A DNA stretch of 64,000 nt. It comes from Bacteroidales bacterium. Lineage in GTDB: Bacteria; Bacteroidota; Bacteroidia; Bacteroidales; P3. The translations under genes and the position numbers were made by a program. Numbering within the stretch: position 1 is the first letter of the stretch; each line of letters begins with the position of its first letter. The notes beneath the pieces were generated by a model that had not been told where the DNA came from, did no database searches, and saw only the letters and a list, made by a program, of their open reading frames with translations. The stretch is taken from the NCBI GenBank assembly GCA_017633985.1, contig JAGBOF010000033.1:3774-67773 (forward strand), written 5' to 3'. Below are positions 1-64,000 of this stretch, one piece after another.

Positions 1-585
1 GTACAGGATGCTTTGGATTCCACTACTTCCAAAAAATATACTTCAAATACGAAAAGAAAGCCTTCTTCATCCAAACCGTCTTCTTCCGGTAAGACCAATC
101 CGTCATCAAACAACAAAAAACCTTCTTCATCCTCATCATCTTCTTCCTCATCCTCCAAAACCAATACGGCAGATGCGGTATACAATGATTCCAAGGCTTA
201 TTTGCGTAAACGTTCCACCCAGTTGTCCGATTATTGCATGTCTTGGGTAGGCACTCCGCATGTCTTGGGCGGCATGACACGTCAGGGCGTTGATTGCAGC
301 GGGTTTGTTTATAATGTATATAAGGATGTTTATGATATAGTCTTGCCGCGCAGAAGTGCCGATATGGAAAAAGAAGTTGATTTGTATAAATCCGCATCCC
401 AGATGCGTGAAGGGGATTTGATATTTTTCGGCAAAAACAGTGTTAATCATGTAGGTATTTTCTTGGAGGGCAGCAATTTTATCCACACCTCCACATCCAA
501 AGGCGTTGTCGTATCGTCATTGGAAGAAAAATACTGGAAAGAGAATTTCCGTTCGTGCGGACATCACCCTAAAGTAAAGAACTGA
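1..585 (+). CDS. NlpC/P60 family peptidoglycan endopeptidase; the 5' end lies outside the window
   Basis: Frame 1 is open from base 1. The C-terminal domain has the NlpC/P60 layout (GVDCSGFV ... NHVGIF ... FIHTS). It is preceded by a Ser/Pro/Lys-rich linker with a poly-Ser run. Confidence 0.8.
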   Translation, partial: VQDALDSTTSKKYTSNTKRKPSSSKPSSSGKTNPSSNNKKPSSSSSSSSSSSKTNTADAVYNDSKAYLRKRSTQLSDYCMSWVGTPHVLGGMTRQGVDCSGFVYNVYKDVYDIVLPRRSADMEKEVDLYKSASQMREGDLIFFGKNSVNHVGIFLEGSNFIHTSTSKGVVVSSLEEKYWKENFRSCGHHPKVKN

Positions 586-610
586 AAAACAGGGATATTC
601 AACCGGGAAA

Positions 611-712
611 AATATTACGGCGTTTTAGTAAAATATTACGCCGTTTTATTTTATTAATCAGCGATAAAAATTTATTAATCACGCAGAATAATTTACTGAA
701 ACGGCGTTTTGT
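611..712. repeat. 21-nt phased GC-core/AT-linker array (5 units)
   Basis: Cores ACGGCG, ACGCCG, CAGCGAT, CACGCAG and ACGGCG are centred near 619.5, 640.5, 662, 683 and 703.5. Linkers are of the type AATATT / ATTAAT / AATAATTT. The array lies between convergent genes and overlaps the stop of the 693-2291 gene. Confidence 0.75.
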
Positions 713-2291
713 TTTTATCTGCAATCTGATTGAAACAGAAAAAGGACATAAGCGTGCTTACAAAACACATACCGTCATAACGTTCCAAGCAACTTTCGGC
801 AAACATCCAGCATAAGGCGGTAATGAAAAATACGGTAAAATAAGGATTGTTGCCCAAATGTAACCTGAACATAGGATACAGCAAAAAAATCAACAATACC
901 GCAAGACCTATAAGCCCGAAATTGGCGGTAGTGTATAAGAATTGGTTATGCGGGTCATTAATCGGCATTTGTATTTCGGGATGTGAAATCTTCAAATATC
1001 TGTCCATGCAATCCTTTGCAGCTCCCGTTCCCGTTCCTTTGACAGGTCGGTCTTTTATAACTTTGAGCGTGTTTTCCGTCCATACGATACGTTGTATCAA
1101 GGACATGTTTTCTACTTCTTTTGTTCTGAAATACCGCTCAAACTCATAAAACGTTTGGTATAATCTCGGTTTTAAAGAAAATTTATCGGTATAAACGATG
1201 TTGGAACAGCCCTGTTTGATGTTTTCAATATCCTTTTGGGTTAAAGAATTTACGCCTTGGGCGTCTTTTTTCAGCCCCTTGGAATTAAGATAACGGTAAA
1301 TAATGTCGTAATAATGATAATGTACGTTGCCTTCTTTGCCTATGCAATAATCGGTTATATCCAAACCTGTTCTGTTTTTCCATGCGGCATTGACTTCTTC
1401 GGGGCAGCAATATTTGTTTACGTAATTGCCGTTTTCAATGAATCTGTCATAAGTTTTGCGGTAATCATTCCCGTTAGATGTTTTGCTTACCGACATTACG
1501 GCAAAGTCTTCTTTCGGAACGAAATAGTTGCAATACTGTCTGTAAAACCAATATCCCGCCGACAAACAACCTGCCAATACCATAATGGAGATGATACAGG
1601 CATATTTGCTGCGCAGTCTGAACAACAATATAAAGGAAGACAATACTGCCAAAACCGTTACGGTGATTACTCCGCTGGCTAAAGATGCAATAAAGATATA
1701 GGAAAGAAACAGAACCGTAATCGGGATGAAATATTTTGCCATTCTGCGGTTTTTGTATGACAGAATAATCATTGCAGCTGATGCAAAAGACAGATGGAAT
1801 GCAAAAGAAATATGCCTTGCAAACGGTATCAGTACTCTGCTTTCCGTATACGGATGGATTATATAATTAATGAATCCGTAGATAATGCCGAAGGTCAGCA
1901 TAAGGAGATAAAACGCAAAAGCAATGTAATATACGTTTCTTTTTAACGGCGATATGACGGCAATAAACAGCGGTATTATCAAAAGCGGCAACTTATGGTT
2001 TAATTCCGTAAGACCTTTGGGTAAATTATCCGTCCATATCAACCCTATGATATTAAGTATATATAAGCCGATAAGGCATATCAACAGGATTTTGTTTTGT
2101 TTTATCGTTGTCAGTTTGTCTTTTATGCTGCCGATAAACAATATCCGTATAACAATGGCAACAAGTGCCAAAGTAAAGATGAACGTTGAATAAAGCACAC
2201 CTCCTATAAGCAGGACGAAACAAAATAAAGTATAATAATCCGACAGGGACAACCCGTCAAATGCCTTTTTTATGTTTTCTTTTCCTTGCAT
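693..2291 (-). CDS. O-antigen ligase (Wzy_C/WaaL-like) family polytopic membrane protein
   Basis: 532 aa with many hydrophobic helices. A Wzy_C-like signature (NDPHNQFLYTTANFGLIGLAVLL) lies near the C-terminus, and a large soluble loop sits between the TM blocks. The gene is adjacent to lpxD. Confidence 0.6.
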   Translation of the reverse strand: MQGKENIKKAFDGLSLSDYYTLFCFVLLIGGVLYSTFIFTLALVAIVIRILFIGSIKDKLTTIKQNKILLICLIGLYILNIIGLIWTDNLPKGLTELNHKLPLLIIPLFIAVISPLKRNVYYIAFAFYLLMLTFGIIYGFINYIIHPYTESRVLIPFARHISFAFHLSFASAAMIILSYKNRRMAKYFIPITVLFLSYIFIASLASGVITVTVLAVLSSFILLFRLRSKYACIISIMVLAGCLSAGYWFYRQYCNYFVPKEDFAVMSVSKTSNGNDYRKTYDRFIENGNYVNKYCCPEEVNAAWKNRTGLDITDYCIGKEGNVHYHYYDIIYRYLNSKGLKKDAQGVNSLTQKDIENIKQGCSNIVYTDKFSLKPRLYQTFYEFERYFRTKEVENMSLIQRIVWTENTLKVIKDRPVKGTGTGAAKDCMDRYLKISHPEIQMPINDPHNQFLYTTANFGLIGLAVLLIFLLYPMFRLHLGNNPYFTVFFITALCWMFAESCLERYDGMCFVSTLMSFFCFNQIADKNKTPFQ

Positions 2292-2319
2292 TATGCTGTC
2301 AGTGTAACAAAACCGTGTT

Positions 2320-3351
2320 TCAGTTTGATGTGTCTGTCAGTTTATTTTCCAATTCCCGTAAACGTTTTTCCATTTCGGGCAGTTTTTTGAACAAAGCGTA
2401 AGCTCTCATGTATTCGGTAGGGTTAATGGCAGGGGAGCCGAACAATCTGCTGTTGTCTTTTACATTGCTCATAACACCGCTTTGCGCACCTATTTGTACG
2501 TTGTCGCCTATTTTTATGTGACCTGCAAATCCTACCTGTCCGCCTATGAAACAGTTGTTGCCTATTTGTGTGCTTCCCGCCAAACCTGTCTGGGCTGACA
2601 TGACGGTATTGCTGCCCACGGTTACGTTATGGGCAATCTGACAGAGGTTATCTATTTTCGCTCCTTTGTGAATTACGGTCGAACCCATGGTTGAGCGGTC
2701 TATGCAGGCATTTGCCCCTATTTCCGCATCGTCTTCTATGATTACGTTGCCCGTTTGCGGAATCTTTTTAAACGTTCCGTCACTCAAAGGGGCGAATCCG
2801 AATCCGTCAGCACCTATTACTACACCCGAATGAATGATGCAATTGTTTCCTATAACTACATCGTGATAAATTTTTGCACCTGCGTAAATGGTTACGTTGT
2901 TTCCTATTTTTACCCCTTCGCCTATATAAACCTGCGGATATATTCTGCAATTGGTTCCGATAACCGCATCTTTGTCAATAACGGCATATTCACCCAAATA
3001 ACAATCTTCGCCAACCTTTGCACTGTCATTGACAAATGCCAAAGAGGATATGCCTTTGCGGTTAAAGCGGTATTGGTTGTATAGCTCCAACAGCGAAGCA
3101 AAAGCACTGTATGCGTCTTTTACTTTTATAAGTGTGGCGTTAATAGGCTTTTCCAATACGAAATCTTCATTGACAATTACTGCCGAAGCTTCCGTTGAAT
3201 ATATATATTGAGCGTATTTAGGATTTGCCAAAAATGACAGTCCGCCCGGTTCTCCTTCTTCTATTTTGCAAACTTTGTTTACCGTAACCTCACTATTACC
3301 TTCCGTAGTTCCTTGCAGAAAGTCCGCTATTTGTTTTGCCGAGAGTTCCAT
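2320..3351 (-). CDS. lpxD: UDP-3-O-acylglucosamine N-acyltransferase
   Basis: 343 aa. It has an LpxD N-terminal domain followed by left-handed beta-helix hexapeptide repeats (IG.N..I....VIG type) and a C-terminal helix. Confidence 0.9.
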
Positions 3352-3373
3352 TTATTAATTCAGTTAGATAAAA

Positions 3374-4468
3374 TTATTTGTTTAAATATTCTTCGATGAA
3401 TCCTTCAAGTTTTTCTATTTCTATGCCTTGTCGCAATATTTTTCCTTCGCTGTCAGCCAGCAATACGTAAGGAATGTATTGGAAATCGTATCTCTCCGTT
3501 ATTTCCCTGCCGTGACCGATAAGCGAGGTCCAAACAAAAGGATTTTTTTCTACGTATGCAGCCCAGTCATTGGGATTGGTGTCCACGCTGATGGATACAA
3601 CGGTAAGACCTTTGTCTTTATATTTGTCGTATATCTTTTGCAGTTTCGGAATGCTTTCAATACACGGTTTGCACCACGAAGCCCAAAAATCAACCAAGAT
3701 TAACTTGCCTTTAAAATCCCGTTCCGTGTATTGCTTACCGTCAATATCCTGGGCAGACAATACAAGCGTAGATGCCGTTGCACGTTTCATCTGGCGGTAT
3801 TTGTAAGCATCTGCCAAATATTTGTGCCACGGATTGTCATTCTGCGTTTCCGTCAAATCCGAACAGTATTTTACGATAGGATTGTCTTCTTCGGGTATCA
3901 TCTGCATCTCACCTATTAACATAGAATACGGATAACCGCTGTCAGGATATTTCTTTATAAAGTTCTTGAAAATATCCGTCTGTTTCTTATAGACCTTTAC
4001 GTCATTATTACTGCGGACCAATTCCTCAAAAGAATCATTCACCTGTTTCCAAAAATCAGAGAATGCTTCGGCAAATTTGCTGCCCGAATAACTGACGTTA
4101 AGTATTGATTTCTGTGCCAGATAATCACTCACCCCTGATATTTTAAGCTTAACGGTCTTACCTTTTTCGATTATCAAAGGCAGATTTGCCCCGAATTGTT
4201 TGTCCTGATTGATTAAAGTTACCGTACATTCTTTCCTTTTTCCGTCAAAGTTGAGAGTGTCAAAATCCAATTCGCATTTGCCGTCTTTTATCTCGGTTTT
4301 TGCAACTTCTTCCTGCGTGCGGGCGTTAATCATATCAGGATCCTGATAAATTACATACACCTGCGCATCGCTCATTTCGGGTATTTCTATTATGACTTTC
4401 TTGTTATCGGAACACGATGTCGCAATAACTCCCAATAACAAAGCCATTGCCAAAAACAATTTCTTCAT
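3374..4468 (-). CDS. TlpA-like thioredoxin-fold lipoprotein (thiol:disulfide oxidoreductase)
   Basis: The lipoprotein signal is MKKLFLAMALLLGVIATSC. The C-terminal thioredoxin fold carries a WASWCKPC active site. The start is set at the second Met (4468), which gives a canonical signal peptide. Confidence 0.8.
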   Translation of the reverse strand: MKKLFLAMALLLGVIATSCSDNKKVIIEIPEMSDAQVYVIYQDPDMINARTQEEVAKTEIKDGKCELDFDTLNFDGKRKECTVTLINQDKQFGANLPLIIEKGKTVKLKISGVSDYLAQKSILNVSYSGSKFAEAFSDFWKQVNDSFEELVRSNNDVKVYKKQTDIFKNFIKKYPDSGYPYSMLIGEMQMIPEEDNPIVKYCSDLTETQNDNPWHKYLADAYKYRQMKRATASTLVLSAQDIDGKQYTERDFKGKLILVDFWASWCKPCIESIPKLQKIYDKYKDKGLTVVSISVDTNPNDWAAYVEKNPFVWTSLIGHGREITERYDFQYIPYVLLADSEGKILRQGIEIEKLEGFIEEYLNK

Positions 4469-4512
4469 ATCCGCCTTTGTCTTATTGTTAAACAACCGTA
4501 AAACCCCAATAT

Positions 4513-5196
4513 TTATTTCTTACGTGCCAATATTTCGTCTATCATTCCGTAATCCAAAGCCTCTTTGCTTGTAAGCCAATGGTCACGGTCGCCGTCTGCT
4601 TCTATTTTCTCATAAGGCTGTCCGCTGTGTTTGCTTATTATCGTATAGAGTTCTTTCTTTGTCTTAAGGATTTCTTCAACTGCGATAGCCATATCGCTTG
4701 CCTGACCTTCCGCTCCGCCCATAGGCTGATGGATCATAACTCTTGAGTGTTCCAAAGCGGCTCTTTTGTTTTCGGCACCCGCACATAACAAAACCGAAGC
4801 CATGCTTGCCGCCAGCCCCGTGCATATCGTCGCTACGTCAGGACTTACCAATTGCATGGTGTCATATATTCCCAAACCTGCCTGCACATATCCTCCCGGA
4901 GAGTTAAGATATATGGTTATGTCACGTTTGCTGTCCGAACTTTCAAGGAATAATAACTGTGCCTGAATGATGTTTGCCACATCGTCATCTATTGCCGTGC
5001 CAAGGAAAATGATTCTGTCCATCATCAAACGCGAAAATACGTCCATTTGGGCTACGTTTAACTGTCTTTCTTCTATGATCGTAGGATTTATATAAGCACT
5101 TCTGGTATTGAAAAACCTGTTATACCTGTCTAAAGTCAAAGAATTTATGTTTCTTCCTTTAGTTGCGTAAAGCTGAAATTCCTTTTGTATGTTCAT
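4513..5196 (-). CDS. clpP: ATP-dependent Clp protease proteolytic subunit
   Basis: 227 aa with full-length ClpP similarity, including the TGLAASMASVLL (Ser) and MIHQP (His) motifs. Confidence 0.95.
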   Translation of the reverse strand: MNIQKEFQLYATKGRNINSLTLDRYNRFFNTRSAYINPTIIEERQLNVAQMDVFSRLMMDRIIFLGTAIDDDVANIIQAQLLFLESSDSKRDITIYLNSPGGYVQAGLGIYDTMQLVSPDVATICTGLAASMASVLLCAGAENKRAALEHSRVMIHQPMGGAEGQASDMAIAVEEILKTKKELYTIISKHSGQPYEKIEADGDRDHWLTSKEALDYGMIDEILARKK

Positions 5197-5256
5197 TTTT
5201 GCCTAATGTTTGTTTAAAATTAGTATTACACGGCAATTTGCCGCAGATAACGGGTG

Positions 5257-5264
5257 CAAAGATA
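5257..5264 (-). promoter_or_regulatory. Bacteroidota -7 box TATCTTTG (clpP promoter)
   Basis: The reverse complement of caaagata matches TAnnTTTG about 60 nt upstream of the clpP ATG. Confidence 0.55.
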
Positions 5265-5378
5265 ATATATTTTTTCTTTCGAAAGTTTATTTTGGGGAAT
5301 TAATGCATATTTTTAATTGCAAATTAACCTTATTGCAAAGTTGTGGCAGCATTGCAGGACAGGGCAGTCAAATAAAAA

Positions 5379-5415
5379 CTGCATAACCCTTTGTTTTATT
5401 AAATCGGTTATGCAG
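5379..5415 (-). terminator. Intrinsic terminator-like hairpin downstream of the purN fusion gene
   Basis: Perfect 10-bp stem CTGCATAACC/GGTTATGCAG with a 17-nt loop. On the minus strand it is followed by TTTTTATTTG. Confidence 0.55.
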
Positions 5416-5465
5416 TAATTTTCACTTACTTACAAAGATGCGGTGCTACTGTGTCAAACCGCTGA

Positions 5466-5552
5466 AATAATACGCCGTAAAAATTTATTAATCAGCCTGA
5501 ATAATTTATTAAAACGCCGTATTAATATTTTTTTACGCCGTCTTATTTTTTC
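5466..5552. repeat. 21-nt phased GC-core/AT-linker array (4 units)
   Basis: Cores ACGCCG, CAGCCTG, ACGCCG and ACGCCGTC are separated by AAAAATTTATTAAT / AATAATTTATTAAA linkers. The array ends in CGCCGTCTTATTTT. Confidence 0.75.
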
Positions 5553-5556
5553 AGGG

Positions 5557-6570
5557 CTAATATTTGATTTTATCCTGCGTGTTATTCCACTGCTCAAACG
5601 GATCTCTGCCCAATTCTTTTAAGAATTGTTCGCTTTTTATCGCCCTGTCTTTTTTATCAAGTGCTATTTCCTTATATATATATGTATCGTCAAAACCTCC
5701 GAAAGCGGCGTCGTTTTGTCCTGCTGCGTAATAAATCCTGTCAAGACGTGCCCAATAAATTGCACTCAAGCACATAGGGCACGGTTCGCAAGAAGTGTAT
5801 ATCTCGCATCCCGAAAGATTGAAATCATTCAACTGTTTGCAGGCGTTTCTTATGGCATTGACTTCTGCATGTGCCGTAGGATCGTTGGTTGAGGTGACGG
5901 TATTGGTGCCTTGGGCTATGATTTTTCCGTCCTTTACTATGATGGCTCCGAAAGGTCCGCCTTTTTTGCTTGCGATATTCGCTTTTGCAAGTCCTATTGC
6001 CGATTGCAGAAAGATTGTCCGCTCAATTATTTCAGGGAAATAGGTTTTTTCCAAGATATGTATGCTTTTTGCCAAATCCTCGGGAGTGTCCGTCGGCTTT
6101 ATATCGCATTTTGCCTGAAAGATTATATCACCCGAATCGTATTTCTCATTGACGTAATGGATTGTTATGCCGCTTTGTTTTTCTTTTGCTGCAATTACCG
6201 CTTCGTGTACGTGATGTCCGTACATTCCTTTGCCTCCGTATGAAGGCAATAGGGCAGGGTGGATGTTTATTATCTTGTGATCGTAATTTTTCAATAGGTT
6301 TTCAGGCACCAACCAAAGGAATCCCGCAAGTATTATGTAATCTATACCCCGTTGTTTCATCAAATCAAGCACCTTGTCGCTATTGTAAAAATCATTTCTG
6401 TTGAAATAAAAGCAGTCAATGCCCAGATTCTTGGCTCTTTCAATGACGTAAATGTTTTGTTTATTGACCACAACGCAATCGACGGTTATTCCGTCTCGGT
6501 TAAGAAAGTATTCGCTGATTTGTTGTACGTTAGTACCGTTGCCTGAAGCAAATAAAGCAAGTTTTTTCAT
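5557..6570 (-). CDS. purN: Fusion protein: phosphoribosylglycinamide formyltransferase (PurN) plus CDA-fold guanine deaminase (GuaD-like)
   Basis: Residues 1 to about 190 are PurN-like (SGNGTN, NIHPALLPSYGG, GITIHYV). Residues from about 195 to 337 match the B. subtilis-type guanine deaminase (GGPFGAIIVKDG, DPTAHAEVNAIR, YTSCEPCPMCLSAIYWA, FDD.YIYKEI). It is one uninterrupted ORF. Confidence 0.85.
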   Translation of the reverse strand: MKKLALFASGNGTNVQQISEYFLNRDGITVDCVVVNKQNIYVIERAKNLGIDCFYFNRNDFYNSDKVLDLMKQRGIDYIILAGFLWLVPENLLKNYDHKIINIHPALLPSYGGKGMYGHHVHEAVIAAKEKQSGITIHYVNEKYDSGDIIFQAKCDIKPTDTPEDLAKSIHILEKTYFPEIIERTIFLQSAIGLAKANIASKKGGPFGAIIVKDGKIIAQGTNTVTSTNDPTAHAEVNAIRNACKQLNDFNLSGCEIYTSCEPCPMCLSAIYWARLDRIYYAAGQNDAAFGGFDDTYIYKEIALDKKDRAIKSEQFLKELGRDPFEQWNNTQDKIKY

Positions 6571-6836
6571 AAAATTTGTGAATTTATCCTTATTAATAAC
6601 TCAAAAAACGGTTAAAAATTTTTTATAAACGGAAAAAAAGACAAAATCTCGAGTAATTCGGATTAAAAAAAATGAAAAAACATTTGATTTTTAAGAAAAA
6701 TAGGTTTTTGCAAATTGCTGATTATCAAACGCAAATTCCCCGACAGTGTCGTTTTAGAGGTAAAAATGTTGGTAAATTGAAAAAATTGTCGCAATTTTGC
6801 AAACCTAATTTTTAACTAATTAAAAAATTTTAAGTT

Positions 6837-7073
6837 ATGTCAGAAATTGCAAAAAAAGTAATAGCTATCGTTGTAGATAAGTTAGGAGTTGAAGAGTCTC
6901 AAGTTACACCGGAGGCTAATTTTACAAGTGATTTAGGTGCTGACTCATTGGATACGGTTGAGTTGATAATGGAACTTGAGAAGGAATTCAACATTTCAAT
7001 TCCTGATGACGATGCTCAGAAGATTGCAACAGTAGGTGATGCTATCGCTTATATAGAAAACGCTGCTAAATAA
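6837..7073 (+). CDS. acpP: Acyl carrier protein
   Basis: 78 aa with the [11 protein letters not shown] phosphopantetheine attachment motif. It lies immediately upstream of fabF. Confidence 0.95.
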
Positions 7074-7094
7074 TTAAACTAATTTAGTTTTATT

Positions 7095-8345
7095 ATGGAA
7101 TTCAAGCGTGTTGTAATCACGGGTTTGGGTGCTCTTACACCGATAGGCAACAATGCCGAAGAATATTGGCAGGGGTTGGTTAACGGTGTAAGCGGTGCTG
7201 CACCTATTACTCATTTTGACGCAACTAATGCGAAGACAACCTTTGCCTGTGAGGTTAAGAACTTCAAAGGCGAAGATTATTTTGACAGAAAAGAGATCAG
7301 AAAATACGATAGATTTTCCCAATACGGAATCGTTGCAGCCGATCAGGCAATGCAGGACAGCGGTCTTACGCTTGGCGATGAAGAAAAGGATTATGCGGGT
7401 GTTATTTGGGCGTCCGGAATAGGCGGCATTCAGACTTTTGAAGATGAAATAACGGATTACGTTCACGGAGACGGAACTCTGCGTTTTTCTCCGTTCTTTA
7501 TTCCGAAGATGATAGCCGATATTTGTGCGGGACACATATCCATGAAATACGGTTTCCGCGGTCCTAACTTCTGTACGGTAAGTGCCTGTGCTTCTTCAGC
7601 ACATGCTTTAGCCGAAGCTTTCATGTACATCCGTTTGGGTAAGGCAAAAGTTATGATTTCGGGAGGAAGCGAAGCTGCAGTTACGCATGCAGGTCTTGGA
7701 GGCTTTTCTTCCATGAAAGCAATCAGTCAAAGAAATGACGATCCTGCAACGGCATCCCGTCCTTTTGATAAAGACCGTGACGGATTCGTACTTGGCGAAG
7801 GTGCAGGTGCATTGGTATTGGAAGAATACGAACATGCCAAAGCCAGAGGAGCGAAAATATATGCTGAATTGGCAGGTACGGGTTGTACGGCCGATGCTTA
7901 TCACATGACAGCACCGCATCCGGAAGGTTTGGGAGCAATGCGTGCCATGCGTTTGGCTATAGAGGAAGCAGGATTGCAACTTACGGATATTGATCACATC
8001 AATACCCACGGTACATCCACTCCTTTGGGAGACGTTGCCGAGATTAAAGCCATCGTAAACTTATTCGGCGATCATGCAAAGAATATAAACATCAACAGTA
8101 CCAAATCAATGACGGGTCATTTGCTTGGTGCTGCAGGTGCAATCGAGGCCGTGGCTACTACTTTGGCAATTTACAACGGTATAGTACCCCCGACAATTAA
8201 CCATTTCACTGATGACGACAACCTGCCTGCATTAAATTATACGTTTAATAAGGCTCAAAAAAGAGAAATCAAGGCTGCCATCAGCAATACGTTCGGTTTC
8301 GGAGGACATAACGCATCGTTGGCGTTCAAAAAGGTAATTGAATAA
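7095..8345 (+). CDS. fabF: 3-oxoacyl-ACP synthase II
   Basis: 416 aa KAS II. It has the active-site Cys context TVSACASS, the His motifs (HMTAPHP, NTHGTST) and the C-terminal GFGGHN. Confidence 0.95.
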   Translation: MEFKRVVITGLGALTPIGNNAEEYWQGLVNGVSGAAPITHFDATNAKTTFACEVKNFKGEDYFDRKEIRKYDRFSQYGIVAADQAMQDSGLTLGDEEKDYAGVIWASGIGGIQTFEDEITDYVHGDGTLRFSPFFIPKMIADICAGHISMKYGFRGPNFCTVSACASSAHALAEAFMYIRLGKAKVMISGGSEAAVTHAGLGGFSSMKAISQRNDDPATASRPFDKDRDGFVLGEGAGALVLEEYEHAKARGAKIYAELAGTGCTADAYHMTAPHPEGLGAMRAMRLAIEEAGLQLTDIDHINTHGTSTPLGDVAEIKAIVNLFGDHAKNININSTKSMTGHLLGAAGAIEAVATTLAIYNGIVPPTINHFTDDDNLPALNYTFNKAQKREIKAAISNTFGFGGHNASLAFKKVIE

Positions 8346-8346
8346 T

Positions 8347-9087
8347 ATGTTTCTGTTTTTTAAAAACGCAAGAACAGAACAAGATAAAGAGTTATTAAAA
8401 TTTCTTAAGAATATTCTTGGGTTCAAACCCGGGAATATTCTTTTGTATAAGACGGCACTGATTCATAAATCCAAATCCCATAAAGACAGCAAAGGTTTCC
8501 GTGTAAATAACGAACGGTTGGAATACCTTGGCGACACGGTGTTGAGTACAATTATCGGCGATTATCTGTTTAAAAAATATCCGCATCAAGGCGAAGGATT
8601 TTTGACGGAAATGCGTTCAAAGATAGTCAGCCGCAGTTCCCTTAATGCCCTGTCCAAAAAAATCGGATTGGCACAACTGATAGAGTATACGCACGGTAAA
8701 GGCGGCGGTTATCTGTCTATGAGCGGCGATGCTTTTGAGGCGTTGACTGGGGCTATGTATCTGGACAAAGGTTACGATTTTACGTATAAGGTTTTGATAA
8801 ACCGCATATTTACGATATACCTTAATGTTGCCGATATGGAGACAAAGGATTGGAACTACAAGAGTAAGATTATTGATTGGGGGCAAAAGACCCGCCACCG
8901 CATATCTTATCAGGTTATTGATGTAAATGAGGACAACAAACGCAAGCAATACAAGGTTCAGATCTTCATTGATTCTTTTCCGCAGGAGACTGCAATAGAT
9001 TTTTCCATAAAAGCCGCCGAGCAATTGGCAAGTGAGAAGACCTATAAACGCTTACTTGACAGCGGCATCATCACAAACGAAAATTAG
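8347..9087 (+). CDS. rnc: Ribonuclease III
   Basis: It has the RNase III signature ERLEYLGDTVL and a C-terminal dsRBD-like region. The ATG at 8347 follows the fabF stop (8343-8345). The ORF-track TTG at 8338 would overlap that stop. Confidence 0.9.
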   Translation: MFLFFKNARTEQDKELLKFLKNILGFKPGNILLYKTALIHKSKSHKDSKGFRVNNERLEYLGDTVLSTIIGDYLFKKYPHQGEGFLTEMRSKIVSRSSLNALSKKIGLAQLIEYTHGKGGGYLSMSGDAFEALTGAMYLDKGYDFTYKVLINRIFTIYLNVADMETKDWNYKSKIIDWGQKTRHRISYQVIDVNEDNKRKQYKVQIFIDSFPQETAIDFSIKAAEQLASEKTYKRLLDSGIITNEN

Positions 9088-9323
9088 ACTTTCAATAAAT
9101 CAGTTACAGCATAGACCTTGCTTAAGTCATTGAATGTAAAGAATTGGTCATCCAATATCATCCAATTCTGACGTTGCTTTACAGAAAGTTTTTTTATGTC
9201 TGGGAAAAAAGAGACAGGCACGATAACTACACGTCCGTCAGAAAGAAACGCCTCTATCTTTCCTCTATAATCCGTGAAATTCAAATCCTTTATGCCTACA
9301 TTTGTATTACTTATTTTGCACAT
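9084..9323 (-). CDS. DUF2442-like small protein
   Basis: 79 aa. The pattern (DGRVVIVPVSFFP ... L ... QR.NW.I ... F) resembles DUF2442. It lies 2 nt downstream of the DUF4160-like gene on the same strand. Confidence 0.55.
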   Translation of the reverse strand: MCKISNTNVGIKDLNFTDYRGKIEAFLSDGRVVIVPVSFFPDIKKLSVKQRQNWMILDDQFFTFNDLSKVYAVTDLLKV

Positions 9324-9325
9324 AA

Positions 9326-9598
9326 CTATTCCTCCAAATTCTTCACAATCGTTTTTTCGCCGTTAAAAGATTTTGTTATTTGTTTATTCAAGAAATCCCA
9401 ATTTCGTTCTATTGCATTGATTAACATTGAATTTTCCTTGTTAGTCAGCGAAGATTCTGCGATTTCCACACATTTAACCCCGTTCTTTTCTATCCATATT
9501 TTGGCGACAGAATGCATTTTGCGTGAGCCTCTTCTGAATATATGAATATGCCTGCGGTTGTCAAACATATCAGTAGGTATAGATACCAGCAAAAACAT
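9326..9598 (-). CDS. DUF4160-like small protein
   Basis: About 91 aa counted from the Met at 9598. The N-terminus (MFLLVSIPTDMFDNRRHIHIF) resembles the DUF4160 'HxH' N-terminal motif. A TATTTTTG box lies at 9653-9660. Confidence 0.5.
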   Translation of the reverse strand: MFLLVSIPTDMFDNRRHIHIFRRGSRKMHSVAKIWIEKNGVKCVEIAESSLTNKENSMLINAIERNWDFLNKQITKSFNGEKTIVKNLEE

Positions 9599-9652
9599 TT
9601 TCAAAAATGCCAATTGTCCCATTAGTAAAGTTATTTTGCGGTTAAATTTTTG

Positions 9653-9660
9653 CAAAAATA
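9653..9660 (-). promoter_or_regulatory. -7 box TATTTTTG (DUF4160/DUF2442 pair)
   Basis: TAnnTTTG match on the minus strand. It lies inside the ORF-track N-terminal extension, which argues for an internal start. Confidence 0.5.
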
Positions 9661-9763
9661 CTGTTTTTTATTGTAATGTTAAAGTTTTTGAGACAAATAT
9701 TAGGCTGTCACAATATTTTTATATGCGTTACAAACATGTATTACTGTATTCTATAAATTAAGA

Positions 9764-9885
9764 TGCCGTCCCGCAAAATTAATCAGCGATAAGAAAAAAT
9801 TATTCTGCGTGATTAGTAAAATAATCTGCGAGAATAATTTTTTCTTCTCGCAGATTATTTTCGTAAAGCGGCGTCTTATTTCCGC
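9764..9885. repeat. 21-nt phased GC-core/AT-linker array (6 units) 3' of LRR gene A
   Basis: Cores GCCGTCCCGC, CAGCGAT, CTGCGTG, CTGCGAG, CTCGCAG and GCGGCGTC. The last five are spaced 22, 21, 21 and 21 nt apart. The interior is nearly identical to 14524-14632. Confidence 0.8.
9820..9859 (-). terminator. Perfect 15-bp hairpin inside the array (likely terminator of LRR gene A)
   Basis: AATAATCTGCGAGAA (9820-9834) pairs with TTCTCGCAGATTATT (9845-9859) around a 10-nt T-rich loop. It lies about 45 nt after the stop codon. Confidence 0.6.
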
Positions 9886-9901
9886 AGCTTGTATTTTGAT
9901 A

Positions 9902-12900
9902 TTATTCAATTATCAGCGGCTGCGTGAATTTTCCTACGTTGATATAGTATACTCCCGTCTCAAAATCGCTAACATTGATATCTTTAACGCCTTTAATGTT
10001 CTTGATTTCTCTAACAATCTGGCCTTTGTTATCAATTATCTTAATATCACCGTCGGCATGAATAGTTACTCTGTCTTTTGCAGGATTCGGATAAATACTT
10101 ATTATCTTTTCTTGTGTAATTTCCTCAATACCTGCAGTGACTTGTAGGTATAAAGTAACAATACTGTCGCATCCGTCATCGGTTTGAAGATTTAAGGTAT
10201 ATTCACCCGCATCTGATTCGGTAAATCCGTAACCATTGTAGGTTTCACCTGCATTTATTTCTGCATAAATATACGTCCTCGTCACCCCGCACGGTGTTAT
10301 GGTATCATGAAGATAAACAGTATCTATTGTATTAACGGTATCGTACAATGTTAAGGTGATAGTGTCTGTTAATGTGACAGTGTCTGTCTGCGTTAATGTG
10401 ATTGTGTCGGTTAATGTGACGGTATCGTATAGTGTTAAGGTGATAGTGTCGGTTGTATTGATAGTATCGTATAGCGTTAAGGTGATTGTATCAGTTAAAG
10501 TAACTGTATCGGTCTGTATCAAGGTGATTGTGTCAATTGTATTGATTGTATCGTATAGTGTTAAAACTATTGTGTCAGTTGTATTGATAGTATCATACAA
10601 TGTTAAAGTAACAGTGTCGGTCGTGTTGATAGTATCGTATAATGTTAAGGTGATAGTGTCAGTTAAAGTTACGGTATCTGTTTTAAGTGTTGTAAGGTTT
10701 AATCTAATAATGCTGTCGCAACCGTTAATTGTCTGAAGGTTTTGAATGTAATTGCCTTCGGATTGCTGGGTAAAACCGTTTAATGTATATGTATCCCCAC
10801 TTTGGATAATGCTTTCAATAAGCGTATCGTATGAAGGATTGACTGTCAGATTCAAAGTAACGATGCTGTCGCATTCATACTTGTTTAACAGATTTGCAAC
10901 ATATTCACCCGATTGTGTAAGCGTCTGTCCGTTAAATTCGAATCCGTCTCCCTGACATATACTTTTGTTAACAACGGTGTATTCCGTGTCACCCAAACGG
11001 TGTAATACCTCCGTGGAATACGTCCAGGTATTGTAATAACTGTCGAAACTGCCGCAAGGGACCCATATCCAGTCAGTCCCGCCTCTGTAGAACCTGTCAT
11101 AGCCTACAAAAGGAGCAGTCAAAGGGTAAGCATATACGGTATCAATGTAACAATCCTTAAACAAACGTTGAGGTAAACTTGTTACGTTCTCGTCAATTGT
11201 TAAGGTTTTGATATTATTACATTGATTGAATACTCCGTTAGGGTCACCGTAAGTATGCATAATGCTTGTGCAAGACGGAGAATTATAATTAATGATTTGT
11301 AAACTGTCACAGTTGGAAAATGCGCCTTCTTCCAATGTGTCCACCTTGTTGCTTACAGTTACTTCCTTAATATTTGTTCCCGAAAAAGCAAACACTCCGA
11401 TTCTTCTTACGTTGTCAGGCAGAGTTATATCTGCTTTTTTATTGTTTCTTAAGAAATAATGCGGGATGTATTCAACATCATTGCTGATTGTTACGTTTGT
11501 TAACGCCGTGTCATTGTCAAACATACCCAATCCTTCAAAGCAAGCATTATAATCAACATATACAGGATTATATTCAACTGCCGTAAGGTTAGGACAATAA
11601 GCAAAAGCTGCGCAACCGATAGAGGTTACCGTCTCGGGAATTGTCACCTCACTGATAGCAGTGGATGCAAAAGCATATTTACCTATTGAAGTGACATTGT
11701 CAGGCAGCGGTGCCGAAATAAGGTTGCCGCAATTGTTAAATGCATAATCGCCTATTTTCTTCAAAGAATTAGGAAAAGTCAATGAGGTTATCCCCTTTTC
11801 ATTGCTAAGTAAATAATTAGGTATTGTTTCTACATTACTGCCAATAACAAAGTTTTGAATTTTTCCATTCCTTGCAAGACCGTTAGAATAATCGGACGTA
11901 TATACTGCATTCTTTGCATTATAATATACAAACTCTAATGAATCACAACCTAACAGCGGAGTAATACCTATACTGTCAATCCCTTCAGGAATAGTAAATG
12001 TTTTCAATCTATTACAGTTTGCAAACAAATACCACGGGATAACTTCAACGTCATTTCCTATTGTTGCTGTTTCCACGTTAGTCCAATTGACAGAATGATT
12101 GTATATGTCTCCTAAACTATTACAATGCTTGGCATTCCAATGAACGGTTTTTAAACTTGTAGTATTTCCGAAGGCATTATTGCCCATATAAGTTAGACCT
12201 GCAGGAATGGTTATTTCACTGACAGATACTACTCCTTCAAAAGCACCGTTATCTATTGTCTGTAAACTGTCAGGAAAAGTAATTGACGTAATTCGGTTAC
12301 AACCGCTGAATGCATATGCTCCGATACTCCTTAAGGAAGCAGGGAAATTTACCTGTGTTATCTTCGGGCAACCGGCAAACAGATTGTTAGGTAATTTTTG
12401 AACTTCATTTCCTATAATAACCTTATCCAAATTACCTGCAACAACTTTTGACTTATAAAAATCATTTGCTCTGTCAGATGGATGAATTGTATGATAATCT
12501 ATACTAATTGCATTATAATACATAGTCTTCAAACTATCACACCCGGTAAAGATTTCCCAACCTAAATAAGTTACAGTCTTCGGAATTGTTATTTCTTTAA
12601 GTTTAGTACAACCATAAAAAGCGTTATTGCATAGAGAATCAAGACCTTCCTGTACAATACAAGTTTCCAGACTTGAAGAAAGATAAAATGCATGGTCTCC
12701 GATGTATTTTAATGAAGAAGACAGAGTAAGAGATGTTAAATTATCACTTCTGAAGAATGCCCATGGACTTATGTATTTTACGGTGGACGGAAGTGTAAGC
12801 GTATAGTCTTGGGTTGCCATTCCCCTCGCATGAACGATTAAGGTGTCTTTTGCTTTATTATACAAACACCTGTTTTCCATAACATAGTTAGTGTTACCCT

Positions 12901-13261
12901 CTTCCAATGTTATTTCAAAAGCTCCGTGAAAAGCACCGCATTCAATATATTTAACGGTATTAGGAATTGTAATATTTGTCCTGCCTGTTACACTACCGTA
13001 ATATCCGATTTGATATCCGATACTCGTGACGGTATATTCGTCGCCGTTGTAAGTAACTTTCGATGGTATAACAATGTTAGTACTGTTACCTGTGATACTT
13101 GTCATTTTTACTTCAAAGTTAGGATAAACATTAGAAGTAATTTGATAATACAATCCGCCTGAACTGAAATAACTGCCTACGGTTTGTGCATTAGTTTGCA
13201 CACATGTCAATCCTAAACAATAAAGGATTGCAACTAATAAAACTTTTTTCAATTTTGCCAT
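9902..13261 (-). CDS. BspA-type leucine-rich-repeat (LRR_5) surface protein with a T9SS C-terminal sorting domain (LRR gene A)
   Basis: 1119 aa. The signal peptide is MAKLKKVLLVAILYCLGLTCVQTNAQ. It has more than 20 LRR_5-like units (IP..V..IG..AF..C..L..I), Cys-bracketed GCDS modules and a Thr-rich DT(V/I)TL repeat tract. The Por-type CTD reads IYPNPAKDRVTI ... GVYYINVGKFTQPLIIE. Confidence 0.85.
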   Translation of the reverse strand: MAKLKKVLLVAILYCLGLTCVQTNAQTVGSYFSSGGLYYQITSNVYPNFEVKMTSITGNSTNIVIPSKVTYNGDEYTVTSIGYQIGYYGSVTGRTNITIPNTVKYIECGAFHGAFEITLEEGNTNYVMENRCLYNKAKDTLIVHARGMATQDYTLTLPSTVKYISPWAFFRSDNLTSLTLSSSLKYIGDHAFYLSSSLETCIVQEGLDSLCNNAFYGCTKLKEITIPKTVTYLGWEIFTGCDSLKTMYYNAISIDYHTIHPSDRANDFYKSKVVAGNLDKVIIGNEVQKLPNNLFAGCPKITQVNFPASLRSIGAYAFSGCNRITSITFPDSLQTIDNGAFEGVVSVSEITIPAGLTYMGNNAFGNTTSLKTVHWNAKHCNSLGDIYNHSVNWTNVETATIGNDVEVIPWYLFANCNRLKTFTIPEGIDSIGITPLLGCDSLEFVYYNAKNAVYTSDYSNGLARNGKIQNFVIGSNVETIPNYLLSNEKGITSLTFPNSLKKIGDYAFNNCGNLISAPLPDNVTSIGKYAFASTAISEVTIPETVTSIGCAAFAYCPNLTAVEYNPVYVDYNACFEGLGMFDNDTALTNVTISNDVEYIPHYFLRNNKKADITLPDNVRRIGVFAFSGTNIKEVTVSNKVDTLEEGAFSNCDSLQIINYNSPSCTSIMHTYGDPNGVFNQCNNIKTLTIDENVTSLPQRLFKDCYIDTVYAYPLTAPFVGYDRFYRGGTDWIWVPCGSFDSYYNTWTYSTEVLHRLGDTEYTVVNKSICQGDGFEFNGQTLTQSGEYVANLLNKYECDSIVTLNLTVNPSYDTLIESIIQSGDTYTLNGFTQQSEGNYIQNLQTINGCDSIIRLNLTTLKTDTVTLTDTITLTLYDTINTTDTVTLTLYDTINTTDTIVLTLYDTINTIDTITLIQTDTVTLTDTITLTLYDTINTTDTITLTLYDTVTLTDTITLTQTDTVTLTDTITLTLYDTVNTIDTVYLHDTITPCGVTRTYIYAEINAGETYNGYGFTESDAGEYTLNLQTDDGCDSIVTLYLQVTAGIEEITQEKIISIYPNPAKDRVTIHADGDIKIIDNKGQIVREIKNIKGVKDINVSDFETGVYYINVGKFTQPLIIE
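10300..10690 (-). repeat. In-frame Thr-rich periodic repeat tract (TDT[VI]TL / TLYDTINT units)
   Basis: The protein reads LKTDTVTLTDTITLTLYDTINTTDTVTLTLYDTINT ... DTVYLHDTITPCG. The plus-strand shadow ORF reads VSVNVTVSV. Confidence 0.85.
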
Positions 13262-13599
13262 TTTCTTTCTTATTTTATTATGATTAATAATTTAATTTGT
13301 TCTTTACAATACATAAAAAGAAACCGTGGGAAACTTTTCTTGTTTATCACTTTTCCACGGTCTTTTCTACGAACCTTATTCCATCTAAACATACAAAGCC
13401 CACGATTTCTCGTGAGCGAGGCTTTCATGTTCTTTAGGAATAATATTACTTTTTATAGTGTAGAAAAGTTTTGGAAAAGTAATACGAACACAAAGCTAAC
13501 GCTTTATTTCTCTTATGTCAATATTTTATTATCTTATTTTCTAAATCATATCGTATTTATCCTTAATATAATATTTTATTTTCACCCCTTTATCTTATG
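13262..13599 (-). promoter_or_regulatory. Long conserved 5' leader of LRR gene A (candidate cis-regulatory RNA)
   Basis: It lies between the -7 box (13600-13607) and the ATG (13261). It shares blocks with the LRR gene B leader: hairpin ACCGTGG..CCACGGT (13323-13361), hairpin AAAGCC-CACGATTTCTCGTG-..-GGCTTT (13395-13425) and CTAACGCTTTATT (near 13495). Confidence 0.5.
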
Positions 13600-13607
13600 C
13601 AAAAGTA
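13600..13607 (-). promoter_or_regulatory. -7 box TACTTTTG (LRR gene A promoter)
   Basis: The reverse complement of caaaagta. The same GCAAAAGTAC context recurs at 18122-18131 upstream of LRR gene B. Confidence 0.55.
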
Positions 13608-13775
13608 CAAATATTTCTTTAATTAGCAAAATATCGCTCTATTCCTCTGACAAATCAAAGCGTGAACTGTCTAAAAGTTATATTTAAACCCTGTAGACAA
13701 CAAACCCTTGTTACCCGCACCTCAATCAAGAAAGGACTTACACTTTTTACCTATTTCAACACCTATCTGCGTGAC

Positions 13776-14273
13776 TTAAAAAGCCAATTGCATAGTATTG
13801 TCGTTCTCTGTCGGCACGCTGTTGTTATCCAATGCCTTCGTTCTTTCATTTCTATAGCATAGTCCAAGTCCAATATAAGAATAGAAATTAACCGAATTGC
13901 TGCGTGACCAAATTCTTTTAACGGTAGGAACAAAGTAATAATAGCGTCTTAAGTTCTCTTCCCTGTAATCGGAGCTGTGATAAGTCTCTCTTGTTATTGT
14001 TTTGTTGGCACTGAAACCTGCAAAAGCGCCGAAAGCAAGTTTATCCGAGTAGTTATAGCTGTAATCAACTGCGTATGAGCCGTAAGCCGTCATATCGTCG
14101 GGTGTAACAAGTCCGAAAGTAATAACCGCCACTAATATGTCAGCAAACATACGTCCGTCGGTAGAAGGCAAAACTCCTGCGGAAATACCTATATCGTGTT
14201 TGCCGTTTTGCGCCTGTGCCAAACAGGGAATAAACAATAATCCTAATAAGAACCCGATAATCAGTTTTTTCAT
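13776..14273 (-). CDS. Small outer-membrane beta-barrel (porin-family) protein
   Basis: 165 aa. The signal peptide is MKKLIIGFLLGLLFIPCLAQA. It shows alternating aromatic/aliphatic beta-strand patterns and a C-terminal Phe. Confidence 0.6.
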   Translation of the reverse strand: MKKLIIGFLLGLLFIPCLAQAQNGKHDIGISAGVLPSTDGRMFADILVAVITFGLVTPDDMTAYGSYAVDYSYNYSDKLAFGAFAGFSANKTITRETYHSSDYREENLRRYYYFVPTVKRIWSRSNSVNFYSYIGLGLCYRNERTKALDNNSVPTENDNTMQLAF

Positions 14274-14366
14274 ATTCTCTGAAAGTTTTATGTTTTTTGT
14301 TGTTAAATAATTTTCACTGTGTTCATTGCAGTTTCATCATCATTGATGAGGATGTAATCAGTGGTG

Positions 14367-14374
14367 CAAAATTA
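14367..14374 (-). promoter_or_regulatory. -7 box TAATTTTG (small OMP gene)
   Basis: The reverse complement of caaaatta, about 95 nt upstream of the ATG at 14273. Confidence 0.5.
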
Positions 14375-14523
14375 CAAAAAATTCTGCAATTCGCTGCCGT
14401 TTTATGGCAGACTTATGTTTTGCCGCGGTCATAAATTTCCGTAACGCAGCCTTACAACACAACCAAACGTCTTTTTAATGTCAAAATTCATCAAATGCCC
14501 ATAGTCAAAAAACGTTTACTTAA

Positions 14524-14632
14524 AATAAGACGCCGTCCCGCGAAATTAATCAGCGATAAGAAAAAATTAATCTGCGTGATTAATAAAATAATCTGCGAGA
14601 ATAATTTTTTCTTCTCGCAGATTATTTTCAGA
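14524..14632. repeat. 21-nt phased GC-core/AT-linker array 3' of LRR gene B
   Basis: AAGACGCCGTCCCGCG, CAGCGAT, CTGCGTG, CTGCGAG, CTCGCAG. It is near-identical to 9764-9860. Confidence 0.8.
14587..14626 (-). terminator. Perfect 15-bp hairpin inside the array (likely terminator of LRR gene B)
   Basis: AATAATCTGCGAGAA (14587-14601) pairs with TTCTCGCAGATTATT (14612-14626). Confidence 0.6.
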
Positions 14633-14647
14633 GTTTGTAATCTCTTA

Positions 14648-17600
14648 TTATTCAATTATCAATGGTTGCGTGAATTTACCTACTTTTATGTAGTAAATTC
14701 CCGCCTTGAAATCCTTAATATTGATATCAAGTTGTTGAGATTGTATGTCGGATTTATAGACAACTTGTCCCGCATTGTTAATAATAGTTATTACCTTATC
14801 ACCATCCAATATCAAATGTCCGATATCCAATGTAACTTTGTCTTTTGCAGGATTCGGATAAATATTCAGTGAAACGGTTTCCGTAATGCCGTCTATTCCG
14901 CTGTCGTGCTTATAGTGGATTGTCGTAGTTACTATACTGTCGCAACCGAATTGGGATTGAAGCGTATCAATAATTACTTCGTCGTATTCATCCATGGTTG
15001 CATCTTCAAGTATACGCGTTTCTTCTGCACTGACGCTGTATGTCTGATGAGCGGTAAGCGTCAATACGATTATGCTGTCCTTATCCATGTTTACGTGAAC
15101 GGTGTCTTTGTATTCTCCCGCAACGCTTAATTCCCGTCCGTTAAAGTTATAGGTTTCTCCCTCGCATATTGATGCCTCGATATTTACCGTAACGATTTCT
15201 TTATTGCAACCTGTTTCGGTATAATTGGCGAACATGTTCCACCAAGCTGCGGATTTGTAAGTATTCATTGCACCGCACGGAACAAAGACAGGTATGGTGT
15301 TCAAAACTTCTTCGAATGTGGAGCTGTAGATTGTCGGCGGCACTTCTGCGTAAGATACGATCGTGTCCATGTTTTCACAAAATGCAAACGCCTTTTTGTC
15401 AATCTTGGCAACGCCTGTGCCTAATTCCAGATATGAAAGGTTGCCGCAATTGCTGAATGCGTATGTTCCGATGTTTTTTACGCTATTAGGAAGTATTATT
15501 TTGTTGATTTTATGAAATTTGGATATGAACTTACTGTCTTGGTCAGGATTGTAAGGGTTATAGTTTAAGGTTCTGCCTTGAAGAAGTTTGGCGGGGATGT
15601 TTTCAACCTTATCTCCGAAAATAAATGCGGATATATTGGTGTCACCGTCAAACATAGGATAAACTTCATCTTCGTAGTCTTCATCGTAAATATACGAAGC
15701 ATTAATGGCGTTCCATCTGACTGTATCCAGCGATGTGCAATCTGCGAATGCCTGTTCGCCTATCTTTTCCACATTTTCAGGAATAGTGACAGTCTTTAAG
15801 TTCTTACATCCGCGGAACACATTGGAACCAATAGATTTCAGACTGTTCGGCAAAATTATACTGTCAGTTAGAAAATTACGGAATAAGCCCTCGTCAAGTT
15901 TTTCGACATTGCTGCCGATATTTACCTTTGTTATGGTCGGATTTGTCGAGAACACGTAAGAACCGCATGAAGCATTGACGGCATTATAGTTCAATGTGTC
16001 AAGGTTTGTACATTCTGGAAAAACATAACGTTCTATTGTATCTACATTTTCAGGGATTGTGACGGAAGTTAGACCTATGCAATTAGCAAAAGCATTTTCT
16101 CCTATAAATGTAACCGATGACGGAATTTCTATTTTCGTTATCTTCTTAAATCTATTGTCAGCTATCGTGTCGAAAATATATTCTTGTGTTTGGTAATCGA
16201 AGTTTGCCATAATATCCATAGGTCCGTATAATATCGCTTGAGGAATTCTTTTTACTCCGTCTGCAAATATAAATGAAGATATATTGACGGATTCGGAGAA
16301 TGGACTTTCAGAATAATCGTGTGTGCAATTAACTGCATTAAAATTAACGGTTGTTAAACTTTTGTTGTCTGAAAATGCATGTACTCCGATACTTTCAACG
16401 GCGGCAGGAATAGTTAAATCAGTAATGCCAAGCCCCGTCAAAGACAAATCGCCTATTGTTTTAACGCTTTCAGGCAGTGATAATGATTTTATTTTGTTAA
16501 AATCCAAGGTGTCAGTGTATAAATAATCACCCTTATCATCTGCAATGTTTTTCAATTCCTGCTTGAAAAGTTTATCAGGAATAACTTCTACATTTTCTCC
16601 GAAGTTAATTTCAGAGATATTTGTATCAGCGTAGAACATAGAGTGATTTTGTGAATAATATGAAGCCTTATAGTAACAATTCTTCGCATTGAAATTAACT
16701 TTTGTCAGAGACGGAAGATCGGCAAAAGCTTCTGTGCCGATGGTATCAACTGTTGATGGGATAGTTATCTCTGTCAAGCCCGTGTTCATAAATGCCGAAT
16801 CTCCTATAATCCGTACTCCGTCAGGAATAGTAACGGAAGAAAGATTTATCTGATTCAATAAAAACTTATCGGGAATAGCTTCCACACTGTCCCCTATGTT
16901 TACAGTTGTAATGTTGAAGCTTCCAAAAATATGTTTTTTGCTTAATTGGAAATCGTAGGAGTCATAATATATACGGGAGGTTATGTCATATAAGCCATTT
17001 AATTCATTTTGCCAAGCGTTTCTCTTTTGAAATACAAATGCAGCAGCTTTAGCATTATAGTTCAAGGTTTTTAATTGTTTTATTCCGTGAAAACAATCTA
17101 ATCCGAATTCTTTTACTGACGCAGGAATGGTAATTGTGTTAATTTTAGGGAATCTGCATACAATACTGTCATAATAAGTGTATGAGAAGTCCCATATCCG
17201 AATTGTATCTTCGTCTAAAAATCCGTTGGGGATAACTTCCACATGGTTTCCTATATTAACCGTAGATATATTGGTATCTCTGTCAAACATGCTTCCCACT
17301 ATATCATACTCACTTTTATATACCGTAGCGTTATAAGCACGTATTGCATTATAATTTACGGTTTGCAGTTTTGTACATAAAGCAAACGCTTTGTTACCTA
17401 CAACCTTTACATTTTCAGGAATTGTAATTGTAGTTAGATTGTAGCAGTTGTAGAATGAGGAATCTCCTATTACCTGCATGGAATTAGGGAAAACTACTGA
17501 TTGAATGCCTAATCCGGGAAATGCTCCGTTGTCTACGGCATTTACCGTGAATGTTTTGTTGCCGTGACTGACGGATGACGGTATATTAACATTCGAAAGA

Positions 17601-17782
17601 TTTGCATAGCTGTAGTTGTTAATGACTTTTACTGTGCTGTCGGATGTTACTTCGAAGTACAGCTTACCGTCGGTAATCGTGTCGGCAATGTTATCACCGC
17701 TTCCGTGTGCCTTTGTTTGCTCACCTACCAGTCCCAATAATATAAGGACTGCAATTGATAAAGATTTTAATGATTTTTTCAT
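14648..17782 (-). CDS. BspA-type LRR surface protein with a T9SS C-terminal sorting domain (LRR gene B)
   Basis: The start is set at the Met giving signal peptide MKKSLKSLSIAVLILLGLVG. It has LRR_5-like units throughout and the CTD NIYPNPAKDKVTL ... GIYYIKVGKFTQPLIIE. It lacks the Thr-rich tract. Confidence 0.85.
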   Translation of the reverse strand: MKKSLKSLSIAVLILLGLVGEQTKAHGSGDNIADTITDGKLYFEVTSDSTVKVINNYSYANLSNVNIPSSVSHGNKTFTVNAVDNGAFPGLGIQSVVFPNSMQVIGDSSFYNCYNLTTITIPENVKVVGNKAFALCTKLQTVNYNAIRAYNATVYKSEYDIVGSMFDRDTNISTVNIGNHVEVIPNGFLDEDTIRIWDFSYTYYDSIVCRFPKINTITIPASVKEFGLDCFHGIKQLKTLNYNAKAAAFVFQKRNAWQNELNGLYDITSRIYYDSYDFQLSKKHIFGSFNITTVNIGDSVEAIPDKFLLNQINLSSVTIPDGVRIIGDSAFMNTGLTEITIPSTVDTIGTEAFADLPSLTKVNFNAKNCYYKASYYSQNHSMFYADTNISEINFGENVEVIPDKLFKQELKNIADDKGDYLYTDTLDFNKIKSLSLPESVKTIGDLSLTGLGITDLTIPAAVESIGVHAFSDNKSLTTVNFNAVNCTHDYSESPFSESVNISSFIFADGVKRIPQAILYGPMDIMANFDYQTQEYIFDTIADNRFKKITKIEIPSSVTFIGENAFANCIGLTSVTIPENVDTIERYVFPECTNLDTLNYNAVNASCGSYVFSTNPTITKVNIGSNVEKLDEGLFRNFLTDSIILPNSLKSIGSNVFRGCKNLKTVTIPENVEKIGEQAFADCTSLDTVRWNAINASYIYDEDYEDEVYPMFDGDTNISAFIFGDKVENIPAKLLQGRTLNYNPYNPDQDSKFISKFHKINKIILPNSVKNIGTYAFSNCGNLSYLELGTGVAKIDKKAFAFCENMDTIVSYAEVPPTIYSSTFEEVLNTIPVFVPCGAMNTYKSAAWWNMFANYTETGCNKEIVTVNIEASICEGETYNFNGRELSVAGEYKDTVHVNMDKDSIIVLTLTAHQTYSVSAEETRILEDATMDEYDEVIIDTLQSQFGCDSIVTTTIHYKHDSGIDGITETVSLNIYPNPAKDKVTLDIGHLILDGDKVITIINNAGQVVYKSDIQSQQLDINIKDFKAGIYYIKVGKFTQPLIIE

Positions 17783-18122
17783 TTGTTTGTCTGTGCAGAT
17801 TACCCGCTGCATCCCCCGGGTCTTATTGTTTTTATATTTTTGTTATTTGGAATTAAGACATAAAAAAGTAACCGTGAAACTTTCCTGTAATTTCCCCACG
17901 GTTTTCGACGACCCTTTCATAGATATACACGAAGCCCACGATTTCTCGCAGGCGAAAGACTTCGTTCTAAAATCTATAAAAGGTAACACTTCTTATGTTG
18001 TCGAAATTTGTGGGGAAGTGCAGAACTGTTAATCTAACGCTTTATTCTTTTATGTCATAATTTTATTACATGCTTATATCATATTATTTATTAGTTTAAG
18101 TATCTTAAAAAACTTGTTTTTG
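17783..18122 (-). promoter_or_regulatory. Long conserved 5' leader of LRR gene B (candidate cis-regulatory RNA)
   Basis: It shares with leader A the exact 15-mer GCCCACGATTTCTCG (17934-17948) inside a hairpin closed by CGAAG/CTTCG (17930-17964). It also shares ACCGTG..CACGGT (17871-17902) and CTAACGCTTTATT (near 18035). Confidence 0.5.
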
Positions 18123-18130
18123 CAAAAGTA
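18123..18130 (-). promoter_or_regulatory. -7 box TACTTTTG (LRR gene B promoter)
   Basis: The reverse complement of caaaagta, in the same context as 13600-13607. Confidence 0.55.
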
Positions 18131-18192
18131 CGAATAAAAATCTAAACGCAGTCAATTTAAACGGAAAAACAATTGTTTTTTGTTGCGTTTGC

Positions 18193-19032
18193 TTACTGTT
18201 TTGTTATTTCTGACTGCAACATATCAATTATTTCCTGCGTCAATACATCCTTACATTTGTCCCAAGGGATAAGAATGTCAGGCAGACCCGCAGCATACGG
18301 CGCTATCTCGTATTGTTGGTACTGTAATATCAGTCCGTCACCGGAGAAATAAGGAGCTTGTGCAGGCAAAGGTATTGACGGGCTGTCCAAAATCAACTGT
18401 TCTTTCAACTGTTGAACCGTCGCAACTTCGAAATAGTCCTTCAAACCGTCGGTAATGTATTGTAAAAGTTTGTTTTTGTCCTTTATCATGTTCCAACCGT
18501 ATGTCTTACCCGTTTTATTGTCGAAAGTCTGACTGTAAACAGTTGTCGAACCGTGGGCACCGCCCAAGAAACAATAATTCATTATTGAAAGGCTTGTCAG
18601 ATATGTGTTTTTGAAGGATACGAATATGCTGTCATGGTTTTCCAACAGCATGCCGTCTTCAAAGAACATGTCTTCGTCTTTGTTTGCCGACGCTTCTTTC
18701 ATTTTCTGCTGCGAATAATAAGTCACAAGAGCCTGCGCATCGGTTCTGTTGCCTTTGAATGCGGGCATTTTGCCCTCTTCCGAAAAAGGATTGTAGCTTA
18801 ACACGGTGTCAATCCACATACGCACCGAATCCAGATATTGTTTCTCTCCGCTTACAGGATATTCCGCCCAAACGGATGAGCTGCATGTCTTATCGGAATG
18901 CGCTGCGTGAAATGCTTTGTACTCTGCTGATTGGATATTTCCGCTTTCGGCTGATGTATGTTGCTTATTGCATGCGGCAAACAGGCAGATTATGCCCGCT
19001 AAAGCCAATGATAGTTTACTTAAATGTCCCAT
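18193..19032 (-). CDS. DUF3298/DUF4163-like lipoprotein (RsiV-type domain)
   Basis: 279 aa. The lipoprotein signal is LALAGIICLFAAC. The FLGGAHG motif is followed by a TxxFDxxTGK pattern typical of DUF3298. Confidence 0.6.
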   Translation of the reverse strand: MGHLSKLSLALAGIICLFAACNKQHTSAESGNIQSAEYKAFHAAHSDKTCSSSVWAEYPVSGEKQYLDSVRMWIDTVLSYNPFSEEGKMPAFKGNRTDAQALVTYYSQQKMKEASANKDEDMFFEDGMLLENHDSIFVSFKNTYLTSLSIMNYCFLGGAHGSTTVYSQTFDNKTGKTYGWNMIKDKNKLLQYITDGLKDYFEVATVQQLKEQLILDSPSIPLPAQAPYFSGDGLILQYQQYEIAPYAAGLPDILIPWDKCKDVLTQEIIDMLQSEITKQ

Positions 19033-19061
19033 TATGATAACCGTTATATGTTAAATTTCTG

Positions 19062-19069
19062 CAAAAATA
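19062..19069 (-). promoter_or_regulatory. -7 box TATTTTTG (DUF3298 gene)
   Basis: The reverse complement of caaaaata, about 30 nt upstream of the ATG at 19032. Confidence 0.5.
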
Positions 19070-19207
19070 CATCTTTTTGCGTTAATTCGGCAGATTAATC
19101 GGAACAATTATCTTTTTGCGGCATTATTTTGTCGTTTTACCGTGGGTGTTCGGCGTATTTCGGATGCCTTTTGGCGGAATAATCCCGCCCTTAAGCATAA
19201 TAATTTT

Positions 19208-19310
19208 GCCCCGTGCCGTATTATTTTCAAAAAAAGGGTTTTTTACACAGAAAAAAACAGTTTTTTTAGGTCAAAAAAAGGGTTTTTTTGAAAATAATAC
19301 GGCAAGGGGC
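19208..19310. repeat. Large imperfect palindrome in a divergent promoter region
   Basis: The 28-nt arm GCCCCGTGCCGTATTATTTTCAAAAAAA (19208-19235) pairs with TTTTTTTGAAAATAATACGGCAAGGGGC (19283-19310) with one mismatch. The 47-nt spacer holds two AAAAAAAGGGTTTTTT direct repeats and a central AAAAAAACAGTTTTTTT. Confidence 0.7.
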
Positions 19311-19398
19311 GGCGTTAATAAGTGACAAGGCATCAATAAGAAGCAAAAAGTACACGGGAAAGCGTAATTTTGGTAAGGTTATATGTATGAAAAAAGTT

Positions 19399-19406
19399 TA
19401 ATTTTG
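19399..19406 (+). promoter_or_regulatory. -7 box TAATTTTG (aldo/keto reductase)
   Basis: TAnnTTTG match about 40 nt upstream of the ATG at 19445. Confidence 0.55.
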
Positions 19407-19444
19407 CAATAGAATCAGAATAATATATAAAAAACATACAGCAA

Positions 19445-20290
19445 ATGAAAGAGATAAAATTAAACAACGGCGTTATGATGCCGCAAATCGGCTACGGAGT
19501 ATTCCAAGTAGAGCCTGCAGAATGCGAAAGATGCGTTGCCGATGCTTTAAAAGTCGGTTACCGCATGATAGACACTGCCCAGGCTTATTTTAATGAAGAA
19601 GGCGTCGGTGCAGCAATACGCAAAAGCGGAATAAACCGCAAGGAAATTTTCTTGGTTTCGAAGATATGGGTCTCCAATTACGGTTACGACAAAGCAAAAG
19701 CAAGCATTGATGAATCTTTGCGCAAACTCAGCACGGATTATATTGATTTGATGTTGCTACATCAGCCTTTCGGCGATTATTACGGTGCATACAGGGCAAT
19801 GGAAGATGCATACAAGGAAGGAAAATTGCGTTCGGTGGGAGTAAGTAACTTTTACGCTGACCGTTTTATCGATTTGGCTTCGAATTTTGAGATTAAGCCT
19901 GCCGTAAATCAGATGGAGACACACGTATTTTGCCAACAGCAGGAGTTAAGCAAGTACCTTAAGGATTTCGGTACGTACCTTATGGCATGGGGTCCGCTTG
20001 CCGAGGGCAGAAACAACTTCTTTACCCATCCTGTGTTGACGGATATTGGCAAAAAGTATAATAAGAGTGCTGCGCAGACGGCTTTGAGATATTTATTGCA
20101 AAGGGATGTTATCATAATTCCGAAGTCCACCCATGCAGAACGCATGCAGCAGAATTTGGATATACTTGATTTTGAATTAACCGGCGAAGATATGGACAGG
20201 ATTCAGCAATTGGATGAAAAGCATTCGTTGATTATGGGTTCGCATCAAGATCCTGAAGTAGTCAAATGGTTTATGGATTTTATTAAATAG
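19445..20290 (+). CDS. Aldo/keto reductase family oxidoreductase
   Basis: 281 aa with AKR signatures (GYG.FQV, GYRMIDTA..Y.NE, LLHQP, IPKS....R...N). Confidence 0.9.
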   Translation: MKEIKLNNGVMMPQIGYGVFQVEPAECERCVADALKVGYRMIDTAQAYFNEEGVGAAIRKSGINRKEIFLVSKIWVSNYGYDKAKASIDESLRKLSTDYIDLMLLHQPFGDYYGAYRAMEDAYKEGKLRSVGVSNFYADRFIDLASNFEIKPAVNQMETHVFCQQQELSKYLKDFGTYLMAWGPLAEGRNNFFTHPVLTDIGKKYNKSAAQTALRYLLQRDVIIIPKSTHAERMQQNLDILDFELTGEDMDRIQQLDEKHSLIMGSHQDPEVVKWFMDFIK

Positions 20291-20321
20291 GCGATTGATT
20301 TGACGGAAATAACATAATAAG

Positions 20322-20360
20322 AAAAGTCAGCAACATATTAAATTAAGTTGCTGACTTTTT
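20322..20360. terminator. Bidirectional intrinsic terminator between convergent genes
   Basis: Perfect 13-bp stem AAAAGTCAGCAAC/GTTGCTGACTTTT with A/T runs on both sides. Confidence 0.75.
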
Positions 20361-20394
20361 AATTGGATGTTTTCCTCAAACGGATAACGGAGAT

Positions 20395-23013
20395 TTAGTT
20401 ATCAAAGATTATTTCTCCTGTTTCGGAACTGTAAGTGAACGGTCCGAAATCTTTCAATCCGTTTTTATTTACTATCATCGTGTATTCCATTCCTGATTTT
20501 ACTATGACTTCGAATTTTTCTGCGGTATATTTGCCTATTGATGCGTTTTTGAAAATAAGAACGGCGTTTTCCAAAATTTCTCCCTTGGAGTTAAATGCTC
20601 TTTCTCTGTCTTTGAAGTTCTCTTTTGTTATTCGGCCCGTCTTTAAAAACTTCATAGCCTGATCCCAATCCAATACAGCGGCGTCGCGGTACTTCTCGTC
20701 ATAGATTACAGGCACTGCCGCACCGTTTAATATGATATACAATTGTGCTTTATTGCCGTCAATCATCGTGATAGGGATATGGTTGTCCGTATAAACGATA
20801 GGAATATCCACGGTAGGTTGCGGTTTGTTGCCGCTTACTATGTCCACAACGGCAGAATTCAATGCCGCATCCGCCAAAGAGTCTTTGACATGTTGCGGAA
20901 CGTAATCGGTTCGTAATATTCTGAATTCCGTACGGCGGTTAAGCTGATGGGCAGCTTCTCTTTCGTCTTTTGTTTTCAGAGAATTGATATAATCGTCGGT
21001 CAATGTTATACCTTTAGGGAATTGATAGGTTTTCTTGCCTATCGTTACGAAAGCTTCGCGTTTAAGAGTCCGTGGTACTCTTTCTCCGTAGCCCTTTGCC
21101 ACCAAACGGTCAGGTTCTATTCCTCTTGCAACCAAGAAATCCACAACGCTTTCCGCACGTCTTTGGCTTAAAGTATCGTTAGTCAATGCAGGGAAAGGAC
21201 GTGAATCGGTATGTGAACCGAGTTCTATAACGTAGGTAGGGTTGTTTACAAGAATAACAAGCAAATCAGATAAAGAATCCTGATATTGGTCCAATAATTC
21301 CCAGCGTGATAAATCGTAGCGTATCTCCGGCAAAACGATAGGTTCTTTAGGTATAGGTTGCAAACGGAAGTTATGAACCAGGTCTTTGGAAGTCGTAAGT
21401 CCGACTGTCGTTTCTTTGCCTTCGGCGTTCATATAATCAATCTGCGATACCTTCAAACTGTAATTAACGTTGTATCTTATCTGTTCGTTGTTGAAAGCAT
21501 ATTTTCCTTCAAAGTCAGTACGGGTTTCTATTTGCGAATTGTCATCCCCGATAAGCTTTACTTTTGCTCCCGCAATGGTTTGCATGCTTTTGTCGTCCCT
21601 TACCTCTCCGCTTAAAGTGAAGATCAACGGTGCGCGGTAGAAGGAATATATATCATAACCTCCAACGCCGCCTTCTCTGTTGGAAGAAAAATATCCGCTT
21701 TCTTCAGCAGAAAGACTTTCGTCTTCGTTATAATTGAATATCATGCCTATTTCGTCATAAGGCGTATTGATAGGATAACCCAAATTAACGGGTTCGCTCC
21801 ATTCTCCGTCGGAGTATTCGGTCATAAATATATCATAACCACCGATACCTTTCAATCCGTCGGAGGAATAATACAATCTGTTGTTTCCGCGTAAGGACGG
21901 AAATTCTTCTTTACCTTCCGTATTGATATGACTGCCCAGATTGGTTACATTTCCGAATTCTTCGTTTACATTGCTTCTGGTAGCTTTCCAGATATCATAA
22001 TCACCTTGTCCTCCGGGTCTGTTGGAAGAAAAATATATCGTAAGCTCGTCTTGCGTTACAGCAGGGTGAAAATAGTTGAATGAAGTATCACCCAAGTTTA
22101 ACATCACAAAGCTTTCGGTTGCGTTCTCTTTATCTTTGCTGTTCTTATTGTTCTTACTGTTTTTGTTATTGGCAGATTTCTTACTGCCTTTGGTTTGTTC
22201 TGGTTCTACGGGTGAAGAATAAATCGCACAGTTAAGTTGCAGATTTTTTTTGACGTTGCATCGGGAGAAATAGTAATGCGTAGTTTTGCCGTTAGTTATT
22301 TTAACCAATTCTCCTTCGTTGGCATCGGTGTTTATACCTGCAACGCTGATCGGCGAAGGCTCTCCGAAAACTCCGCTTTTCAATTTTGTTGCCGAATAAA
22401 TATCGGAAAAATATTCACCCGTCCACGCATCCTTATCCTTGCTCTCATCATTGTTGCGGGATGAAGAAAACGTAATGGCAGTGCATTCTTTCTGATTGTC
22501 CCAAGTAGGTTTCCAATCGTTCCATTCGGTGTTGAGGTTTTTCTCGTTGCGTATATCGTATTTACCAGGGTTAGCCATGGATTTTTTTGCGAATTCTATG
22601 CTTTCCAAACGCCTGATTGCAAGCGGATCGTTAGGAACAAGTTTTAAATATTCCTTATAATTGTACTCCGCATTGTCCCAATCGGAAAGGTATCGTTGGA
22701 AATCTGCCATGTAAAGGTATAATTTAGGCTGTACCTGATAGTATTTTGCCTTTACCAAGCGTTGATATGTCTTAATGGCGCGCTCTTTATCGTCAAGATA
22801 CCTGTAACATTCCGCTTTTTGCCACAAAATACGGTTTTTCTCCTGCCTGTTGGCTTTAACTTTGGCGTAAGCCTTATCGTAAAGTTCCACTGCCGTAATA
22901 TATTGTTGGGCATTGAAGGCTTCATCAGCCTTTTTTGTCAGCGAATTTTGCTGGGCAAATGCGTTGAGACTCAATACTGCAAACAGAATGAAAAGAATTC
23001 TTTTGATATTCAT
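20395..23013 (-). CDS. TPR / PD40 (TolB-like) repeat / OmpA-domain outer-membrane-associated protein with an extra C-terminal domain
   Basis: 872 aa with a signal peptide and N-terminal TPR-like helices. It has repeated SS.R.GG.G.YDI(W/F/Y) PD40 units and an OmpA_C peptidoglycan-binding domain (GHTDS ... LSQRRAESV ... NRRTEF). About 170 further residues follow. Confidence 0.8.
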   Translation of the reverse strand: MNIKRILFILFAVLSLNAFAQQNSLTKKADEAFNAQQYITAVELYDKAYAKVKANRQEKNRILWQKAECYRYLDDKERAIKTYQRLVKAKYYQVQPKLYLYMADFQRYLSDWDNAEYNYKEYLKLVPNDPLAIRRLESIEFAKKSMANPGKYDIRNEKNLNTEWNDWKPTWDNQKECTAITFSSSRNNDESKDKDAWTGEYFSDIYSATKLKSGVFGEPSPISVAGINTDANEGELVKITNGKTTHYYFSRCNVKKNLQLNCAIYSSPVEPEQTKGSKKSANNKNSKNNKNSKDKENATESFVMLNLGDTSFNYFHPAVTQDELTIYFSSNRPGGQGDYDIWKATRSNVNEEFGNVTNLGSHINTEGKEEFPSLRGNNRLYYSSDGLKGIGGYDIFMTEYSDGEWSEPVNLGYPINTPYDEIGMIFNYNEDESLSAEESGYFSSNREGGVGGYDIYSFYRAPLIFTLSGEVRDDKSMQTIAGAKVKLIGDDNSQIETRTDFEGKYAFNNEQIRYNVNYSLKVSQIDYMNAEGKETTVGLTTSKDLVHNFRLQPIPKEPIVLPEIRYDLSRWELLDQYQDSLSDLLVILVNNPTYVIELGSHTDSRPFPALTNDTLSQRRAESVVDFLVARGIEPDRLVAKGYGERVPRTLKREAFVTIGKKTYQFPKGITLTDDYINSLKTKDEREAAHQLNRRTEFRILRTDYVPQHVKDSLADAALNSAVVDIVSGNKPQPTVDIPIVYTDNHIPITMIDGNKAQLYIILNGAAVPVIYDEKYRDAAVLDWDQAMKFLKTGRITKENFKDRERAFNSKGEILENAVLIFKNASIGKYTAEKFEVIVKSGMEYTMIVNKNGLKDFGPFTYSSETGEIIFDN

Positions 23014-23070
23014 AGTTGTTATATATTTATTCCGTTATTTTCTCAAAAAGTAATACGATTTATCAAATCG

Positions 23071-23078
23071 CAAAGTTA
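23071..23078 (-). promoter_or_regulatory. -7 box TAACTTTG (OmpA-family gene)
   Basis: The reverse complement of caaagtta, about 60 nt upstream of the ATG at 23013. Confidence 0.5.
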
Positions 23079-23196
23079 CAAATAATTTTAATAATATAAT
23101 TTATTTTGCCCGATTTTCTTTAAAATTTAATCCCAAGAAGATGCAAAACGGATTTTTCAGCAACTGAAATTTATGCAAATTGACAACTTAAAGAAA

Positions 23197-23278
23197 TAAA
23201 ACGCCTGAATAATTTACTGACATCGCAGAATAATTTACTGACGTCGCAGAATAATTTATTAAAACGCCTTATTATTTT
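23197..23278. repeat. 21-nt phased array with direct-repeat configuration, in a divergent 5' region
   Basis: ACGCCT-GAATAATTTACTGACATCGCA-GAATAATTTACTGACGTCGCA-GAATAATTTATTAAAACGCC. The units are direct repeats and form no hairpin. Confidence 0.75.
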
Positions 23279-23301
23279 TGTATAATGTCGTTTTATTTGC
23301 G

Positions 23302-23309
23302 TATCTTTG
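23302..23309 (+). promoter_or_regulatory. -7 box TATCTTTG (gltX promoter)
   Basis: It lies inside the ORF-track N-terminal extension and supports the ATG at 23341. Confidence 0.6.
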
Positions 23310-23340
23310 CAAATTGAAAATTTATAACAATAAACGGATT

Positions 23341-24870
23341 ATGGAAAACAGAGTAAGAGTACGTTTTGCTCCGTCCCCAACGGGTCCTTTGCATATAGGA
23401 GGAGTCAGAACTGCATTATACAATTATTTATTTGCAAAGCAAAATGACGGAGACTTCCTTTTGAGAATAGAAGATACGGATCAGACGCGTTTTGTTGAGG
23501 GTGCGGAAGAATATATTATAGAATCATTCAAATGGTTGGGCTTGCAATTTGACGAAGGTGTGGGCATAGGTGGTCCTTACGGTCCGTATAAACAATCGGA
23601 ACGCAAACCTCTTTATAAGGATTACGCACTTGAATTGATTAATAAGGGTAAAGCATATTATGCATTCGATACCGCAGAGGAATTAGCCGCAAAGCGTACG
23701 CAGGCAGAAGCTGAGAAAAAGACTTTTCAATACGATTGTAAGACGAGAATGTCGCTTAAAAACTCGTTGTCATTGCCTGCAGATGAAGTAAAGCAACTTT
23801 TGGATTCGGGTATTCCGTATGTTATACGTTTTAAATTCGAAGAAGGCGAGACGATAGAGTTTGACGATTTGATAAGGGGGCATATTAAGATGGAATCGTC
23901 GCTTTTGGATGATAAGGTATTATATAAGAGTGACGGAATGCCTACTTACCATTTGGCAAATATAGTGGATGATCATCTGATGCGCATAACCCATGTGATA
24001 AGAGGTGAGGAATGGTTGCCGAGTTGCCCTTTGCATGTATCTTTGTACCGTGCTTTCGGATGGGAAAGCGATATGCCGCAATTTGCACATCTGCCTTTGA
24101 TATTGAAACCCGACGGCAAAGGCAAATTATCCAAACGTGACGGCGATAGATTAGGCTTCCCTGTTTTTCCGTTGGAATGGCACGATCCTAAATCGCAGGA
24201 AATTTCTTCGGGATACAGAGAAAGCGGATATTTACCGCAAGCCGTAGTTAATATGTTGGCACTTTTGGGGTGGAATGACGGAACCGAACAGGAAATATTC
24301 TCACTTGATGAACTTGTAAAGAAGTTTTCGATAGAGAGAATATCCAAACACGGAGCTAAATTCGATATGGAAAAAGCCAAATGGTTCAATCATCAGTATC
24401 TTCAGCAGGTTGATGACGATGTTTTGGCGCAGGAATATTTCAAAGAATTGCAACAAAAAGGCATATCAACGTCTTATCAAACCGTTATGCAGGTTGTGTC
24501 GCTTATAAAGGAAAGATGTTCTTTTGCAAAGGAACTTTGGCAAAACAGCGACTATTTCTTTGTCCGTCCTGCGGAGTATGCGGAAAAGGCTTTGAAGAAA
24601 CGTTGGAAAGAAGGAACGTCACAGGTTATGAAAACCATATCCGGGCATTTGCATAACATAGAAGACAATGATTGGGCACAGAAAGCGGAGGATTTTTTGA
24701 TGGATTACATTCAGAAAAACGAATTGAATATGGGGCAGATTATGAATTGTCTCCGTCTTTCGGTTGTCGGCGACACCAAAGGGCCGAATATGTTGGATAT
24801 AATGCAGGTTTTGGGTAAAGATGAGATACTTTACCGATTGGATACGGCAATTGAAAAAATTAATCTGTAA
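23341..24870 (+). CDS. gltX: Glutamate--tRNA ligase
   Basis: The N-terminus is [21 protein letters not shown] (HIGH motif) and a KLSKR (KMSKS) motif is present. The length is about 509 aa. Confidence 0.95.
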
Positions 24871-24978
24871 ATAATTTGCGGATATTTATTGTTTTGGTAA
24901 GTGTAAACAGGCTCTAAAGATGCCTGAAAAGACATTAAAGCAACATTATTTATCCTGACAGACATATAAGATAATAAA

Positions 24979-25020
24979 ACAAAAAAGGGCAGAGGCTTGA
25001 AATCCCTGTCCTTTTGTTTG
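24979..25020 (+). terminator. Possible gltX terminator (imperfect hairpin)
   Basis: AAAAGGGCAGAGG ... CCCTGTCCTTTT pairs imperfectly and is followed by GTTTG. It contains a mismatch and a bulge. Confidence 0.35.
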
Positions 25021-25090
25021 AAAAAAGCATTGTTCAGTCATTAAAAAGATTTTTAATCTGCATTTACGGACGTTAATACACAATTAAATC

Positions 25091-25990
25091 ATGGCAAAGG
25101 GTGTAAGAAATAAATTAATTTTGCTTGTTTTAGCGGTGATTATCACTGTTACGTCGTTTTTATCCGCCAAAAACCGTGCGGGCAATAATACTCAAGTACA
25201 GAGTTCACTTTATACGCAGACGGATGACGAGATTCCCGAAGAATTTATCGAAATCAGCAATCATTGCCGTTATACGGGCGTGGAATTTGCGGATAAAAGC
25301 CTTTTGACAATAGATAATATTATACCTACATCTGCAATACAATTGGATAAATACGACCATAAATATTTTGTTTTGGGTTATTCCAATAAGCATAAGCAAG
25401 CTGGATGGTGCACATGGATTCTTACAAAATATATGGTGCGGAATAAAAACGTCAAAAGGGAAAACCTTTTCCGCGAAGATTCGTTATTGAAATGTTGTAT
25501 GGCGTATAATTCGGATTATAACCGCAGCGGTTACGACAGAGGGCATCTTTGTCCGAGCGGTGATATGACTTGGGATAAGAAAGCTAACAGAGAGACGTTT
25601 GTTTTGAGTAATATTTGTCCCCAACATAAGAAACTGAATCAGGGGCGGTGGAATGATTTGGAGATTCTCTCACGTGCATGGGCTGGTAAGAATGACAGTC
25701 TGCTTATTATCACGGGTCCCGTCCTTAAACCCTCAAAAGGCACGATAGGTAAGGGAAATGTAACCGTTCCGTCGGCATTTTACAAAATTTTGATAGATAT
25801 TTCTTCGCCTAAATGCAAGGCAATAGCCTTTATAATGCCCAACGATGCAATCAAAGACAGACTTTTTTCCTACGCAACCACAATCAAGGAAGTGGAGAAG
25901 CAAACAGGGCTGAATTTCTTTCCTGAATACGACAAAAATAAGTTGATTCAAAACCTTGAAACAATGTGTGATACATCTGCATGGAAATAG
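25091..25990 (+). CDS. DNA/RNA non-specific endonuclease (Endonuclease_NS, DRGH type), secreted or membrane-anchored
   Basis: 299 aa with an N-terminal hydrophobic anchor (LILLVLAVIITVTSFL). The active-site motif is YDRGHLCPSGD and a downstream N (NICPQ) is present. Confidence 0.85.
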   Translation: MAKGVRNKLILLVLAVIITVTSFLSAKNRAGNNTQVQSSLYTQTDDEIPEEFIEISNHCRYTGVEFADKSLLTIDNIIPTSAIQLDKYDHKYFVLGYSNKHKQAGWCTWILTKYMVRNKNVKRENLFREDSLLKCCMAYNSDYNRSGYDRGHLCPSGDMTWDKKANRETFVLSNICPQHKKLNQGRWNDLEILSRAWAGKNDSLLIITGPVLKPSKGTIGKGNVTVPSAFYKILIDISSPKCKAIAFIMPNDAIKDRLFSYATTIKEVEKQTGLNFFPEYDKNKLIQNLETMCDTSAWK

Positions 25991-26003
25991 CACTGAAAAA
26001 AGA

Positions 26004-26080
26004 AGGCGTTAAAAAAAATTAATCACGCAGAATAATTTATTAATCACGCAGAATAATTTCTTAAAACGGCGTCTTATTTT
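26004..26080. repeat. 21-nt phased array with direct-repeat configuration
   Basis: TTAATCACGCAGAATAATTT occurs twice in tandem, followed by CTTAAAACGGCGTCTTATTTT. Confidence 0.75.
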
Positions 26081-26131
26081 CGGAATAAATAAAATTGATT
26101 ATTTGACAGGGATAACTCATAAATTATAAGG

Positions 26132-27628
26132 ATGAATATTTTTACTTACACCGCTGACGAACCTTTGTTGTTCACACAACTGTATTTTTGGATATTTCTT
26201 TTGGCTGTCCTTTCGGTATTTGCAATAATCAAGAACAAGCCTAAAGCGGCGCATTTGTGGTTATTGGCGGTTTCTTTGTTCTTTTATTACAAATCTTCGG
26301 GCAATTTTGTCATATTATTGGTAATAACGACGCTTCTGACCTACGGTATTTCCCTTTGGATGGATAAAGTGAAAAGCCGTAAAGCGAAAAAATCCCTTCT
26401 TTTTACGGGAATATTGTTTGATACCGTATTTTTACTTTATTTTAAATATACTTACTTCTTTATAGACATTGCCAACTCGTGGTTTTCTTCGGGCATACAA
26501 CCGCAGGATTATCTTTCGCTTTTTGTAAACAACTCTTTCGGCACTTCGTTTTCGGTAGATAAGATAATTTTACCAGTGGGTATTTCTTTTTATTCGTTTC
26601 AGGCTATAAGTTTTTTGGCGGATAAATACAAGGGCAGGTTAAAAGAAAAAACTTCATTGCTTGATTTTGCATTTTATTTGACATTCTTTCCCCAACTTGT
26701 GGCGGGTCCTATCGTCAGGGCGGATGTTTTTTTGCCGCAGATAAAGGAAAAATACAGCCTTACGGCGTATGATTTCTCTTTTGCGTTCTTTTTAATCCTT
26801 AAGGGGTTGGTAAAAAAGATTTTCGTGTCCGATTACATTTCCGTAAACTTCGTTGACCGTATTTTTAACTCGCCCGATACATTTACGGGGATTGAGAATT
26901 TGTTGGCGACATACGGTTATACTATGCAGATATATTGTGATTTTTCCGGTTATACCGATATAGCCATTGCCGTATCGCTTCTTTTCGGTTTTCACCTGCC
27001 GATGAATTTCAATTCGCCGTATAAAGCCGTCACGATAACGGATTTTTGGCACAGATGGCACATTTCTTTGTCTACGTGGTTGCGCGATTACATTTATATT
27101 CCTTTGGGAGGCAACCGTAAAGGCAAATTACGTCAATATCTCAACCTTATGACGACTATGTTAGTGGGCGGTTTCTGGCACGGAGCGGATATTAAATTCG
27201 TCTTTTGGGGAGGTATGCACGGATTATTGCTTGTTGCGGATAAATTAATAAAGCCTTTGACGGATAAAATCACCAAAAAATCCGTAGGAAGGTTTGTTCT
27301 TGCTTTTATTACGTTTCACCTGGTCAATACTTTGTGGATATTTTTCCGTGCAGACAACTTCCAAACAGCCGTAACGGTGATGACAAGGGCATTACATGCG
27401 GATTTAAGTTCATTGATTCCCGTAGTCAGTGCATATATAAAGCCGTTGTCGGTAATAATACTCGCATTGGCAATACATATTTTGCCTTCAAAAATTAAGA
27501 TAGGGTATAAAGATTGGTTTTGTAAGACGCCTTTGCCCGTTAAAATAGTTGTTGCAGTTATTGTAATATTCGTTTTGGTTCAGGTAAAAGGCTCGGCAAT
27601 ACAACCGTTTATTTATTTCCAGTTTTAA
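26132..27628 (+). CDS. MBOAT family O-acyltransferase (AlgI/DltB-like)
   Basis: 498 aa polytopic protein with conserved FW.RWHISLS.WLRDYIYIPLGG and GG.WHG motifs. Confidence 0.85.
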   Translation: MNIFTYTADEPLLFTQLYFWIFLLAVLSVFAIIKNKPKAAHLWLLAVSLFFYYKSSGNFVILLVITTLLTYGISLWMDKVKSRKAKKSLLFTGILFDTVFLLYFKYTYFFIDIANSWFSSGIQPQDYLSLFVNNSFGTSFSVDKIILPVGISFYSFQAISFLADKYKGRLKEKTSLLDFAFYLTFFPQLVAGPIVRADVFLPQIKEKYSLTAYDFSFAFFLILKGLVKKIFVSDYISVNFVDRIFNSPDTFTGIENLLATYGYTMQIYCDFSGYTDIAIAVSLLFGFHLPMNFNSPYKAVTITDFWHRWHISLSTWLRDYIYIPLGGNRKGKLRQYLNLMTTMLVGGFWHGADIKFVFWGGMHGLLLVADKLIKPLTDKITKKSVGRFVLAFITFHLVNTLWIFFRADNFQTAVTVMTRALHADLSSLIPVVSAYIKPLSVIILALAIHILPSKIKIGYKDWFCKTPLPVKIVVAVIVIFVLVQVKGSAIQPFIYFQF

Positions 27629-27655
27629 TATACGAATAAAGAGCTATAACAGGCA

Positions 27656-28852
27656 CTAAAGGTATTCTATTTCCACTTCTTTTATAAATTTCTTTTCCAA
27701 AATATCCGCAATACGGGCAATAAGTGTACGTCTTATCTCCAAAAATACGGGCATTGTGGCATCGTGATGGTTTTGGTTGATTTTCGTGCCGACTAAAAAG
27801 CATATACGGTCGGAATTCATAAGCATTGAGACTATTTTGTCGGCAGGTCCGTTTCCTAAAGAAACGTTAGGGGAGGACATTTTGTTCAATAAAGTCTCTA
27901 CCTTTGTAAGTGTAAGAACTCCTTCGGTAACTAAATCCACGCCCGGCATGTCGGAAGACGGCGGAAGTTCGTTGTCCAAGTCCTGATAATTGTCTTTGAT
28001 TTCAGTATTCAATTCTCTGGCAAAAATTTCCGCTGTTGTGGCTCCGCAAAGAATCTTCTTGCCGTTAAAATTCATCACTCTTTCGACATAAGACTTATCG
28101 GAATTTTCATCAACAGGGGGTCCCGAAGCAATGATAAGCTCTCTTGCATCCCTGAAATAGATAACTCCGCATGAGGTATCGTCTTTCGAATCGAAGTTAT
28201 CATTAGTGTGAGCCATATCAACAACTCTTTGGGCTAATTTGCCAGCAGGAATATAACGGTCGTTCAGCACGGATTTTTGTACAAAATCCACATAATTTTC
28301 CCTTTGCCACCCGAAAGGCAGTTTATCCGACCCCATGCCGCTTTGAGTCACCCCGTCGGATATGTAAATAATGCGGTCTTCTTTTTGAGGTATAAATCTG
28401 CAGGAATGCAAACTGCGGCTGCGGCCTTCATGATCGACATTGTTTAGTTGTATCTGCTCCCATTCGGGCTCAAAGATATTACCTCCCCGCATAATCAGAC
28501 ATGTCGGGTTGTCGTATTCAAGTATTGATACTTCACCGTTGGCAAAATCCACTATTGTAAAGGTTGCATAGGATGTGTGTCTTTCGCTGCAGATAGGTAA
28601 AGTATCCATTATGATTTGCGCTATTGCCGATGCTTCACGGTGTTCTTCGGCAAAATTTATTGCCATGTGGGCTGTAAGGGTTGCCAATACGTTTGCTTTA
28701 ACTCCGTGTCCCATTCCGTCGGATAAAACACTCAAAATGCGGTTCTGTGTCTTGAACTTGCGGGACAGAAATACGTCTCCGCAGATATATTGCCCCTCAT
28801 AATAACGTTGGGCATTGGAAACTTCCACGTAATACGGATTTAAAGCATTCAT
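27656..28852 (-). CDS. SpoIIE/PP2C-family protein phosphatase with an uncharacterised C-terminal domain
   Basis: The N-terminal roughly 210 aa are PP2C-like (GDVF ... LSDGMGHGV.A ... ISDGV). The remaining roughly 180 aa have no motif I recognise. Confidence 0.65.
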   Translation of the reverse strand: MNALNPYYVEVSNAQRYYEGQYICGDVFLSRKFKTQNRILSVLSDGMGHGVKANVLATLTAHMAINFAEEHREASAIAQIIMDTLPICSERHTSYATFTIVDFANGEVSILEYDNPTCLIMRGGNIFEPEWEQIQLNNVDHEGRSRSLHSCRFIPQKEDRIIYISDGVTQSGMGSDKLPFGWQRENYVDFVQKSVLNDRYIPAGKLAQRVVDMAHTNDNFDSKDDTSCGVIYFRDARELIIASGPPVDENSDKSYVERVMNFNGKKILCGATTAEIFARELNTEIKDNYQDLDNELPPSSDMPGVDLVTEGVLTLTKVETLLNKMSSPNVSLGNGPADKIVSMLMNSDRICFLVGTKINQNHHDATMPVFLEIRRTLIARIADILEKKFIKEVEIEYL

Positions 28853-28870
28853 AACAATAGAATTTTTTAT

Positions 28871-29443
28871 TTAAAGTATATGTTTACGGACAATATCTGC
28901 GAATTCCGATACGGCAACATCCAAATCACCGTTAATAATTATTTGATCGAATTTGTCCGCATACGATATTTCCATCTCGGCACGCATAAGCCTTTTGTTC
29001 AGGCTGTCTTCCGTTTCGGTATTGCGTTGTTTCAGTCTGCGTTCCAATGTCAATAAATCGGGCGGCATGATAAATACCGAATACGCTTGATTGCCCAGTG
29101 ACTGTTTTATGTTGATCCCACCTTTTACATCAACGTCAAAAACAGCTCTTTTGCCTGAAGAATTGATTCTTTCTATCTCGCTTTTAAGCGTTCCGTAGAA
29201 TAAACCTTCGTAAACCTGTTCAAATTCCAGGAAAGCATCTTGTTCTATATTTCTGTTAAACTCTTCAACGGAAATAAAGTAATAATCTTTGCCGTGCATT
29301 TCGCCTTTACGCGGTTGTCTTGTTGTAGCGGATACGGAAAACCCGAAAACATCGGGAAACATTTCGAATATTTTACTTAAAATAGTAGTTTTGCCGCTTC
29401 CGCTCGGTGCAGATACAATAAGGTTCATAGGTTTTTTATTCAA
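28871..29443 (-). CDS. gmk: Guanylate kinase
   Basis: It has the P-loop SAPSGSGKTT and a TTR.PR.GE..G.DY.F motif. The start could be the Met at 29443 (8-nt overlap with the upstream gene) or the Met at 29428. Confidence 0.9.
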   Translation of the reverse strand: MNKKPMNLIVSAPSGSGKTTILSKIFEMFPDVFGFSVSATTRQPRKGEMHGKDYYFISVEEFNRNIEQDAFLEFEQVYEGLFYGTLKSEIERINSSGKRAVFDVDVKGGINIKQSLGNQAYSVFIMPPDLLTLERRLKQRNTETEDSLNKRLMRAEMEISYADKFDQIIINGDLDVAVSEFADIVRKHIL

Positions 29444-30377
29444 ATCGTTTTGTAATAATTCCTTCTAACGTAGTATAAGCCAAAGAACCTTTCGCCCATT
29501 TCTTCTGTTTTTGCATCTTATCCAGCATAGTCAGAGAATCAGTCAAAGAATCAGCTGCATTAAGATCATTAACAAAGCCTGTGTATTCTCTCAAATTGCC
29601 AAGGAACAAATCGTTTATGAACATGAATTTTTCACTTACCCCAATGGCTGACATCAAATCCCTGTTTGTCTTATTTTCAAATTGTTCGGCAATGGATTTA
29701 GGTCTGTTCGGATTAAGTATATTGTCTTTTTTTATCTGTTGTGTGATTTCCCGTGCCGTTGAAGTGACCGTGCTGCCGATAGTTTCTTCATTAAATTCCC
29801 TTGAAGTGTCTTTTATGACTCTTTTGTGTAAGAATTCCAAAACAGATGAGGTGTTTGAGGTCTCTTCAATATCCTGAATATCGGTTTCTTCCTGCTTTAT
29901 TTGAACTTCTTCAGGTTGTTTATTGAACTGATTTTCGGTTTTAATCTCTTGAGGCTGCGAAACTGTTTTTTCAGGTTCTGCGTTCTTTGGCTCTTCTGCT
30001 ACCTTATTTATATGTGTGATTGTTCCGCTGTTTTCAGGAGTTTTTTCAACCTTAATTTCCGGCTGTTTTACGTCGTCTGTAAGCGGTTGATTGTCAACAG
30101 ACGGCAAATGGTCAAATTTATACGGCGTTTTATTTTGCTCAAACGGCGTTTCAGTAAATTTATCTGCGATATTAATTCCGTAATTCAATATCTCTTTATT
30201 CAAAGAGATTATTTCGGCGTTTTGTTGTATGATTTTTTCAGTGTTTTGAATCAACAAATCTATTTTTTCCTCAACTCTGCAATTGTCTTTTGAAGCTTGG
30301 TTTTCCTGCAGACAGGTAAAAATTGACTGAATTAATTCTTCCGCTTGGGATTTTACGATATTCAAACTGTCATTCAT
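29436..30377 (-). CDS. Hypothetical protein (coiled-coil N-terminus, acidic/Pro-Gln-rich low-complexity middle, conserved-looking C-terminal domain)
   Basis: 313-aa ORF with coding-like composition. It is tightly coupled to gmk. I recognise no family. Confidence 0.55.
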   Translation of the reverse strand: MNDSLNIVKSQAEELIQSIFTCLQENQASKDNCRVEEKIDLLIQNTEKIIQQNAEIISLNKEILNYGINIADKFTETPFEQNKTPYKFDHLPSVDNQPLTDDVKQPEIKVEKTPENSGTITHINKVAEEPKNAEPEKTVSQPQEIKTENQFNKQPEEVQIKQEETDIQDIEETSNTSSVLEFLHKRVIKDTSREFNEETIGSTVTSTAREITQQIKKDNILNPNRPKSIAEQFENKTNRDLMSAIGVSEKFMFINDLFLGNLREYTGFVNDLNAADSLTDSLTMLDKMQKQKKWAKGSLAYTTLEGIITKRFE

Positions 30378-30402
30378 TACTTTATTGTTGTATTAAAGGT
30401 TA

Positions 30403-31293
30403 TTATTCATGTTGTTTTACTGACGGTCTTACCGAAACAAAATTGCGCGGAAGTGCCGTCTCTATTTTTAATCTTTTATTGGTGCTCGGGCGTAACATTT
30501 CTACTGAATAGACGCAATAACGCAGTATACGTCCGCTGTGTTTTACGGCATTAAAAGTATTATCGCCGTATACAGGGTTGCCGATTGATGCAAGAAGGTA
30601 GCGGTTCATATAAGGTTTGATTCCTGTTTGCGTTATATTTATTTGAAAGAAATCATCATCGCCCAAGGACAAGTCTTCAACTGTCGAATATTGCAAAAAA
30701 ACTTCCCGTGCAGCCTCGTCGTTTTTGTCACAAACGGAATAAATGCCGTTATTTTCGATGATATAAAAACGAATCTTGTCATTTTTGTGCTTAAGCTTAT
30801 TCTCTACTATTGCAGCAATGTTAAACTTAAAGCTTTCCGATTGTTTTTCCAACCAATTCAATGCAAGTTTGCTTTTAGCCATTATGCAAATGCCGCTTTC
30901 ATCCGTTTGCGGGGCATAAACAACAAACAGATCGTTTTTATGATACTTCTTTTTAAGGTAACTTTTTGTCATGCTCAAAAGAGTATCCTCTTTCTTGTTT
31001 TTATATTCCGTTACGCTTTGTCCGGAGGATTTATTGACAATGATAATGTCCCTGTCTTCATACAGAACAGATACATTGCGTTTTTCTTTTGCAATATGCT
31101 GCCCGCCGCTGTATTTTGTGTATTCAATAGTATCACCTTTGTGAAGAATATATTCCCAACTTTTCAAAGCCGCACACTGCATTGAAAAACAATTATACAG
31201 AATCATCTTCTTGGCTTTTGTTACCGACACTTGCGGGAAATAATCCAGCACGAAATCCAATAACTTGGCATCCTGTTTTATCTCAATTTTCAT
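30403..31293 (-). CDS. RluA-family pseudouridine synthase-like protein (divergent)
   Basis: The start is set at MKIEIKQ. It has an S4-like N-terminus, the LYEDRDIIIVNK motif and a C-terminal ITQTG..PYMNRY..A.IG.P.YGD pattern. The HRLD..TSG box reads YAPQTDESG. Confidence 0.6.
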   Translation of the reverse strand: MKIEIKQDAKLLDFVLDYFPQVSVTKAKKMILYNCFSMQCAALKSWEYILHKGDTIEYTKYSGGQHIAKEKRNVSVLYEDRDIIIVNKSSGQSVTEYKNKKEDTLLSMTKSYLKKKYHKNDLFVVYAPQTDESGICIMAKSKLALNWLEKQSESFKFNIAAIVENKLKHKNDKIRFYIIENNGIYSVCDKNDEAAREVFLQYSTVEDLSLGDDDFFQINITQTGIKPYMNRYLLASIGNPVYGDNTFNAVKHSGRILRYCVYSVEMLRPSTNKRLKIETALPRNFVSVRPSVKQHE

Positions 31294-31371
31294 ATTATTT
31301 TTAAAATATTCCGCAAAAATAAGGAAATTTTCGTAATTTCGCACTTGATTTTGGCAAAAGACTTTAAATAA

Positions 31372-32079
31372 ATGACAATAGAAATAAAAAATCTTACAAA
31401 AATATACGGAACCCAAAAGGCTTTGGATAACGTTTCTTTGACTGCATCACAAGGCGAAATCGTGGGTTTGTTGGGTCCTAACGGTGCAGGAAAGAGTACG
31501 ATGATGAAAATCATCACATGTTTTATTCCTCCTACACAGGGTGAAGTTAAAGTTTGCGGATTTGATATTTTTGAAGAACCGATGCAAATACGTTCACTTA
31601 TAGGTTATCTTCCCGAACAAAACCCTTTGTATTTGGATTTGTATGTAAGGGAGTCGTTGGATTTCATTGCCAGCATTCATAAATTGAAAGGCAAAGAAAA
31701 GAAACAACGGGTTGAGCAGATGATTGAACTTGTCGGGCTGACAAAGGAGATGAATAAAAAGATAGGTGCATTGTCCAAAGGATACAGGCAGCGTGTAGGG
31801 TTGGCACAGGCAATGATTCATGACCCCAAAGTGCTTATTCTGGATGAACCGACCACGGGACTGGATCCTAATCAACTGGTGGAAATACGTCAGATTATAA
31901 AACAAATGGGTCGACAGAAGACGGTACTTCTTTCCACTCACATAATGCAGGAAGTGGAAGCTGTATGCTCACGCGCAATTATAATAAACAACGGACAACT
32001 TGTTGCTGACGATACCGTTGAACATCTTTCGCAGGGCGGCTCATTGGAAAAGAAATTCAGGGAAATAACATTGATGTAA
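31372..32079 (+). CDS. ABC transporter ATP-binding protein (ABC-2 / GldA-like subfamily)
   Basis: 235 aa with Walker A GPNGAGKST, signature LSKGYRQR and Walker B LILDEPTTGLD. No permease gene is adjacent. Confidence 0.9.
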   Translation: MTIEIKNLTKIYGTQKALDNVSLTASQGEIVGLLGPNGAGKSTMMKIITCFIPPTQGEVKVCGFDIFEEPMQIRSLIGYLPEQNPLYLDLYVRESLDFIASIHKLKGKEKKQRVEQMIELVGLTKEMNKKIGALSKGYRQRVGLAQAMIHDPKVLILDEPTTGLDPNQLVEIRQIIKQMGRQKTVLLSTHIMQEVEAVCSRAIIINNGQLVADDTVEHLSQGGSLEKKFREITLM

Positions 32080-32089
32080 CTTTGTTTCG

Positions 32090-33304
32090 ATGAGGTTGAA
32101 GTATCACGGCATATTATGTTTTTGTTTTTTGATATTGCAATTATGGAGTAATATTAAGGCACAACCTGTCAATATTCAGAATTTATCTTTCTTGAATACA
32201 TCTGCCGATACAGTTGTTTTTTACGGACAGAGTAAAGATAAATTCAAAGGTTTTGCCGACAAATTCTCGCAGATGATCAGGTTGGGCAACAGACAAATCA
32301 ATATACTTCATATAGGAGATTCCCATCTGCAAGCGGATTTATATACGGGACAGACAAGAAAGAATTTCCAATCTTTTATGAGCGGATTGGAAGCTTCGCG
32401 CGGTATGGTTACTCCGTTTTTGAAAGGTTGCCCCGACTCATACAAAGTTTCTTTTTCCCCGCAATGGCATTCAATTAATATATTGTCATCTTCGGATAAG
32501 ACACACCTTGGTTTGTGGGGAACAACAGCCTACACCGATTCCAAGGAAAGCAGTCTGACGGTAAGCGTAAACAGTAAAAATCCCGTAAAATATGATTTTA
32601 ACCGTTTGAGAATATATCATTCCGAATTATTTGACGGAGACAATATTACTTTGTCGGGTATTGAAACGGCATATCAAAAAATCTATAATAAGGACAAAGG
32701 TTATACGGAATTTATATTGGCGGATTATATAACGGAAGTGAAAATAACGGTAAGCAGACAATCATCGACTGCATTTTGGTTATACGGTTTTTATTTTAAT
32801 AATTCTGCAGCGGGAGTTGTGTATAACGTTACGGGAACAAACGGAGCATCCGCACAAAGTTATCTGAATGCCGACAGACTGACGGAACAATTGGCTTCAC
32901 TTAATATAGATATGATTATAATTTCATTGGGAACCAACGATACATACGAATCCGGTGGCGAAAACACATTCGGTAATAATTTAACGGCATTGGTTAATAA
33001 GATTAAGGAAACTAAAAGCAATATTCCTATACTACTGATAACACCCGTGGAATGCCGTTACCACAAACGGATGATCAATCCGCGTCAGGAGAAAACCGTG
33101 GAAATTATAAAGAATACCGCACAAAACACAGGCTGTGCATATTTGGATATGTACTCTGTATTAGGCGGTAAAGGCAGCAGCGATAAACTGTTCAACAATT
33201 CACTTATGCAACCCGACAGGGTGCATTTGACTGCCAAAGGTTACCAATTGCAAGGCGATTTGCTTTACAACGCGCTTTGGAATGCATTGGAAAAAAACTT
33301 TTAA
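32090..33304 (+). CDS. SGNH/GDSL-like hydrolase family protein
   Basis: 404 aa with a signal peptide. It carries block I HIGDSH, block III GTNDT and a C-terminal D..H (PDRVHLT). Confidence 0.65.
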   Translation: MRLKYHGILCFCFLILQLWSNIKAQPVNIQNLSFLNTSADTVVFYGQSKDKFKGFADKFSQMIRLGNRQINILHIGDSHLQADLYTGQTRKNFQSFMSGLEASRGMVTPFLKGCPDSYKVSFSPQWHSINILSSSDKTHLGLWGTTAYTDSKESSLTVSVNSKNPVKYDFNRLRIYHSELFDGDNITLSGIETAYQKIYNKDKGYTEFILADYITEVKITVSRQSSTAFWLYGFYFNNSAAGVVYNVTGTNGASAQSYLNADRLTEQLASLNIDMIIISLGTNDTYESGGENTFGNNLTALVNKIKETKSNIPILLITPVECRYHKRMINPRQEKTVEIIKNTAQNTGCAYLDMYSVLGGKGSSDKLFNNSLMQPDRVHLTAKGYQLQGDLLYNALWNALEKNF

Positions 33305-33333
33305 TTATTCTTTGTCAGTCAGATAAAATATTT

Positions 33334-33341
33334 TAACTTTG
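33334..33341 (+). promoter_or_regulatory. -7 box TAACTTTG (gap promoter)
   Basis: TAnnTTTG match about 50 nt upstream of the ATG at 33391. Confidence 0.6.
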
Positions 33342-33375
33342 CAAAACAAAATTAAAGAACATATATAACATATAA

Positions 33376-34398
<1,023 letters not shown>

Positions 34399-34435
34399 GA
34401 GATTAGTTACAATAATTTTATAACATAAAACAGGA

Positions 34436-34473
34436 TTAAGCGGATGTCGGATTTACAGACGGCGTCCGCTTAA
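34436..34473 (+). terminator. gap intrinsic terminator
   Basis: Stem TTAAGCGGA/TCCGCTTAA followed by ATTTTTG. Confidence 0.6.
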
Positions 34474-34507
34474 ATTTTTGTTCAATTACACCGCAAAATT
34501 TTTAAGC

Positions 34508-34590
34508 CTTAAAAAAAATTAATCAGCCTGATTATTTTATTAATCAGGCTGATTAATTTTCTGAAACGCCTTCTTATTTCAAAGAGACAT
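34508..34590. repeat. 21-nt phased array containing a perfect 18-bp hairpin
   Basis: AATTAATCAGCCTGATTA (34527-34544) pairs with TAATCAGGCTGATTAATT (34551-34568). It is flanked by AAGCC and ACGCC cores 21 nt away and ends in ACGCCTTCTTATTTC. Confidence 0.8.
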
Positions 34591-34635
34591 TCAACCCATG
34601 TTTTAAATAGATATAACTGTAAATTTATTGACAAA

Positions 34636-34667
34636 AAATAACGGTTGAAAAGTTCCAACCGTTATTT
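34636..34667 (-). terminator. Aminotransferase gene terminator (bidirectional hairpin)
   Basis: Perfect 12-bp stem AAATAACGGTTG/CAACCGTTATTT with T/A runs on both sides. Confidence 0.7.
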
Positions 34668-34691
34668 TTGCAATTGTCTTATGACCGTTTA

Positions 34692-35891
34692 TTAGATTGT
34701 TCTGCCCGGATAAATCTTCAATGCTTCTTTCAAGCAATTGATGCCGGCCATCAAATCTTCAATACACAAACAGTAAGTGATACGTGCCTGTTTTCTTCCC
34801 TTTTCAGGATCTGCATAAAAGCCTGTTCCCGGAGCCAACATAACGGTTTCGCCGTTCAAATTGAAATCCGTCAACAGCCATTGGCAGAATTTGTCACTGT
34901 CATCAATAGGCATTTCTATCATAGTGTAGAATGCGCCGTTAGGGTTAGGGCATTTACATCCCGGGATTTCGTTGATGCCTTTAACCAATGCGCGTCTTCT
35001 TCTGTCATATTCGTCATTGACTTCTTTGAAATAGCTTTCAGGGGTGTCAATAGCAGCTTCGGAGAAGATTTGTCCGAAATAAGGAGGGCATAAACGGGCT
35101 TGTGCCATCTTCATTGCCGATGCCATAACTTCCTTATTCTTGGAAATAATCATACCTTCACGTGCTCCGCAGGCAGAATAACGTTTGGATACGGAATCCA
35201 AAAGGATAGCATTTTCTTCAATGCCTTCTATTTGCATAACGGAGAAATGTTTTTGTCCGTCATAAACGAATTCTCTGTACACTTCGTCTGCAAACAGGAA
35301 CAAATCATGTTTTTTAACTATTTCTGCAAGTTGGCGTAATTCTTTTTCCGAATAAAGATATCCTGTCGGGTTGTTAGGATTGCAGACCATGATAGCACGT
35401 GTTTTAGGCGTGATGGCTTTTTCGAATTCTTCCATGTCAGGAAGAGCGAATCCTGTCTCAATTGATGATGGAATAGTCTTGATAACCGCACCTGAAAGTT
35501 TTGCAAAAGAATTGTAATTAGCGTAGTAAGGTTCCGAAACCAAAACTTCTTCGCCTTCATTCAAACAAACATTGAACGCAATCTGCAAAGCTTCGCTTCC
35601 TCCGCAGGTTATAATAATATCTTTCGGATCAAGCTGAATATTGAAGCGGTTGTAATATTCGCAAAGTTTTTTTCTGTAAGAAGCGTTTCCGTTAGAAGGA
35701 GTGTAAGCAACTATTTCCATATTTGCTTTGCGTAACGCATCCAAAGCTCCAGTAGGAGTTTTGATATCGGGCTGTCCGATATTAAGGTGATGAATTTTTA
35801 TTCCTCTTTCTTTTGCTGCATCAGCAAACGGTACTAATTTTCTGATAGCTGAAGCCTGTAAAGTGGCTCCTTTTTCTGATATTTTAGGCAT
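34692..35891 (-). CDS. Class I/II pyridoxal-phosphate-dependent aminotransferase (aspartate aminotransferase-like)
   Basis: 399 aa with NPNNPTG, a SVSKRYS (PLP-Lys) motif and overall AAT_I architecture. Confidence 0.88.
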   Translation of the reverse strand: MPKISEKGATLQASAIRKLVPFADAAKERGIKIHHLNIGQPDIKTPTGALDALRKANMEIVAYTPSNGNASYRKKLCEYYNRFNIQLDPKDIIITCGGSEALQIAFNVCLNEGEEVLVSEPYYANYNSFAKLSGAVIKTIPSSIETGFALPDMEEFEKAITPKTRAIMVCNPNNPTGYLYSEKELRQLAEIVKKHDLFLFADEVYREFVYDGQKHFSVMQIEGIEENAILLDSVSKRYSACGAREGMIISKNKEVMASAMKMAQARLCPPYFGQIFSEAAIDTPESYFKEVNDEYDRRRRALVKGINEIPGCKCPNPNGAFYTMIEMPIDDSDKFCQWLLTDFNLNGETVMLAPGTGFYADPEKGRKQARITYCLCIEDLMAGINCLKEALKIYPGRTI

Positions 35892-35897
35892 TTCTTT

Positions 35898-36305
35898 TTA
35901 TTTATTTACAACTTTCCCTTTTATTTTCAATATTGTTTTGCCGCCTTTGGCATTTGATTCAACCGTTATGGTTTTGTTTATAGGTCCTACATTGTTTGTG
36001 TTGTACTTAACTTTAATTGTAGCTGTTTGACCCGGCATTAAAGGTTCTTTACTCCAAGAAGGAACGGTGCAACCGCATGAAGAACGTACGTTTGTAAGCA
36101 TTAAAGGAGCTTTACCGGTGTTTTTGTAAACGAATTCGCAAATTCCGTTACCGCCTTTTTCCACTTCACCGTAATCATGTTCCATTTCCGTGAATGTAAT
36201 CTCGGCTTGAGTGCCTCCTGATACCTTTGCACCTGTTTTTTCCTGTGCATTAACTCCGAAAACTACTGCAAAAGTAAGCAGTACTGATAAAATCAATTTT
36301 TTCAT
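35898..36305 (-). CDS. DUF1573 domain protein
   Basis: 135 aa with a signal peptide and SSCGCT ... KVKYNT motifs typical of DUF1573. Confidence 0.75.
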   Translation of the reverse strand: MKKLILSVLLTFAVVFGVNAQEKTGAKVSGGTQAEITFTEMEHDYGEVEKGGNGICEFVYKNTGKAPLMLTNVRSSCGCTVPSWSKEPLMPGQTATIKVKYNTNNVGPINKTITVESNAKGGKTILKIKGKVVNK

Positions 36306-36340
36306 CGTATTTACTTTTTTTATTTATTAAACATTATATT

Positions 36341-36850
36341 TTATTGTTTCAAAATAACATTGCCCGTTAATAAAAACGTCAAACGCCGCTTATTCGGGTC
36401 ATTACTTAATAACGTTATACTGCGTTTTATTTCCCCTACGATATTTGTATTATATTTTACCGTAAGCAGGGAAGACCGCCCGGGAAGAATTGTCTTTGAT
36501 GATAAATCCATATCCACGCATTGGCATGAAGTTTCAATATCATATATTATTAATTCACCCGCTCCCGTATTGGTGATATTAAACACCGCAACTGCAGCAT
36601 CCCCTTGTAAAACATCTCCGTAATCAAAGAACAATTTGTCTGCATTTATTACGGGATTTCCATCCTTTGCCGTGGATCCCGTTCTGACTGCCGTTGTTTT
36701 ATTGCCGTCATTCTTTTTGAACAAGCGGGACAAAGAGAATTTTTTGTTGTTTTCTTTGTCGGGTTGTTGCGCAGACACACAAGGCATCAACAAAATCAAT
36801 GCCAAAATGTACAATATTACTTTAATATTTAACCTTTTTGCCGTAAACAT
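36341..36850 (-). CDS. DUF1573 domain protein (paralog)
   Basis: The start is set at MFTAKRLNIKV. It carries ETSCQCV ... TVKYNT motifs and lies in tandem with 35898-36305. Confidence 0.7.
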   Translation of the reverse strand: MFTAKRLNIKVILYILALILLMPCVSAQQPDKENNKKFSLSRLFKKNDGNKTTAVRTGSTAKDGNPVINADKLFFDYGDVLQGDAAVAVFNITNTGAGELIIYDIETSCQCVDMDLSSKTILPGRSSLLTVKYNTNIVGEIKRSITLLSNDPNKRRLTFLLTGNVILKQ

Positions 36851-36918
36851 ATCAAAATAATCAATCGGCAAAAATACAATAAAGTTTTGTATCAGCAAAG
36901 AATTTGACGGAAAATTAT

Positions 36919-36926
36919 TATATTTG
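36919..36926 (+). promoter_or_regulatory. -7 box TATATTTG (phosphatase gene)
   Basis: It lies inside the ORF-track extension and supports the ATG at 36949. Confidence 0.5.
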
Positions 36927-36948
36927 CATATTCAAACTACAAAAGATT

Positions 36949-37431
36949 ATGGATTTATTTAATAAAACTTCAATATTGTTCGTCTGTCTGGGAAATATAT
37001 GCCGTTCTCCTGCGGCAGAAGGAATATTAAAACAAAAGGCAGCGCAAAAAGGACTTGAAAATAATGTTTTTGTGGACTCTGCGGGCATAGGTGCTTGGCA
37101 TACTGGGCAATTACCTGATATGCGTATGAGACGCTGCGGAGAGAAAAACGGATATGATTTTTCTTCCAAGGCACGTCAAATCAAAAGAAAGGACTTTGAA
37201 AGGTTTGATTATATAATTGTCATGGATGATGATAATTACCGTGATGTTAAGATGATTGCCCCGACAAGCGGAGCAATGAATAAAGTTCATTATATACGTG
37301 AATATTTCAATAAATACAAATCCCAACAATCCGTTCCCGATCCTTATTACGGCAAAGAGGAAGATTTTCAGTTTGCAGTGGATTTGCTGGAAGATGCATG
37401 TGAGGGAATAATACAGCAGTTACTTATATAA
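36949..37431 (+). CDS. Low-molecular-weight protein-tyrosine phosphatase
   Basis: It has the CLGNICRSP P-loop (C.....RS) near the N-terminus and a DPYY motif near the C-terminus. Confidence 0.85.
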   Translation: MDLFNKTSILFVCLGNICRSPAAEGILKQKAAQKGLENNVFVDSAGIGAWHTGQLPDMRMRRCGEKNGYDFSSKARQIKRKDFERFDYIIVMDDDNYRDVKMIAPTSGAMNKVHYIREYFNKYKSQQSVPDPYYGKEEDFQFAVDLLEDACEGIIQQLLI

Positions 37432-37442
37432 TATATGTAAGA

Positions 37443-37485
37443 AAACAAAAGTTCCGAACCGTGTGCAGGTTCGGAACTTTTGTTT
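37443..37485. terminator. Bidirectional intrinsic terminator
   Basis: Perfect 18-bp stem AAACAAAAGTTCCGAACC/GGTTCGGAACTTTTGTTT with a 7-nt loop. It lies between convergent genes. Confidence 0.8.
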
Positions 37486-38518
37486 AAGGTAATTCATCAA
37501 AGCCTTCGCCTAATGTTTCCGTATTGTTGATAATCGTTATAAAACATTTAGGATCTATTTTCTTTGCGTTATATTTTATTTTGTTGTATTCACGTTTGTT
37601 TACCGTGGTATATATCATGTTTTTCTCTGTGTTAAGATACATGCCTTTACCCTTGAATACCGTTCCGCTGCGTTCCAGATCGGTTAATATCAATTGCTTC
37701 ATTCCTTCTATATTGTCGGTGATTATCAGCATGGTCTTATTTACTTTGTTGTCAACTACCATATCTATTACCTTGCTTTCCACAAATATAAGTATTATAG
37801 AGAACATCGGCAAACGTATGTCACCGCCTACAGCAAAAGATGTAAGAGCTACTGCCGAGTCTACCGTCATTACTACCGTGCCTAACGGAATGTGCGTAGA
37901 TTTGTGCAGAATCATTGACACTACATCCATACCTCCTGAAGTGGCACCCGAAGAAAATATCATTGCTATGGAAACTCCGTAAGCCAATCCTCCGACAACG
38001 GAATTTAAAAGATAGTCAGGTTTGAAGTATTGCAACACAGTATCGTTGCCGCTTCCCCTTACAGGCAGATAAAGCTCCTTAATTTGGTCGGTAAGCATGT
38101 TAAAAGTGTCTGTGTTTATGAATTCACCCGAATGAATAAGCGGTATGTAGCCCATTTGCGGTATATAAAAAATAGTTTCTGCCAAATAAGTAAACAACCA
38201 TGTGAAAATAACGGATACAAGCGTTTTGATGCCGAAATTACCGCCCAAAACAACCAAACCTAATATAAATAAAGGTAAATCCATCAGTATGACGATGTCC
38301 ATAGGCCATCCCCAAAGGTTGTTAAATACCGACATCAAACCGTAAACACCCCCGGGAGCTAAACCGTAAGGCACTACAAACAATAAATCAGCCAAGGCGA
38401 AAATAAAACATCCGAAAATAATTTTACCGTATGCGGTATACCATTGTTTGGAAAACGGTTTTTCGGCTTCGGACATGAAGTTTTTGAACCAAGAAGAAAT
38501 TTTGCCGTTGTTAGTCAT
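37484..38518 (-). CDS. YitT family membrane protein (DUF2179 C-terminal domain)
   Basis: 344 aa with multiple TM helices carrying GG-rich motifs, then a soluble C-terminal domain (MLIITDN ... GTVFKGKGMY ... ). Confidence 0.75.
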   Translation of the reverse strand: MTNNGKISSWFKNFMSEAEKPFSKQWYTAYGKIIFGCFIFALADLLFVVPYGLAPGGVYGLMSVFNNLWGWPMDIVILMDLPLFILGLVVLGGNFGIKTLVSVIFTWLFTYLAETIFYIPQMGYIPLIHSGEFINTDTFNMLTDQIKELYLPVRGSGNDTVLQYFKPDYLLNSVVGGLAYGVSIAMIFSSGATSGGMDVVSMILHKSTHIPLGTVVMTVDSAVALTSFAVGGDIRLPMFSIILIFVESKVIDMVVDNKVNKTMLIITDNIEGMKQLILTDLERSGTVFKGKGMYLNTEKNMIYTTVNKREYNKIKYNAKKIDPKCFITIINNTETLGEGFDELP

Positions 38519-38567
38519 TATTTTTATTTTTTTAATAAGTGAATGAATGTTATTTTTTTATTTTTTG

Positions 38568-38575
38568 CAAAATTA
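38568..38575 (-). promoter_or_regulatory. -7 box TAATTTTG (yitT-like gene)
   Basis: The reverse complement of caaaatta, about 50 nt upstream of the ATG at 38518. Confidence 0.5.
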
Positions 38576-38601
38576 CAACAATTATTCCGATTGGCAAAAT
38601 A

Positions 38602-38638
38602 AAAGTATTCCGCAGACATTTGGCCTACGGAATACTTT
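38602..38638 (-). terminator. Rubredoxin gene terminator
   Basis: Stem AAAGTATTCCG/CGGAATACTTT, followed on the minus strand by TATTTTGCC. Confidence 0.65.
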
Positions 38639-38679
38639 CTTTTGCATTATCGGCAATGCCGACAGGTTATTTGCGGATA

Positions 38680-38838
38680 TTAACGTTTTTCAAAATCGCT
38701 TTTACCTACACCGCAAACAGGACATACCCAATCATCAGGGATGTCTTCAAACTTTGTACCCGGAGCAATTCCGCTTTCAGGGTCACCGACAGCAGGATTG
38801 TAGATATAACCGCATGTCATGCATTCATAAGTGTCCAT
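38680..38838 (-). CDS. Rubredoxin
   Basis: 52 aa counted from [15 protein letters not shown], with two CxxC pairs (CMTC, CPVC) and the WVCP motif. Confidence 0.9.
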
Positions 38839-38877
38839 AATGTTAATGTGTTTTAAGTTTAATAGAATTTTACGGTG

Positions 38878-38885
38878 CAAAGATA
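38878..38885 (-). promoter_or_regulatory. -7 box TATCTTTG (rubredoxin)
   Basis: It overlaps the first codon of the ORF-track N-terminal extension (38839-38880), so it supports the ATG at 38838. Confidence 0.55.
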
Positions 38886-39020
38886 TGTAAATTATTTTAT
38901 ATATGCGGTAATATTGACATCGGTTTTTATTTTTGACGTCATATTTCCTTATTTTTTATGCAAGAAACAGCGGAAAATTTTGGCACTTGAATCGTGTTGT
39001 GAATCAATTCGTTGCGACAA

Positions 39021-39100
39021 GACGCCGTTTGGTAAAAATAAAACGGCGTTTTAATAAATTAATCACGCAGAATATTTTATTAAAACGCCTGATTATTTCG
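39021..39100. repeat. 21-nt phased GC-core/AT-linker array
   Basis: ACGCCGTTT/AAACGGCGT forms a hairpin (39022-39050). It is followed by TTAATCACGCAGAATATTTTATTAAAACGCCTGATTATTT. Confidence 0.75.
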
Positions 39101-39155
39101 ACGGGAAGGCGTGTCGTTTTTTTAGATTGGTATATTGATTGAATAAAAAGCAAAA

Positions 39156-39183
39156 CAGGCGGACATTTTTGTCTGTCCGCCTG
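39156..39183 (-). terminator. hppA intrinsic terminator
   Basis: Perfect 10-bp stem CAGGCGGACA/TGTCCGCCTG, followed on the minus strand by TTTTGCTTTTT. Confidence 0.75.
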
Positions 39184-39206
39184 AAGAAAAATAGACAAGA
39201 AAATTA

Positions 39207-41630
39207 TTATTTCTTATATTGTTTTACTATGTTTTCCATAGTGTCGTCTATTCTCATCTTATAGAACGAGCGCCATACGAAAACAACAGCTGTAAGCACG
39301 AAGATGATTCCGAAATACGGAGCCATATCTCTGAAACTTTCGCTTATAGCCATTTCCATAGCCAACAGACCGAACAAAGTCGTGAATTTGATGATAGGGT
39401 TCAATGATACGGAAGAAGTATCTTTGAAAGGATCTCCCACAGTGTCTCCCACAACCGATGCATCATGCAAATCAGTGCCTTTTAATGCCAAATCAACTTC
39501 GACAACCTTCTTGCTGTTGTCCCAGCTTCCGCCTGCGTTAGCCATAAACACTGCCTGGAACAATCCGAACATTGCTATGGAAATCAGATATGATACAAAC
39601 AAGCTCACTGCATTGCTTCCGCCGATACCCGCAGGTGAAGCCAAGCATGCAAATCCCAATGCAAAGAAGAAAATAGCCAAGAAGATGTTCCACATTCCCT
39701 TTTGTGCGTATTGTGTACATATTTTAACGACTTCAACGCTTGATTTAGGATCCGCTTTTTTAGGAGCGTTAGGGTCAAGTTTGATATGGTCTTTGATAAA
39801 TGCCACTGCACGGTTGGCACCTACGGTAACAGCCTGTGTGGATGCACCCGTAAACCAATAGATAACACATCCGCCTAAAATAAATCCTAATATTGTGTAA
39901 GGGTTAAGAAGGTTTAGTATCTCTGCAGGATTAACTCCCAAAACGTTTTGGATAACCAAGATGATGGAGAATATCATTGTCGTTGCACCAACGACAGCCG
40001 TGCCGATAAGAACAGGTTTTGCGGTTGCCTTGAATGTGTTGCCCGCTCCGTCATTCTGTTCCAAATAATATTTACTCTTTTCCCAATCAGGTTTAAAGCC
40101 GAATTCTTTTTCTATTTCTTCGTCTTTGTTCGGTTCGTCTTCTATCAAAGATAATTCATATACGCTTTGGGCGTTGTCAGTTACAGGTCCGTAAGAGTCA
40201 ACAGCTATTGTGACTGGTCCCATTCCCAACATACCGAAAGCAACCAATCCGAAAGCAAAGATAGCAGGGTAGGACATCATTTCTCCGCAGATGTTTACGC
40301 TCAATACGTATGATAAGAACATAAGGATTACGAAAACCAATCCCGTCCAAAAGCCCGAGAAATTACCCGTAACGAATCCCGAAAGAATATTCAGCGATGC
40401 GCCGCCGTGATGTGATGCTTTTACAACCTCCTGAACGTGTCCGCTGTGCGGTGAAGTGAATACTTTTGTGATTTCCGGGATAACTGCAGCACCTATTGTG
40501 CCTAATGAAATAATGCAAGCCAACAAACACCACAATCCGTTACCCAAATGTCCCAATTGGAAATAAGATACGATAAACGTAACTGCGATACTCAATATAG
40601 AAGCAATCCATATAAGGTTTGTAAGAGGTTTTTCAAAATCAAGATCTTCCGTTTTGCTGTATTTTGCTTTAGATATACCGTTATTAATCCAGAATGCGAC
40701 AACGGAAGTAATCACCATAAGAATACGCATTGAGAATATCCATACAAGCAAATCCCTTTGTATCATCGGGTCTTTCACTGCCAATAATATAAATGATACC
40801 AAAGCAACACCCGTTACGCCGTAAGTTTCAAATCCGTCAGCCGTCGGTCCTATTGAATCTCCTGCATTATCTCCCGTACAATCTGCAATAACTCCCGGAT
40901 TACGCGGATCATCCTCTCCAATCTTGAATACTACTTTCATAAGATCGGAACCTATGTCGGCAATCTTTGTAAATATACCGCCTGCTATACGTAATGCAGA
41001 TGCTCCTAAACTCTCTCCTATAGCAAAACCTATGAAACAGCTGCCTGCTAAATGTGTCGGCATGCACAAAAGAATGATTAACATCAAAAATAGTTCTACG
41101 CAAACCAACATAACGCCTATTGACATTCCTGCATTCAACGGTATGTTCAACAGTTTAAGCGGTTGTTTTCTCAAAGATGCGAAAGCCATTCTTGCATTTG
41201 CGAAAGTGTTCATACGGATTCCGTAAGCGGCAACACCGTATGAGCCCAAGATTCCCACAACTGTCCAAAACAAAATAAGCAATACGCCTCCTATACCTGC
41301 ATTGTTTTCTGCCAATACGCCAAAGTATATAGCTACAATCACGCCTATAAATATAAACAATGTAGCAAGGAACTTACCTTGTTGTTTCAAATAAGTGGAA
41401 CAGGTTTTGTAAATAACCTCACCTATTTCCAGCATCTTCTTGTGAACGGGAAGCTTTTTTGTTTTAATAAAGTGGTACATACCGAACAGAAATCCGAGTA
41501 CCGTAACTAAAAATCCCCAATGCAAAAAACTAAATTCGTGGATGGCATCAGGGATTACTAAATCTGCTTCGCTTGCAAATAATGCACTTGCAGGGGCGAG
41601 CGATAACAGTAATGTGATAATTTTTTTCAT
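39207..41630 (-). CDS. hppA: Membrane-bound cation-translocating pyrophosphatase
   Basis: About 807 aa counted from MKKIITLL and polytopic. It has diagnostic motifs GGIFTKIADIGSDL, DCTGDNAGD, NTFKATAKP and GDTVGDPFKD. Confidence 0.95.
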   Translation of the reverse strand: MKKIITLLLSLAPASALFASEADLVIPDAIHEFSFLHWGFLVTVLGFLFGMYHFIKTKKLPVHKKMLEIGEVIYKTCSTYLKQQGKFLATLFIFIGVIVAIYFGVLAENNAGIGGVLLILFWTVVGILGSYGVAAYGIRMNTFANARMAFASLRKQPLKLLNIPLNAGMSIGVMLVCVELFLMLIILLCMPTHLAGSCFIGFAIGESLGASALRIAGGIFTKIADIGSDLMKVVFKIGEDDPRNPGVIADCTGDNAGDSIGPTADGFETYGVTGVALVSFILLAVKDPMIQRDLLVWIFSMRILMVITSVVAFWINNGISKAKYSKTEDLDFEKPLTNLIWIASILSIAVTFIVSYFQLGHLGNGLWCLLACIISLGTIGAAVIPEITKVFTSPHSGHVQEVVKASHHGGASLNILSGFVTGNFSGFWTGLVFVILMFLSYVLSVNICGEMMSYPAIFAFGLVAFGMLGMGPVTIAVDSYGPVTDNAQSVYELSLIEDEPNKDEEIEKEFGFKPDWEKSKYYLEQNDGAGNTFKATAKPVLIGTAVVGATTMIFSIILVIQNVLGVNPAEILNLLNPYTILGFILGGCVIYWFTGASTQAVTVGANRAVAFIKDHIKLDPNAPKKADPKSSVEVVKICTQYAQKGMWNIFLAIFFFALGFACLASPAGIGGSNAVSLFVSYLISIAMFGLFQAVFMANAGGSWDNSKKVVEVDLALKGTDLHDASVVGDTVGDPFKDTSSVSLNPIIKFTTLFGLLAMEMAISESFRDMAPYFGIIFVLTAVVFVWRSFYKMRIDDTMENIVKQYKK

Positions 41631-41719
41631 TGTTTTATGTTTATTTATTATTATTTTCAGTATCAGTAACAAAATGTGAATTCAGTACAGAGGTTAAACA
41701 GATGTAGTAAATTCAACTG

Positions 41720-41727
41720 CAAATTTA
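41720..41727 (-). promoter_or_regulatory. -7 box TAAATTTG (hppA)
   Basis: The reverse complement of caaattta, about 90 nt upstream of the ATG at 41630. Confidence 0.45.
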
Positions 41728-41844
41728 GAAATTTTTTTATAAAATCCAATGAAAAAACCGAAAAAACTGTGAAAAATATTTTAAATGCAACCTTTTTCTG
41801 GGATTTTACGTTTAATTAATATCATACAAAAACATGTTACGGCG

Positions 41845-42432
41845 ATGGATAGGATAAAGATGATTGTTAAAGATTTGAGAGAATCGAAAATAAAAAATTT
41901 TTATGATTTAATTTTATTGGAAGAAGACGGTGCAAGGGCTGTTAATATTTCCATAGGGGAAAGTGAAGCGGGTAACATGGCTGTTTTTTTAGATAATATA
42001 CCTGTTCCGCGTCCTTTAACGTATGATATTTTCAATGATATTCTTAAAAAATATAATGTACAAATAAAAGAAGTTGTCATAAACAATTTTTATGACGGTA
42101 ATTTTTATGCAAATATTGTCACCGAACATAACGGAGAAAAGCAAAGTTTTGACATACGGCCTTCGGATGCGTTGAACATGGCTTTAAGAGCGGGTTGTCC
42201 TGTTTTTTCATTACCTAATGTTATAGAGGATGCAGGTTTTGATTATTGCAAACTGTTTTTTGAAGATACCATGACCCCTTCTGAAGAAACAATTGAGAAT
42301 ATAGACAATTTATCCATATTCGGTATAAATATGTTACAGGATTTGCTTAAAGATGCTTTGGCAAAAGAAGATTATGTGACAGCATCCATTCTCAGGGACA
42401 AGATAAACAATCTCAATAAAGAGGAGAAATAA
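41845..42432 (+). CDS. Bifunctional nuclease (BFN/DUF151) family protein with a C-terminal UVR motif
   Basis: It has a BFN-like core (ISIGESEA ... RPLTYD ... RPSDALNMALR) and a C-terminal acidic helix, EDYVTASILRDKINNL, typical of UvrB/C motifs. Confidence 0.7.
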   Translation: MDRIKMIVKDLRESKIKNFYDLILLEEDGARAVNISIGESEAGNMAVFLDNIPVPRPLTYDIFNDILKKYNVQIKEVVINNFYDGNFYANIVTEHNGEKQSFDIRPSDALNMALRAGCPVFSLPNVIEDAGFDYCKLFFEDTMTPSEETIENIDNLSIFGINMLQDLLKDALAKEDYVTASILRDKINNLNKEEK

Positions 42433-42521
42433 ACGTTTTCGGTATTGTTGCGGCAGATTGTTTAGCTGTATTTCACGGGTATATAAAGAAATAAATTTTG
42501 CACGGTTTAAATAAAAATTCT

Positions 42522-42529
42522 TATCTTTG
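42522..42529 (+). promoter_or_regulatory. -7 box TATCTTTG (sufD-like gene)
   Basis: TAnnTTTG match about 30 nt upstream of the ATG at 42560. Confidence 0.55.
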
Positions 42530-42559
42530 CACATTGAAAATGTAAAACACGGATTTTAA

Positions 42560-43600
42560 ATGGCCACAAATGATAATATTTGCGAATGTTTCGCATGTGA
42601 TATACCGTCATTGGATACGATTAAAATAAAAAAGCATAACGGTAAATTTTCTTTTAAAGACACTGCGGTTTTTAACTGCCTTAAAGAGCAGATAAGTATT
42701 TCTGCCGATAAGGATAACCATTGTACCCTTACAGTTAAAGACAATACCGAAATATTACGACCAATACAGATAATAAATTTGCTTGATTCCGAAATATCAG
42801 ATGATACGGAGACAATGACCGATATTGTTGTCGGAGAGAATTCAAGTGTTACCTTCTTATATTGTGACGACACTTTGCCCAAAACACAAACCAGTCTGAC
42901 TAACGGCATAAATATAGAACTCAAAAGCAATGCCAGTGCGGCATTTTATAAGATGGAGAACGTGAACAATTTTACTGCCGTAAGCTCCTCTCTTTATTTT
43001 AAACTTAATGAAGGTTCCGTTTTAACGGCATTCTTTATTACTCTTAACGGAGGCAAACTTACCAACAGGATACGCACGGATTTTAAAGGGCAAAGGGCTT
43101 CTGCCGATCTTAACGGACTGTATCTTATGGACAGACAGCAAAGCGTGGAAACCGAAGTGGAAGTTAATCATTATGAAAGCAATTGTAAAAGTACCCAATT
43201 ATTCAAAGGTATTTTGGATGACGAAGCTAAAGCCGCTTTTGTGGGTCATATTTTGGTTGATTACGATGCCAGCGGAAACGATGCGCGGCAAACAAACAAC
43301 AATATACTTCTTACCGATAAGGCAAAGGTAAATACACGTCCCGTATTGGAGATTTACAACGATGATGTGCAATGTTCCCACGGAGCAACGACTGGTCAGT
43401 TGGATGAACAGGCTCTTTATTATCTTCGTTCACGCGGAATAAGTTCCAAACAGGCGAAAATGTTGCTTATGAATGCTTTTTGCCAAGGTGTTATAGCCAA
43501 AAGTGAAATAAAGGAACTCAAAGAAGGTCTTTCGTCATTGATTCAAAGACGTTTGGAGGGTGAGTTAAGTATGGAAAACCCTTTTAAAATAAATCTTTAA
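42560..43600 (+). CDS. SufD-like Fe-S cluster assembly protein (short, stand-alone)
   Basis: The C-terminal beta-helix region matches SufB/SufD (NNILLTDKAKVNTRPVLEIYNDDVQCSHGATTGQLDEQALYYLRSRGI). The N-terminus is short and has a CECFAC motif. Confidence 0.65.
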   Translation: MATNDNICECFACDIPSLDTIKIKKHNGKFSFKDTAVFNCLKEQISISADKDNHCTLTVKDNTEILRPIQIINLLDSEISDDTETMTDIVVGENSSVTFLYCDDTLPKTQTSLTNGINIELKSNASAAFYKMENVNNFTAVSSSLYFKLNEGSVLTAFFITLNGGKLTNRIRTDFKGQRASADLNGLYLMDRQQSVETEVEVNHYESNCKSTQLFKGILDDEAKAAFVGHILVDYDASGNDARQTNNNILLTDKAKVNTRPVLEIYNDDVQCSHGATTGQLDEQALYYLRSRGISSKQAKMLLMNAFCQGVIAKSEIKELKEGLSSLIQRRLEGELSMENPFKINL

Positions 43601-43617
43601 CACCTTTTAATTTATTT

Positions 43618-44511
43618 ATGACGATAGCTATTTACGGGAAAGTCCCGCAAAACCCGCAGGACAGGCAATTAATCAAATCCTTATTTGAACATCTGGCAGA
43701 GGTTTATGATAAGATTCTTGTATGGCAGCCGTTTTTTGATTCCGTAAAGGATGTGCTGTCCGTAAAATCATGTATTGTTACATTTAATACTAAAGAAGAG
43801 ATAAAAAATTCGGTGAAAATTCTTCTGTCTTTGGGCGGTGACGGAACCATGCTTGATACGGTTGATTATGTAATAGGAACCGATATTGCGGTATTGGGTG
43901 TTAATCTCGGACATTTGGGTTTCCTTACAACGGCAGGCAGAGAGGATATAAAGAATCTTGTTAAAGAAATAACGTGTAATGACTTTACCATAGAAAAGCG
44001 CCCGATACTTGAGGCGGAATATCCTGCACAGATAACGGGCAGGCGGTTTGCGGTCAATGAAGCCTGTTTTCTTTCCACCAATAGGGGAAGTATAATAGAT
44101 TTGGAAGTGTTTGTAAACGGTAAATACGTTTCTACATATTCTGCCGACGGAATTATCGTAGCCACTCCTACGGGATCGACCGCATATTCAATGTCTGCAG
44201 GAGGACCTATCATAACTCCCGAAAGCAAATGCTTGTGTCTTACTCCCGTTGCGCCGCATAATCTTACCTTCCGTCCCGTAATAATTTCCCAAAGCGATGT
44301 GATAAAAGTAAGAATACCCGATACAGACAATCCGTGTAAGATGTTATTGGACGGATATTCCGTTTTCGAGCAGTCAAAAGGGGAGGTAGAGATACGCAAA
44401 TCCGAATACGATTGGAATCTTGTGAGATTGGGAGACCAAGACTTCTATTCATCATTGCGGAACAAGTTGATGTGGGGACAAACCCCTAAATTTTTAACCG
44501 GAAATATGTAA
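43618..44511 (+). CDS. nadK: NAD(+) kinase
   Basis: 297 aa with GGDGTML, NLGHLGFL and ATPTGSTAYS motifs. Confidence 0.9.
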   Translation: MTIAIYGKVPQNPQDRQLIKSLFEHLAEVYDKILVWQPFFDSVKDVLSVKSCIVTFNTKEEIKNSVKILLSLGGDGTMLDTVDYVIGTDIAVLGVNLGHLGFLTTAGREDIKNLVKEITCNDFTIEKRPILEAEYPAQITGRRFAVNEACFLSTNRGSIIDLEVFVNGKYVSTYSADGIIVATPTGSTAYSMSAGGPIITPESKCLCLTPVAPHNLTFRPVIISQSDVIKVRIPDTDNPCKMLLDGYSVFEQSKGEVEIRKSEYDWNLVRLGDQDFYSSLRNKLMWGQTPKFLTGNM

Positions 44512-44523
44512 TTGATTTTTCGT

Positions 44524-44612
44524 GGCGCCGTTTTACGAAAATAATCAGCGAGATTAATAAAATAATCAGCGAGATTAATTTTTTAATCTCGCTGATTATT
44601 TTAGCGTTTTGT
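44524..44612. repeat. 21-nt phased array containing a perfect 18-bp hairpin
   Basis: AATAATCAGCGAGATTAA occurs as a direct copy (44540-44557). It occurs again at 44561-44578, where it pairs with TTAATCTCGCTGATTATT (44583-44600). The cores are 21 nt apart. Confidence 0.8.
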
Positions 44613-44632
44613 AATTATATGAAAATCAGATG

Positions 44633-47600
44633 CTAATTTTCGATGCTTTCAAGCATCAAAAGAAGCCTGTTTTTAATGTTTACATCCGTTACGGAGTTGT
44701 CAAAATCCAGTGCCAAATAATTTAATTTCGGATACATCTCTTTTATCTTGTTTTCAACGCCCTTGCTGATTATGTGATTGGCAATGCAGCCGAACGGTTG
44801 CAGGGAAACAACGGTGTTAATTCCGTGCTGAACCATATTAACAATCTCCGCAGGCAGCAGCCATCCCTCTCCGAATTGGGTATACAGCGGAAGAATGCCT
44901 TTAACCTTGGTTGCAAGTTCGAAAACATTGTCCAAAGGATGGTAATAACGGAATTTCTCCATCGCTTTGTTGCAATTGTCGATACGTTTCTTTACAAGGC
45001 GGTAGAAAAAGTCCATAACAAATTGCGGAACGGACTGTTTCTCCACGTTATATTCCCTTTTAACTTTGCCGTTTACGAATGTCTGAACGAAAAACGTCAT
45101 AAGTGACGGCGGAATAACCTCAATACCTTGTTCAATCAGCCAATTGCTTACGTCATGATTGGCAAAAGAGTGATATTTTAGGTAAATCTCGCCTACAATT
45201 CCCACTTTCGGACGTTTGATTTCCTCGTCAGGCAAATAAGAATTGAAATCCGCAACGGCAATCTTCAACAAATTGTCAATACTTTTGCTGTCTTCTTTGA
45301 GGATAAGCAACTTGGCTTTGCGGATGTAATCATCGTGCAATTCCTTTACGGCTTTTCTGTCCTTTTCTTCGCATCTTACTATCGTGGAACAATACAAACG
45401 CGAAAGCGAATCGCCGAAAAGTATCGTTGAAAGGGCAATCGGCAACGTTTTTTTCCAATTCAGTTTAAATCCGTCTTGTTTTTTGGCTGTGTTTGAGCCG
45501 AAAGAAACAGACATAACGGGGACGTCTTTGAATCCTGCATCCACAAGAGCCTTACGGATTATAGCATAATAGTTGGTAGCACGGCATTGACCGCCCGTTT
45601 GTGTGATGCCGAAGGCAACTTTTGACAGATCATACTTACCGCTCTTCAATGCCTTTATCACATCTCCCACGATAAGCGTCGCAGGATAACAAACCTCGTT
45701 GTTAGCATACTTAAGACCTTCTTCTGCTGATATCTCATCGCTCTTTGGCAGTACTTCCAAATTGTAACCGTTGATTTTAAACAACTCTGGTAAGAACGGA
45801 GAGATATAATCGGTAAAGAATGGCGCAAGAATAGTACGGTGCTTTTCTTCAATGGAGAAATCCTTGGTGTCAATAAATGCCGTATTTTCTTTATGCGTAG
45901 GATTATTGTTCAGTTTAATGCTTTCAATCAAACTTCTTATCCTCAATTTCAAAGAGCCTGCGTTTTGAATGTCGTCAATCTTCAAGAACGTGGCGGATTT
46001 GCCGTGGCGGTGCAAAATATCCTGCACATCATCCAAAAGGAATGCGTCAGGACCGCAGCCGAACGAAGTCATCTGGGCGTAATGTACCTGATTGTTTTGA
46101 TTAGCCACGAAAAAGGCTGCATTTTCTATCCTGTTGATGTACGACCATTGCGAAACAATAAAAGAATTTAACCCCTTAAGGTAATTTTCATTCCTTGCAA
46201 TGTCTTCATTTATTACCGTAGCTCCCAGATGAGAGGCAATATTTGCTATTGAATGTTGAATAAGGTCGTCAGTGTGGTAAGGACGGCCTGCAAGTAAGAT
46301 TATAAGTTGATTGTTTGCCTTTGCCTTGTTGTAAAACTCCAAGTTCTTGTTGTACATATCATCTTCAAACTGCTTTCTTGCCTCAAGAGCGGACAGAAAT
46401 GCCTTTTCAAACAATGCAGATGGGATATTAAACGTATTTTTGAAGTATTCCTTGCAGTTTTTCTTCAAAAGTTTTTCGTCTTTGAACGTAAAAACGGGAT
46501 TATCTATCGTAATATCTTTGTGCTTTTCCTTAAGATGCTTGATAATTACGTTATAAGAAGACACAATCGGGCAGTTATATGTATTGTTCTCGTGTCCGCC
46601 TGCTTGTTTTTCGTAAACAATGTACGGGAAGAAGATATGCTTAATGCCTTTTGCGATAAGGTTGTCAATATGTGAGTGAGTCAGTTTGGCAGGGAAGCAA
46701 ATGTTCTCACTCATAACTTGATTCAAACTCTTTTCGTATGTGTTGTATTGCGAGATATCGGACAATACGGGCTCAATACCGCAAGCCTCAAACATAGCTT
46801 TCCAAAAAGGATAGTCCTCAAACATATTTAACGCCTTTGGAATGCCTATCTGATGCGAGTAAGTGCGTTTGCCGTATGACGGATTGTATTTTTCTTTTTC
46901 GAATTCCTTGGTTGAACCGAATAAACGCTTATATTTATAATGGTATATGTTATCTCCTTTTACCGAAGCCTGAACAGAGGAGTTGAAAATCTTTTCGCAG
47001 CGGTTTCCCGAGTGGAATATATTGTTGTTGGTGAACTTATACGTGGTTACCATGCAGTTATTTTCACACCCTTTGCAGATTGTGTTCTTTGCAGTGTAGT
47101 TATCCGCTTGTATTAAGGCGTCCAAATCCAAAGGAACTGTCTCTTTATTCTCTTGAAATGCCTTTGCGTGTAATGCACATCCGTAAGCGCCCATCAATTC
47201 AGGCGAATCGGAACGGTAAACTTTTCTTTCCAATAAAATCTCAAGCGCTCTTACCACACTGTCATTACGCATTGTTCCTCCCTGAACGACTATATGTTCG
47301 CCCAAAGACTTACCTTCCAATTTCAAAACCTTATACAAACAGTTTCTTACCACTGAATAAGACAATCCCGAGGAAATATCGGCAACCGTTCTGCCTTCAC
47401 GCAAAAACTGTTTTACTTTTGAGTTCATAAAGACCGTACAACGTGTTCCCAAATCGCAAGGATTTTCGGCAAATAAGGCTTTGTATGCAAAATCTTCTAT
47501 CTTATAACCCAAGCCCGTGGCAAATGTGTCTATGAAAGTGCCGCATCCCGAGGAGCAAGCTTCGTTTAACTCTATTCTGTTGAGCACTCCGCCCTCTATA

Positions 47601-48916
47601 TACATAGCTTTCATGTCCTGACCGCCTATATCAAGGATGAAATCCACCGAAGGAAGGATTTTTTTTGCGGCTTTATAGTGCGCAATAGTCTCCACAATGG
47701 AAGAATCAAACGAAAAAGCGGCTTTAATCAAGTCTTCGCCGTAACCTGTTGAGCAACCGCCGCAGATAACGGGCTTTGCGTTTTCTTTTTGTAAGGTTTC
47801 TTTCAATTGTTTTAGCCCTAAAATAACCGCATTTATCGGATTGCCGTTATTTTTTGCGTAATATTTAAACAGAATATGCTCCTCGTCATCCGTAAGTACT
47901 ATTTTAGTTGTCGTACTTCCCGAATCAATACCCAGATATGCTTTTCCGCTGTAATCTTTTATCGGTTTGTTATTATTGCCTAACGTTTCTTTGTCTTGTT
48001 TCCATGCCTGATACTCTTCAATGGAAGAAAAAAGTTGCTGAAGATTCTTTTCGTTTGTTATAACCTTGGAATTGTCTTCGTTAATTATCTTTTGCTCAAT
48101 TTCATCCAATGTAAGAACTTCGGCATTCTTGTTATAAAGACAACCCATTGCAACAAGCAAATTATTATCTTTGACTTTAATTAAAGAATCTTCCGTAATA
48201 TTCAAATATTCAAAGAAAGCGTTACGCAAAGACGTTATAAAAGTCAAAGGACCTCCCGCCAAAAGGATTTTTTCCTTTATTTCTTTTCCGCGTGACAATG
48301 CACTTACAACCTGAACCGCTATGGCGTGGAATATACTTGCGCAAATATCTTCTTTAGGTACGTTTTTGGCAGCAAGGTTCTGCACATCCGTCTTACTGAA
48401 CACCCCGCAACGCGAAGCAATAGGGTACAGATGCGTACTTTTTTGTGCCGCTGCGTCCATTTCCTGTATGCTCATTCCTAGAATTACGCCCATCTGGTCA
48501 ATAAATGCCCCTGTACCGCCTGCACAGTTGCCGTTCATACGCATATCAGGCAAAGCGTCCGCCTCCAAGAATATTATCTTTGCATCCTCTCCGCCTATGT
48601 CTATGATAGTATGTAAATCCTTTGAAATGTTTTTCGCAAAATTATTAAGGGCTACCACTTCCTGAATAAAGTAAAGCGAACATCTTTCCGCCAAACCCAT
48701 AGCCGCCGAACCCGAAAGAGTAATTGCGACACTGATGTTGCCCGTTTTTTCACGGATTTCTTTAAAGATTTCTTTAACCGTGCCTTTTATGTCGGCATTG
48801 TGACGTCTGTATGTAGAATAAACTATATTGCCCGCACTGTCCATGACAACCGTTTTGGCTGTTGTGGAACCTATGTCAAGCCCTGCCCTGTATATTTGAT
48901 TGTTGTTATAATTCAT
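44633..48916 (-). CDS. Giant BcrAD/BadFG-type activase fusion (two ATPase modules plus a DUF2229 / 2-hydroxyacyl-CoA dehydratase-like region)
   Basis: About 1427 aa counted from MNYNNNQIYRAGLDIGSTTAK. A second acetate/sugar-kinase-fold ATPase starts near AYLGIDSGSTTTK. The Cys-containing linker reads CKGCENNC. A long C-terminal region is typical of 'CoA-substrate-specific enzyme activase'-related proteins. Confidence 0.8.
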   Translation of the reverse strand: MNYNNNQIYRAGLDIGSTTAKTVVMDSAGNIVYSTYRRHNADIKGTVKEIFKEIREKTGNISVAITLSGSAAMGLAERCSLYFIQEVVALNNFAKNISKDLHTIIDIGGEDAKIIFLEADALPDMRMNGNCAGGTGAFIDQMGVILGMSIQEMDAAAQKSTHLYPIASRCGVFSKTDVQNLAAKNVPKEDICASIFHAIAVQVVSALSRGKEIKEKILLAGGPLTFITSLRNAFFEYLNITEDSLIKVKDNNLLVAMGCLYNKNAEVLTLDEIEQKIINEDNSKVITNEKNLQQLFSSIEEYQAWKQDKETLGNNNKPIKDYSGKAYLGIDSGSTTTKIVLTDDEEHILFKYYAKNNGNPINAVILGLKQLKETLQKENAKPVICGGCSTGYGEDLIKAAFSFDSSIVETIAHYKAAKKILPSVDFILDIGGQDMKAMYIEGGVLNRIELNEACSSGCGTFIDTFATGLGYKIEDFAYKALFAENPCDLGTRCTVFMNSKVKQFLREGRTVADISSGLSYSVVRNCLYKVLKLEGKSLGEHIVVQGGTMRNDSVVRALEILLERKVYRSDSPELMGAYGCALHAKAFQENKETVPLDLDALIQADNYTAKNTICKGCENNCMVTTYKFTNNNIFHSGNRCEKIFNSSVQASVKGDNIYHYKYKRLFGSTKEFEKEKYNPSYGKRTYSHQIGIPKALNMFEDYPFWKAMFEACGIEPVLSDISQYNTYEKSLNQVMSENICFPAKLTHSHIDNLIAKGIKHIFFPYIVYEKQAGGHENNTYNCPIVSSYNVIIKHLKEKHKDITIDNPVFTFKDEKLLKKNCKEYFKNTFNIPSALFEKAFLSALEARKQFEDDMYNKNLEFYNKAKANNQLIILLAGRPYHTDDLIQHSIANIASHLGATVINEDIARNENYLKGLNSFIVSQWSYINRIENAAFFVANQNNQVHYAQMTSFGCGPDAFLLDDVQDILHRHGKSATFLKIDDIQNAGSLKLRIRSLIESIKLNNNPTHKENTAFIDTKDFSIEEKHRTILAPFFTDYISPFLPELFKINGYNLEVLPKSDEISAEEGLKYANNEVCYPATLIVGDVIKALKSGKYDLSKVAFGITQTGGQCRATNYYAIIRKALVDAGFKDVPVMSVSFGSNTAKKQDGFKLNWKKTLPIALSTILFGDSLSRLYCSTIVRCEEKDRKAVKELHDDYIRKAKLLILKEDSKSIDNLLKIAVADFNSYLPDEEIKRPKVGIVGEIYLKYHSFANHDVSNWLIEQGIEVIPPSLMTFFVQTFVNGKVKREYNVEKQSVPQFVMDFFYRLVKKRIDNCNKAMEKFRYYHPLDNVFELATKVKGILPLYTQFGEGWLLPAEIVNMVQHGINTVVSLQPFGCIANHIISKGVENKIKEMYPKLNYLALDFDNSVTDVNIKNRLLLMLESIEN

Positions 48917-48939
48917 AGCCTTAAGAACTAATAAACATG

Positions 48940-48947
48940 CAAAATTA
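48940..48947 (-). promoter_or_regulatory. -7 box TAATTTTG (activase gene)
   Basis: It lies within the ORF-track extension and supports the ATG at 48916. Confidence 0.5.
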
Positions 48948-49133
48948 CGACATCTTTTTGACATTGAAAAATTAATCTGCGGTTAAAAATTGCTTCAAAT
49001 GCGGAATAACAGTCCCTTTTGGCGTTTGGGCTTAATGAAATAAATTAATCAATGTCCATTTTAATCCGTTTTTACGGCAAATTTTTGTGCAGTTTTTGCT
49101 TTTTGAAAGACCGCTGAAATGTCCCGCTAAAAA

Positions 49134-49218
49134 AAGACGGCGTTTTAAAAAATTAATCAGCCTGATTAATAAAATAAAACGCCGTATTAATAAATTTTTA
49201 AGCCTGATTATTTCGGCA
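49134..49218. repeat. 21-nt phased GC-core/AT-linker array
   Basis: Cores GACGGCG, CAGCCTG, ACGCCGT and AAGCCTG are centred near 49139, 49161, 49182 and 49203.5. ACGGCGTTTT pairs with AAAACGCCGT as an outer inverted repeat. Confidence 0.75.
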
Positions 49219-49290
49219 AAATGCAGACCTAATGTAATGTATTGATATTGTGTATGTTAAAAACCGAGGTTTATTTGCCCGTTTTGCCCT

Positions 49291-50163
49291 TTATTTTGTC
49301 TGTTTATTCAACCCCGCTTCAATGAATGCTTTCTCGGCCATATAAGACGAACGTACCAAAGGACCGCTTTCCACATTCTTAAATCCCATCTGCATTCCTT
49401 CTTCTTTATATTTGGCAAAAGTTTCGGGAGTTACATATTCGGCAACGTCCAAATGCTTTTTCGTAGGCTGGAGATATTGTCCTATGGTAAACAACTGCAC
49501 ACCTACGCTGCGTACGTCACGCATTATTTCAATAACTTCGTCATAAGTTTCGCCCAATCCGACCATTATTCCCGTCTTTGTTATAAAGCCTTTACCGGCT
49601 GCGTATTGCAAAGTTTTCAAACTTACATCGTATTTGGCACGGGAGCGTGTGGCGTCACTCAAACGTTTTACCGTTTCCATATTATGTGAAAACACATCGG
49701 GTTTCGCGGAAAGTACCGTGTCAATAAGTTCTTCCCTGCCGTCAAAATCGGGAGTCAGTATCTCAATTGTTGTATTCGGATTCTCTTTTCGTATAGCCTC
49801 CACCGTTTTACGCCAATGCTCTGCCCCCTTATCAGGTAAATCGTCCCTGTCTACCGAAGTTATAACGCAATGACGCAGTTTCATCAGTTTTACACTTTGT
49901 GCCACCTTTGCTGGTTCGTTATTATCAAGCGGTAAAGGCCGTCCCGTCATTGTGGCGCAGAATTTACACGAACGTGTACATATATCGCCTGCAATCATAA
50001 ATGTCGCCGTTCCCATACCCCAGCACTTTGAGGCGTTGGGACAATGTCCCGACGAACAAATCGTGTGTAATTTATTCATCTCCACCGTTTTCTTTACCTC
50101 GGTGTAATGCTCTCCCGTTTCCAAAGATATCTTTAACCAATCAGGTTTACGTAATGTTGCCAT
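49291..50163 (-). CDS. lipA: Lipoyl synthase
   Basis: It has the radical-SAM CxxxCxxC motif (CTRSCKFC) and the N-terminal auxiliary-cluster Cys motif (CSSGHCPNASKC). The start is set at MATLRKPDWLK. Confidence 0.92.
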   Translation of the reverse strand: MATLRKPDWLKISLETGEHYTEVKKTVEMNKLHTICSSGHCPNASKCWGMGTATFMIAGDICTRSCKFCATMTGRPLPLDNNEPAKVAQSVKLMKLRHCVITSVDRDDLPDKGAEHWRKTVEAIRKENPNTTIEILTPDFDGREELIDTVLSAKPDVFSHNMETVKRLSDATRSRAKYDVSLKTLQYAAGKGFITKTGIMVGLGETYDEVIEIMRDVRSVGVQLFTIGQYLQPTKKHLDVAEYVTPETFAKYKEEGMQMGFKNVESGPLVRSSYMAEKAFIEAGLNKQTK

Positions 50164-50190
50164 AAATAGATTATTTTCAATACTGTTTTG

Positions 50191-50198
50191 CAAAATTA
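50191..50198 (-). promoter_or_regulatory. -7 box TAATTTTG (lipA)
   Basis: It overlaps the first codon of the ORF-track N-terminal extension (50164-50193), so it argues for the ATG at 50163. Confidence 0.5.
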
Positions 50199-50211
50199 CG
50201 AAGAAAATCCG

Positions 50212-50219
50212 TATTTTTG
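50212..50219 (+). promoter_or_regulatory. -7 box TATTTTTG (DUF2520 gene)
   Basis: TAnnTTTG match about 100 nt upstream of the ATG at 50322. Confidence 0.45.
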
Positions 50220-50321
50220 CAAAAATTTAATCAAGTTATATAACCGCAGACAAAAGAAAAATTTTATTTCTGCAGCATTTTAGGCTTTACAAATATCATT
50301 TCACAACAGCGTACGGATATT

Positions 50322-51059
50322 ATGGAAATACAAACCGTAACAATAATAGGACAAGGCAACGTGGCAACCCATTATTATAATATAATGAGTGAAAAAGGCG
50401 TAAAAGTAAAGACGGTTTCTTCCCGTTTGCCGTTTCAAAGCGAAGATTTGCAGTCGGATTTAATCATTATAGCCGTCAAAGACGGAGCAATAGAACAAGT
50501 TTGCAACAATCTGCAAGCCCGATATCCGATGTTAGGTACCCAAAATCAGATATTAGTTCACACAAGCGGCTATGTGTCTACGGATTGTCTGAAGAAAATA
50601 AGCGGAAATTACGGATCGTTTTATCCTTTGCAGACTTTGAAAAAAGGAATTGCGGTAGATTTTTCTTCGGTTCCCCTTTGCACATGGGCAAATAACGGAA
50701 AAAGTGCATTGAAATTGGAAAATATTGCAAAAAAACTCTCTGACATTCATTACACATTGGATGACAACCAAAGAAAAACGCTTCATCTTGCGGCGGTATT
50801 TGCAAATAATTTCCCCAATCATCTTTTCGGTATAGCCAAGCGTATATTGGATAAAGAGAACGTACCGTTTGAAGTTTTGTTTCCGCTGATGGACAGAACC
50901 GTTCAGGCTGCCAAGGCAAACAATCCTTTTGATATTCAGACAGGACCTGCATTCCGCAGAGAAACCTCGATAATGGAGCAACACAAACAGCGTCTTAACG
51001 AAACGGAAAAAAGTATTTATGACATAATAAGCGAGAGTATTATAAAAGAATCAAAATAA
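50322..51059 (+). CDS. Rossmann-like / DUF2520 domain protein
   Basis: 245 aa with an N-terminal IIGQGNV dinucleotide-binding-like motif. The C-terminal half resembles DUF2520 (LHLAAVFANNF ... TGPA.R). Confidence 0.6.
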   Translation: MEIQTVTIIGQGNVATHYYNIMSEKGVKVKTVSSRLPFQSEDLQSDLIIIAVKDGAIEQVCNNLQARYPMLGTQNQILVHTSGYVSTDCLKKISGNYGSFYPLQTLKKGIAVDFSSVPLCTWANNGKSALKLENIAKKLSDIHYTLDDNQRKTLHLAAVFANNFPNHLFGIAKRILDKENVPFEVLFPLMDRTVQAAKANNPFDIQTGPAFRRETSIMEQHKQRLNETEKSIYDIISESIIKESK

Positions 51060-51061
51060 TA

Positions 51062-51757
51062 ATGAAAAAGAACGTAGTAGTATTGACGGGAGCGGGCATT
51101 TCGGCAGAAAGCGGCATAAAGACATTCAGGGATTCCGACGGTTTATGGGAAAACTACCGCATAGAAGATGTCGCCAATTATGATTCGTTTGAAAAAGACA
51201 GCGAATTGGTAACGAAATTCTACAACGCGCGCCGACGCCAGCTGACAACAACCCTGCCAAATGAGGGTCATAAACAATTAGTCCGCCTTGAAGACAAATT
51301 CAATGTAACTGTCATTACACAGAATGTGGACGATCTGCACGAAAGAGCGGGAAGCAAAAAAATAATACACCTTCACGGAGAACTGACAAAGGCATGCAGC
51401 GTCAGCGATAAGAGTGAAATTTACGATGTAGGCTACCATGACATAACGCCTATGGATGTTGATAAAAACGGAGAGATGTTACGGCCTTTTATCGTGTGGT
51501 TCGGAGAATCCGTTCCTATGCTTGAACCCGCTGTTGAAGCGGTTCAGAAGGCGGATATACTTATTATAATAGGTACAAGCTTGGTTGTATATCCTGCAGC
51601 GGGCTTGATACACTATGCACCCAAGGATTGCAAAAAATATCTTGTCGATCCCAAACGTCCTGATGCAGATTTAAGTGGAATAACCTTTATCGAGCAGAAA
51701 GCGTCAGTCGGTGTAAAACAAGTAGTTGATCAGATTTTAGAAGAGAATAATAATTGA
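51062..51757 (+). CDS. cobB: NAD-dependent protein deacylase (Sir2/CobB family)
   Basis: 231 aa with GAGISAESGI.TFR, QNVDDLHERAG and HG motifs. I did not identify a zinc-ribbon Cys motif, although the length fits short Sir2 homologs. Confidence 0.88.
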   Translation: MKKNVVVLTGAGISAESGIKTFRDSDGLWENYRIEDVANYDSFEKDSELVTKFYNARRRQLTTTLPNEGHKQLVRLEDKFNVTVITQNVDDLHERAGSKKIIHLHGELTKACSVSDKSEIYDVGYHDITPMDVDKNGEMLRPFIVWFGESVPMLEPAVEAVQKADILIIIGTSLVVYPAAGLIHYAPKDCKKYLVDPKRPDADLSGITFIEQKASVGVKQVVDQILEENNN

Positions 51758-51765
51758 TAAAATTT

Positions 51766-51845
51766 TTAAGGCTTATTGTGAAATTAAAACGGCGTTTAAA
51801 AAAATTAAAACAGCGTTTTATTTTACTGAAAAGGCGTTTTAATTT
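51766..51845. repeat. 21-nt phased GC-core/AT-linker array (degenerate)
   Basis: AAGGCTT, AACGGCGTTT, AACAGCGTTTTA and AAGGCGTTTTA cores are separated by AAAAAATTAAA / TTTTACTGAA linkers. Confidence 0.6.
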
Positions 51846-51875
51846 TCCAAATTTGGAGTGCATGTTTTTATTTCG

Positions 51876-51883
51876 TAATTTTG
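51876..51883 (+). promoter_or_regulatory. -7 box TAATTTTG (miaB)
   Basis: It lies only about 10-17 nt upstream of the candidate starts at 51894 and 51900, which implies a very short leader. Confidence 0.5.
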
Positions 51884-51893
51884 CAAAAATTTT

Positions 51894-53204
51894 ATGCGGA
51901 TGAAAAACGTTTATATAGAGACTTACGGCTGTCAGATGAATCAAGCCGACAGCGGTATAGTGGGTAAAGTGCTTGTTGAAAACGGTTATTCGCTTGTCAA
52001 TAACCAGGATGATGCCGATGTGATACTTATCAATACCTGTGCGGTAAGGGATAATGCTGAAAAGAGAATACACAACCGTGTCCACGATTTGCAAAGTCTT
52101 AAAAAGAAAAATCCTTTGCTTAAGATAGGAATTATAGGTTGTATGGCAGAGAGATTGAAAGACAGTTTGATTAACGAAGATAAGGCGGAGATAGTTTGCG
52201 GACCAGATTCTTACAGACGTATCCATGAATTGATAGACCTTAACGGCGGCATAGATACCGAACTTTCCAAAGAGGAAACTTATGAGGATATTATTCCCGT
52301 TGAATTGAACAGTGACGGGATTTCTGCATTTATTTCGGTTATGCGCGGATGCGAAAACTTCTGCACTTATTGCGTTGTGCCTTATACCCGCGGTAAGGAG
52401 CGTTCCCGTTCGCCCGAAAGCGTAATTGCTCAAGCAAAGAAATTGTTTGACGAAGGTTACAGGGATATTACTTTGCTCGGTCAGAACGTTAATTCCTATA
52501 TTTATAACGAAGACGGAAAAGATGTGCGTTTTGCGGAGCTGTTAATAAGGGTCGCAAAGATTAATCCTTTGTTGCGCGTGCGTTTTGCGACATCCCATCC
52601 CAAGGATTTGAGTGAGGAATTGGTTGATGCGGTTGCTTCATATAATAATATATGTAAATACATCCATCTTCCCGTACAATCTGGCAGTGATGCAATGCTT
52701 GCAAAGATGAACAGGAAGTATACTTCGGAGCAATATTTACAAAAAATAGATTTGATAAGAAAAAAAATCCCCGACTGTGCGATAAGTACCGACGTTATAG
52801 CGGGATTTTGCGGTGAAACATTGGAGGATCATAACAGGACGCTGGAAATTTTCCGTAAAGTCAGATATGATTCGGCTTATATGTTTAAATATTCCGACCG
52901 TCCCGGTACTGTTGCCCATAAAAGGTTTGAAGACGACATTGAAGAAAAGGAAAAAGTACGCAGACTGCAGGAGATAATAGATTTGCAGAGAGAACTTTCC
53001 CTTGAAAGTAATCAAAAGGATATAGGTAAGATATTTGAGGTTTTGGTTGAGGGAGAAAGTAAAAGAGATAAGACGAAATATTTCGGAAGAACATCTCAAA
53101 ATAAGGTCGTAATATTTGATAAACAGGATAATAAGAAAGGGGATTATATTAATGTTATCATAGAAAATTGTACTTCTGCGACACTTTTCGGGAAAAAAAT
53201 ATGA
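51894..53204 (+). CDS. miaB: tRNA-2-methylthio-N6-dimethylallyladenosine synthase
   Basis: It has the UPF0004 domain YIETYGCQMN, the radical-SAM motif CENFCTYC and a C-terminal TRAM domain. Confidence 0.92.
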   Translation: MRMKNVYIETYGCQMNQADSGIVGKVLVENGYSLVNNQDDADVILINTCAVRDNAEKRIHNRVHDLQSLKKKNPLLKIGIIGCMAERLKDSLINEDKAEIVCGPDSYRRIHELIDLNGGIDTELSKEETYEDIIPVELNSDGISAFISVMRGCENFCTYCVVPYTRGKERSRSPESVIAQAKKLFDEGYRDITLLGQNVNSYIYNEDGKDVRFAELLIRVAKINPLLRVRFATSHPKDLSEELVDAVASYNNICKYIHLPVQSGSDAMLAKMNRKYTSEQYLQKIDLIRKKIPDCAISTDVIAGFCGETLEDHNRTLEIFRKVRYDSAYMFKYSDRPGTVAHKRFEDDIEEKEKVRRLQEIIDLQRELSLESNQKDIGKIFEVLVEGESKRDKTKYFGRTSQNKVVIFDKQDNKKGDYINVIIENCTSATLFGKKI

Positions 53205-53233
53205 TAAAATGGTGAAAATAAATCAGAATTTTG

Positions 53234-53241
53234 TATCTTTG
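53234..53241 (+). promoter_or_regulatory. -7 box TATCTTTG (wza-like gene)
   Basis: It lies inside the ORF-track extension and supports the ATG at 53263. Confidence 0.55.
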
Positions 53242-53262
53242 CACTTTCAAATTATGTATAGA

Positions 53263-54096
53263 ATGAAGAAAATTGTAAAATTATGCAGTGTATTGTCAGT
53301 AGTTGTATTAATGCTGGCATCGTGTACATCCCAAAAGAATTTGGTGTATTTTCAAAATGATGAATTGGACGGGAAGGTTCCCGATGAACAGGTATATACT
53401 TATCCTGACGGACAAAGCAATGCTTCTCCTGAATACAAACTTCAGCATCATGACATGTTGTACGTGCAGATAGTTTCTACGGTAGACGAAGAAGCAACCA
53501 GACTGTTCTCGGGAGCAAGTACAAATAATAACAATTATGCACAGACTTCTGAAACAGGTATTTATTTTAATTCGTACGAAGTGGATGATAAAGGAAATAT
53601 ATCATTGCCCGTTATAGGAGAAGTCAGTGTTTTGGGAATGACGATAGACCAGGCTTCGGAAGCAATACGTAAGAAAGCGGAAGAATATTCCAAGGGCGTT
53701 ATTGTTACCTGCCGTATGGTAACCTTCAAAATAAAGGTTACAGGAGAGGTAAACCGTCCGGGAATCTATACATTCTACCAACCGAGTGTCAATGTGTTTG
53801 ACGCATTGATAACGGCAGGCGATTTGACATACGACGGCAACCGTTCGAAAGTAAGGGTTGTAAGAAAGAATGCAAATGAAGATTTGGTGTATACATTGGA
53901 TATAAGAAAGACTTCGGTATTAAGGGATCCGCATTACTATTTACGTCCCGGAGATATAGTTTACGTTGAACCGAATAAAAACACCAAAACTCTTACTGCA
54001 GTAAACCGTCCGTTGTCTACGATAGGTTCGATAGCGTCAATACTTACTGCATTCGCAACATTGGTTTTAACTATACATAATTTAAATAAAAAATAG
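53263..54096 (+). CDS. wza: Polysaccharide export outer-membrane protein (Wza/BexD/CtrA family)
   Basis: The lipoprotein-like signal is MKKIVKLCSVLSVVVLMLASC. It has Poly_export motifs (D.L.V.V, DG.I.LP.IG.V...G.T) and an SLBB-type region (V.G.V..PG.Y). Confidence 0.85.
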   Translation: MKKIVKLCSVLSVVVLMLASCTSQKNLVYFQNDELDGKVPDEQVYTYPDGQSNASPEYKLQHHDMLYVQIVSTVDEEATRLFSGASTNNNNYAQTSETGIYFNSYEVDDKGNISLPVIGEVSVLGMTIDQASEAIRKKAEEYSKGVIVTCRMVTFKIKVTGEVNRPGIYTFYQPSVNVFDALITAGDLTYDGNRSKVRVVRKNANEDLVYTLDIRKTSVLRDPHYYLRPGDIVYVEPNKNTKTLTAVNRPLSTIGSIASILTAFATLVLTIHNLNKK

Positions 54097-54107
54097 TCTG
54101 ATTGAAA

Positions 54108-56738
54108 ATGGATGCTAATAATAATCAATATAATGTACCTGTTCAACAACAGGATCAAAAGGAAAATCAAATAAATCTGGCCGAACTTTGGTTTAAGATT
54201 TTAGACAAGTGGTACTATTTCGTTATAGCAGTCATTTTAGCATTGATTGTTGCGTTCTTGGTAAACAGGTACGCAACTCCTAAATATGAAGCTACCACAT
54301 CATTGATGATTAAGCCGAATAACGATGTGCTTAATAACATTGATATGGGTACTATTATGCGCGGGAACAATGGTCAGGATTTTCAAAATGCCATAGGAAC
54401 CATTCAGTCATTCACGATGACAAAGCGTACTGTAAAAGCAATGGAATTGTATTGCGATTACTACGAGAAGATTAATTTCAGAAATGTGGATATTTATAAA
54501 GAGAATCCGTTTGAAGTGGTACTTGATCCTAATCAGGAGACACAGCCGACAGGTGTTATGATAAGAGTCGTTTTGGATTCTCCTACTTCGTGCCGCATTT
54601 CTTATTCTTCCAAGTTGGGCGTTCCTGTATACGATTATGTTGATGACGTATTATTAGAAGAAAAAGTAAGTGTTCCTGCACGTGATGACGTTAAGTTAGC
54701 TTACGGTCAATGGTATGATAAAGACGGTATGCGTTTTAAGATTAAACTTAAACAACCGTGGAACAAAAACCTTTCAAAAATAGATTATGCATTTTCAATT
54801 AATGACTTTGATGCTTTGGCAGAAGTGTTTAATTCTACAAAAATAGACCTTATTAATAAGGAAGCATCTATCGTTACTATAAAGTTCCGCCATCCTAATC
54901 AGAAAAAAGCAGTTGATTTTGTAAACATGCTTTGTAAGATTTACATTGATCAGACATTTGAAGAAAAGAATTATTTGAATGTTGCAACCATCAATTTCGT
55001 TAATTCGCAAATCAGTTCAATAGGCGATTCTCTTTCAAGGGCAGAAGCAAGAAAAGAATCGTTCCAACATTCAAGCAATACTCTTAATTTGACTAATGAC
55101 GGACAATATCTGTATAACAGAACCAATGATTTGCAGACTAAACGTGCCGAAGAATACACAAGACAACAGTATTATGTTTATTTAACTGAATATTTGGATA
55201 AATCCGATATAGACGAAGGTGTGGCATCTCCTGCGGCAATGGGAGTGACGGATCCTGTGTTGAATAACTTGATAACAAGTTTGTCTTCGGCAATTATAGA
55301 GCACAAAACGGCAGTTGAGAAAAGAACTGAAAAGAACCCGAAAACAAAAGAACTTCAAATAAAGATAGAAACTATACGTAAGCAAATTGCAGAGAGTTTG
55401 AAGAACTTGAAGAATGTATCTGATATTAATATGCGTGAATTGCAAAGACAGCAGAATGCATTACAGGTGCAGATAGACAAATTGCCTACAACGGAAAGAA
55501 ATATGATTAACATTGAACGTCAATTTAAGTTCAATGATCAAATATATACGTTCCTTTATCAGAAACGTTCGGAAGCTGAAATTGCAAAGAATGCTGCACT
55601 TCCTGACCATAAAGTGATTGATAAGGCCTTGACAGGAATAAAAGTTTCGCCGAAGAGTTCGTTAAATTATTTAATAGCATTCTTATTGGGATTGTTAATA
55701 CCTGGATTGTATGTATTTGTACGTTATATAACCAAAGATACGGTAGACAGTAAAGACGATTTGACAAAGATTTCGGATAATCCTGTATTGGGATACATTC
55801 CTGAATTCCCTAAAGAGTATAACAGAATGATAGTTTTTGATAAGCCGCGTTCGCAAATAACGGAGGCTTACAGAACAATACGTACTAATATTAAGTATGT
55901 ATTCAATGATGTTAAGACCGACGGCGGTAATGTTATTTTGGTAACATCTTCCATGCCGGGAGAAGGAAAATCATTAACATCATTCAATATTTCTTCGGTA
56001 TTCTCAATAACGGGAAACAAGACTTTGTTAGTTGAATACGACTTGAGAAAACCGCGTTTGCACAAGATGTTAAATCTGAATAGTGCAGTGGGTGTCAGTA
56101 CTTACTATATCGGTCAGACGACGATAGACGAATCCGTTCAGCATTCTGAATTTGACAATCTGGATGTGCTTTGTGTCGGACCTGTTCCTCCTAATCCTTC
56201 GGAAATAGTGGATTCCCAAAAGAATAAGGATTTGATTAAGGAATTGAGAAAACGTTATGACTATGTTATATTGGATACTCCGCCTGTCAATTTGATTGCT
56301 GACGCACAAACTTTGGCAAAAGAAGCCGATATCTCATTGTTCGTTGTCCGTTTAGGTGTAACTTCTTCCGGTATATTAAACGTTGCACTTACCGAGATGG
56401 AGCAAAGAAGCGGTGTTAAGGTTAAATTTATCCTTAACGGAATAAAAACCGTTATGCAGAAGTACGGATACGGTAAGGGTTACGGTTACGGAAGCTACGG
56501 CTATGGTTATGGCTATGGTGGCTACGGCAAGAGCTACGGTTACGGCGGTTATGGCAAAGGCGGAAGTTACGGTTACGGTTATGGCTACGGCGATTATTTG
56601 AAAGAATATTCTTACGGATACTTCGAAGATGAGACCTCAGATTTAAAACGTAAGAAGAAATCGTCTTCGGAGGGCTCTTCGCATTCTTCGGATAAGGAGA
56701 AAAAAGGCGGATTGTTCAGAAGAAATAAATCTAAATAA
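54108..56738 (+). CDS. wzc: Polysaccharide co-polymerase / BY-type tyrosine autokinase (Wzc-like) with an expanded GYG tail
   Basis: It has an N-terminal Wzz domain with TM helices and a coiled-coil periplasmic region. The C-terminal kinase carries Walker A SSMPGEGKS, A' VEYDLRKP and B YVILDTPP. A Tyr-rich GYG tail follows, then a basic/Ser-rich end. Confidence 0.85.
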   Translation: MDANNNQYNVPVQQQDQKENQINLAELWFKILDKWYYFVIAVILALIVAFLVNRYATPKYEATTSLMIKPNNDVLNNIDMGTIMRGNNGQDFQNAIGTIQSFTMTKRTVKAMELYCDYYEKINFRNVDIYKENPFEVVLDPNQETQPTGVMIRVVLDSPTSCRISYSSKLGVPVYDYVDDVLLEEKVSVPARDDVKLAYGQWYDKDGMRFKIKLKQPWNKNLSKIDYAFSINDFDALAEVFNSTKIDLINKEASIVTIKFRHPNQKKAVDFVNMLCKIYIDQTFEEKNYLNVATINFVNSQISSIGDSLSRAEARKESFQHSSNTLNLTNDGQYLYNRTNDLQTKRAEEYTRQQYYVYLTEYLDKSDIDEGVASPAAMGVTDPVLNNLITSLSSAIIEHKTAVEKRTEKNPKTKELQIKIETIRKQIAESLKNLKNVSDINMRELQRQQNALQVQIDKLPTTERNMINIERQFKFNDQIYTFLYQKRSEAEIAKNAALPDHKVIDKALTGIKVSPKSSLNYLIAFLLGLLIPGLYVFVRYITKDTVDSKDDLTKISDNPVLGYIPEFPKEYNRMIVFDKPRSQITEAYRTIRTNIKYVFNDVKTDGGNVILVTSSMPGEGKSLTSFNISSVFSITGNKTLLVEYDLRKPRLHKMLNLNSAVGVSTYYIGQTTIDESVQHSEFDNLDVLCVGPVPPNPSEIVDSQKNKDLIKELRKRYDYVILDTPPVNLIADAQTLAKEADISLFVVRLGVTSSGILNVALTEMEQRSGVKVKFILNGIKTVMQKYGYGKGYGYGSYGYGYGYGGYGKSYGYGGYGKGGSYGYGYGYGDYLKEYSYGYFEDETSDLKRKKKSSSEGSSHSSDKEKKGGLFRRNKSK
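56461..56630 (+). repeat. In-frame (G-Y-G)n microsatellite-like tract encoding the Tyr cluster of Wzc
   Basis: TACGG(T/C)-type hexanucleotide periodicity. The peptide reads KYGYGKGYGYGSYGYGYGYGGYGKSYGYGGYGKGGSYGYGYGYGDYLKEYSYGYF. Confidence 0.85.
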
Positions 56739-56751
56739 AAGCGGATAACCG

Positions 56752-57774
56752 TTGAAAGCAAAAGGAAAGAGGCATTATAATATTCCTGTATTTATACCGC
56801 AGAAAGCCTGTCCCCATCAGTGCATATACTGCAACCAAAGGTATATAAGCGGACAAAATAATGCACCTTCACTGCAAGAAGTAAAACAAACAATAGAATT
56901 ATATTTATCAACTGCTGAAAAAGGCTCACTTATACAAGTGGCTTTTTTCGGCGGTACTTTTACAGGGCTTGATATTGACAGCCAAATCGGTTATCTCCAA
57001 GCCGTAAAACCGTATATAGAGGCAGGCAAAATACAATCCGTGCGTCTGTCTACACGTCCCGATTACATCAATACCCAAATCCTTGATTTGTTAAAGCAAT
57101 ATAATGTAACGGATATCGAATTGGGAGCCCAAAGTCTTGATGACAGAGTTTTACAAGTATCAGAACGCGGACACACGCGTGAGGATATTATAAAGGCATC
57201 TAATATGATTAAATCCTACGGGTTCAATCTCGGTTTGCAAATGATGATTGGCTTACCCGAAGATACATTGGACAAAAGTATTGCAACAGCCCGTACGATA
57301 GTGTCCCTCGGAGCTTCGTCCACACGTATATATCCTACATTGGTTATAGGCCGTACGCCATTGGAAAGACTTTACCGCCAAGGGATATATGAACCTCTGA
57401 CAATAGACGATGCAGTTATTTGGTCAAAGGAGATTTATAAAATATTTACTGCGGCTGATATTACTGTCTTACGCGTAGGCCTTCACCCGTCGGAGAGTCT
57501 TATCAGCGGCGGAGGTTATATTGCGGGGCCGTTTCATGTATCTTTTTTCGAGTTGGTGCTGACGGCTTTGTGGAAAGAAAGGTTTGAGGATTTTTTACGC
57601 AGCCGTGATTTGGCAATACGTGATATAAAGACAATAACCGTTAATCCTAAAGATGTAAATTATGCCGTCGGTTATAATTCTTCTAATTTACGGTGGTTAA
57701 AGCAAGCAAATCCTAACATAAAGATCATACAAAATTCATCTGTTGCACCCGATAATTTTATTATTTGGCAGTAA
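56752..57774 (+). CDS. ELP3-like radical SAM protein (COG1243-type, no GNAT domain)
   Basis: It has the N-terminal IPVFIPQKACPHQCIYCNQ (CxxxCxxC) motif and an Elp3/TIM-barrel-like body. It needs a TTG start at 56752 because no nearby in-frame ATG exists. Confidence 0.7.
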   Translation: MKAKGKRHYNIPVFIPQKACPHQCIYCNQRYISGQNNAPSLQEVKQTIELYLSTAEKGSLIQVAFFGGTFTGLDIDSQIGYLQAVKPYIEAGKIQSVRLSTRPDYINTQILDLLKQYNVTDIELGAQSLDDRVLQVSERGHTREDIIKASNMIKSYGFNLGLQMMIGLPEDTLDKSIATARTIVSLGASSTRIYPTLVIGRTPLERLYRQGIYEPLTIDDAVIWSKEIYKIFTAADITVLRVGLHPSESLISGGGYIAGPFHVSFFELVLTALWKERFEDFLRSRDLAIRDIKTITVNPKDVNYAVGYNSSNLRWLKQANPNIKIIQNSSVAPDNFIIWQ

Positions 57775-57794
57775 TTTTTCCGTGCATGAATTTT

Positions 57795-57877
57795 GCGTCA
57801 AAATAATCAGGCGTTTCAGTAAAATAAAACGCCTGATTAATTTTTTAAAACGCCGTTTTAATATTTTTTTACGGCTT
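57795..57877. repeat. 21-nt phased array containing a 12-bp hairpin
   Basis: Cores GCGTC, CAGGCG, ACGCCTG, ACGCCG and ACGGC; the last four are spaced about 21 nt apart (the first gap is about 13.5 nt). AATCAGGCGTTT pairs with AAACGCCTGATT as a stem (about 57803-57840). Confidence 0.75.
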
Positions 57878-58013
57878 GTTTTTTCAATGGTATTATATAT
57901 TGCTGTTTTCTATTGAGTTAAGAAGGCTCCTTTCAGCCGTTATTTTTGAAAAGAAAGGCAAAAAAATCAGTATGTTTTTGATAGTAGAAATCCGATATTA
58001 CGCAATTTAATCG

Positions 58014-58021
58014 TATCTTTG
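58014..58021 (+). promoter_or_regulatory. -7 box TATCTTTG (TPR protein gene)
   Basis: TAnnTTTG match about 55 nt upstream of the ATG at 58075. Confidence 0.55.
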
Positions 58022-58074
58022 CAATTTAATAAAATAAGGTGCTTGTTGCAAGTTATAAATTGAGGAAAAACGGC

Positions 58075-59910
58075 ATGGATAAGATAAAAATAAAGAATAT
58101 TTTGTTGTTAATGTTTTTTGTGCTGACCTTTGGCTATGTTTATCCGCAAAACCCGAAGGACAATCAGTTGCAAACGGATTATGAATTGGCTAAACAGTAC
58201 ATGCAACAGGAACAGTTTAGTGAGGCGGCGGCACTTTTGGAGGGTATCATAGACAAACAGTTCAGAGATGAATATTACAGATTGCTTATTTCGGCATATA
58301 ACGAACTTAAAGACGCCAAAAAGCAGGAGAAGTTGATAAAAAAGGCAGTCAAAAAGAATGCAGATAATTACCGTTACGCAATAGATTTGGGTAATTTTTA
58401 TATTAATAATAATGATAAAGCGAAAGGGGAGAAGCAGTACGAAAGTGTTTTGAAGAAATTGACTGCTGACAATTCCAAGATAGTGCAAACGGCAAATTAT
58501 TTCACTTCTTTACGCAATTATGAATGGGCTGCCAAAACTTATATACGCGGCAGGGAACTTCTTAAGGATGATACCAAGTATACTTACGAGATTACGTACA
58601 TTTACCAGCTACTCGGAGACAACGAAGGCATAGCCCGTGAGTATCTGATTTTGCTGGATAAGAATCCTTTGGCACTTAATCAGATTGAAGTCAATATAAA
58701 CAATCTTTTTAACAGAGATAAGGACGCCAAACTGTACGAAACCATAAGCCAAACGGTGCTTGAGAGGGTTAAAAAGCAACCTGACAACGTGCAGTATTCG
58801 CTTTTGTATTATTGGTTGTTGATGCAAAAGAAAGATTATCCGTCGGCATTCATTCAGGCAAAGGCAATAAATAAACGTTTTAAACAACAAAATTTCGAAA
58901 CCCTTATTGATTTTGCCCGCAATACGCAAAATGCGGGTCAATACAAATACAGTTTGGAGGCTTACGACTATATATTGAAGCAAAAACCCGAAGAAGAACT
59001 GGCTTTTTCTGTCTCCCAGGATCGATTGACTTGTTTGTACAATCAGTTTATACAGAAGATTCATCCTACGGATAAGGAAATAAATGCTTTGGATAAGGAG
59101 TATGAGCAGGTTTTCGCATTGCAGGGATATACAGCTAAGACGGCGGCAATAATGCAGCAGTATGCAGATATTTTGGCATACCGTCTTCAGAAACCGCAGC
59201 AGGCTGTTGATTTGTTAGACAGTATAATTAATATGAAGCAGGTGGATAACCGCATGAAAGCACAGTGCAAATTAACAAGAGCGGATATATATTTGATAAA
59301 CGGAGATATCTGGGAGGCTTCGCTTACTTATTCACAGGTGGATAAAGATTTTAAGAACGAGGTTATAGGTTTCGAGGCAAAATTCCGCAATGCCATGTTG
59401 TCTTATTATACAGGTGATTTTGATTGGGCATTGTCGCAGTTTGACGCTTTGCGCTCTTCAACGACCAAACTGATAGCCAACGATGCCATGGAGTATTCAT
59501 TGCTTATTAAAGAAAATATGGATGATGACAGCACATACAAAGGATTGGCTTGGTTCTCCAAAGCGGATTTTTGTTTGTATCAGAATAAAGTGCAAGAGGC
59601 GAAGACTTATCTGGATTCTATTGATAACTGGTATGTAACGCATCCGCTGTTTGACGAGATACTATACAAACGGGCGGAGATTGCAATAAAGGAAGAACAA
59701 TTCAAGCAGGCTGAACAATATTTGGAAGATATAATAATGAAATATCCTTATGATTTGACGGCTGACGATGCTATAATGTTATTGGCAGGCTTGAGTGAAG
59801 AACAGTTTAAGGATAAGGATAAAGCCAAACAATATTATGAAAAAATAATATTGGATTATCCGTCTTCATTGTATATTCAGCAGGCACGTAAACGGTATAA
59901 TGAATTATGA
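58075..59910 (+). CDS. Tetratricopeptide-repeat (TPR) protein, secreted
   Basis: The signal-like N-terminus is MDKIKIKNILLLMFFVLTFGYVYPQ, followed by helical TPR-like repeats throughout. An alternative GTG start lies at 58039. Confidence 0.7.
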   Translation: MDKIKIKNILLLMFFVLTFGYVYPQNPKDNQLQTDYELAKQYMQQEQFSEAAALLEGIIDKQFRDEYYRLLISAYNELKDAKKQEKLIKKAVKKNADNYRYAIDLGNFYINNNDKAKGEKQYESVLKKLTADNSKIVQTANYFTSLRNYEWAAKTYIRGRELLKDDTKYTYEITYIYQLLGDNEGIAREYLILLDKNPLALNQIEVNINNLFNRDKDAKLYETISQTVLERVKKQPDNVQYSLLYYWLLMQKKDYPSAFIQAKAINKRFKQQNFETLIDFARNTQNAGQYKYSLEAYDYILKQKPEEELAFSVSQDRLTCLYNQFIQKIHPTDKEINALDKEYEQVFALQGYTAKTAAIMQQYADILAYRLQKPQQAVDLLDSIINMKQVDNRMKAQCKLTRADIYLINGDIWEASLTYSQVDKDFKNEVIGFEAKFRNAMLSYYTGDFDWALSQFDALRSSTTKLIANDAMEYSLLIKENMDDDSTYKGLAWFSKADFCLYQNKVQEAKTYLDSIDNWYVTHPLFDEILYKRAEIAIKEEQFKQAEQYLEDIIMKYPYDLTADDAIMLLAGLSEEQFKDKDKAKQYYEKIILDYPSSLYIQQARKRYNEL

Positions 59911-59972
59911 AAAGTATATCGGTATTTGAAAAATCTATAACACAAAAAAACCTTATAAACAAATCTTAATAT

Positions 59973-61121
59973 ATGGAAGATAACAAGAAAAGAATTGCAA
60001 TATTAGGTTCTACCGGTTCGATAGGGACACAAACTTTGGATATAATACGGATGCACAAAGATTTGTTTGAGGCTGAAATTTTGACGGCGGGCACAAACGC
60101 CGATTTGTTAATAGCGCAGGCCAAAGAGTTTCTTCCTAATGCCGTGGTTATTGCAGATAAGACGAAATTCTTATATGTAAAGGAAGCATTGTTTGATGAC
60201 GGTATAAAGGTGTTTGCGGGCAGTGAAGCAATAGAGGAAGTGGTTACGTTCTCAAGCGTTGATATTGTCCTTACGGCATTGGTTGGTTTTGCAGGATTAT
60301 TGCCTACGGTTGCGGCAATCAAGGCAAAGAAGCCTATAGCATTGGCAAACAAAGAAACGATGGTCGTTGCGGGGGAATTGATAACCCGTCTTGCTGCGGA
60401 AAACAATGTGCCCATTCTGCCTGTAGACAGCGAACATTCGGCAATATTCCAATGTATTCAGGGGGAATGGCAGAACAAAATAAAGAATATACTTCTTACG
60501 GCTTCGGGCGGGGCATTCAGAGGAAAAAAGAAAGAGGAACTTAAGAGTATTTCTGTTAAGGATGCGCTGCAAAATCCTAATTGGACAATGGGTGCAAAGG
60601 TTACCGTGGATTCGGCAACGCTTATGAATAAGGGATTGGAGGTTATTGAAGCCAAATGGTTGTTCGGAGTGGATGCAAAACAGATTACGGCGGTTGTTCA
60701 TCCTCAAAGTATAATACATTCGATGGTTGAGTTTGAAGACGGAAGTATTAAGGCACAGTTGTCACGTCCAGATATGCGCTTACCTATAATGTATGCTTTG
60801 TCTTACCCGTCGCGGCTTTTGACACCGCAGCTTGCAATGAATATATTTGATATAACGTCCCTGACATTTGAAAAACCCGATACACAAACTTTTCCTTGTC
60901 TGACTTTTGCTTACAAAGCGATAGAGAAAGGGGGAAACATGCCGTGTATAATGAATGCGGCTAACGAAGCGGCAGTAAACAAATTTCTTAAACAGGAGAT
61001 TTCTTTTCTTCAGATTCCTGAAATAATACATAATGCAATGGAAACATTTCCTTTTGTTAAGGATTGTTCATTCGATGATTATATCCGAACGGATAAGGAA
61101 GTAAAACAGATGCTTAAATAA
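59973..61121 (+). CDS. dxr: 1-deoxy-D-xylulose-5-phosphate reductoisomerase
   Basis: 382 aa with the N-terminal ILGSTGSIG NADPH motif plus LANKE, DSEHSA and NAANE motifs. Confidence 0.95.
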   Translation: MEDNKKRIAILGSTGSIGTQTLDIIRMHKDLFEAEILTAGTNADLLIAQAKEFLPNAVVIADKTKFLYVKEALFDDGIKVFAGSEAIEEVVTFSSVDIVLTALVGFAGLLPTVAAIKAKKPIALANKETMVVAGELITRLAAENNVPILPVDSEHSAIFQCIQGEWQNKIKNILLTASGGAFRGKKKEELKSISVKDALQNPNWTMGAKVTVDSATLMNKGLEVIEAKWLFGVDAKQITAVVHPQSIIHSMVEFEDGSIKAQLSRPDMRLPIMYALSYPSRLLTPQLAMNIFDITSLTFEKPDTQTFPCLTFAYKAIEKGGNMPCIMNAANEAAVNKFLKQEISFLQIPEIIHNAMETFPFVKDCSFDDYIRTDKEVKQMLK

Positions 61122-61151
61122 TTGGTAAAATAATATTGACAACTCAAAGAA

Positions 61152-61823
61152 ATGAATCAAGAGATAAAAGATATTGCCGTATTGTTTGACTTGGACGGTG
61201 TTGTGTTTGATACGGAGCATTTTTATTCGGAGTTTTGGAGTGAGGAGGGCAGGAAATACCGACCTGATGTGGAACATTTGGAAATGAAAATAAAAGGTCA
61301 CGGACTAAATGATATATTTGCGGAGTTTTTCCCTGACAAGAATGTACAGCAATTAATACAACAGGACATAAAGCTGATGGAAAAGCGCATGACTTTTCCT
61401 TATATTGCGGGTGTGGAGAGTTTTATTGAGTCTGTACATGAACAAAATATTAAGATATGCCTTGTTACTTCGTCCAAGCAGGATAAGATGCAAAGAGTAT
61501 TTAATCAGCGTCCGGAGATTAAACGTTATTTTCCTTTGATGGTTACCGCTGATGATATCGAGCATTCCAAGCCTGCGCCTGATTGTTATTTGAAAGGAGC
61601 GGAACTTTGCGGCGTATTGCCGAAAGATTGTATTGTTTTCGAAGATTCTTTAGCCGGTATAGCATCTGCAACGAATGCGTCAATGAAAGTTATTGCTCTT
61701 TGTACGACATATCCTGTCAGTGAATTGGAAGGCAAAGCCGAGATGATAATTCCTGATTTCACGGCAATAAATACGGAAGACGTCTTACGGATACTGCATA
61801 ATGGAGATAACACCTCAAGATAA
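61152..61823 (+). CDS. HAD-superfamily hydrolase (beta-phosphoglucomutase-like, subfamily IA)
   Basis: It has the DLDGV motif I, TSS motif II, K...PAPD, and EDS..G motif IV. Confidence 0.85.
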   Translation: MNQEIKDIAVLFDLDGVVFDTEHFYSEFWSEEGRKYRPDVEHLEMKIKGHGLNDIFAEFFPDKNVQQLIQQDIKLMEKRMTFPYIAGVESFIESVHEQNIKICLVTSSKQDKMQRVFNQRPEIKRYFPLMVTADDIEHSKPAPDCYLKGAELCGVLPKDCIVFEDSLAGIASATNASMKVIALCTTYPVSELEGKAEMIIPDFTAINTEDVLRILHNGDNTSR

Positions 61824-61904
61824 GATAAAACAGGTATTGGATGATATTCATAAGCAAGGGTTTTCCAAAATTCCGCCTTTTGTATAGGAACGGTGGAACA
61901 GCGG

Positions 61905-62240
61905 ATGAAAACCTTTGCGCAAAACAACCATATCACATTGGCAAGTGATGAGATATACATGACTTCTCACGCTATTGCTCATTCCGTCAGAGATTCAAAA
62001 GTAAAAAAGGGAATTGCCGTAGATGATCAAGAGTTAATAGATTTTCCTGTCAGCAGACTGCAAATGCAAATGTATTATGACGGAGAAAATTTTATTTATA
62101 CTGATATGAAAAGCAAATTCATTATACACCCTAATTATAAATTCAAGATAAAAGGAGAACAAAGTAAGATTGTGAATTTTATCACTGCGACAAAGATAGA
62201 CGGAACGGAGTTTAAATTGCGGAAGTATATAAAATTATAA
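61905..62240 (+). CDS. Hypothetical small protein, possibly an orphan or truncated phage/ICE-type PBECR-like nuclease domain
   Basis: About 111 aa counted from the ATG at 61905 (the ORF track uses the GTG at 61893). The pattern HAIAHSVRDSKVKKG ... ELIDFP ... resembles C-terminal 'barnase-EndoU-ColicinE5/D-RelE-like' modules of polyvalent proteins. This is a recollection only. A 28-codon ORF (61801-61887) in another frame abuts it. Confidence 0.35.
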   Translation: MKTFAQNNHITLASDEIYMTSHAIAHSVRDSKVKKGIAVDDQELIDFPVSRLQMQMYYDGENFIYTDMKSKFIIHPNYKFKIKGEQSKIVNFITATKIDGTEFKLRKYIKL

Positions 62241-62334
62241 GAACAATATCAAGCGAAAGGGTCGAACTTCTCATCATAGTTTAGAAACCATGCCACCGTT
62301 CCGCACATCGTGGCTCTGCCTGATATTGTTCTTA
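62238..62334 (-). ncRNA. Candidate small structured RNA or decayed tRNA-like element closed by a 14-bp inverted repeat
   Basis: TAAGAACAATATCA (62238-62251) pairs with TGATATTGTTCTTA (62321-62334) and encloses 69 nt. On the minus strand a -7 box lies just upstream and the T-rich TAATTTTATAT follows. The interior has a GCCAC/GTGGC hairpin with a GG-containing loop and a TTCGACC T-loop-like motif. Confidence 0.3.
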
Positions 62335-62340
62335 CAAGTG

Positions 62341-62348
62341 CAAAATTA
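62341..62348 (-). promoter_or_regulatory. -7 box TAATTTTG facing the IR-closed element
   Basis: The reverse complement of caaaatta. The same GTGCAAAATTACAAAA context occurs at the small OMP promoter (14364-14379). Confidence 0.4.
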
Positions 62349-62419
62349 CAAAATTTTTTATTACCGCCAAACTTTTTTATTGTTTTCTTGTAATATCATT
62401 TGCTTCTGCAGCTTTGCTA

Positions 62420-64000
62420 TTATTCAATTATCAACGGCTGCGTGAATTTTCCTACATTGATGTAGTAAACTCCCGCCTCAAAATCGTTAACATTGATATC
62501 TTTAATGCCTTTAACGTTCTTAATTTCTCTAACAACCTGTCCCTTGTTGTCAATTATCTTAATGTCGCCGTCAGCATGAATAGTTACTCTGTCGTGCGCA
62601 GGATTCGGATAAATACTGATGATTCGTTCTGAATTAATCTCCTCAATACCTGCAGTAACCTGTAGTATTAAAGTAACAATACTATCGCATCCGTCATCGG
62701 TTTGCAAATTTAGTGTATATTCACCTGCATCCGATTCCGTAAAACCGTAACCGTTGTAGGTTTCACCTGCATTTATTTCCGCATAAATATATGTCCTTGT
62801 CACTCCGCACGGTGTTATTGTGTCATGAAGATAAACAGTATCTATTGTATTAACGGTATCATGCAATATTAAGGTGATAGTGTCTGTTACTGTGACAGTG
62901 TCAATTTGCGTTAAGGTGATTGTGTCTGTTACGGTAACTGTATCAATCTGCGTTAAGGTAATTGTATCGATTAAAGTGACGGTGTCGTATTCAGTAACAG
63001 TTAAGGTATCGACGGTGTTTACTGTGTCGTGAACAGTTTGTGTTACTGTGATAGTATCAAACAGCGTAACGGTGTCGTATAGCGTTGTCTCGATTGTATC
63101 AAACAATGTTACCGTGTCGTAAAGTGTTGTCTCGATTGTGTCATGCAGTGTCACCGTATCGTAAAGCGTTGTCTCGATAGTGTCATGTAGCGTTACCGTA
63201 TCGTAAAGTGTTGTTTCGATTGTGTCATGAAGCGTTACAGTATCGTAAAGCGTTGTTTCAATGGTATCAAACAACGTTACCGTGTCGTAAAGTGTTGTTT
63301 CGATAGTGTCATGTAGTGTTACCGTGTCAAATTTTGTTATCTCGTTGGTGATGGTATCGTGTAATATTACCGTGTCAAGTTGTGTCACTGTTACGGTATC
63401 GTGGATATGAACCGTGTCAACGTCACCCGTATACTGTTTTGCAACAAGATTAACCCTTACAACGCTGTCGCAACCGTCCGAAGAGACAAGATTTTTGATA
63501 TAAATGCCGTAACTGTTTTCGCCGAACGATTCACCTGAGCAGATTTCCGCCGTTATAGTTGTGTCATATCCGTCAACAACATTAAGATTTAACGTAACCG
63601 TGCTGTCGCAACCGTTAATCGTTTGCAAGTTCAGCGTATGTGTTCCCGCATCATTCGTATTGAATCCGTTATTGCTATATGTCTGTCCTTTGCAAATCGT
63701 TGCCGATATAACGGTATCATAAATCGGATTAACGGTCAGCGTTAAGGTGATTATACTGTCGCGGTATTTGTTAACATTTACCGTTTGCGTATAAACGCCA
63801 GCCGCATTCAGTTCATTATTATTAAATGAATATGTTTCGCCTTGGCAAATGGCTGCCGTAAGGTTATTATATATTGTGTCAATACTGTTGTCATAATCGT
63901 AGAAAGTGATTGTCGTTACTACAGAGTCACAGCCGTTAATGGTCTGAAGATTGTTGACAACAGTATCATAATAATCCTCGCCCTTTTCGTCCACAATTGT
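62420..64000 (-). CDS. T9SS-sorted surface protein paralog (LRR gene C), C-terminal part; the N-terminus lies beyond the window end
   Basis: The ORF is open to the window edge. It has multiple Cys-bracketed GCDS modules, a long DT(V/I)TL-type Thr-rich tract that includes 7 x 14-aa repeats, and a CTD nearly identical to that of gene A (IYPNPAHDRVTI ... GVYYINVGKFTQPLIIE). Confidence 0.8.
   Translation of the reverse strand, partial: TIVDEKGEDYYDTVVNNLQTINGCDSVVTTITFYDYDNSIDTIYNNLTAAICQGETYSFNNNELNAAGVYTQTVNVNKYRDSIITLTLTVNPIYDTVISATICKGQTYSNNGFNTNDAGTHTLNLQTINGCDSTVTLNLNVVDGYDTTITAEICSGESFGENSYGIYIKNLVSSDGCDSVVRVNLVAKQYTGDVDTVHIHDTVTVTQLDTVILHDTITNEITKFDTVTLHDTIETTLYDTVTLFDTIETTLYDTVTLHDTIETTLYDTVTLHDTIETTLYDTVTLHDTIETTLYDTVTLFDTIETTLYDTVTLFDTITVTQTVHDTVNTVDTLTVTEYDTVTLIDTITLTQIDTVTVTDTITLTQIDTVTVTDTITLILHDTVNTIDTVYLHDTITPCGVTRTYIYAEINAGETYNGYGFTESDAGEYTLNLQTDDGCDSIVTLILQVTAGIEEINSERIISIYPNPAHDRVTIHADGDIKIIDNKGQVVREIKNVKGIKDINVNDFEAGVYYINVGKFTQPLIIE
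63051..63344 (-). repeat. 7 tandem 42-bp in-frame repeats encoding TLYDTVTL(H/F)DTIET
   Basis: Unit boundaries are at 63051, 63093, 63135, 63177, 63219, 63261 and 63303. The peptides are identical except for His/Phe, but the DNA copies differ at many third-codon positions. Confidence 0.85.

Follow-up and report, generated by a model that had tools for sequence, protein, structure and literature searches.

The window, a stretch of 64,000 nucleotides on contig JAGBOF010000033.1 (assembly GCA_017633985.1), derives from an uncultured Bacteroidales bacterium of the ruminant gut (rumen). The spacers between its genes harbor short arrays of phased repeat units (Table 1), and all twelve loci reported by an earlier sequence-only reading contain such arrays, at the places and with the make-up it had described. 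Arrays occur about once per 5 kb, in 12 of the 28 intergenic regions of at least 40 nt (43%), close to the "about half" of spacers estimated by that reading. The repeating module is 21 bp long and consists of a 15-bp dyad-symmetric motif, TAAwmmGSCkkwTTA, followed by an A/T linker of ~6 bp; each element of 85–125 bp strings together four to six of these modules, head to tail, with a constant distance of two helical turns between them. In a position matrix, the information of the dyad motif sits at T-7/A-6/A-5, G-1/S0/C+1, and T+5/T+6/A+7, and its skeleton TAA-N3-GSC-N3-TTA is found 14 times against 0.7 expected, with 12 of the 14 copies inside arrays. The cores occur in both orientations and are shuffled between loci, as had been proposed (ACGGCGT/ACGCCGT, CAGCCTG/CAGGCTG, CACGCAG/CTGCGTG, CAGCGAG/CTCGCTG, and CTGCGAG/CTCGCAG are all present), and hybrid cores such as ACGCCTG exist as well. 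Most arrays are terminated by inverted end modules, GAAAATAAG-ACGSCGT … ACGSCGT-CTTATTTTC (consensus yGAAAATAAG-ACGSCGT … ACGSCGT-CTTATTTTCr), which makes the complete 85–125-bp element a long, imperfect palindrome. The dyad symmetry, the inverted terminal modules, the long hairpins and the preference for the 3′ sides of genes described below had not been part of the sequence-only reading, nor had the variant thirteenth array at 19195–19320 and the array-like stretch at 30116–30230, which lies within a coding region and across which the ortholog on contig L021 aligns without a gap.

Table 1. Arrays and array-like elements in the window; z values compare folding energy with that of shuffled sequences.
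Element	Position	Modules	Setting	Folding
Array 1	609–716	5: ACGGCGT, ACGCCGT, TCAGCGA, CACGCAG, ACGGCGT	between convergent genes; last module overlaps the 3′ end of a Wzy_C gene (693–2291, minus strand)	RNA -30.1 kcal/mol, z -4.3; core pairs 0-4 and 1-3
Array 2	5464–5552	4: ACGCCGT, CAGCCTG, ACGCCGT, ACGCCGT	ends 4 nt from the stop of gene 5557–6570 (minus strand)	z -3.8
Array 3	9760–9884	6	17 nt past the stop of LRR/Por_Secre_tail gene 9902–13261 (minus strand)	hairpin of ~50 bp; RNA -53.6 kcal/mol, z -9.0; DNA z -7.4
Array 4	14524–14630	5, near-identical to array 3	17 nt past the stop of gene 14648–17812 (minus strand), a paralogue of gene 9902–13261	z -5.5
Array 5	23194–23281	4, direct repeats: ACGCCTG, ATCGCAG, GTCGCAG, ACGCCTT	divergent region; ends 21 nt upstream of the gltX -7 box (TATCTTTG)	none; RNA z -0.3, DNA z +0.9
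Array 6	25997–26083	4: AAGGCGT, CACGCAG, CACGCAG, ACGGCGT	begins 6 nt past the stop of endonuclease gene 25091–25990 (plus strand); contigs L002 and L003 terminate within it	z -2.6
Array 7	34500–34582	4, including CAGCCTG/CAGGCTG	between two convergent genes, each with its own canonical terminator	perfect 20-bp hairpin of CAGCCTG/CAGGCTG; z -7.0
Array 8	39017–39101	4: ACGCCGT, ACGGCGT, CACGCAG, ACGCCTG	105 nt past the stop of the H+-PPase gene (39207–41672, minus strand), beyond canonical terminator 39155–39184	z -4.1
Array 9	44520–44604	4: GGCGCCG, CAGCGAG, CAGCGAG, CTCGCTG	8 and 28 nt from two convergent stops	perfect hairpin of ~20 bp plus a direct duplicate module; z -7.6
Array 10	49128–49216	4: ACGGCGT, CAGCCTG, ACGCCGT, AAGCCTG		outer modules paired, palindromic module at hairpin tip; z -4.0
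Array 11	51762–51848	4, mostly direct: AAGGCTT, ACGGCGT, ACAGCGT, AAGGCGT	starts 4 nt past the SIR2 stop; ends 28 nt upstream of the -7 box of a MiaB-like gene	weak; RNA z -1.3, DNA z -2.1
Array 12	57795–57888	4: CAGGCGT, ACGCCTG, ACGCCGT, ACGGCTT	starts 20 nt past the stop of radical-SAM gene 56752–57774 (plus strand); contig L029 terminates within it	two adjacent hairpins; z -3.1
Variant	19195–19320	three 22-nt A7-NNN-T7 units between inverted clamps GCCCCGTGCCGTATTATTTTC and GAAAATAATACGGCAAGGGGC (end motif common with other arrays)	a resembling element lies in L041 at 5700–5830	DNA -35.6 kcal/mol, z -8.9
Coding stretch	30116–30230	ACGGCGT, ACGGCGT, TCTGCGA at 21-nt spacing, then end motif ATTATTTCGGCG	inside coding region 29436–30377 (minus strand)	

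The claimed phasing of ~21 nt holds throughout. Across the arrays 52 units were placed, and among 40 measured spacings between core centers 31 are exactly 21 nt, while six are 22, two are 20 and one is 19 nt. Tandem Repeats Finder called period 21 at ten sites (609, 650, 5468, 14543, 23207, 26018, 34518, 44538, 49128, and 57825). With a detector that uses composition only (a 7-nt window with at least four G/C, flanked on either side by 6 nt, with at most one G/C in the two flanks), nine chains of at least three sites at 20–22-nt spacing were found, compared with a mean of 0.07 and a maximum of 2 in 200 dinucleotide-preserving shuffles of the intergenic regions, and site pairs at this spacing number 34 against 6.4 ± 1.5 in the shuffles. 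The G+C autocorrelation of all intergenic DNA, which had been suggested as a check, peaks above shuffled DNA, with z = 10.1 at lag 21 and z = 8.4 at lag 22; a harmonic follows at lag 42–43 (z = 4.6–4.7).

Ten of the twelve arrays fold into long AT-rich hairpins (RNA z -2.6 to -9.0 relative to shuffles), because inverted end modules close most of them, and DNA energy parameters gave the same outcome. The hairpins could reach ~25–50 bp, with the GC cores of opposite arms pairing together: of 257 core bases that are paired, 216 have their partner in another core, and these pairings are nested. Eleven of the twelve arrays lie 3′ of a gene, eight of them within 4–28 nt of a stop codon, and in all seven co-directional spacers the distance from the array to the preceding stop codon is shorter than that to the following start. 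Array left ends are A-rich and right ends T-rich, and parts of five arrays pass a simple stem-plus-T-run test. These features would suit ordinary bidirectional intrinsic terminators that arose locally within AT-rich spacers and do not constitute a repeat family, an explanation that we regard as very improbable, since unrelated loci have exact words of 18–25 nt as well as end modules in common and a 21-nt phase has no role in termination. Moreover, the arrays at 34508 and 39021 (arrays 7 and 8) adjoin canonical terminators, those at 23194 and 51762 (arrays 5 and 11) sit at promoters and do not form hairpins, and the genome otherwise has normal GC-stem terminators (e.g., 20325–20356 and 37447–37481). 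Arrays and canonical terminators show no complementarity in occurrence, as a canonical terminator is also present at 3 of 14 array-flanked gene ends versus 5 of 15 array-free gene ends.

The arrays that fold weakly or not at all are direct repeats, namely 23194, 51762, and a further one on contig L030 at 17530, and all three retain unit and phase. This is among the observations in favor of phased operator-like sites, in which a putative dimeric DNA-binding protein (nucleoid-associated or a global regulator) would bind the 15-bp dyad every two turns on one face of the helix, with the hairpin potential as a by-product of a repeated palindrome. The dyad motif is well defined in the position matrix, 20-fold enriched and nearly confined to arrays; 39 of 40 spacings are 21 ± 1 although the linkers differ in sequence; the period is conserved between species while the sequence is not; arrays 23194 and 51762 end 21–28 nt upstream of a -7 promoter box; and the RNA folding energy has no strand bias toward the sense transcript (sense minus antisense is negative in five arrays and zero or positive in five). 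However, at least six different cores in one genome would be unusual for a single protein, for which there is no candidate, and operator arrays do not need defined inverted ends. Non-palindromic cores are also present as perfect inverted pairs, with stems of ~20 bp for CAGCGAG/CTCGCTG and 17 bp for CTGCGAG/CTCGCAG, and most arrays follow the stops of unrelated housekeeping genes instead of lying at promoters. We therefore consider such sites, as the sole explanation, possible but rather unlikely.

Several observations bear on how the arrays spread. The exact word TAATCACGCAGAATAATT is common to 4 of 13 arrays, and the pattern TTAATC-N5-GAATAATTTATTAA occurs nine times with at most two mismatches, compared with zero expected. 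Of 17 contig ends mapped from independent assemblies, 7 are located inside an array or no more than 40 nt away from one, although arrays make up only ~2% of the window. Two further arrays lie beyond it (L024 15288–15414 and L030 17530–17610), so that the enrichment is not restricted to the window, and together with the shared long words and the assembly breaks they support the dispersed, mosaic, BIME/REP-like character attributed to the elements. Arrays 3 and 4 are near-identical and each lies 17 nt past the stop of a paralogous gene; array 4 was therefore copied with a segmental duplication. The proposal that the arrays match no described family, including known MITE and REP families, was borne out by the searches: no similar element is present in Rfam, no true match was obtained in 185,579 reference genomes (GTDB species representatives), no array-like sequence was found in JGI metagenomes, plasmids or phages, and the literature yielded no corresponding family. 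An HMM of the end module matches only the host species, apart from one weak match in a 94% relative.

Four relatives (L018, L021, L041, and L042; 79–94% GltX identity) carry 20–22-nt arrays or hairpins with their own cores, namely TTTTCTGAAAAG, GACSGTC, GTGGGAC, ACGACGT, and AAACAAAG. In L023, a fifth related species (85% GltX identity), TTTTCTGAAAAG-type palindromes occur, one of them at the contig start, without an array call by Tandem Repeats Finder. A period of 20–23 nt characterizes 13 of 20 tandem-repeat loci in relatives versus 8 of 34 in unrelated control loci. Arrays of related period are thus a clade-wide class whose unit sequences are species-specific. The window array between SIR2 and the MiaB-like gene can be aligned with the one that L041 has at this position; since it appears to have an ortholog in a species whose GltX is only 81% identical, it is old and not a recent insertion.

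This age weighs against an element mobilized by a transposase encoded elsewhere in the genome, which would recognize the GAAAATAAG-ACGSCGT ends, the interior being a minisatellite like that of the Porphyromonas gingivalis element BrickBuilt. The inverted ends are conserved between loci over ~16–30 nt, a size of 85–125 bp fits, and the arrays, being multi-copy, interrupt assemblies; the Bacteroidales also offer a precedent in a MITE that contains a 23-nt minisatellite and forms long stem-loops (PMC4596501). Yet no target-site duplication is visible at the arrays, their interiors vary by copy and are not duplicates of one master element, and one good end is missing in several (the right end at 14524, the left at 34508 and 51766). 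The BrickBuilt unit and its IS5-type ends are both absent. As had been claimed, neither a RAYT nor a transposase gene is found in the window among the gene calls and ORFs examined by Pfam annotation, which covered it except for one ORF that was assigned by synteny, and the window plus 12 kb around it (~76 kb) contains no mobilizing gene or transposase in the Pfam annotations. Mobilization of this kind is accordingly judged improbable.

We favor, with about even confidence, the reading that the arrays form a new, lineage-specific family of modular REP/BIME-like intergenic repeats. That arrays share 18–25-mers, interrupt assemblies, recur outside the window and have species-specific cores suggests that modules are copied or homogenized within the genome, and the elements may persist where they are least harmful, immediately downstream of stop codons. 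Co-transcription at these sites would give strand-symmetric 3′ stem-loops, which could act as bidirectional terminators or block 3′ exonucleases, as has been suggested for REP/BIME. Several results weigh against this reading. Neither a mobilizing gene in the window and the 12 kb around it nor a target-site duplication was found, and no presence/absence or copy-number polymorphism was seen, as all same-species contigs spanning an array are identical across it. In addition, RNA folding energy does not favor the sense strand, arrays and canonical terminators do not complement one another, and the direct-repeat arrays at 23194, 51762 and L030 17530 barely fold. The fixed 21-bp spacing is not explained by a hairpin role alone. 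Since the phasing of 21–22 bp is kept in non-folding arrays and in relatives with different units, the modules may also be read on duplex DNA by a putative dimeric protein on one helix face; BIMEs are read on DNA by IHF and gyrase. We infer that the arrays function as 3′ stem-loops, as phased protein-binding sites, or as both.

Like the REPs and BIMEs of Escherichia coli and other Enterobacteria, the arrays are short imperfect palindromes of high copy number with species-specific sequences, which are confined to intergenic regions, mostly after genes or between convergent genes, and which in both orientations and with few linkers build mosaic clusters that fold into larger hairpins; for REPs and BIMEs, roles as 3′ stem-loops and as sites bound by IHF and gyrase have been proposed (PMC3733652). 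The likeness is one of architecture only, as the defining GTAG tag is absent. REPs are 20–40 bp long and variably spaced, whereas the arrays here consist of 15-bp dyads in a rigid 21-bp register, with AT-rich stems, a GC core of only 3–7 nt and inverted end modules of their own, lack a known RAYT gene and reside in a member of the Bacteroidales rather than a proteobacterium. BrickBuilt (a MITE with a 23-nt minisatellite) and PgRS/MITE464 (41-nt repeats) of P. gingivalis share the Bacteroidales host, the strictly intergenic location and the assembly gaps, and some of their copies carry promoter activity (PMC4596501). Their sequences were not found here, and BrickBuilt has a single unit consensus, AGAYCATARTATCCTCTCRTRTG, which an element repeats up to 22.8 times, and a genome holds only 19 such elements, whereas the present arrays are short (4–6 units), have mosaic cores and are far denser (~1 per 5 kb). 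CGTC-tagged REPs (e.g., Neisseria dRS3 clusters and Rickettsia RPE-4/6) are likewise small palindromes with A/T pairs at the stem base and no dedicated transposase, are reported in Bacteroidetes and sometimes form large clusters (PMC3733652), and 8 of the 12 arrays have CGTC or GACG at their outer end modules. Their CGTC, however, is an unpaired tag beside a stem of 8–9 bp with a 4–5-nt loop and a CCA tail, whereas that of the arrays lies inside the paired end clamp and is absent from internal modules. Helically phased arrays are also known from tandem ARG boxes, spaced 21 bp from center to center, and from plasmid iterons (~22 bp), which similarly place dyad-symmetric or direct units every two helical turns. 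Such arrays occupy one or a few regulatory loci with one conserved sequence, whereas those described here have inverted ends and cores of several types and are spread over 12–14 unrelated loci in ~76 kb, most of them following stop codons.

At each of the 12 intergenic loci where the sequence-only reading had described phased arrays, runs of G+C-rich cores in an A/T background were confirmed, and a period of 21 was reported independently by Tandem Repeats Finder at 10 of them. With 52 units placed, the spacing between core centres is 21 nt in 31 of 40 cases, 22 nt in six, 20 nt in two and 19 nt in one. A profile HMM of the single unit was too weak to detect the units with nhmmer (every E-value >1), hence chaining of sites by composition and phase was used in its place. 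Measured against 200 dinucleotide-preserving shuffles of the intergenic DNA, this detector, which scores composition and spacing, returned nine chains of at least three phased sites (0.07 expected) and 34 pairs of sites 20-22 nt apart (6.4 +/- 1.5 in the shuffles). The proposed 21-nt peak in G+C autocorrelation is present across all intergenic DNA (lag 21, z = 10.1; lag 22, z = 8.4), together with a harmonic at 42-43, and the array finding is real and statistically robust. The arrays make up ~2% of the sequence at a density of about one per 5 kb; the sequence-only reading put the share of spacers with an array at about half, and among the 28 intergenic regions that reach 40 nt or more an array is found in 12, or about 40% of the larger spacers.

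Alignment of the units on their cores yields a modular, dyad-symmetric consensus, TAAwmmGSCkkwTTA, with T-A-A at positions -7 to -5, A or C at -3 and -2, G-S-C at -1 to +1, G or T at +2 and +3, and T-T-A at +5 to +7. For the strict form TAA-N3-GSC-N3-TTA the window has 14 occurrences where 0.7 would be expected, 12 of them within arrays. Typical units read TAAAACG-S-CGTTTTA or TAATCAG-S-CTGATTA, hybrid units are built from two different half-sites (e.g., AAAACG-C-CTGATTA), and the non-palindromic cores CACGCAG, CAGCGAG, and CTGCGAG are found in both orientations. A strict odd-palindrome detector recovers one of the 12 arrays, hence some units are not good palindromes.

When the 24 array ends are aligned, right ends having been reverse-complemented, they share yGAAAATAAK-core-TTyARWAAATTAAT, with a better fit at the right than at the left, so that an array starts A-rich and finishes with core-CTTATTTTC; the end module, an inverted clamp that closes most arrays, has the form GAAAATAAG-ACGSCGT. 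Owing to these inverted ends, 10 of the 12 arrays have a hairpin potential far above that of shuffled controls when folded as RNA (z -2.6 to -9.0), the most stable being array 9760-9884 at -53.6 kcal/mol, and the result is unchanged with DNA energy parameters. Of the 257 core bases that are paired in the minimum-energy structures, 216 have their partner in another core, and the pairing is nested, the first core with the last and the second with the second-to-last, which leaves a palindromic unit at the tip of arrays with an odd unit count. Two arrays, 23194-23281 and 51762-51848, consist essentially of direct repeats and show hardly any folding. A rival view holds that the modules are phased sites on duplex DNA for a putative dimeric protein, which would replace the hairpin role or add a layer to it. 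Where cores are paired, their central S bases were complementary in six pairs and not in three, which is not significant, and hence the hairpin and binding-site models are not separated by this comparison.

The arrays are biased toward the 3' ends of genes: 11 of the 12 lie 3' of at least one gene, eight are within 4-28 nt of a stop codon, and in seven of seven co-directional spacers the upstream stop is nearer to the array than the downstream start is. Array 609-716 reaches into the last codons of a gene. The Bacteroidetes -7 box TAnnTTTG is seen in the intergenic regions of the window; of the two arrays that fold poorly, one ends 21 nt upstream of the -7 box of gltX and the other 28 nt upstream of that of a MiaB-like gene. 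Within the minus-strand coding region 29436-30377, an array-like stretch (30116-30230) has three cores at exact 21-nt spacing and the usual end motif; the frame is intact across it, and the ortholog in the related lineage L021 aligns without a gap.

Tests of the arrays as RNA elements or terminators were neutral overall. Parts of five arrays pass a simple intrinsic-terminator test, a consensus terminator scan returns about as many sites as in shuffles and flags array 44520 as the sole array, and RNA folds of the sense and antisense strands are equally stable, with no sense-strand bias. Canonical terminators are present in the window (see table), hence the organism uses ordinary intrinsic terminators beside its arrays; by our own classifier, arrays and canonical terminators show no complementarity, and array-flanked gene ends are not less often beside a canonical one.

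Coordinates of terminators, the variant array and other features in the window
Feature	Position	Remark
Canonical GC-stem terminator with T-run	20325-20356	bidirectional
Canonical GC-stem terminator with T-run	37447-37481	bidirectional
Canonical GC-stem terminators with T-runs	39155-39184, 34437-34472, 34638-34665, 24985-25013	
Variant array	19195-19320	22-nt A7-NNN-T7 units within inverted repeat GCCCCGTGCCGTATTATTTTC / GAAAATAATACGGCAAGGGGC
Paralogous LRR_5/Por_Secre_tail surface-protein genes	9902-13261, 14648-17812, 62420-63994	with 42- and 84-nt coding tandem repeats
Coding tandem repeats	10335-10678, 62869-63328	
Small rubredoxin-like ORF	38680-38840 (minus)	gene downstream of array 39017-39101; missed by the ORF list of at least 100 aa

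We infer that the array elements behave like REP/BIME, the interspersed palindromic repeats of the E. coli type. Their modules would then be copied or homogenised within the genome, tolerated where they directly follow a stop codon and, in that position, transcribed with the gene into strand-symmetric stem-loops. Given the placement of the arrays, immediately at gene ends and at two promoters, an influence on the mRNA stability, the transcript 3' ends or the local DNA structure of many housekeeping genes is likely.

Sequence shared among the loci argues that the arrays form a repeat family and not a convergent structure. Exact 18-mers are common to unrelated loci, TAATCACGCAGAATAATT is present in four of 13 arrays, and a 25-nt two-unit pattern, with two mismatches allowed, occurs nine times where none would be expected. 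The multi-copy nature extends beyond the window, as the sequence-only reading would require, with an array ~2.4 kb to the right (15288-15414 of the same-species contig L024) and another ~4.2 kb to the left (17530-17610 of L030). Same-species contigs in independent assemblies made from other animals are identical across every array that they span, with no polymorphism, and seven of 17 mapped contig ends from independent assemblies lie in an array or at most 40 nt from one, arrays being ~2% of the window. Breaks of this kind are typical of multi-copy sequence when short reads are assembled. Contigs L002, L003, L029, L031, L032, and L035, which come from several samples, begin or end within array 609, 9760, 25997, 34500, or 57795, and the arrays are therefore a practical cause of fragmentation of the metagenome-assembled genomes (MAGs) of this lineage, a cost that short-read assemblies carry across the clade. 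Arrays 9760-9884 and 14524-14630 are nearly identical and were duplicated together with the genes 9902-13261 and 14648-17812; the LRR_5/Por_Secre_tail gene at the right end varies in length by sample (808 residues in L025 vs. 1225 in L024).

The variant array at 19195-19320 shares its end motif with the 21-nt arrays and has a DNA fold of -35.6 kcal/mol (z -8.9), and L041, a relative whose GltX is 81% identical, has an element like it at 5700-5830, upstream of a TPR gene. A non-coding stretch of 1.1 kb (L030 16800-17860), ~3.5-4.5 kb beyond the left edge of the window, is packed with varied period-21/22 repeats and hairpins, and both L030 and L031, the two longest same-species contigs fetched on that side, end there. 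This stretch holds a perfect DnaA box, TTATCCACA, and the cumulative GC skew of the window has its minimum at ~5-18 kb, hence a replication origin may lie close by.

For the relatives, the neighbourhood of gltX was compared in eight related lineages whose GltX identity is 76-94%. The modules are species-specific in that those of the window species occur in none of these neighbourhoods, and several relatives have the same kind of object in other sequences. In L018 (94%), ~90-nt hairpins have clamps, AAATAAAGTGSCG...CGSCACTTTATTT, that resemble the end modules of the window, and interiors in which TTTTCTGAAAAG palindromes recur every 21-22 nt; the same relative also has 22-nt arrays whose palindromic core is GAC-S-GTC. 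Palindromes of the TTTTCTGAAAAG type occur in L023 (85%), one at the very start of the contig, and Tandem Repeats Finder reported no array there. GACSGTC arrays together with GTGGGAC/GTCCCAC units are found in L021 (81%), ACGACGT/ATGACGT units in L041, and 9.5 copies of TAAAACAAAGAGATAGAATTC in L042 (79%), while L043 and L045 (76%) have few or no arrays and L044 (76%) has degenerate traces only. At 13028-13409 and 20040-20300 of L018 and 13028-13410 of L021, the 22-nt phased GAC-S-GTC array lies inside a larger inverted repeat that also holds a pair of opposed promoter-like boxes; an HU-HIG (HU-like) gene and an MFS gene are downstream. The window lacks an HU-HIG gene between SIR2 (51062-51757) and the MiaB-like gene (51894-53204), and the spacer there is taken up by array 51762-51848. 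A period of 20-23 was returned for 13 of 20 Tandem Repeats Finder loci in the relatives, versus eight of 34 unrelated control loci. Because the arrays are so dense, their recurrence at the same gene junctions is not significant by itself. Between SIR2 and MiaB, the window and L041 each have an array that begins at the stop codon, and the two align unit by unit, hence this array appears older than the split of the two species; the alignment is the only direct evidence of array orthology.

The class is thus common to a subclade in which the period is conserved and the cores differ by species, and its unusual and potentially important feature is a helical register maintained across species while the sequence turns over. 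The rigid two-turn spacing is left unexplained by a hairpin role, and it is kept in the non-folding arrays and in species with unrelated units, so that its survival without folding and without sequence likeness is the main argument for phased binding sites. A wider proposal, which we put forward as a long shot, is that a rumen Bacteroidales subclade keeps arrays of two-turn (21-22 bp) dyad sites at a large share of its gene boundaries, with the core turning over and period and position persisting, which would imply a putative co-evolving trans-acting partner, either an array-binding chromosomal protein (boundary- or insulator-like at gene ends) or a Bacteroidales counterpart of REP and its associated transposase (RAYT) with a different enzyme. 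The combination of a rigid 21-bp register with species-specific cores is an unusual signature, which makes it testable what reads or copies the modules, in an order that is dominant in gut and rumen microbiomes.

The 64-kb window itself comes from a 69-kb scaffold of a ruminant gastrointestinal metagenome (ENA ERZ28655255, XIEF21-1_SAMN15830096 scaffold_513), has a G+C content of ~38-39%, and encodes ordinary housekeeping genes and proteins with a Por_Secre_tail (type IX secretion) sorting domain. Exact-match proteins were found only in ENA and Logan assemblies and none in NCBI or JGI, the nearest named GltX sequences being "MAG: Bacteroidales bacterium" proteins with at most 94% identity. As the sequence-only reading had supposed, no match to a known family was found in Rfam, GTDB, JGI, plasmids, phages or the literature. 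Rfam 15 gave no match at the gathering score, and at E <= 0.5 two spurious plant miRNA-precursor matches, to the hairpin 19195-19320 only. The pattern TTAATC-N5-GAATAATTTATTAA returned 11 single chance matches in unrelated taxa, and no array, among 185,579 GTDB species representatives, and three chance matches in IMG/VR; the 19-mer TAATCACGCAGAATAATTT from the commonest unit returned five chance matches and no arrays in JGI metagenomes, and two arrays compared by BLAST with plasmid and phage collections had no match there. A CRISPR array was rejected, as the units abut without unique spacers, the cores vary, the 12 loci are dispersed and no cas genes are present; iterons and invertible promoters were ruled out on anatomy, and the near-palindromic "PM2" promoter motif of B. 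thetaiotaomicron is unrelated to the arrays (PMC7366714).

An origin of the arrays as MITEs is possible, their inverted ends providing the terminal inverted repeats of such elements, but it is weakened by the absence, on inspection, of target-site duplications beside any of the 12 arrays, by interiors that are mosaics differing at every locus instead of being near-identical, and by the apparently ancient SIR2-MiaB array. REP-like repeats are well studied in Proteobacteria. Like REP/REPIN sequences, the arrays are short imperfect palindromes, multi-copy and extragenic; their 1,313 nt contain neither GTAG nor CTAC, the REP/REPIN tag, versus 191 occurrences in the entire window, and no RAYT or transposase gene was found in the window or the fetched flanks, in line with the earlier reading. 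The CGTC-tagged REP superfamily has an unpaired CGTC, a stem of 8-9 bp, a loop of 4-5 nt and a 3-nt tail (PMC3733652), while CGTC/GACG occurs here only in the end modules of eight of the 12 arrays, inside the paired clamp, and the internal modules are without CGTC. Cores in both orientations and recurring linkers give the arrays an architecture analogous to that of BIMEs; unlike in BIMEs, orientation is not strictly alternating (direct pairs occur at 23194, 26004, and 44524), and BIMEs are defined on enterobacterial sequences, which the arrays lack. The arrays appear to belong to none of the named families tested, and the reading of them as a REP/BIME-like mosaic is correct in outline. In Bacteroidales, the one comparable element that the literature searches recovered is BrickBuilt of Porphyromonas gingivalis, with its relative PgRS (PMC4596501), and no REP-like repeats besides these P. 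gingivalis MITEs came up for the order. BrickBuilt has a 23-nt unit, AGAYCATARTATCCTCTCRTRTG, leader and tail segments and IS5-like ends, GAGACCTTTGCA (PMC4596501); with up to three mismatches its unit has no match in the window, the leader and tail segments are absent, and the end sequence has one chance-level match, within a gene. The arrays are hence best filed as REP/BIME-like modular palindromic repeats, with BrickBuilt as the closest described element found in the same order.

Follow-up and report, generated by a model that had tools for sequence, protein, structure and literature searches.

The window, that is, the whole stretch of 64,000 nucleotides that was analysed, carried on its minus strand two units, A and B, embedded among housekeeping genes. 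Each consisted of a promoter box, a leader with a structured element (rod RNA) and a gene for an LRR protein:

9902 to 13261, minus strand: gene A, whose 1119-aa product is an LRR protein of BspA type bearing a signal peptide and, at its C-terminus, a T9SS sorting domain.
13262 to 13310, minus strand: distal leader of A, from the rod to the ATG, free of promoter boxes.
13311 to 13519, minus strand: rod RNA copy A, an unbranched hairpin of helices P1 to P6, its closing helix being extended by GACAUA...UAUGU (MFE, covariance model and covariation).
13520 to 13599, minus strand: 5' spacer of 80 nt, AT-rich, from the predicted start site to the rod, unconserved in the family.
13600 to 13607, minus strand: -7 promoter box TACTTTTG of unit A, Bacteroidetes-type (sequence and motif scan).
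14648 to 17782, minus strand: gene B, LRR/T9SS cargo paralogue of A, 1044 aa counted from ATGAAAAAA at 17782.
17857 to 18056, minus strand: rod RNA copy B (covariance model, 113.6 bits; MFE).
18123 to 18130, minus strand: -7 promoter box TACTTTTG of unit B (sequence and motif scan).

The product of gene A matched Pfam LRR_5 (6.7e-107) and Por_Secre_tail (1.3e-11). Proteins A and B were 26% identical, and the coding regions, whose N-terminal parts an earlier note on this DNA had called unalignable at DNA level, had diverged far more than the leaders. A terminator-like hairpin with a U-run was seen 3' of gene B, and also 3' of the upstream operon in locus L016; judged from sequence, such sites near neighbouring genes make it plausible that the host RNA polymerase responds to signals of this type.

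All of the discrete blocks that the earlier note had reported as common to the leaders of A (13262-13607) and B (about 17783-18130) were found on the minus strand. The first, GTACTTTTGCA, includes the TAnnTTTG -7 box in both units, and was also present in the leader of the gene A ortholog in locus L023. In unit A, a -33-like TTTG was located at 13627-13630, 19 nt 5' of the -7 box. The second block was TAATAAAAT..TGACATAA.AG.AATAAAGCGTTAG, and its 13-mer AATAAAGCGTTAG had exact matches in the 64 kb window in the two leaders only. The reported 15-mer was exact only at 13398-13412 and 17934-17948, but the match is really 17 nt long (CGAGAAATCGTGGGCTT). The last common block was AACCGTGG...CACGGTT.CTTTTT. 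The 5' spacers of A and B were alignable in parts only. The two leaders folded much more stably than shuffled sequence did (z = -4.9 and -5.2). The box at 13600-13607 was not the sole TAnnTTTG 5' of gene A, as had been stated, given that TAGCTTTG at 13491-13498 matches too. As an internal or family promoter TAGCTTTG was rejected: it lies inside an invariant RNA block, and its final G occurred in 0/14 other copies. The roughly 340-nt leader thought to be conserved did contain a structured RNA, but the structured element is about 200 nt (13311-13519). Copy A scored 106.8 bits with covariance model R1 and 109.7 bits with model R2, and the parts of the two rods were as follows:

13486 to 13511, minus strand: invariant 5' block AAAGCGUUAGCUUU, forming either a local hairpin (H0) or the P1 5' strand.
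13345 to 13484, minus strand: rod body of copy A (helix coordinates from MFE).
13472-13484 with 13345-13357, minus strand: P2 of copy A (MFE).
13460-13468 with 13362-13370, minus strand: P3 of copy A (MFE).
13448-13459, minus strand: subfamily-specific mini-hairpin of copy A (MFE).
13437-13447 with 13372-13382, minus strand: P4 of copy A (MFE).
13420-13432 with 13387-13400, minus strand: P5 of copy A (MFE).
13398 to 13417, minus strand: apical hairpin P6 of copy A, GCUCACGA-GAAA-UCGUGGGC, including the 15-mer.
13315 to 13337, minus strand: P1 3' strand (AAAGUU..CCCACGG) and U-tract UUUCUUUUU (U-tract, 13315-13323).
17934-17953, minus strand: P6 of copy B (MFE).
18042-18055 with 17858-17871, minus strand: extended P1 of copy B (MFE).

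Family-wide, P1 is formed by an A-run plus AAAGCGUUAGCUUU pairing with the 3' tail AAAGUU...YYCACG(G), which is followed by the U-tract; the AAAGCGUUAGCUUU block was invariant or nearly so across 15 copies. The rod is capped by a hairpin that hardly varies, GCUCACGA-GNRA-UCGUGGGC, with a GAAA loop in 11/15 copies and GUAA, UGAACC, GCUGAA or UGUGUAA in the others. Conserved unpaired nucleotides comprise the loop AA(A)/ACC between P2 and P3, a CAAAA(A) bulge, a UA bulge and a UAAAC-type bulge. The interrupted duplex amounts to roughly 55-60 bp, and none of its internal loops exceeds about 6-7 nt by 2-3 nt when a small helix beside P3 is formed. K-turn, loop E and 11-nt GAAA receptor were considered and did not fit by inspection. 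A U-tract was found 3' of YRCG(G) in 15/15 copies, with a run of 6-8 U in most and a shorter or interrupted run in the window subfamily (A, B, L016 and L023a). P6 of copy B is GCCUGCGA-GAAA-UCGUGGGC; the suggestion that the hairpins of A and B differ in a way that preserves pairing was borne out, with all three P6 differences pairing through G-U and the helix below P6 being (G)AAAG/CUUU in A and CGAAG/CUUCG in B. The sequence AACCGTG...CCACGG, which had been taken for a hairpin, is present but consists mostly of the P2 3' strand plus the P1 3' strand. A local hairpin AACCGTGG...CCACGGTT with its T-run was rejected as a family terminator, occurring in copies A and B only; in the family this sequence makes up the ACC loop and the 3' strands of P2 and P1.

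Another 13 distinct copies came from pattern scans and from a covariance model, the latter being a search that the earlier note had proposed, and brought the total to 15, a sample biased by the GAAA loop that the pattern scans demanded and by the LRR genes from which protein-based retrieval began. Carriers were uncultured Bacteroidales of the termite gut and, probably, the ruminant gut. Rod length in the family was about 175-200 nt. Locus L023 contained 2 copies within 23 kb. Mismatch-tolerant patterns and two covariance models revealed no copies beyond A and B in the 64 kb window, the second model gave no additional copies in 184 kb scanned, and the rod pattern had no match in viral contigs, plasmids and phages.

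The MFE fold of the individual copy was the same rod in 11/11 copies. In the 15-copy alignment, 90.1% of cells held standard pairs, versus 39-47% with the partners slid by 1-3 columns, and both sides had changed in a compensatory manner at 36 of the 55 pairs. The covariation score was 0.603 (0.20 in shuffles; 0/500 shuffles as high). RNAalifold independently yielded P2, P3, P4 and P6, with 27 covarying pairs. Pairing was 98% in P2 (10/10 pairs covarying), 100% in P3 (6/7) and 90% in P4 (7/7), and P6 had 99% standard pairs in 15 copies with compensatory swaps at two pairs. The sequences of P2 to P5 varied freely between copies and kept their complementarity. Orthologs from other species, whose proteins were 45% and 54% identical, retained the rod with compensatory changes. 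The earlier note had named absence of covariation among homologs as evidence against its proposal; covariation was very strong.

The folding strand was indicated by 65 G-U pairs versus 13 A-C mismatches, an excess which points to the strand of the gene. The sense fold was stabler than the antisense fold in 11/13 copies, and covariance model scores were 103-175 bits for sense and at most 37 bits for antisense. These results establish that the minus strand at 13311-13519 codes for a member of a structured RNA family that had not been described before, and they support the earlier proposal that a long 5' leader contains a structured, conserved RNA.

A gene on the opposite strand could in principle have imposed the conservation, and plus-strand ORFs do cover both leaders (135 aa over leader A, 13280-13687; 138 aa over leader B), the 135-aa ORF being annotated as a gene in ENA assemblies. 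The two ORF products, however, were unrelated (BLASTP E = 1.7) and had no Pfam match, and the sole database match of the 135-aa ORF was a copy at 98% identity, which is presumably this locus from a different assembly. Conservation was in discrete blocks with compensatory changes and showed no codon pattern. A coding origin retains next to no probability and is refuted.

The element might also have no RNA function and be a remnant of duplicated DNA, a palindromic repeat of MITE or REP type, or an ordinary bidirectional terminator. Duplication did take place at some time, as the paralogous units A and B lie side by side; the element, an imperfect long palindrome that carries both an A-run and a T-run, has the shape of a bidirectional terminator; and in four copies (L005, L007, L009 and L010) the element was directly 3' of the upstream gene with no promoter visible. 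Yet the helices were almost wholly different and still paired, with 36 covarying pairs, and loops and tip were conserved from Prevotellaceae to Candidatus Symbiothrix to unclassified Bacteroidales MAGs, beside coding regions down to 26% protein identity. Terminal inverted repeats, target duplications and near-identical dispersed copies, as expected of MITE or REP elements, were missing, with 2 copies per 64 kb. The 5:1 ratio of G-U to A-C and the strong strand asymmetry also disagree with a DNA element. Absence of an RNA function is very unlikely and is already contradicted by covariation.

Rfam 15 (4227 models) gave no match in the whole window at gathering score, in agreement with the earlier statement that this is not a described RNA motif of Bacteroidota. 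Permissive searches (two leaders, E up to 10; four consensus-like loci, E up to 5) returned chance matches only, to miRNA, rox2 and RefA1 models (15-20 bits versus thresholds of 55-94). The models tested include 6S, 6S-Flavo, Bacteroidales-1, Bacteroid-trp, lysM-Prevotella, Termite motifs, T-box and riboswitches. Full-text literature searches found such a rod RNA nowhere described.

A TAnnTTTG box of sigma-A type, predicted from the consensus, was located 35-132 nt 5' of the rod in 10/15 copies, and between rod and ATG in 0/14 copies with a known ORF, against a background of about 1 per kb per strand. The downstream ORF was co-oriented in 14/14 assessable copies, at a distance of 28-172 nt. 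The element is thus placed as a leader, with a predicted promoter upstream, none between element and ORF, and the same orientation as the ORF. An N-terminal signal peptide or membrane helix (hydrophobic segment) was present in 13/14 downstream proteins versus 34% of 41 other window ORFs, and N-terminal hydrophobicity differed between both groups (Mann-Whitney p = 0.002). The tie to T9SS LRR cargo drawn in the earlier note applies to gene A, but the association is with exported and membrane proteins generally. Among loci retrieved with LRR homologs as bait, L020 (Hadza human gut) and L021 had no copy beside the LRR gene, and in L022 the copy adjoined a different gene, other than the LRR bait; the RNA is therefore not a feature of LRR genes as such. 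No candidate for an effector gene linked to the rod RNA was found in the loci examined.

The neighbouring genes bear on an extremely improbable reading, in which the element is a recombination hairpin of single-stranded DNA that marks gene cassettes, similar to integron attC sites. Sites of attC share the conserved structure, the variable stem sequence and the strand-specific fold, and several neighbours are cassette-like (genes of toxin-antitoxin type and for small secreted proteins); DUF4160/DUF2442, a HepT-like gene (by motif inspection only), NERD and 8xMP are among the neighbours. On the other hand, the ends AAAGCGTTAGC...GCTCACGTTTT, read by eye, do not fit the R''/R' consensus (RYYYAAC...GTTRRRY), and the tip is the most conserved part of the rod, whereas attC tips are variable. 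A promoter was found 5' of most copies; a scan of 50 window ORFs, reaching to 56.7 kb, revealed no integrase, transposase or reverse transcriptase; and the window units sit among housekeeping genes.

A trans-acting small RNA, freed by termination at the U-tract or by processing, with downstream expression as incidental read-through, is decidedly unlikely. Such an RNA could be a 6S-like rod that sequesters a protein, or a scaffold. The succession of promoter, structured RNA and U-tract and the pairing of the 5' end with the 3' end, a trait of many stable RNAs, agree with it, and conserved loops and tip suggest a protein partner. Size and shape are reminiscent of 6S RNA and 6S-Flavo (RF00013, RF01685), which the rod resembles in its length of about 180-200 nt, its paired ends, interrupted helices and terminal loop. 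However, the internal loops of the rod are small and there is no large central bubble resembling an open promoter; 6S models did not score the rod even at E = 10. Co-orientation with a nearby ORF in 14/14 copies, lack of a separate promoter for the ORF and the bias in gene products would be unexpected for a trans-acting gene. Accessory genes carry the rod in their leaders, and a genome has several copies (2 in the window, 2 in the 23 kb of L023), and 70-110 nt of unconserved 5' sequence would need trimming.

The nucleotides of the P1 5' strand can form H0 instead, which in copy A is GAAAUAAAGC-GUUA-GCUUUGU.UUC. RNAalifold and the MFE fold of the full leader A predicted H0, and whole-molecule folds predicted P1. 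In constrained folds, H0 was better by a mean of 2.8 kcal/mol (14/15 copies) when the RNA ended before the U-tract, and P1 was better by a mean of 2.7 kcal/mol (13/15 copies) when the U-tract and 14 more nt were present. The two states appear nearly equal in predicted energy. H0 was weakened in copy B, with P1 favoured in both states. Compensatory changes in P1 were C-G to A-U (P1b) in copy B and A-U to G-C in L016. H0 and the greater part of P1 vary so little that covariation does not discriminate between the two. By computation, the leader has both a helix followed by a U-tract and mutually exclusive pairing, as an attenuator should. P1 has a G+C core of no more than 3-7 bp, interrupted by a mismatch or bulge, and P1 minus its A:U pairs was calculated to be weaker than H0 at the point where termination would need to happen. 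Because P1 is weak and its G+C core short, unaided termination is probably inefficient. Conservation of the U-tract could simply reflect pairing of the A-run with two alternative U-runs.

Pairing past the U-tract (GACAUA/UAUGUC) was significant in the window subfamily only, and as a family feature it was rejected (family-wide permutation p = 0.067). If real, such pairing would mean that the structure works in read-through mRNA, which fits a post-transcriptional role or attenuation. A leader peptide or mini-ORF was suggested by some features (ATG-x-stop upstream, the GCCTATG box, and AUG/GUG/AUU directly after the U-tract) but was rejected, with positions and lengths unconserved.

It is unlikely, in our estimate, that the rod is a post-transcriptional leader domain with no role in termination, acting as mRNA stabiliser or processing site. 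As a substrate of RNase III, in the form of a long and imperfect duplex, or by hiding its AU-rich tail from cleavage of RNase E/G/Y type, it would set the half-life of the mRNA or make a defined 5' end. The thermodynamic preference for P1 only once the U-tract has left the polymerase, the pairing 3' of the U-tract in the window subfamily, which hence exists in read-through mRNA, and the roughly 55-60 bp of interrupted duplex are consistent with such a domain. The window does contain a gene for RNase III (8338-9087), but as a housekeeping gene it carries little weight. A stabiliser or nuclease site leaves the near-invariant unpaired nucleotides unexplained, and does not account for an invariant 5' block and a tip that are conserved across Bacteroidales families or for the bistable design of H0 and P1. 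Protective hairpins, moreover, usually act at the 5' end, whereas the rod is 30-120 nt from it.

The leader is tentatively read, from its modelled folding, as a cis-acting two-state switch or attenuator, the best of the readings considered, although we hold it to be somewhat short of probable. The 5' block, transcribed first, would fold as the small local hairpin H0 (AAAAGC-GUUA-GCUUUU). The emerging 3' tail would then compete for the nucleotides of H0 and close the rod as P1, which would set a helix directly against the U-tract in the geometry of an intrinsic terminator. H0 would be favoured until the U-tract is free, and P1 thereafter. Whether P1 closes early or late would depend on a factor that reads the tip and the conserved loops; as the rod is long and has several such loops, a protein is likelier than a small ligand, although a ligand is possible. 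Early closure would cause premature termination, with the gene off, and late closure would allow read-through to an mRNA with its AU-rich tail sequestered.

Leaders with terminators and antiterminators (attenuators, riboswitch platforms, RAT/BglG) resemble this arrangement in leader placement, in the helix abutting a U-tract and in an early segment with two exclusive pairings of near-equal energies. They differ in that P1 of the rod is no compact hairpin but closes about 150 nt of structured rod, and in that its G+C core is short, a good part of its stability coming from A:U pairs with the U-tract. The rod matched Rfam riboswitch and leader families neither in sequence nor in structure. T-box Stem I is similar as a long irregular stem with conserved internal loops and distal end, followed by a choice between terminator and antiterminator, and T-boxes likewise occur in multiple copies per genome before functionally related genes. 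However, specifier loop, K-turn, T-box sequence and NCCA-binding bulge were not seen in the rod (by eye), its genes are not amino-acid related, and the Rfam T-box model did not match. We know of essentially no T-boxes in Bacteroidota. Riboswitches for c-di-GMP precede genes of adhesins and surface proteins, e.g., in Clostridioides and Vibrio. Their resemblance to the rod is functional only (structured leader with terminator, surface or secreted genes, conserved GNRA tetraloop); they are two-hairpin aptamers, whereas the rod is unbranched, of 190 nt, and has no Rfam match. Fremin and Bhatt 2021 (PMC8040213) described candidate 'palindromic' RNAs of Bacteroidetes that are hairpin-shaped, intergenic and conserved, some being predicted terminators, with 80-132 nt and near TPR, RuvA, TonB or phage genes. 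By the descriptions only, these candidates are set apart from the rod by size and gene association.

In a broader interpretation, which is improbable, the rod may be the sensing part of a regulatory RNA of a new class, which would coordinate the variable exported proteome of gut Bacteroidales. The genes under its control would be those of T9SS adhesin-like LRR proteins, lipoproteins and membrane-anchored accessory or conflict proteins. The rod might bind a dedicated protein or a small signalling molecule that sets H0 or P1, or it might be an RNA 'address' read by the export or translation machinery. To our knowledge, Bacteroidota are without Shine-Dalgarno-led initiation, Hfq and CsrA. The GCUCACG helix, repeated at base and tip, could be a double binding site for one factor.

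Bacteroidota have few known large structured RNAs, and their gene control after initiation is very poorly understood. The rod RNA has about 190 nt, unusually clear covariation and several conserved unpaired motifs, and its link to genes of exported and membrane proteins, T9SS cargo included, is non-random. For annotation, it bears on the spurious ORFs now called on rod RNA in public records. The consensus, the covariance models and the H0/P1 hypothesis supply concrete mutations. If the rod is a switch, it would define a regulon of surface and accessory proteins and point to an effector, protein or ligand, and coordination of the variable surface proteome of Bacteroidales would become directly testable.

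Rod RNAs, unbranched hairpins of about 200 nt, occupied the leaders of two neighbouring paralogous LRR T9SS cargo genes (genes A and B). The MAG is an uncultured Bacteroidales, found in the ENA metagenome assemblies XIEF21-1 and presumably from a ruminant gut. The features concerned were:

9902-13261, minus strand: gene A, BspA-type LRR protein with signal peptide and T9SS C-terminal sorting domain
14648-17782, minus strand: gene B, BspA-type LRR protein with signal peptide and T9SS C-terminal sorting domain
13311-13519, minus strand: rod RNA, copy A
17857-18056, minus strand: rod RNA, copy B
13600-13607 (A) and 18123-18130 (B), minus strand: GTACTTTTGCA with Bacteroidetes-type TAnnTTTG -7 box, from the leader alignment

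Alignment of the two upstream regions recovered all the shared blocks described in the earlier note, in identical order: the promoter block, TGACATAA.AG.AATAAAGCGTTAG, then CGAGAAATCGTGGGCTT, exact over 17 nt and including the exact 15-mer of that note, and last AACCGTGG...CACGGTT.CTTTTT. Exact matches to the 15-mer and to the 13-mer AATAAAGCGTTAG were limited to the two leaders within the 64-kb window. Proteins A and B were only 26% identical, so the leaders were far better conserved than their downstream genes. Fold stability greatly exceeded that of shuffled controls in both leaders (z = -4.9 and -5.2). The box at 13600-13607 had been described as the only TAnnTTTG upstream of gene A, which was wrong: a second match, TAGCTTTG, lay at 13491-13498 (minus) in leader A. 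It fell inside the invariant RNA block and matched the consensus in copy A only; its final G was unique to this copy among 15, and the other 14 carried A, C or T in the last position, the one before it, or both (e.g., TAGCTTTC, TAGCTTAT, TAGATTAA).

A small hairpin, UGCAG-CGGGUAAU-CUGCA, preceded the gene B ATG by about 12 nt (17794-17811, minus). The 45%-identical gene B ortholog had this hairpin before it too (L016:9923-9940), with identical arms and one loop base A/U; leader A and the other loci lacked it. The hairpin may influence translation initiation. Between the LRR units, a 165-aa ORF (13776-14273, minus) had a signal peptide, its own TAATTTTG box near 14370 and no Pfam match. By eye, its composition was like that of a short outer-membrane beta-barrel, and the ORF is possibly the remnant of a truncated OMP gene.

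A gapped pattern from two shared blocks (gap 70-100 nt) retrieved three loci from GTDB species genomes, in two Prevotellaceae MAGs and one Candidatus Symbiothrix MAG. With the gap shifted to 60-90 nt it retrieved nine loci from JGI metagenomes, of which one was a chance match and two were identical; in viral contigs it retrieved none, and plasmid and phage collections held nothing similar to the rod. A covariance model was built from the pattern-found loci and run on loci fetched through protein homologs, where it found more divergent copies. These lay upstream of the gene B ortholog in L016 and of the gene A ortholog (54% identical) in L023, and, met by chance, beside unrelated genes in L022 and L023. 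The total was 15 distinct full-length copies, plus one ended by its contig end (L008), in a sample biased by a search pattern that demanded a GAAA loop and by LRR genes as retrieval bait. A second covariance model found no additional copy in 184 kb of sequence scanned.

Every copy, folded alone, gave the same unbranched rod. In the closing helix P1, a 5' A-run plus AAAGCGUUAGCUUU paired with 3' AAAGUU...YYCACG(G) and a U-tract. Above it stood P2, of about 11 bp, then a conserved AA/ACC loop and the 7-bp P3, followed by a small helix and conserved CAAAA(A) and UA bulges, and by P4, P5 and P6. The apical hairpin P6 was nearly invariant (GCUCACGA-GNRA-UCGUGGGC). Its loop was GAAA in 11 of the 15 copies and GUAA, UGAACC, GCUGAA or UGUGUAA in the other four, in which neighbouring pairs were swapped in a compensatory way. 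Together with their orthologs, the two window copies made up a subfamily in which the central loop carried an additional mini-hairpin and the closing helix was longer. Wobble was tolerated in the partners of the fixed strands (the 5' block and the 3' arm of P6), which suggests that something else also reads these strands.

The base helix (GCGUUAGC/GCUCACG) was nearly the same as the tip helix (GCUCACGA/UCGUGGGC): in all copies GCUCACG occurred twice per rod, in P1 and P6, each time paired to CGUKRGC (copy A: base 13495-13505 with 13325-13331, tip 13398-13417). In one subclass (L004, L007, L010, L011) a 3' bulge, AGAGUAAUUGCUCACG, mimicked the whole 5' strand of P5-P6. The repeat and the mimicry could have arisen by an internal duplication, or could represent a double binding site or a strand swap. 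In every copy the U-tract was followed at once by AUG, GUG or AUU (13312-13314 and 17859-17861 in the window); the short ORFs opened there were conserved in neither length nor sequence. In the window subfamily, UAUGU(C) 3' of the U-tract paired with (G)ACAUA 5' of the A-run.

Stems P2-P5 kept complementarity with sequences almost unrelated between copies. In the 15-copy alignment, standard pairs filled 90.1% of pair cells, and sliding the 3' partners by 1-3 columns lowered this to 39-47%; both sides had changed in 36 of 55 pairs, and the covariation score was 0.60 versus 0.20 in shuffles (0 of 500 as high). The earlier note had named homologs without covariation as a refutation; covariation was present. 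A plain MAFFT alignment, not fitted to structure, gave 80% versus 40-49% and 31 doubly changed pairs, and RNAalifold recovered P2, P3, P4 and P6 independently. The structural signal belonged to the strand of the downstream gene, on which G-U pairs numbered 65 versus 13 A-C mismatches; for 11 of 13 copies the sense strand gave the stronger fold of the two, and covariance-model scores were 103-175 bits in sense and at most 37 bits in antisense.

The compensatory pattern, the conservation across bacterial families and the strand asymmetry contradicted an origin as neutral duplicated DNA, as a MITE or REP-type repeat or as a plain terminator; neither the end sequences nor the conserved tip matched what an attC-like recombination site would have. 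Of the 50 ORFs scanned in the window (up to 56.7 kb), most were housekeeping genes and none was an integrase, transposase or reverse transcriptase. Antisense ORFs over the leaders (13280-13687, plus, 135 aa, listed as a gene in public assemblies at ENA; 17616-18032, plus, 138 aa) were rejected as genes. Their products were unrelated to each other and had no Pfam match, and the only database match to the 135-aa ORF was 98% identical and presumably came from a second assembly of this locus; they are thus spurious calls over non-coding RNA.

The invariant 5' block can pair in two mutually exclusive ways, locally as the hairpin H0 (AAAAGC-GUUA-GCUUUU) and at long range as P1. H0 was the RNAalifold consensus choice and also formed in the MFE when leader A was folded in full. 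P1 closed the rod, setting a helix directly against the conserved U-tract, and compensatory changes spoke for it (C-G to A-U in copy B, A-U to G-C in L016); a G and a C inserted in L016 and L023 fitted both. When either pairing was forced in the 15 copies, H0 was favoured in RNA ending just before the U-tract (mean 2.8 kcal/mol, 14 of 15 copies), and P1 with the U-tract and 14 more nt available (mean 2.7 kcal/mol, 13 of 15 copies). The leader would thus be bistable, with a balance that tips as polymerase passes the U-tract. Hairpin-plus-U-run terminator-like sites were visible after neighbouring genes, which makes it plausible that a closed rod with U7 behind it could act as a terminator in these genomes.

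The best reading of these folds, computational like all functional statements on the rod, is a cis-acting switch or attenuator, in which P1 would close early or late under the control of a factor that recognises the conserved loops and tip; early closure would cause premature termination, and late closure would allow read-through, the AU-rich tail then being sequestered. Against attenuation, unaided P1 was calculated to be weaker than H0 at the decision point, copy B was predicted to favour P1 in both states, and the G+C core of P1 was short; the U-tract may owe its conservation solely to the need of the A-run for two alternative U-run partners. Serious rivals are a purely post-transcriptional role of the same structure, in mRNA stability or processing, and a small RNA derived from the leader.

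A motif-predicted TAnnTTTG box lay 35-132 nt upstream of the rod in 10 of 15 copies, against a background of about one box per kb per strand; none lay between rod and ATG in the 14 copies with an identified downstream ORF. That ORF was co-oriented in 14 of 14, 28-172 nt downstream of the rod. Four termite-gut copies directly followed a DUF2442 gene (supported by Pfam in L007, and in L005 and L009 by a similar C-terminus alone) or, in L010, a HepT-like gene recognised solely by its RX4HXY motif, with no promoter visible between. A DUF4160 and DUF2442 gene pair directly followed gene A (9084-9655, minus). Such toxin-antitoxin-like genes may have a link to the RNA, or may just be common neighbours in variable regions. 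A GCCTATG box stood between promoter and rod, at variable position, in L001, L002, L005, L009 and L011 (34-96 nt upstream of the rod; GCCGATG in L008) and often opened a mini-ORF of 1-13 codons. GC-rich REP-like palindromes (GGGGCGAGGCATGCC...GGCATGCCTCGCCCC type) occurred downstream of the rods in L010, L011 and L007 and recurred in termite-gut contigs, where they gave spurious ORFs of the 'GRMQYAPT' type.

Downstream proteins were diverse: LRR T9SS cargo, a lipoprotein, a DUF5683-like protein, a NERD nuclease-like protein with a membrane anchor, an 8xMP membrane protein and small secreted proteins. Of the 14, 13 began with a signal peptide or transmembrane helix, versus 34% of 41 other window ORFs (N-terminal export or membrane signal, Mann-Whitney p = 0.002; effective sample about 11, since three pairs of copies were orthologous). 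Two were of types characteristic of conflict or defence islands: the 8xMP octameric membrane protein (PF24838) of L011, and the TM-anchored NERD plus Top1-type zinc-ribbon protein of L023:1261-2070 (minus), which adjoined a PIF1 helicase gene.

No Rfam 15 family matched at gathering or permissive thresholds, and a full-text search of published literature, including candidate-RNA surveys, found nothing like the rod, in agreement with the earlier note, which did not recognise it as a described Bacteroidota motif. By membership tests it belonged to neither T-box leaders nor 6S RNA, nor to any other family in Rfam. In its gene association it resembled c-di-GMP riboswitches before adhesin genes, with unrelated architecture, and in overall logic the T-box leader, in which a long irregular recognition stem precedes a structural choice; in its working it would be closest to terminator/antiterminator leaders. 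The rod was filed as a new family within a known kind, the structured cis-acting leader RNA.

Follow-up and report, generated by a model that had tools for sequence, protein, structure and literature searches.

The approximately 350 bases 5' of LRR gene B encode a long, hairpin-shaped RNA of a family that is conserved in gut Bacteroidales. Gene B lies on the minus strand of the 64-kb stretch of DNA analysed here (the window), and its leader (leader B, with rod RNA copy B) is very probably a copy of a structured cis-leader RNA family. The RNA would probably decide the entry of transcription and translation into gene B. BspA-type LRR and other exported or accessory proteins shape the adhesion of gut Bacteroidales to hosts and neighbours, and to our knowledge the switching of their genes is poorly understood. 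A strongly covarying 190-nt leader RNA before such genes would be a new class of regulatory RNA for the phylum. Compared to copy A, copy B adds a linkage to the LRR gene that is kept in an orthologue, conservation of the leader cassette independently of the ORF, and a GC module of the gene-B lineage.

Parts and fold of leader B

The blocks that the original prediction had listed for copy B were all found at their positions on the minus strand, and alignment of both leaders gave the same block order as in copy A (Table 1). The motif TAnnTTTG is the -7 box of Bacteroidota and is found in 12 of 17 loci at a distance of ~30-103 nt upstream of the rod; in leader B we infer that transcription starts just after the TACTTTTG box. 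The rod of copy B has a length of ~190 nt and consists of five nested helices; GAAA caps its tip, and its base carries a U-run. The predicted hairpin CGAAG...CTTCG exists and forms the tip of this rod. Both leaders fold about five standard deviations better than shuffled sequences (z = -5.1 for leader B, z = -5.5 for leader A). The 13-mer AATAAAGCGTTAG occurs within the window only at the two leaders (two or more matches in 4 of 100 shuffles), while the 17-mer CGAGAAATCGTGGGCTT has exactly two occurrences and one 3-mismatch match elsewhere (three or more matches in 0 of 100 shuffles). After the first conserved block, copy B carries GAUU in place of GCUU.

Table 1 Features of leader B and gene B, with rod RNA copy A, in window coordinates
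Feature	Position	Strand	Remarks
Promoter -7 box TACTTTTG	18123-18130	-	Fits TAnnTTTG; ends 68 nt upstream of rod
AU-rich 5' leader part, presumed transcription start to rod	18057-18115	-	TAATAAAAT..TGACATAA common to copy A
Rod RNA copy B	17863-18054	-	Full-length match to covariance model R2, model positions 1-190
Outer rod base, GACAUAAAAG with CUUUUUUAUGUC	18047-18056 with 17857-17868	-	Encloses U-run
Conserved block AATAAAGCGTTAG / AAUAAAGCGUUAG	18034-18046	-	5' strand of closing helix P0
H1, 5' strand UUCCCCAC with GUGGGGAA	18010-18017 with 17892-17899	-	
H2, 5' strand UUUCGAC with GUCGAAA	18000-18006 with 17903-17909	-	
H3, 5' strand CCUUUUAUAGAU with AUCUAUGAAAGG	17972-17983 with 17913-17924	-	Longer in B than family consensus
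Rod tip, H4 CGAAG/CUUCG	17930-17964	-	Hairpin of the original prediction
H5 GCCUGCGA-GAAA-UCGUGGGC	17934-17953	-	Inside H4; CGA-GAAA-TCG enclosed
3' strands of H3, H2 and H1	17892-17924	-	Conserved junction AACC in B, GACC in most members
Alternative hairpin AACCGUG/CACGGUU	17897-17903 with 17870-17876	-	Overlaps H1 by 3 nt, takes CACGG from P0
U-run UUUUUU, 3' rod base	17862-17867	-	Candidate termination point
GC module	17794-17821	-	Extra hairpin of the original prediction; two overlapping 5-bp stems
GC module stem 1, ACCCG with CGGGU	17817-17821 with 17802-17806	-	
GC module stem 2, UGCAG with CUGCA	17807-17811 with 17794-17798	-	
Upstream in-frame ATG inside GC module	17810-17812	-	TTG in L011, not conserved
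Probable true start of LRR gene B; N-terminus MKKSLKSL... with signal peptide	17780-17782	-	Homologous N-terminus in L011
LRR gene B	14648-17782	-	BspA-type LRR_5 protein with type IX secretion C-terminal sorting domain
Rod RNA copy A, 5' of LRR gene A	13315-13516	-	R2: 63.5 bits, E=1.3e-11

A second hairpin had been predicted from ACCGTG (17897-17902) and CACGGT (17871-17876). Both motifs are present but are not preferred partners, and the pair was rejected as an element of the conserved fold, in which GUG belongs to H1 and CACGG to the closing helix. The local hairpin of B has a dG of -9.8 kcal/mol (z = -1.9) and an equilibrium pair probability of ~0, and forcing it costs 10.7 kcal/mol in B and 5.9 kcal/mol in A. 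Among the members examined, it occurs only in the window copies A and B; in B it is followed by ACUUUUUU downstream. We regard it as, at most, an alternative pairing. Small ORFs are present in both leaders as predicted, with 52 codons in A (ATG at 13428) and 25 codons in B (ATG within the frame 17843-17989), one on each side of the apical hairpin.

Covariation and spread of the rod family

The family alignment was obtained with a single-sequence covariance model and subsequent realignment, and model R2 was built from nine members, all from outside the window. A search of the 64-kb window with R2 recovered copy B with 48.7 bits (E=2e-8) as well as copy A, and no other match with E<1. The original view of copy B as a second leader copy that is conserved at the RNA and not the peptide level is supported by this recovery of both copies with a model built without either, by 18 model base pairs at which A and B differ on both sides with pairing kept in both, by the lack of homology between their small ORFs, and by an identity of only 26% between the proteins of genes A and B.

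Family-wide, 92.4% of the cells at paired positions are indeed paired (16 distinct members), compared to 40-46% in slid controls, and 42 of 64 pairs have compensatory changes on both sides, a count that was reached in 0 of 500 shuffles. Pairing amounts to 99.3% in H1 (9 of 9 pairs covary), 100% in H2 (6 of 7) and 99.1% in the H3 of the model (7 of 7). Copy B itself has 62 scorable pairs, of which 26 match the consensus, 21 are changed on both sides and 8 on one side but still pair, and 7 are unpaired. In the family alignment, stems covary and loops stay fixed. Selection on the fold acts at the level of RNA of the same strand as the gene, as G·U outnumbers A·C by 100 to 17 among the family pair cells; hits scored 13-26 bits on the reverse strand versus 49-238 bits on the sense strand.

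Copy B contains the conserved blocks AAAGCGUUAG and CGAGAAAUCGUGGGCUU and the junction (G/A)ACC; the invariance of the two blocks among loci L001-L010 was imposed by the search pattern. Six further rods (L011, L017, L018, L019, L021, L022) were reached without this pattern via LRR homologues, and the rod of L011 has a different apical loop and compensatory changes in H5. No rod was found at the LRR homologues L015 and L016. All 16 complete members have a run of 5-8 U at the 3' rod base, located directly after the closing helix in most members and with an offset of 2-5 nt in A, B and L011, and only one change from A-U to G-C was seen at a U-run position across the family. The helix of the rod base extends past the U-run (GACAUA/UAUGUC) in A, B, L001, L002, L011, L017 and L018. 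In nearly all members, the strand preceding the U-run repeats the 5' strand of H5. Alternative complementarity is conserved between the H5 3' strand and the strand before the U-run, and between the 5' block and the pre-H5 junction; none of the alternative pairings clearly frees the U-run, and L011 and window copy B point in opposite directions.

The family is spread among Bacteroidales (Prevotellaceae and relatives) of termite and other guts. A pattern scan of contigs matched two MAGs, which understates this spread, as the scan used a gap of 70-100 nt and most members have 66-71 nt. Viral contigs yielded no match to two patterns. Rfam 15 models gave no match in any leader (cmscan, E<=1; window positions 9000-20000, L001 and L002), and the leader family was not found in the literature searched. 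A search for RNA runs returned none for the window and none for L005. Related rods are covered by contigs from a termite-gut metatranscriptome, which extend beyond the U-run by at least 58 nt and by ~130 nt, with the reservation that such contigs may include DNA and that contig ends are not transcript ends. From termite-gut metagenomes, 42 and 36 contigs align to L008, many of them over the rod.

Genes behind the rod and the start-codon region

A same-strand ORF begins 40-170 nt after the rod in all 16 loci with downstream sequence and usually encodes an exported or membrane protein. A scripted scan of 10 loci found no TAnnTTTG box in the interval from rod to ORF, and none was seen in the other spacers; the gene must therefore be transcribed through the rod. 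In copy B, the AUG is located 80 nt beyond the U-run, behind a spacer that likewise has no TAnnTTTG. The upstream neighbour is divergent in L002, L006 and L021, and thus the rod is not a 3' UTR. By comparison of spacers, conservation of the leader cassette reaches the start codon whichever ORF follows: those of L001 and L002 are 85% identical in front of unrelated proteins, and L005 and L009 have a common spacer module, also with unrelated proteins. The linkage of rod and LRR gene is kept in L011, a 45%-identical orthologue of gene B at another chromosomal site, and rods precede LRR genes of 3.1-5.5 kb in window A and B, L011, L018, L019, L021 and L022. Many members precede short genes (104-357 aa), and the rod is often found beside toxin-antitoxin or defence genes. 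Copies A and B are less than 5 kb apart in the window; the other loci (5-25 kb) hold single copies and no arrays. Gene C, the last in the window, is cut off by the window border, with its leader outside view.

For LRR gene B, translation had been predicted to start at 17782, with the ATG at 17812 being spurious. The orthologue L011 corroborates this, having TTG at the upstream site and a homologous N-terminus from the downstream ATG. The extra GC hairpin predicted at this start was confirmed with respect to the presence of ACCCG/CGGGT but its stability is not beyond chance (dG -8.4 kcal/mol, z = -0.43; 55 of 200 shuffles fold as well). The two interlocking 5-bp stems that this GC module can form end 11-12 nt before the AUG. 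The module is the best-conserved stretch in the leader of L011, with ~26 of 30 nt identical and TGCAGCGGGTNATCTGCA at L011 5923-5940, and is best read, from this conservation, as a putative lineage-specific start-codon element of the gene-B lineage. An effect of the hairpin on the ribosome-binding region is possible. A link between the GC module and H1 was discarded, as the complementarities of B and L011 disagree.

Proposed function and comparison with known systems

The best overall explanation, to which we assign about an even chance, is a portable cis-acting leader that would gate read-through at the rod base and U-run and would carry a lineage-specific start-codon module. Approximately 65 nt after its presumed start, the RNA folds into the 190-nt rod (18054-17863) with P0, then H1-H5 and the GAAA cap, the rod base being formed by an A-rich strand paired to the U-run. 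The rod would zip up from tip to base, trailing the polymerase, and upon emergence of the last strand (CACGG and the U-run) the closing helix beside the U-run would end most transcripts; in A and B, the local AACCGUG/CACGGUU hairpin could likewise terminate. A putative factor, which may bind the invariant blocks AAAGCGUUAG and CGAGAAAUCGUGGGCUU, would block the closing helix and let the polymerase read into the LRR gene. In the gene-B lineage, the GC element might act as a second module that tunes translation initiation.

Attenuation as the mechanism of leader B is proposed tentatively, at slightly less than an even chance. A closing helix followed by a run of 5-8 U is a terminator-like geometry. 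The leader also resembles attenuators and riboswitch platforms in the length and structure of its 5' RNA, in having a promoter of its own, in the helix and U-run ahead of the gene, and in its competing pairings, here P0 versus the local hairpin (A and B) and H5 versus the 3'-end copy of its 5' strand. Unlike these systems, the rod has no identifiable sensor domain or ligand logic and its downstream genes are heterogeneous. Its terminator stem would be the base of a 170-nt rod instead of a small local hairpin; a stem closed over ~170 nt is unusual for a terminator, and a simple terminator scan did not call the rod base. Furthermore, the helix past the U-run is as compatible with the structure of a read-through RNA as with a terminator, and no antiterminator pairing was found that is both clean and conserved, the local hairpin of A and B being much weaker than the rod. 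Nor does the model account for the repeat of the H5 5' strand ahead of the U-run.

Several of these observations would suit a leader that acts post-transcriptionally, a possible but doubtful reading in which the rod within the full-length mRNA controls processing, stability or translation. The rod would be a substrate of a double-strand-specific RNase or a 5' stabiliser, the AUG-side spacer, including the GC element in B, would set initiation, and the U-run would merely be the partner of the A-rich strand. The continuation of the rod base beyond the U-run in seven copies, conservation up to the start codon whatever the ORF, the position of the GC module and its conservation in L011, and RNA contigs that pass the U-run are all in line with this. 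However, short helices of 7-12 bp that are interrupted by conserved loops would be poorly suited to RNase III, the stability of the GC hairpin is not exceptional, and 5-8 U are kept in every complete member without drift to other base pairs. Recurrence before LRR genes of 3.1-5.5 kb might instead indicate processive antitermination, in which the rod, alone or with a NusG-like protein, would modify RNA polymerase to pass terminators in a long gene. Phage HK022 put RNAs, the Bacillus EAR element and LoaP leaders are such systems; like the rod, they are structured leader RNAs of long or accessory operons, and they act in cis on the polymerase. The invariant blocks and the conserved shape are as expected of a binding site, but many members precede genes of only 104-357 aa, no partner gene such as a NusG paralogue is linked, and Rfam revealed no similarity to put or EAR; we consider this reading unlikely.

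The promoter box upstream and the U-run at the end could delimit an independent trans-acting sRNA that has a promoter and a terminator to itself, in which case the neighbouring gene would only receive leaky read-through. Such an sRNA is improbable, since each of the 16 loci has a same-strand ORF downstream that lacks a separate promoter box, since sequence after the U-run is conserved with the rod and not with the ORF, and since no single-stranded seed is evident, the RNA being nearly all paired. BTnc163 of B. thetaiotaomicron is an sRNA of 102 nt with a start site at 3765732 (NC_004663.1:3765732-3765834; PMC7366714). A DNA-level or selfish repeat without RNA function (MITE/REP-like, an integron attC-like site, or an operator) is very improbable. 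The near-palindrome with A-run/T-run ends, its many related copies in termite-gut metagenomes, the frequent toxin-antitoxin or defence-gene neighbours and the inverted repeat TGCAG-N8-CTGCA in the GC module are features of this kind, and imperfect intergenic palindromes that are multicopy in metagenomes and located beside toxin-antitoxin modules are reminiscent of Correia, ERIC, REP and attC repeats. Yet the rod has a single orientation relative to the next gene at all 16 loci, stems with compensatory changes, a strand-specific excess of G·U over A·C, conserved loops, single copies without arrays, and no matches on viral contigs. An attC site was rejected in particular, as the order of the core sites is reversed (GTTAGC comes first).

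The preferred cis-acting leader may also be part of a wider scheme, which we offer as a speculative possibility of low probability. The unit from promoter to start codon would be a portable "universal leader", that is, a horizontally shuffled cassette that provides one common RNA switch for surface, membrane and defence-island genes which gut Bacteroidales have recently acquired. The tip and base helices, which share the strand GCUCACG, would be read by one dedicated factor or would set the switch by exchanging strands, and the AUG-side subfamily modules would form a second gate at the level of translation, possibly with a pseudoknot in B.

Other structured RNAs share single traits with the rod. 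The rod-like shape, the length of ~190 nt and the closure by its two ends are reminiscent of 6S RNA (RF00013; Bacteroidales-1 RF01693), from which it differs in lacking an Rfam match and a large central bubble, in having two copies less than 5 kb apart, and in always being a gene leader. A K-turn at the H1/H2 junction was rejected, as no tandem G·A pairs were seen by eye. The FopS/GibS sRNAs of Bacteroides likewise form a family of non-coding RNAs that exists in multiple copies in gut Bacteroidales and has promoters of the sigma-ABfr type (PMC11697453). FopS consists of a single-stranded 5' seed (R1) and then a terminator hairpin; it targets susC-type mRNAs in trans and is represented in Rfam (PMC11697453). 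Identity with FopS/GibS was dismissed, the rod being 190 nt of almost fully paired RNA with no Rfam match. SrcF of Segatella copri has 272 nt and is confined to the Segatella species complex.

A structured RNA in the leader of LRR gene B

On the minus strand, leader B lies in the 411 nt that separate LRR gene B from the stop of the DUF3298 gene (18193). All blocks that the original prediction listed for it were present at their positions, and alignment with leader A, which precedes LRR gene A, gave the same block order. The 13-mer was found only at leaders A and B, with an equal count in 4 of 100 shuffles, while a 17-mer occurred exactly twice and its match count was reached by none of 100 shuffles. 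Each leader folded about 5 SD better than shuffles. Small ORFs exist in both leaders and are placed differently, as had been stated, with a length of 52 codons in leader A and 25 codons in leader B. Because LRR proteins A and B share only 26% identity, the leaders are much better kept than the genes they precede.

Features of leader B in window coordinates (T or U as recorded)
Feature	5' strand or element	Position	3' strand or element	Position	Strand
Box	TACTTTTG	18123-18130			-
13-mer block	AATAAAGCGTTAG	18034-18046			-
Outer base	GACAUAAAAG	18047-18056	CUUUUUUAUGUC	17857-17868	-
Closing helix P0	AAAGCGUUAGA	within 18034-18046	UUUCACGG		-
H1	UUCCCCAC	18010-18017	GUGGGGAA	17892-17899	-
H2	UUUCGAC	18000-18006	GUCGAAA	17903-17909	-
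H3	CCUUUUAUAGAU	17972-17983	AUCUAUGAAAGG	17913-17924	-
H4	CGAAG		CUUCG		-
H5 (17934-17953, GAAA loop)	GCCUGCGA		UCGUGGGC		-
Predicted hairpin		17930-17964			-
Complementary blocks	ACCGTG	17897-17902	CACGGT	17871-17876	-
U-run		17862-17867			-
GC hairpin	ACCCG	17817-17821	CGGGT	17802-17806	-
ATG codons	upstream in-frame ATG	17812	second ATG	17782	-

Copy B, a rod of about 190 nt, genuinely belongs to a family of structured leader RNAs without an Rfam entry, and the original prediction is supported. A two-block pattern scan recovered the same element from two Prevotellaceae MAGs (L001, L002; a lower bound, as the gap setting was too narrow) and from eight metagenome contigs (L003-L010), with the sequencing runs containing L008 labelled as termite gut; pattern scans of viral contigs found no element. 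The stem sequences of these relatives differ widely, with pairing kept. Starting from a single-sequence covariance model (R1), nine non-window members were realigned (A7) and used for the family model R2, which thus contains no window sequence. On the 64-kb window, R2 gave two full-length matches, one of 63.5 bits to copy A (13315-13516, E=1.3e-11) and one of 48.7 bits to copy B (17863-18054, E=2e-8), with nothing else below E=1. Since the two blocks were fixed by the search pattern, members were also sought by way of neighbouring proteins; six more rod loci (L011, L017, L018, L019, L021, L022) were reached from LRR protein B homologues, and the rod was absent at two further LRR-homologue loci (L015, L016). 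Rfam 15 returned nothing at E <= 1 for leaders A and B or for those of L001 and L002. The FopS/GibS sRNAs are set apart by their description, having an architecture unlike the rod and an entry in Rfam (PMC11697453); BTnc163 of B. thetaiotaomicron is 102 nt long (3765732-3765834; supplement of PMC7366714). A three-mismatch match to the apical block, GGCGAAATCGTGGGTTT at 31453-31469 (+), is probably due to chance because no covariance-model match was obtained there.

The fold is supported by 16 distinct sequences, in which 92.4% of pair cells were standard pairs, compared to 40-46% in slid-partner controls, a margin that is large even though alignments fitted to the model are biased toward its structure. 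Both sides changed at 42 of 64 pairs, helices H1, H2, and H3 were 99-100% paired with covariation at nearly every pair, and none of five pairing measures was reached by any of 500 shuffles. Among the 62 scorable pairs of copy B, 26 equal the consensus, 21 are changed on both sides and 8 on one side but still paired, and 7 are unpaired; 18 pairs differ on both sides between A and B and are paired in each copy. ACCGTG and CACGGT are present and complementary in A and B, as predicted, but each sits in a different helix of the family fold. Their local hairpin has -9.8 kcal/mol in copy B, forcing it makes the fold less stable by 10.7 kcal/mol in B and by 5.9 kcal/mol in A, and the complementarity is limited to these two copies among the members seen.

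Genomic context and proposed mode of action

Upstream of the rod, 12 of 17 loci have a TAnnTTTG box, and no such box was found between rod and ORF in 10 script-scanned loci or in the remaining spacers, which were inspected. An ORF on the same strand begins 40-170 nt past the rod in all 16 loci with downstream sequence. The upstream neighbour is divergent in L002, L006, and L021, so the rod is not a 3' UTR. BspA-type LRR/T9SS proteins follow the rod in both window copies, L011, L018, L019, L021, and L022; at other loci it is followed by lipoproteins and further proteins with a signal peptide, by small membrane proteins, an 8xMP family member among them, and by two proteins lacking a signal peptide. 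The genes before the rod are often of toxin-antitoxin/defence type (PIN, HepT-like, DUF2442, AbiEii, AAA_15, AAA_14).

G·U cells exceeded A·C cells (100 versus 17) and covariance-model scores were 49-238 bits on the sense strand versus 13-26 bits on the reverse strand; selection on the fold therefore acts in RNA of the gene's strand and not in DNA, which makes a DNA repeat highly improbable. An independent sRNA is somewhat less remote but still improbable, given the spacers. Those of L001 and L002 are 85% identical in front of unrelated proteins, and L005 (590-615) and L009 (~30 nt before the ORF at 458) share GYGCCCGACACGGAUUARGGG shortly upstream of start codons that belong to unrelated ORFs; this motif is a second module of the cassette, specific to a subfamily. 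The cassette thus stays conserved past the U-run regardless of the ORF, which argues for a read-through leader and against a stand-alone sRNA gene.

A promoter box precedes the conserved, strand-specific rod of leader B, the rod has a U-run at its base and no promoter box behind it, and conservation extends to the AUG. Our best guess, held tentatively, is an attenuator. The rod would zip from tip to base during synthesis, and the closing helix would then form beside the U-run and end transcription unless a factor, presumably bound to the invariant blocks, prevented closing; the gene would be expressed by read-through past the rod. Termite-gut metatranscriptome contigs cover three related rods and two of them extend past the U-run, one for at least 58 nt and the other for about 130 nt, so that read-through RNA probably exists, with DNA carry-over possible in these contigs. 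Four observations speak against a simple attenuator: the stem of the terminator closes over 170 nt, the helix extends beyond the U-run, family members share no clean conserved antiterminator, and the strand before the U-run is a copy of the H5 5' strand. The energy of its pairing with the 3' strand of H5 is -6.8 kcal/mol in B, compared to -10.4 to -12.7 kcal/mol in 13 of the 14 distinct members; a parallel G-to-A change in L011 keeps this alternative pairing and breaks P0, whereas C-to-A and G-to-U changes in copy B keep P0 instead. A leader acting post-transcriptionally, on processing, stability or translation, is rather unlikely, and a processive antitermination RNA is as improbable as the sRNA.

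The GC module and further features

The extra GC hairpin predicted just before the start codon is present in leader B and not in A, and on its own has ordinary stability (-8.4 kcal/mol, z=-0.43). This element recurs in L011 (CGGG.G.UGCAGCGGGU.AUCUGCACA), the leader of the closest LRR gene B orthologue (protein P0003, 45% identity; located at another chromosomal site, after nqrF), and no other part of the leader alignment is as well conserved. It comprises two overlapping 5-bp stems, ACCCG/CGGGU and UGCAG/CUGCA, whose order would permit an H-type pseudoknot; its loops would measure 5, 0, and 3 nt, the last being tight for a pseudoknot. Four differences between B and L011, three in loops and one C-to-U change keeping a U·G pair, weakly support the stems in this comparison of two sequences only. 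In both leaders, 11-12 nt separate the end of the element from the AUG. The upstream ATG of B is TTG in L011 and the N-termini are homologous from the downstream ATG, so that 17782 is the start, as predicted. The element is taken to be the gene-B subfamily's version of the spacer modules in other subfamilies, and an effect on translation initiation is plausible because Bacteroidota have no clear ribosome-binding-site consensus (bioRxiv 10.1101/2024.04.05.588293). UCUGCAC is found in the module (17792-17799) and again between P0 and H1 of the rod (18018-18024), through which UGCAG could also pair with the rod; as it is absent from L011, the repeat is probably due to chance.

In other spacers, (U)UGGGAC(U/A) (L004, L007, L017, L018-L022) complements the GUCCCA strand preceding the U-run of the same members, a pairing of 6-8 bp that would place the U-run within a loop. 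A REP-like GC hairpin (GGGGCGAGGCAT...GCCTCGCCCC) in L008 (785-882) and L009 (about 300-420) is probably a very abundant repeat, because word depth over the L008 stretch, which also overlaps the 3' end of the rod, is 300-1770 in two termite-gut metagenomes. In L002, the DUF805b RNA motif (RF02914) is matched below threshold at 547-579 (-) (28.2 bits, E=1.5e-4; gathering score 35.6), directly 3' of the lipoprotein gene that follows the rod. Within the window, a near-perfect palindrome of ~130 nt (19194-19326) separates divergent DUF3298 and aldo/keto reductase genes, and Rfam gave just noise-level miRNA-type matches to it on both strands. Each LRR gene is directly followed by a 109-nt block (9754-9862, 14521-14629) that is 95% identical between copies, compared to about 70% for the leaders and 26% for the proteins. 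The duplicated unit seems to consist of leader, gene, and 3' block, of which the last is conserved much better than the other two.
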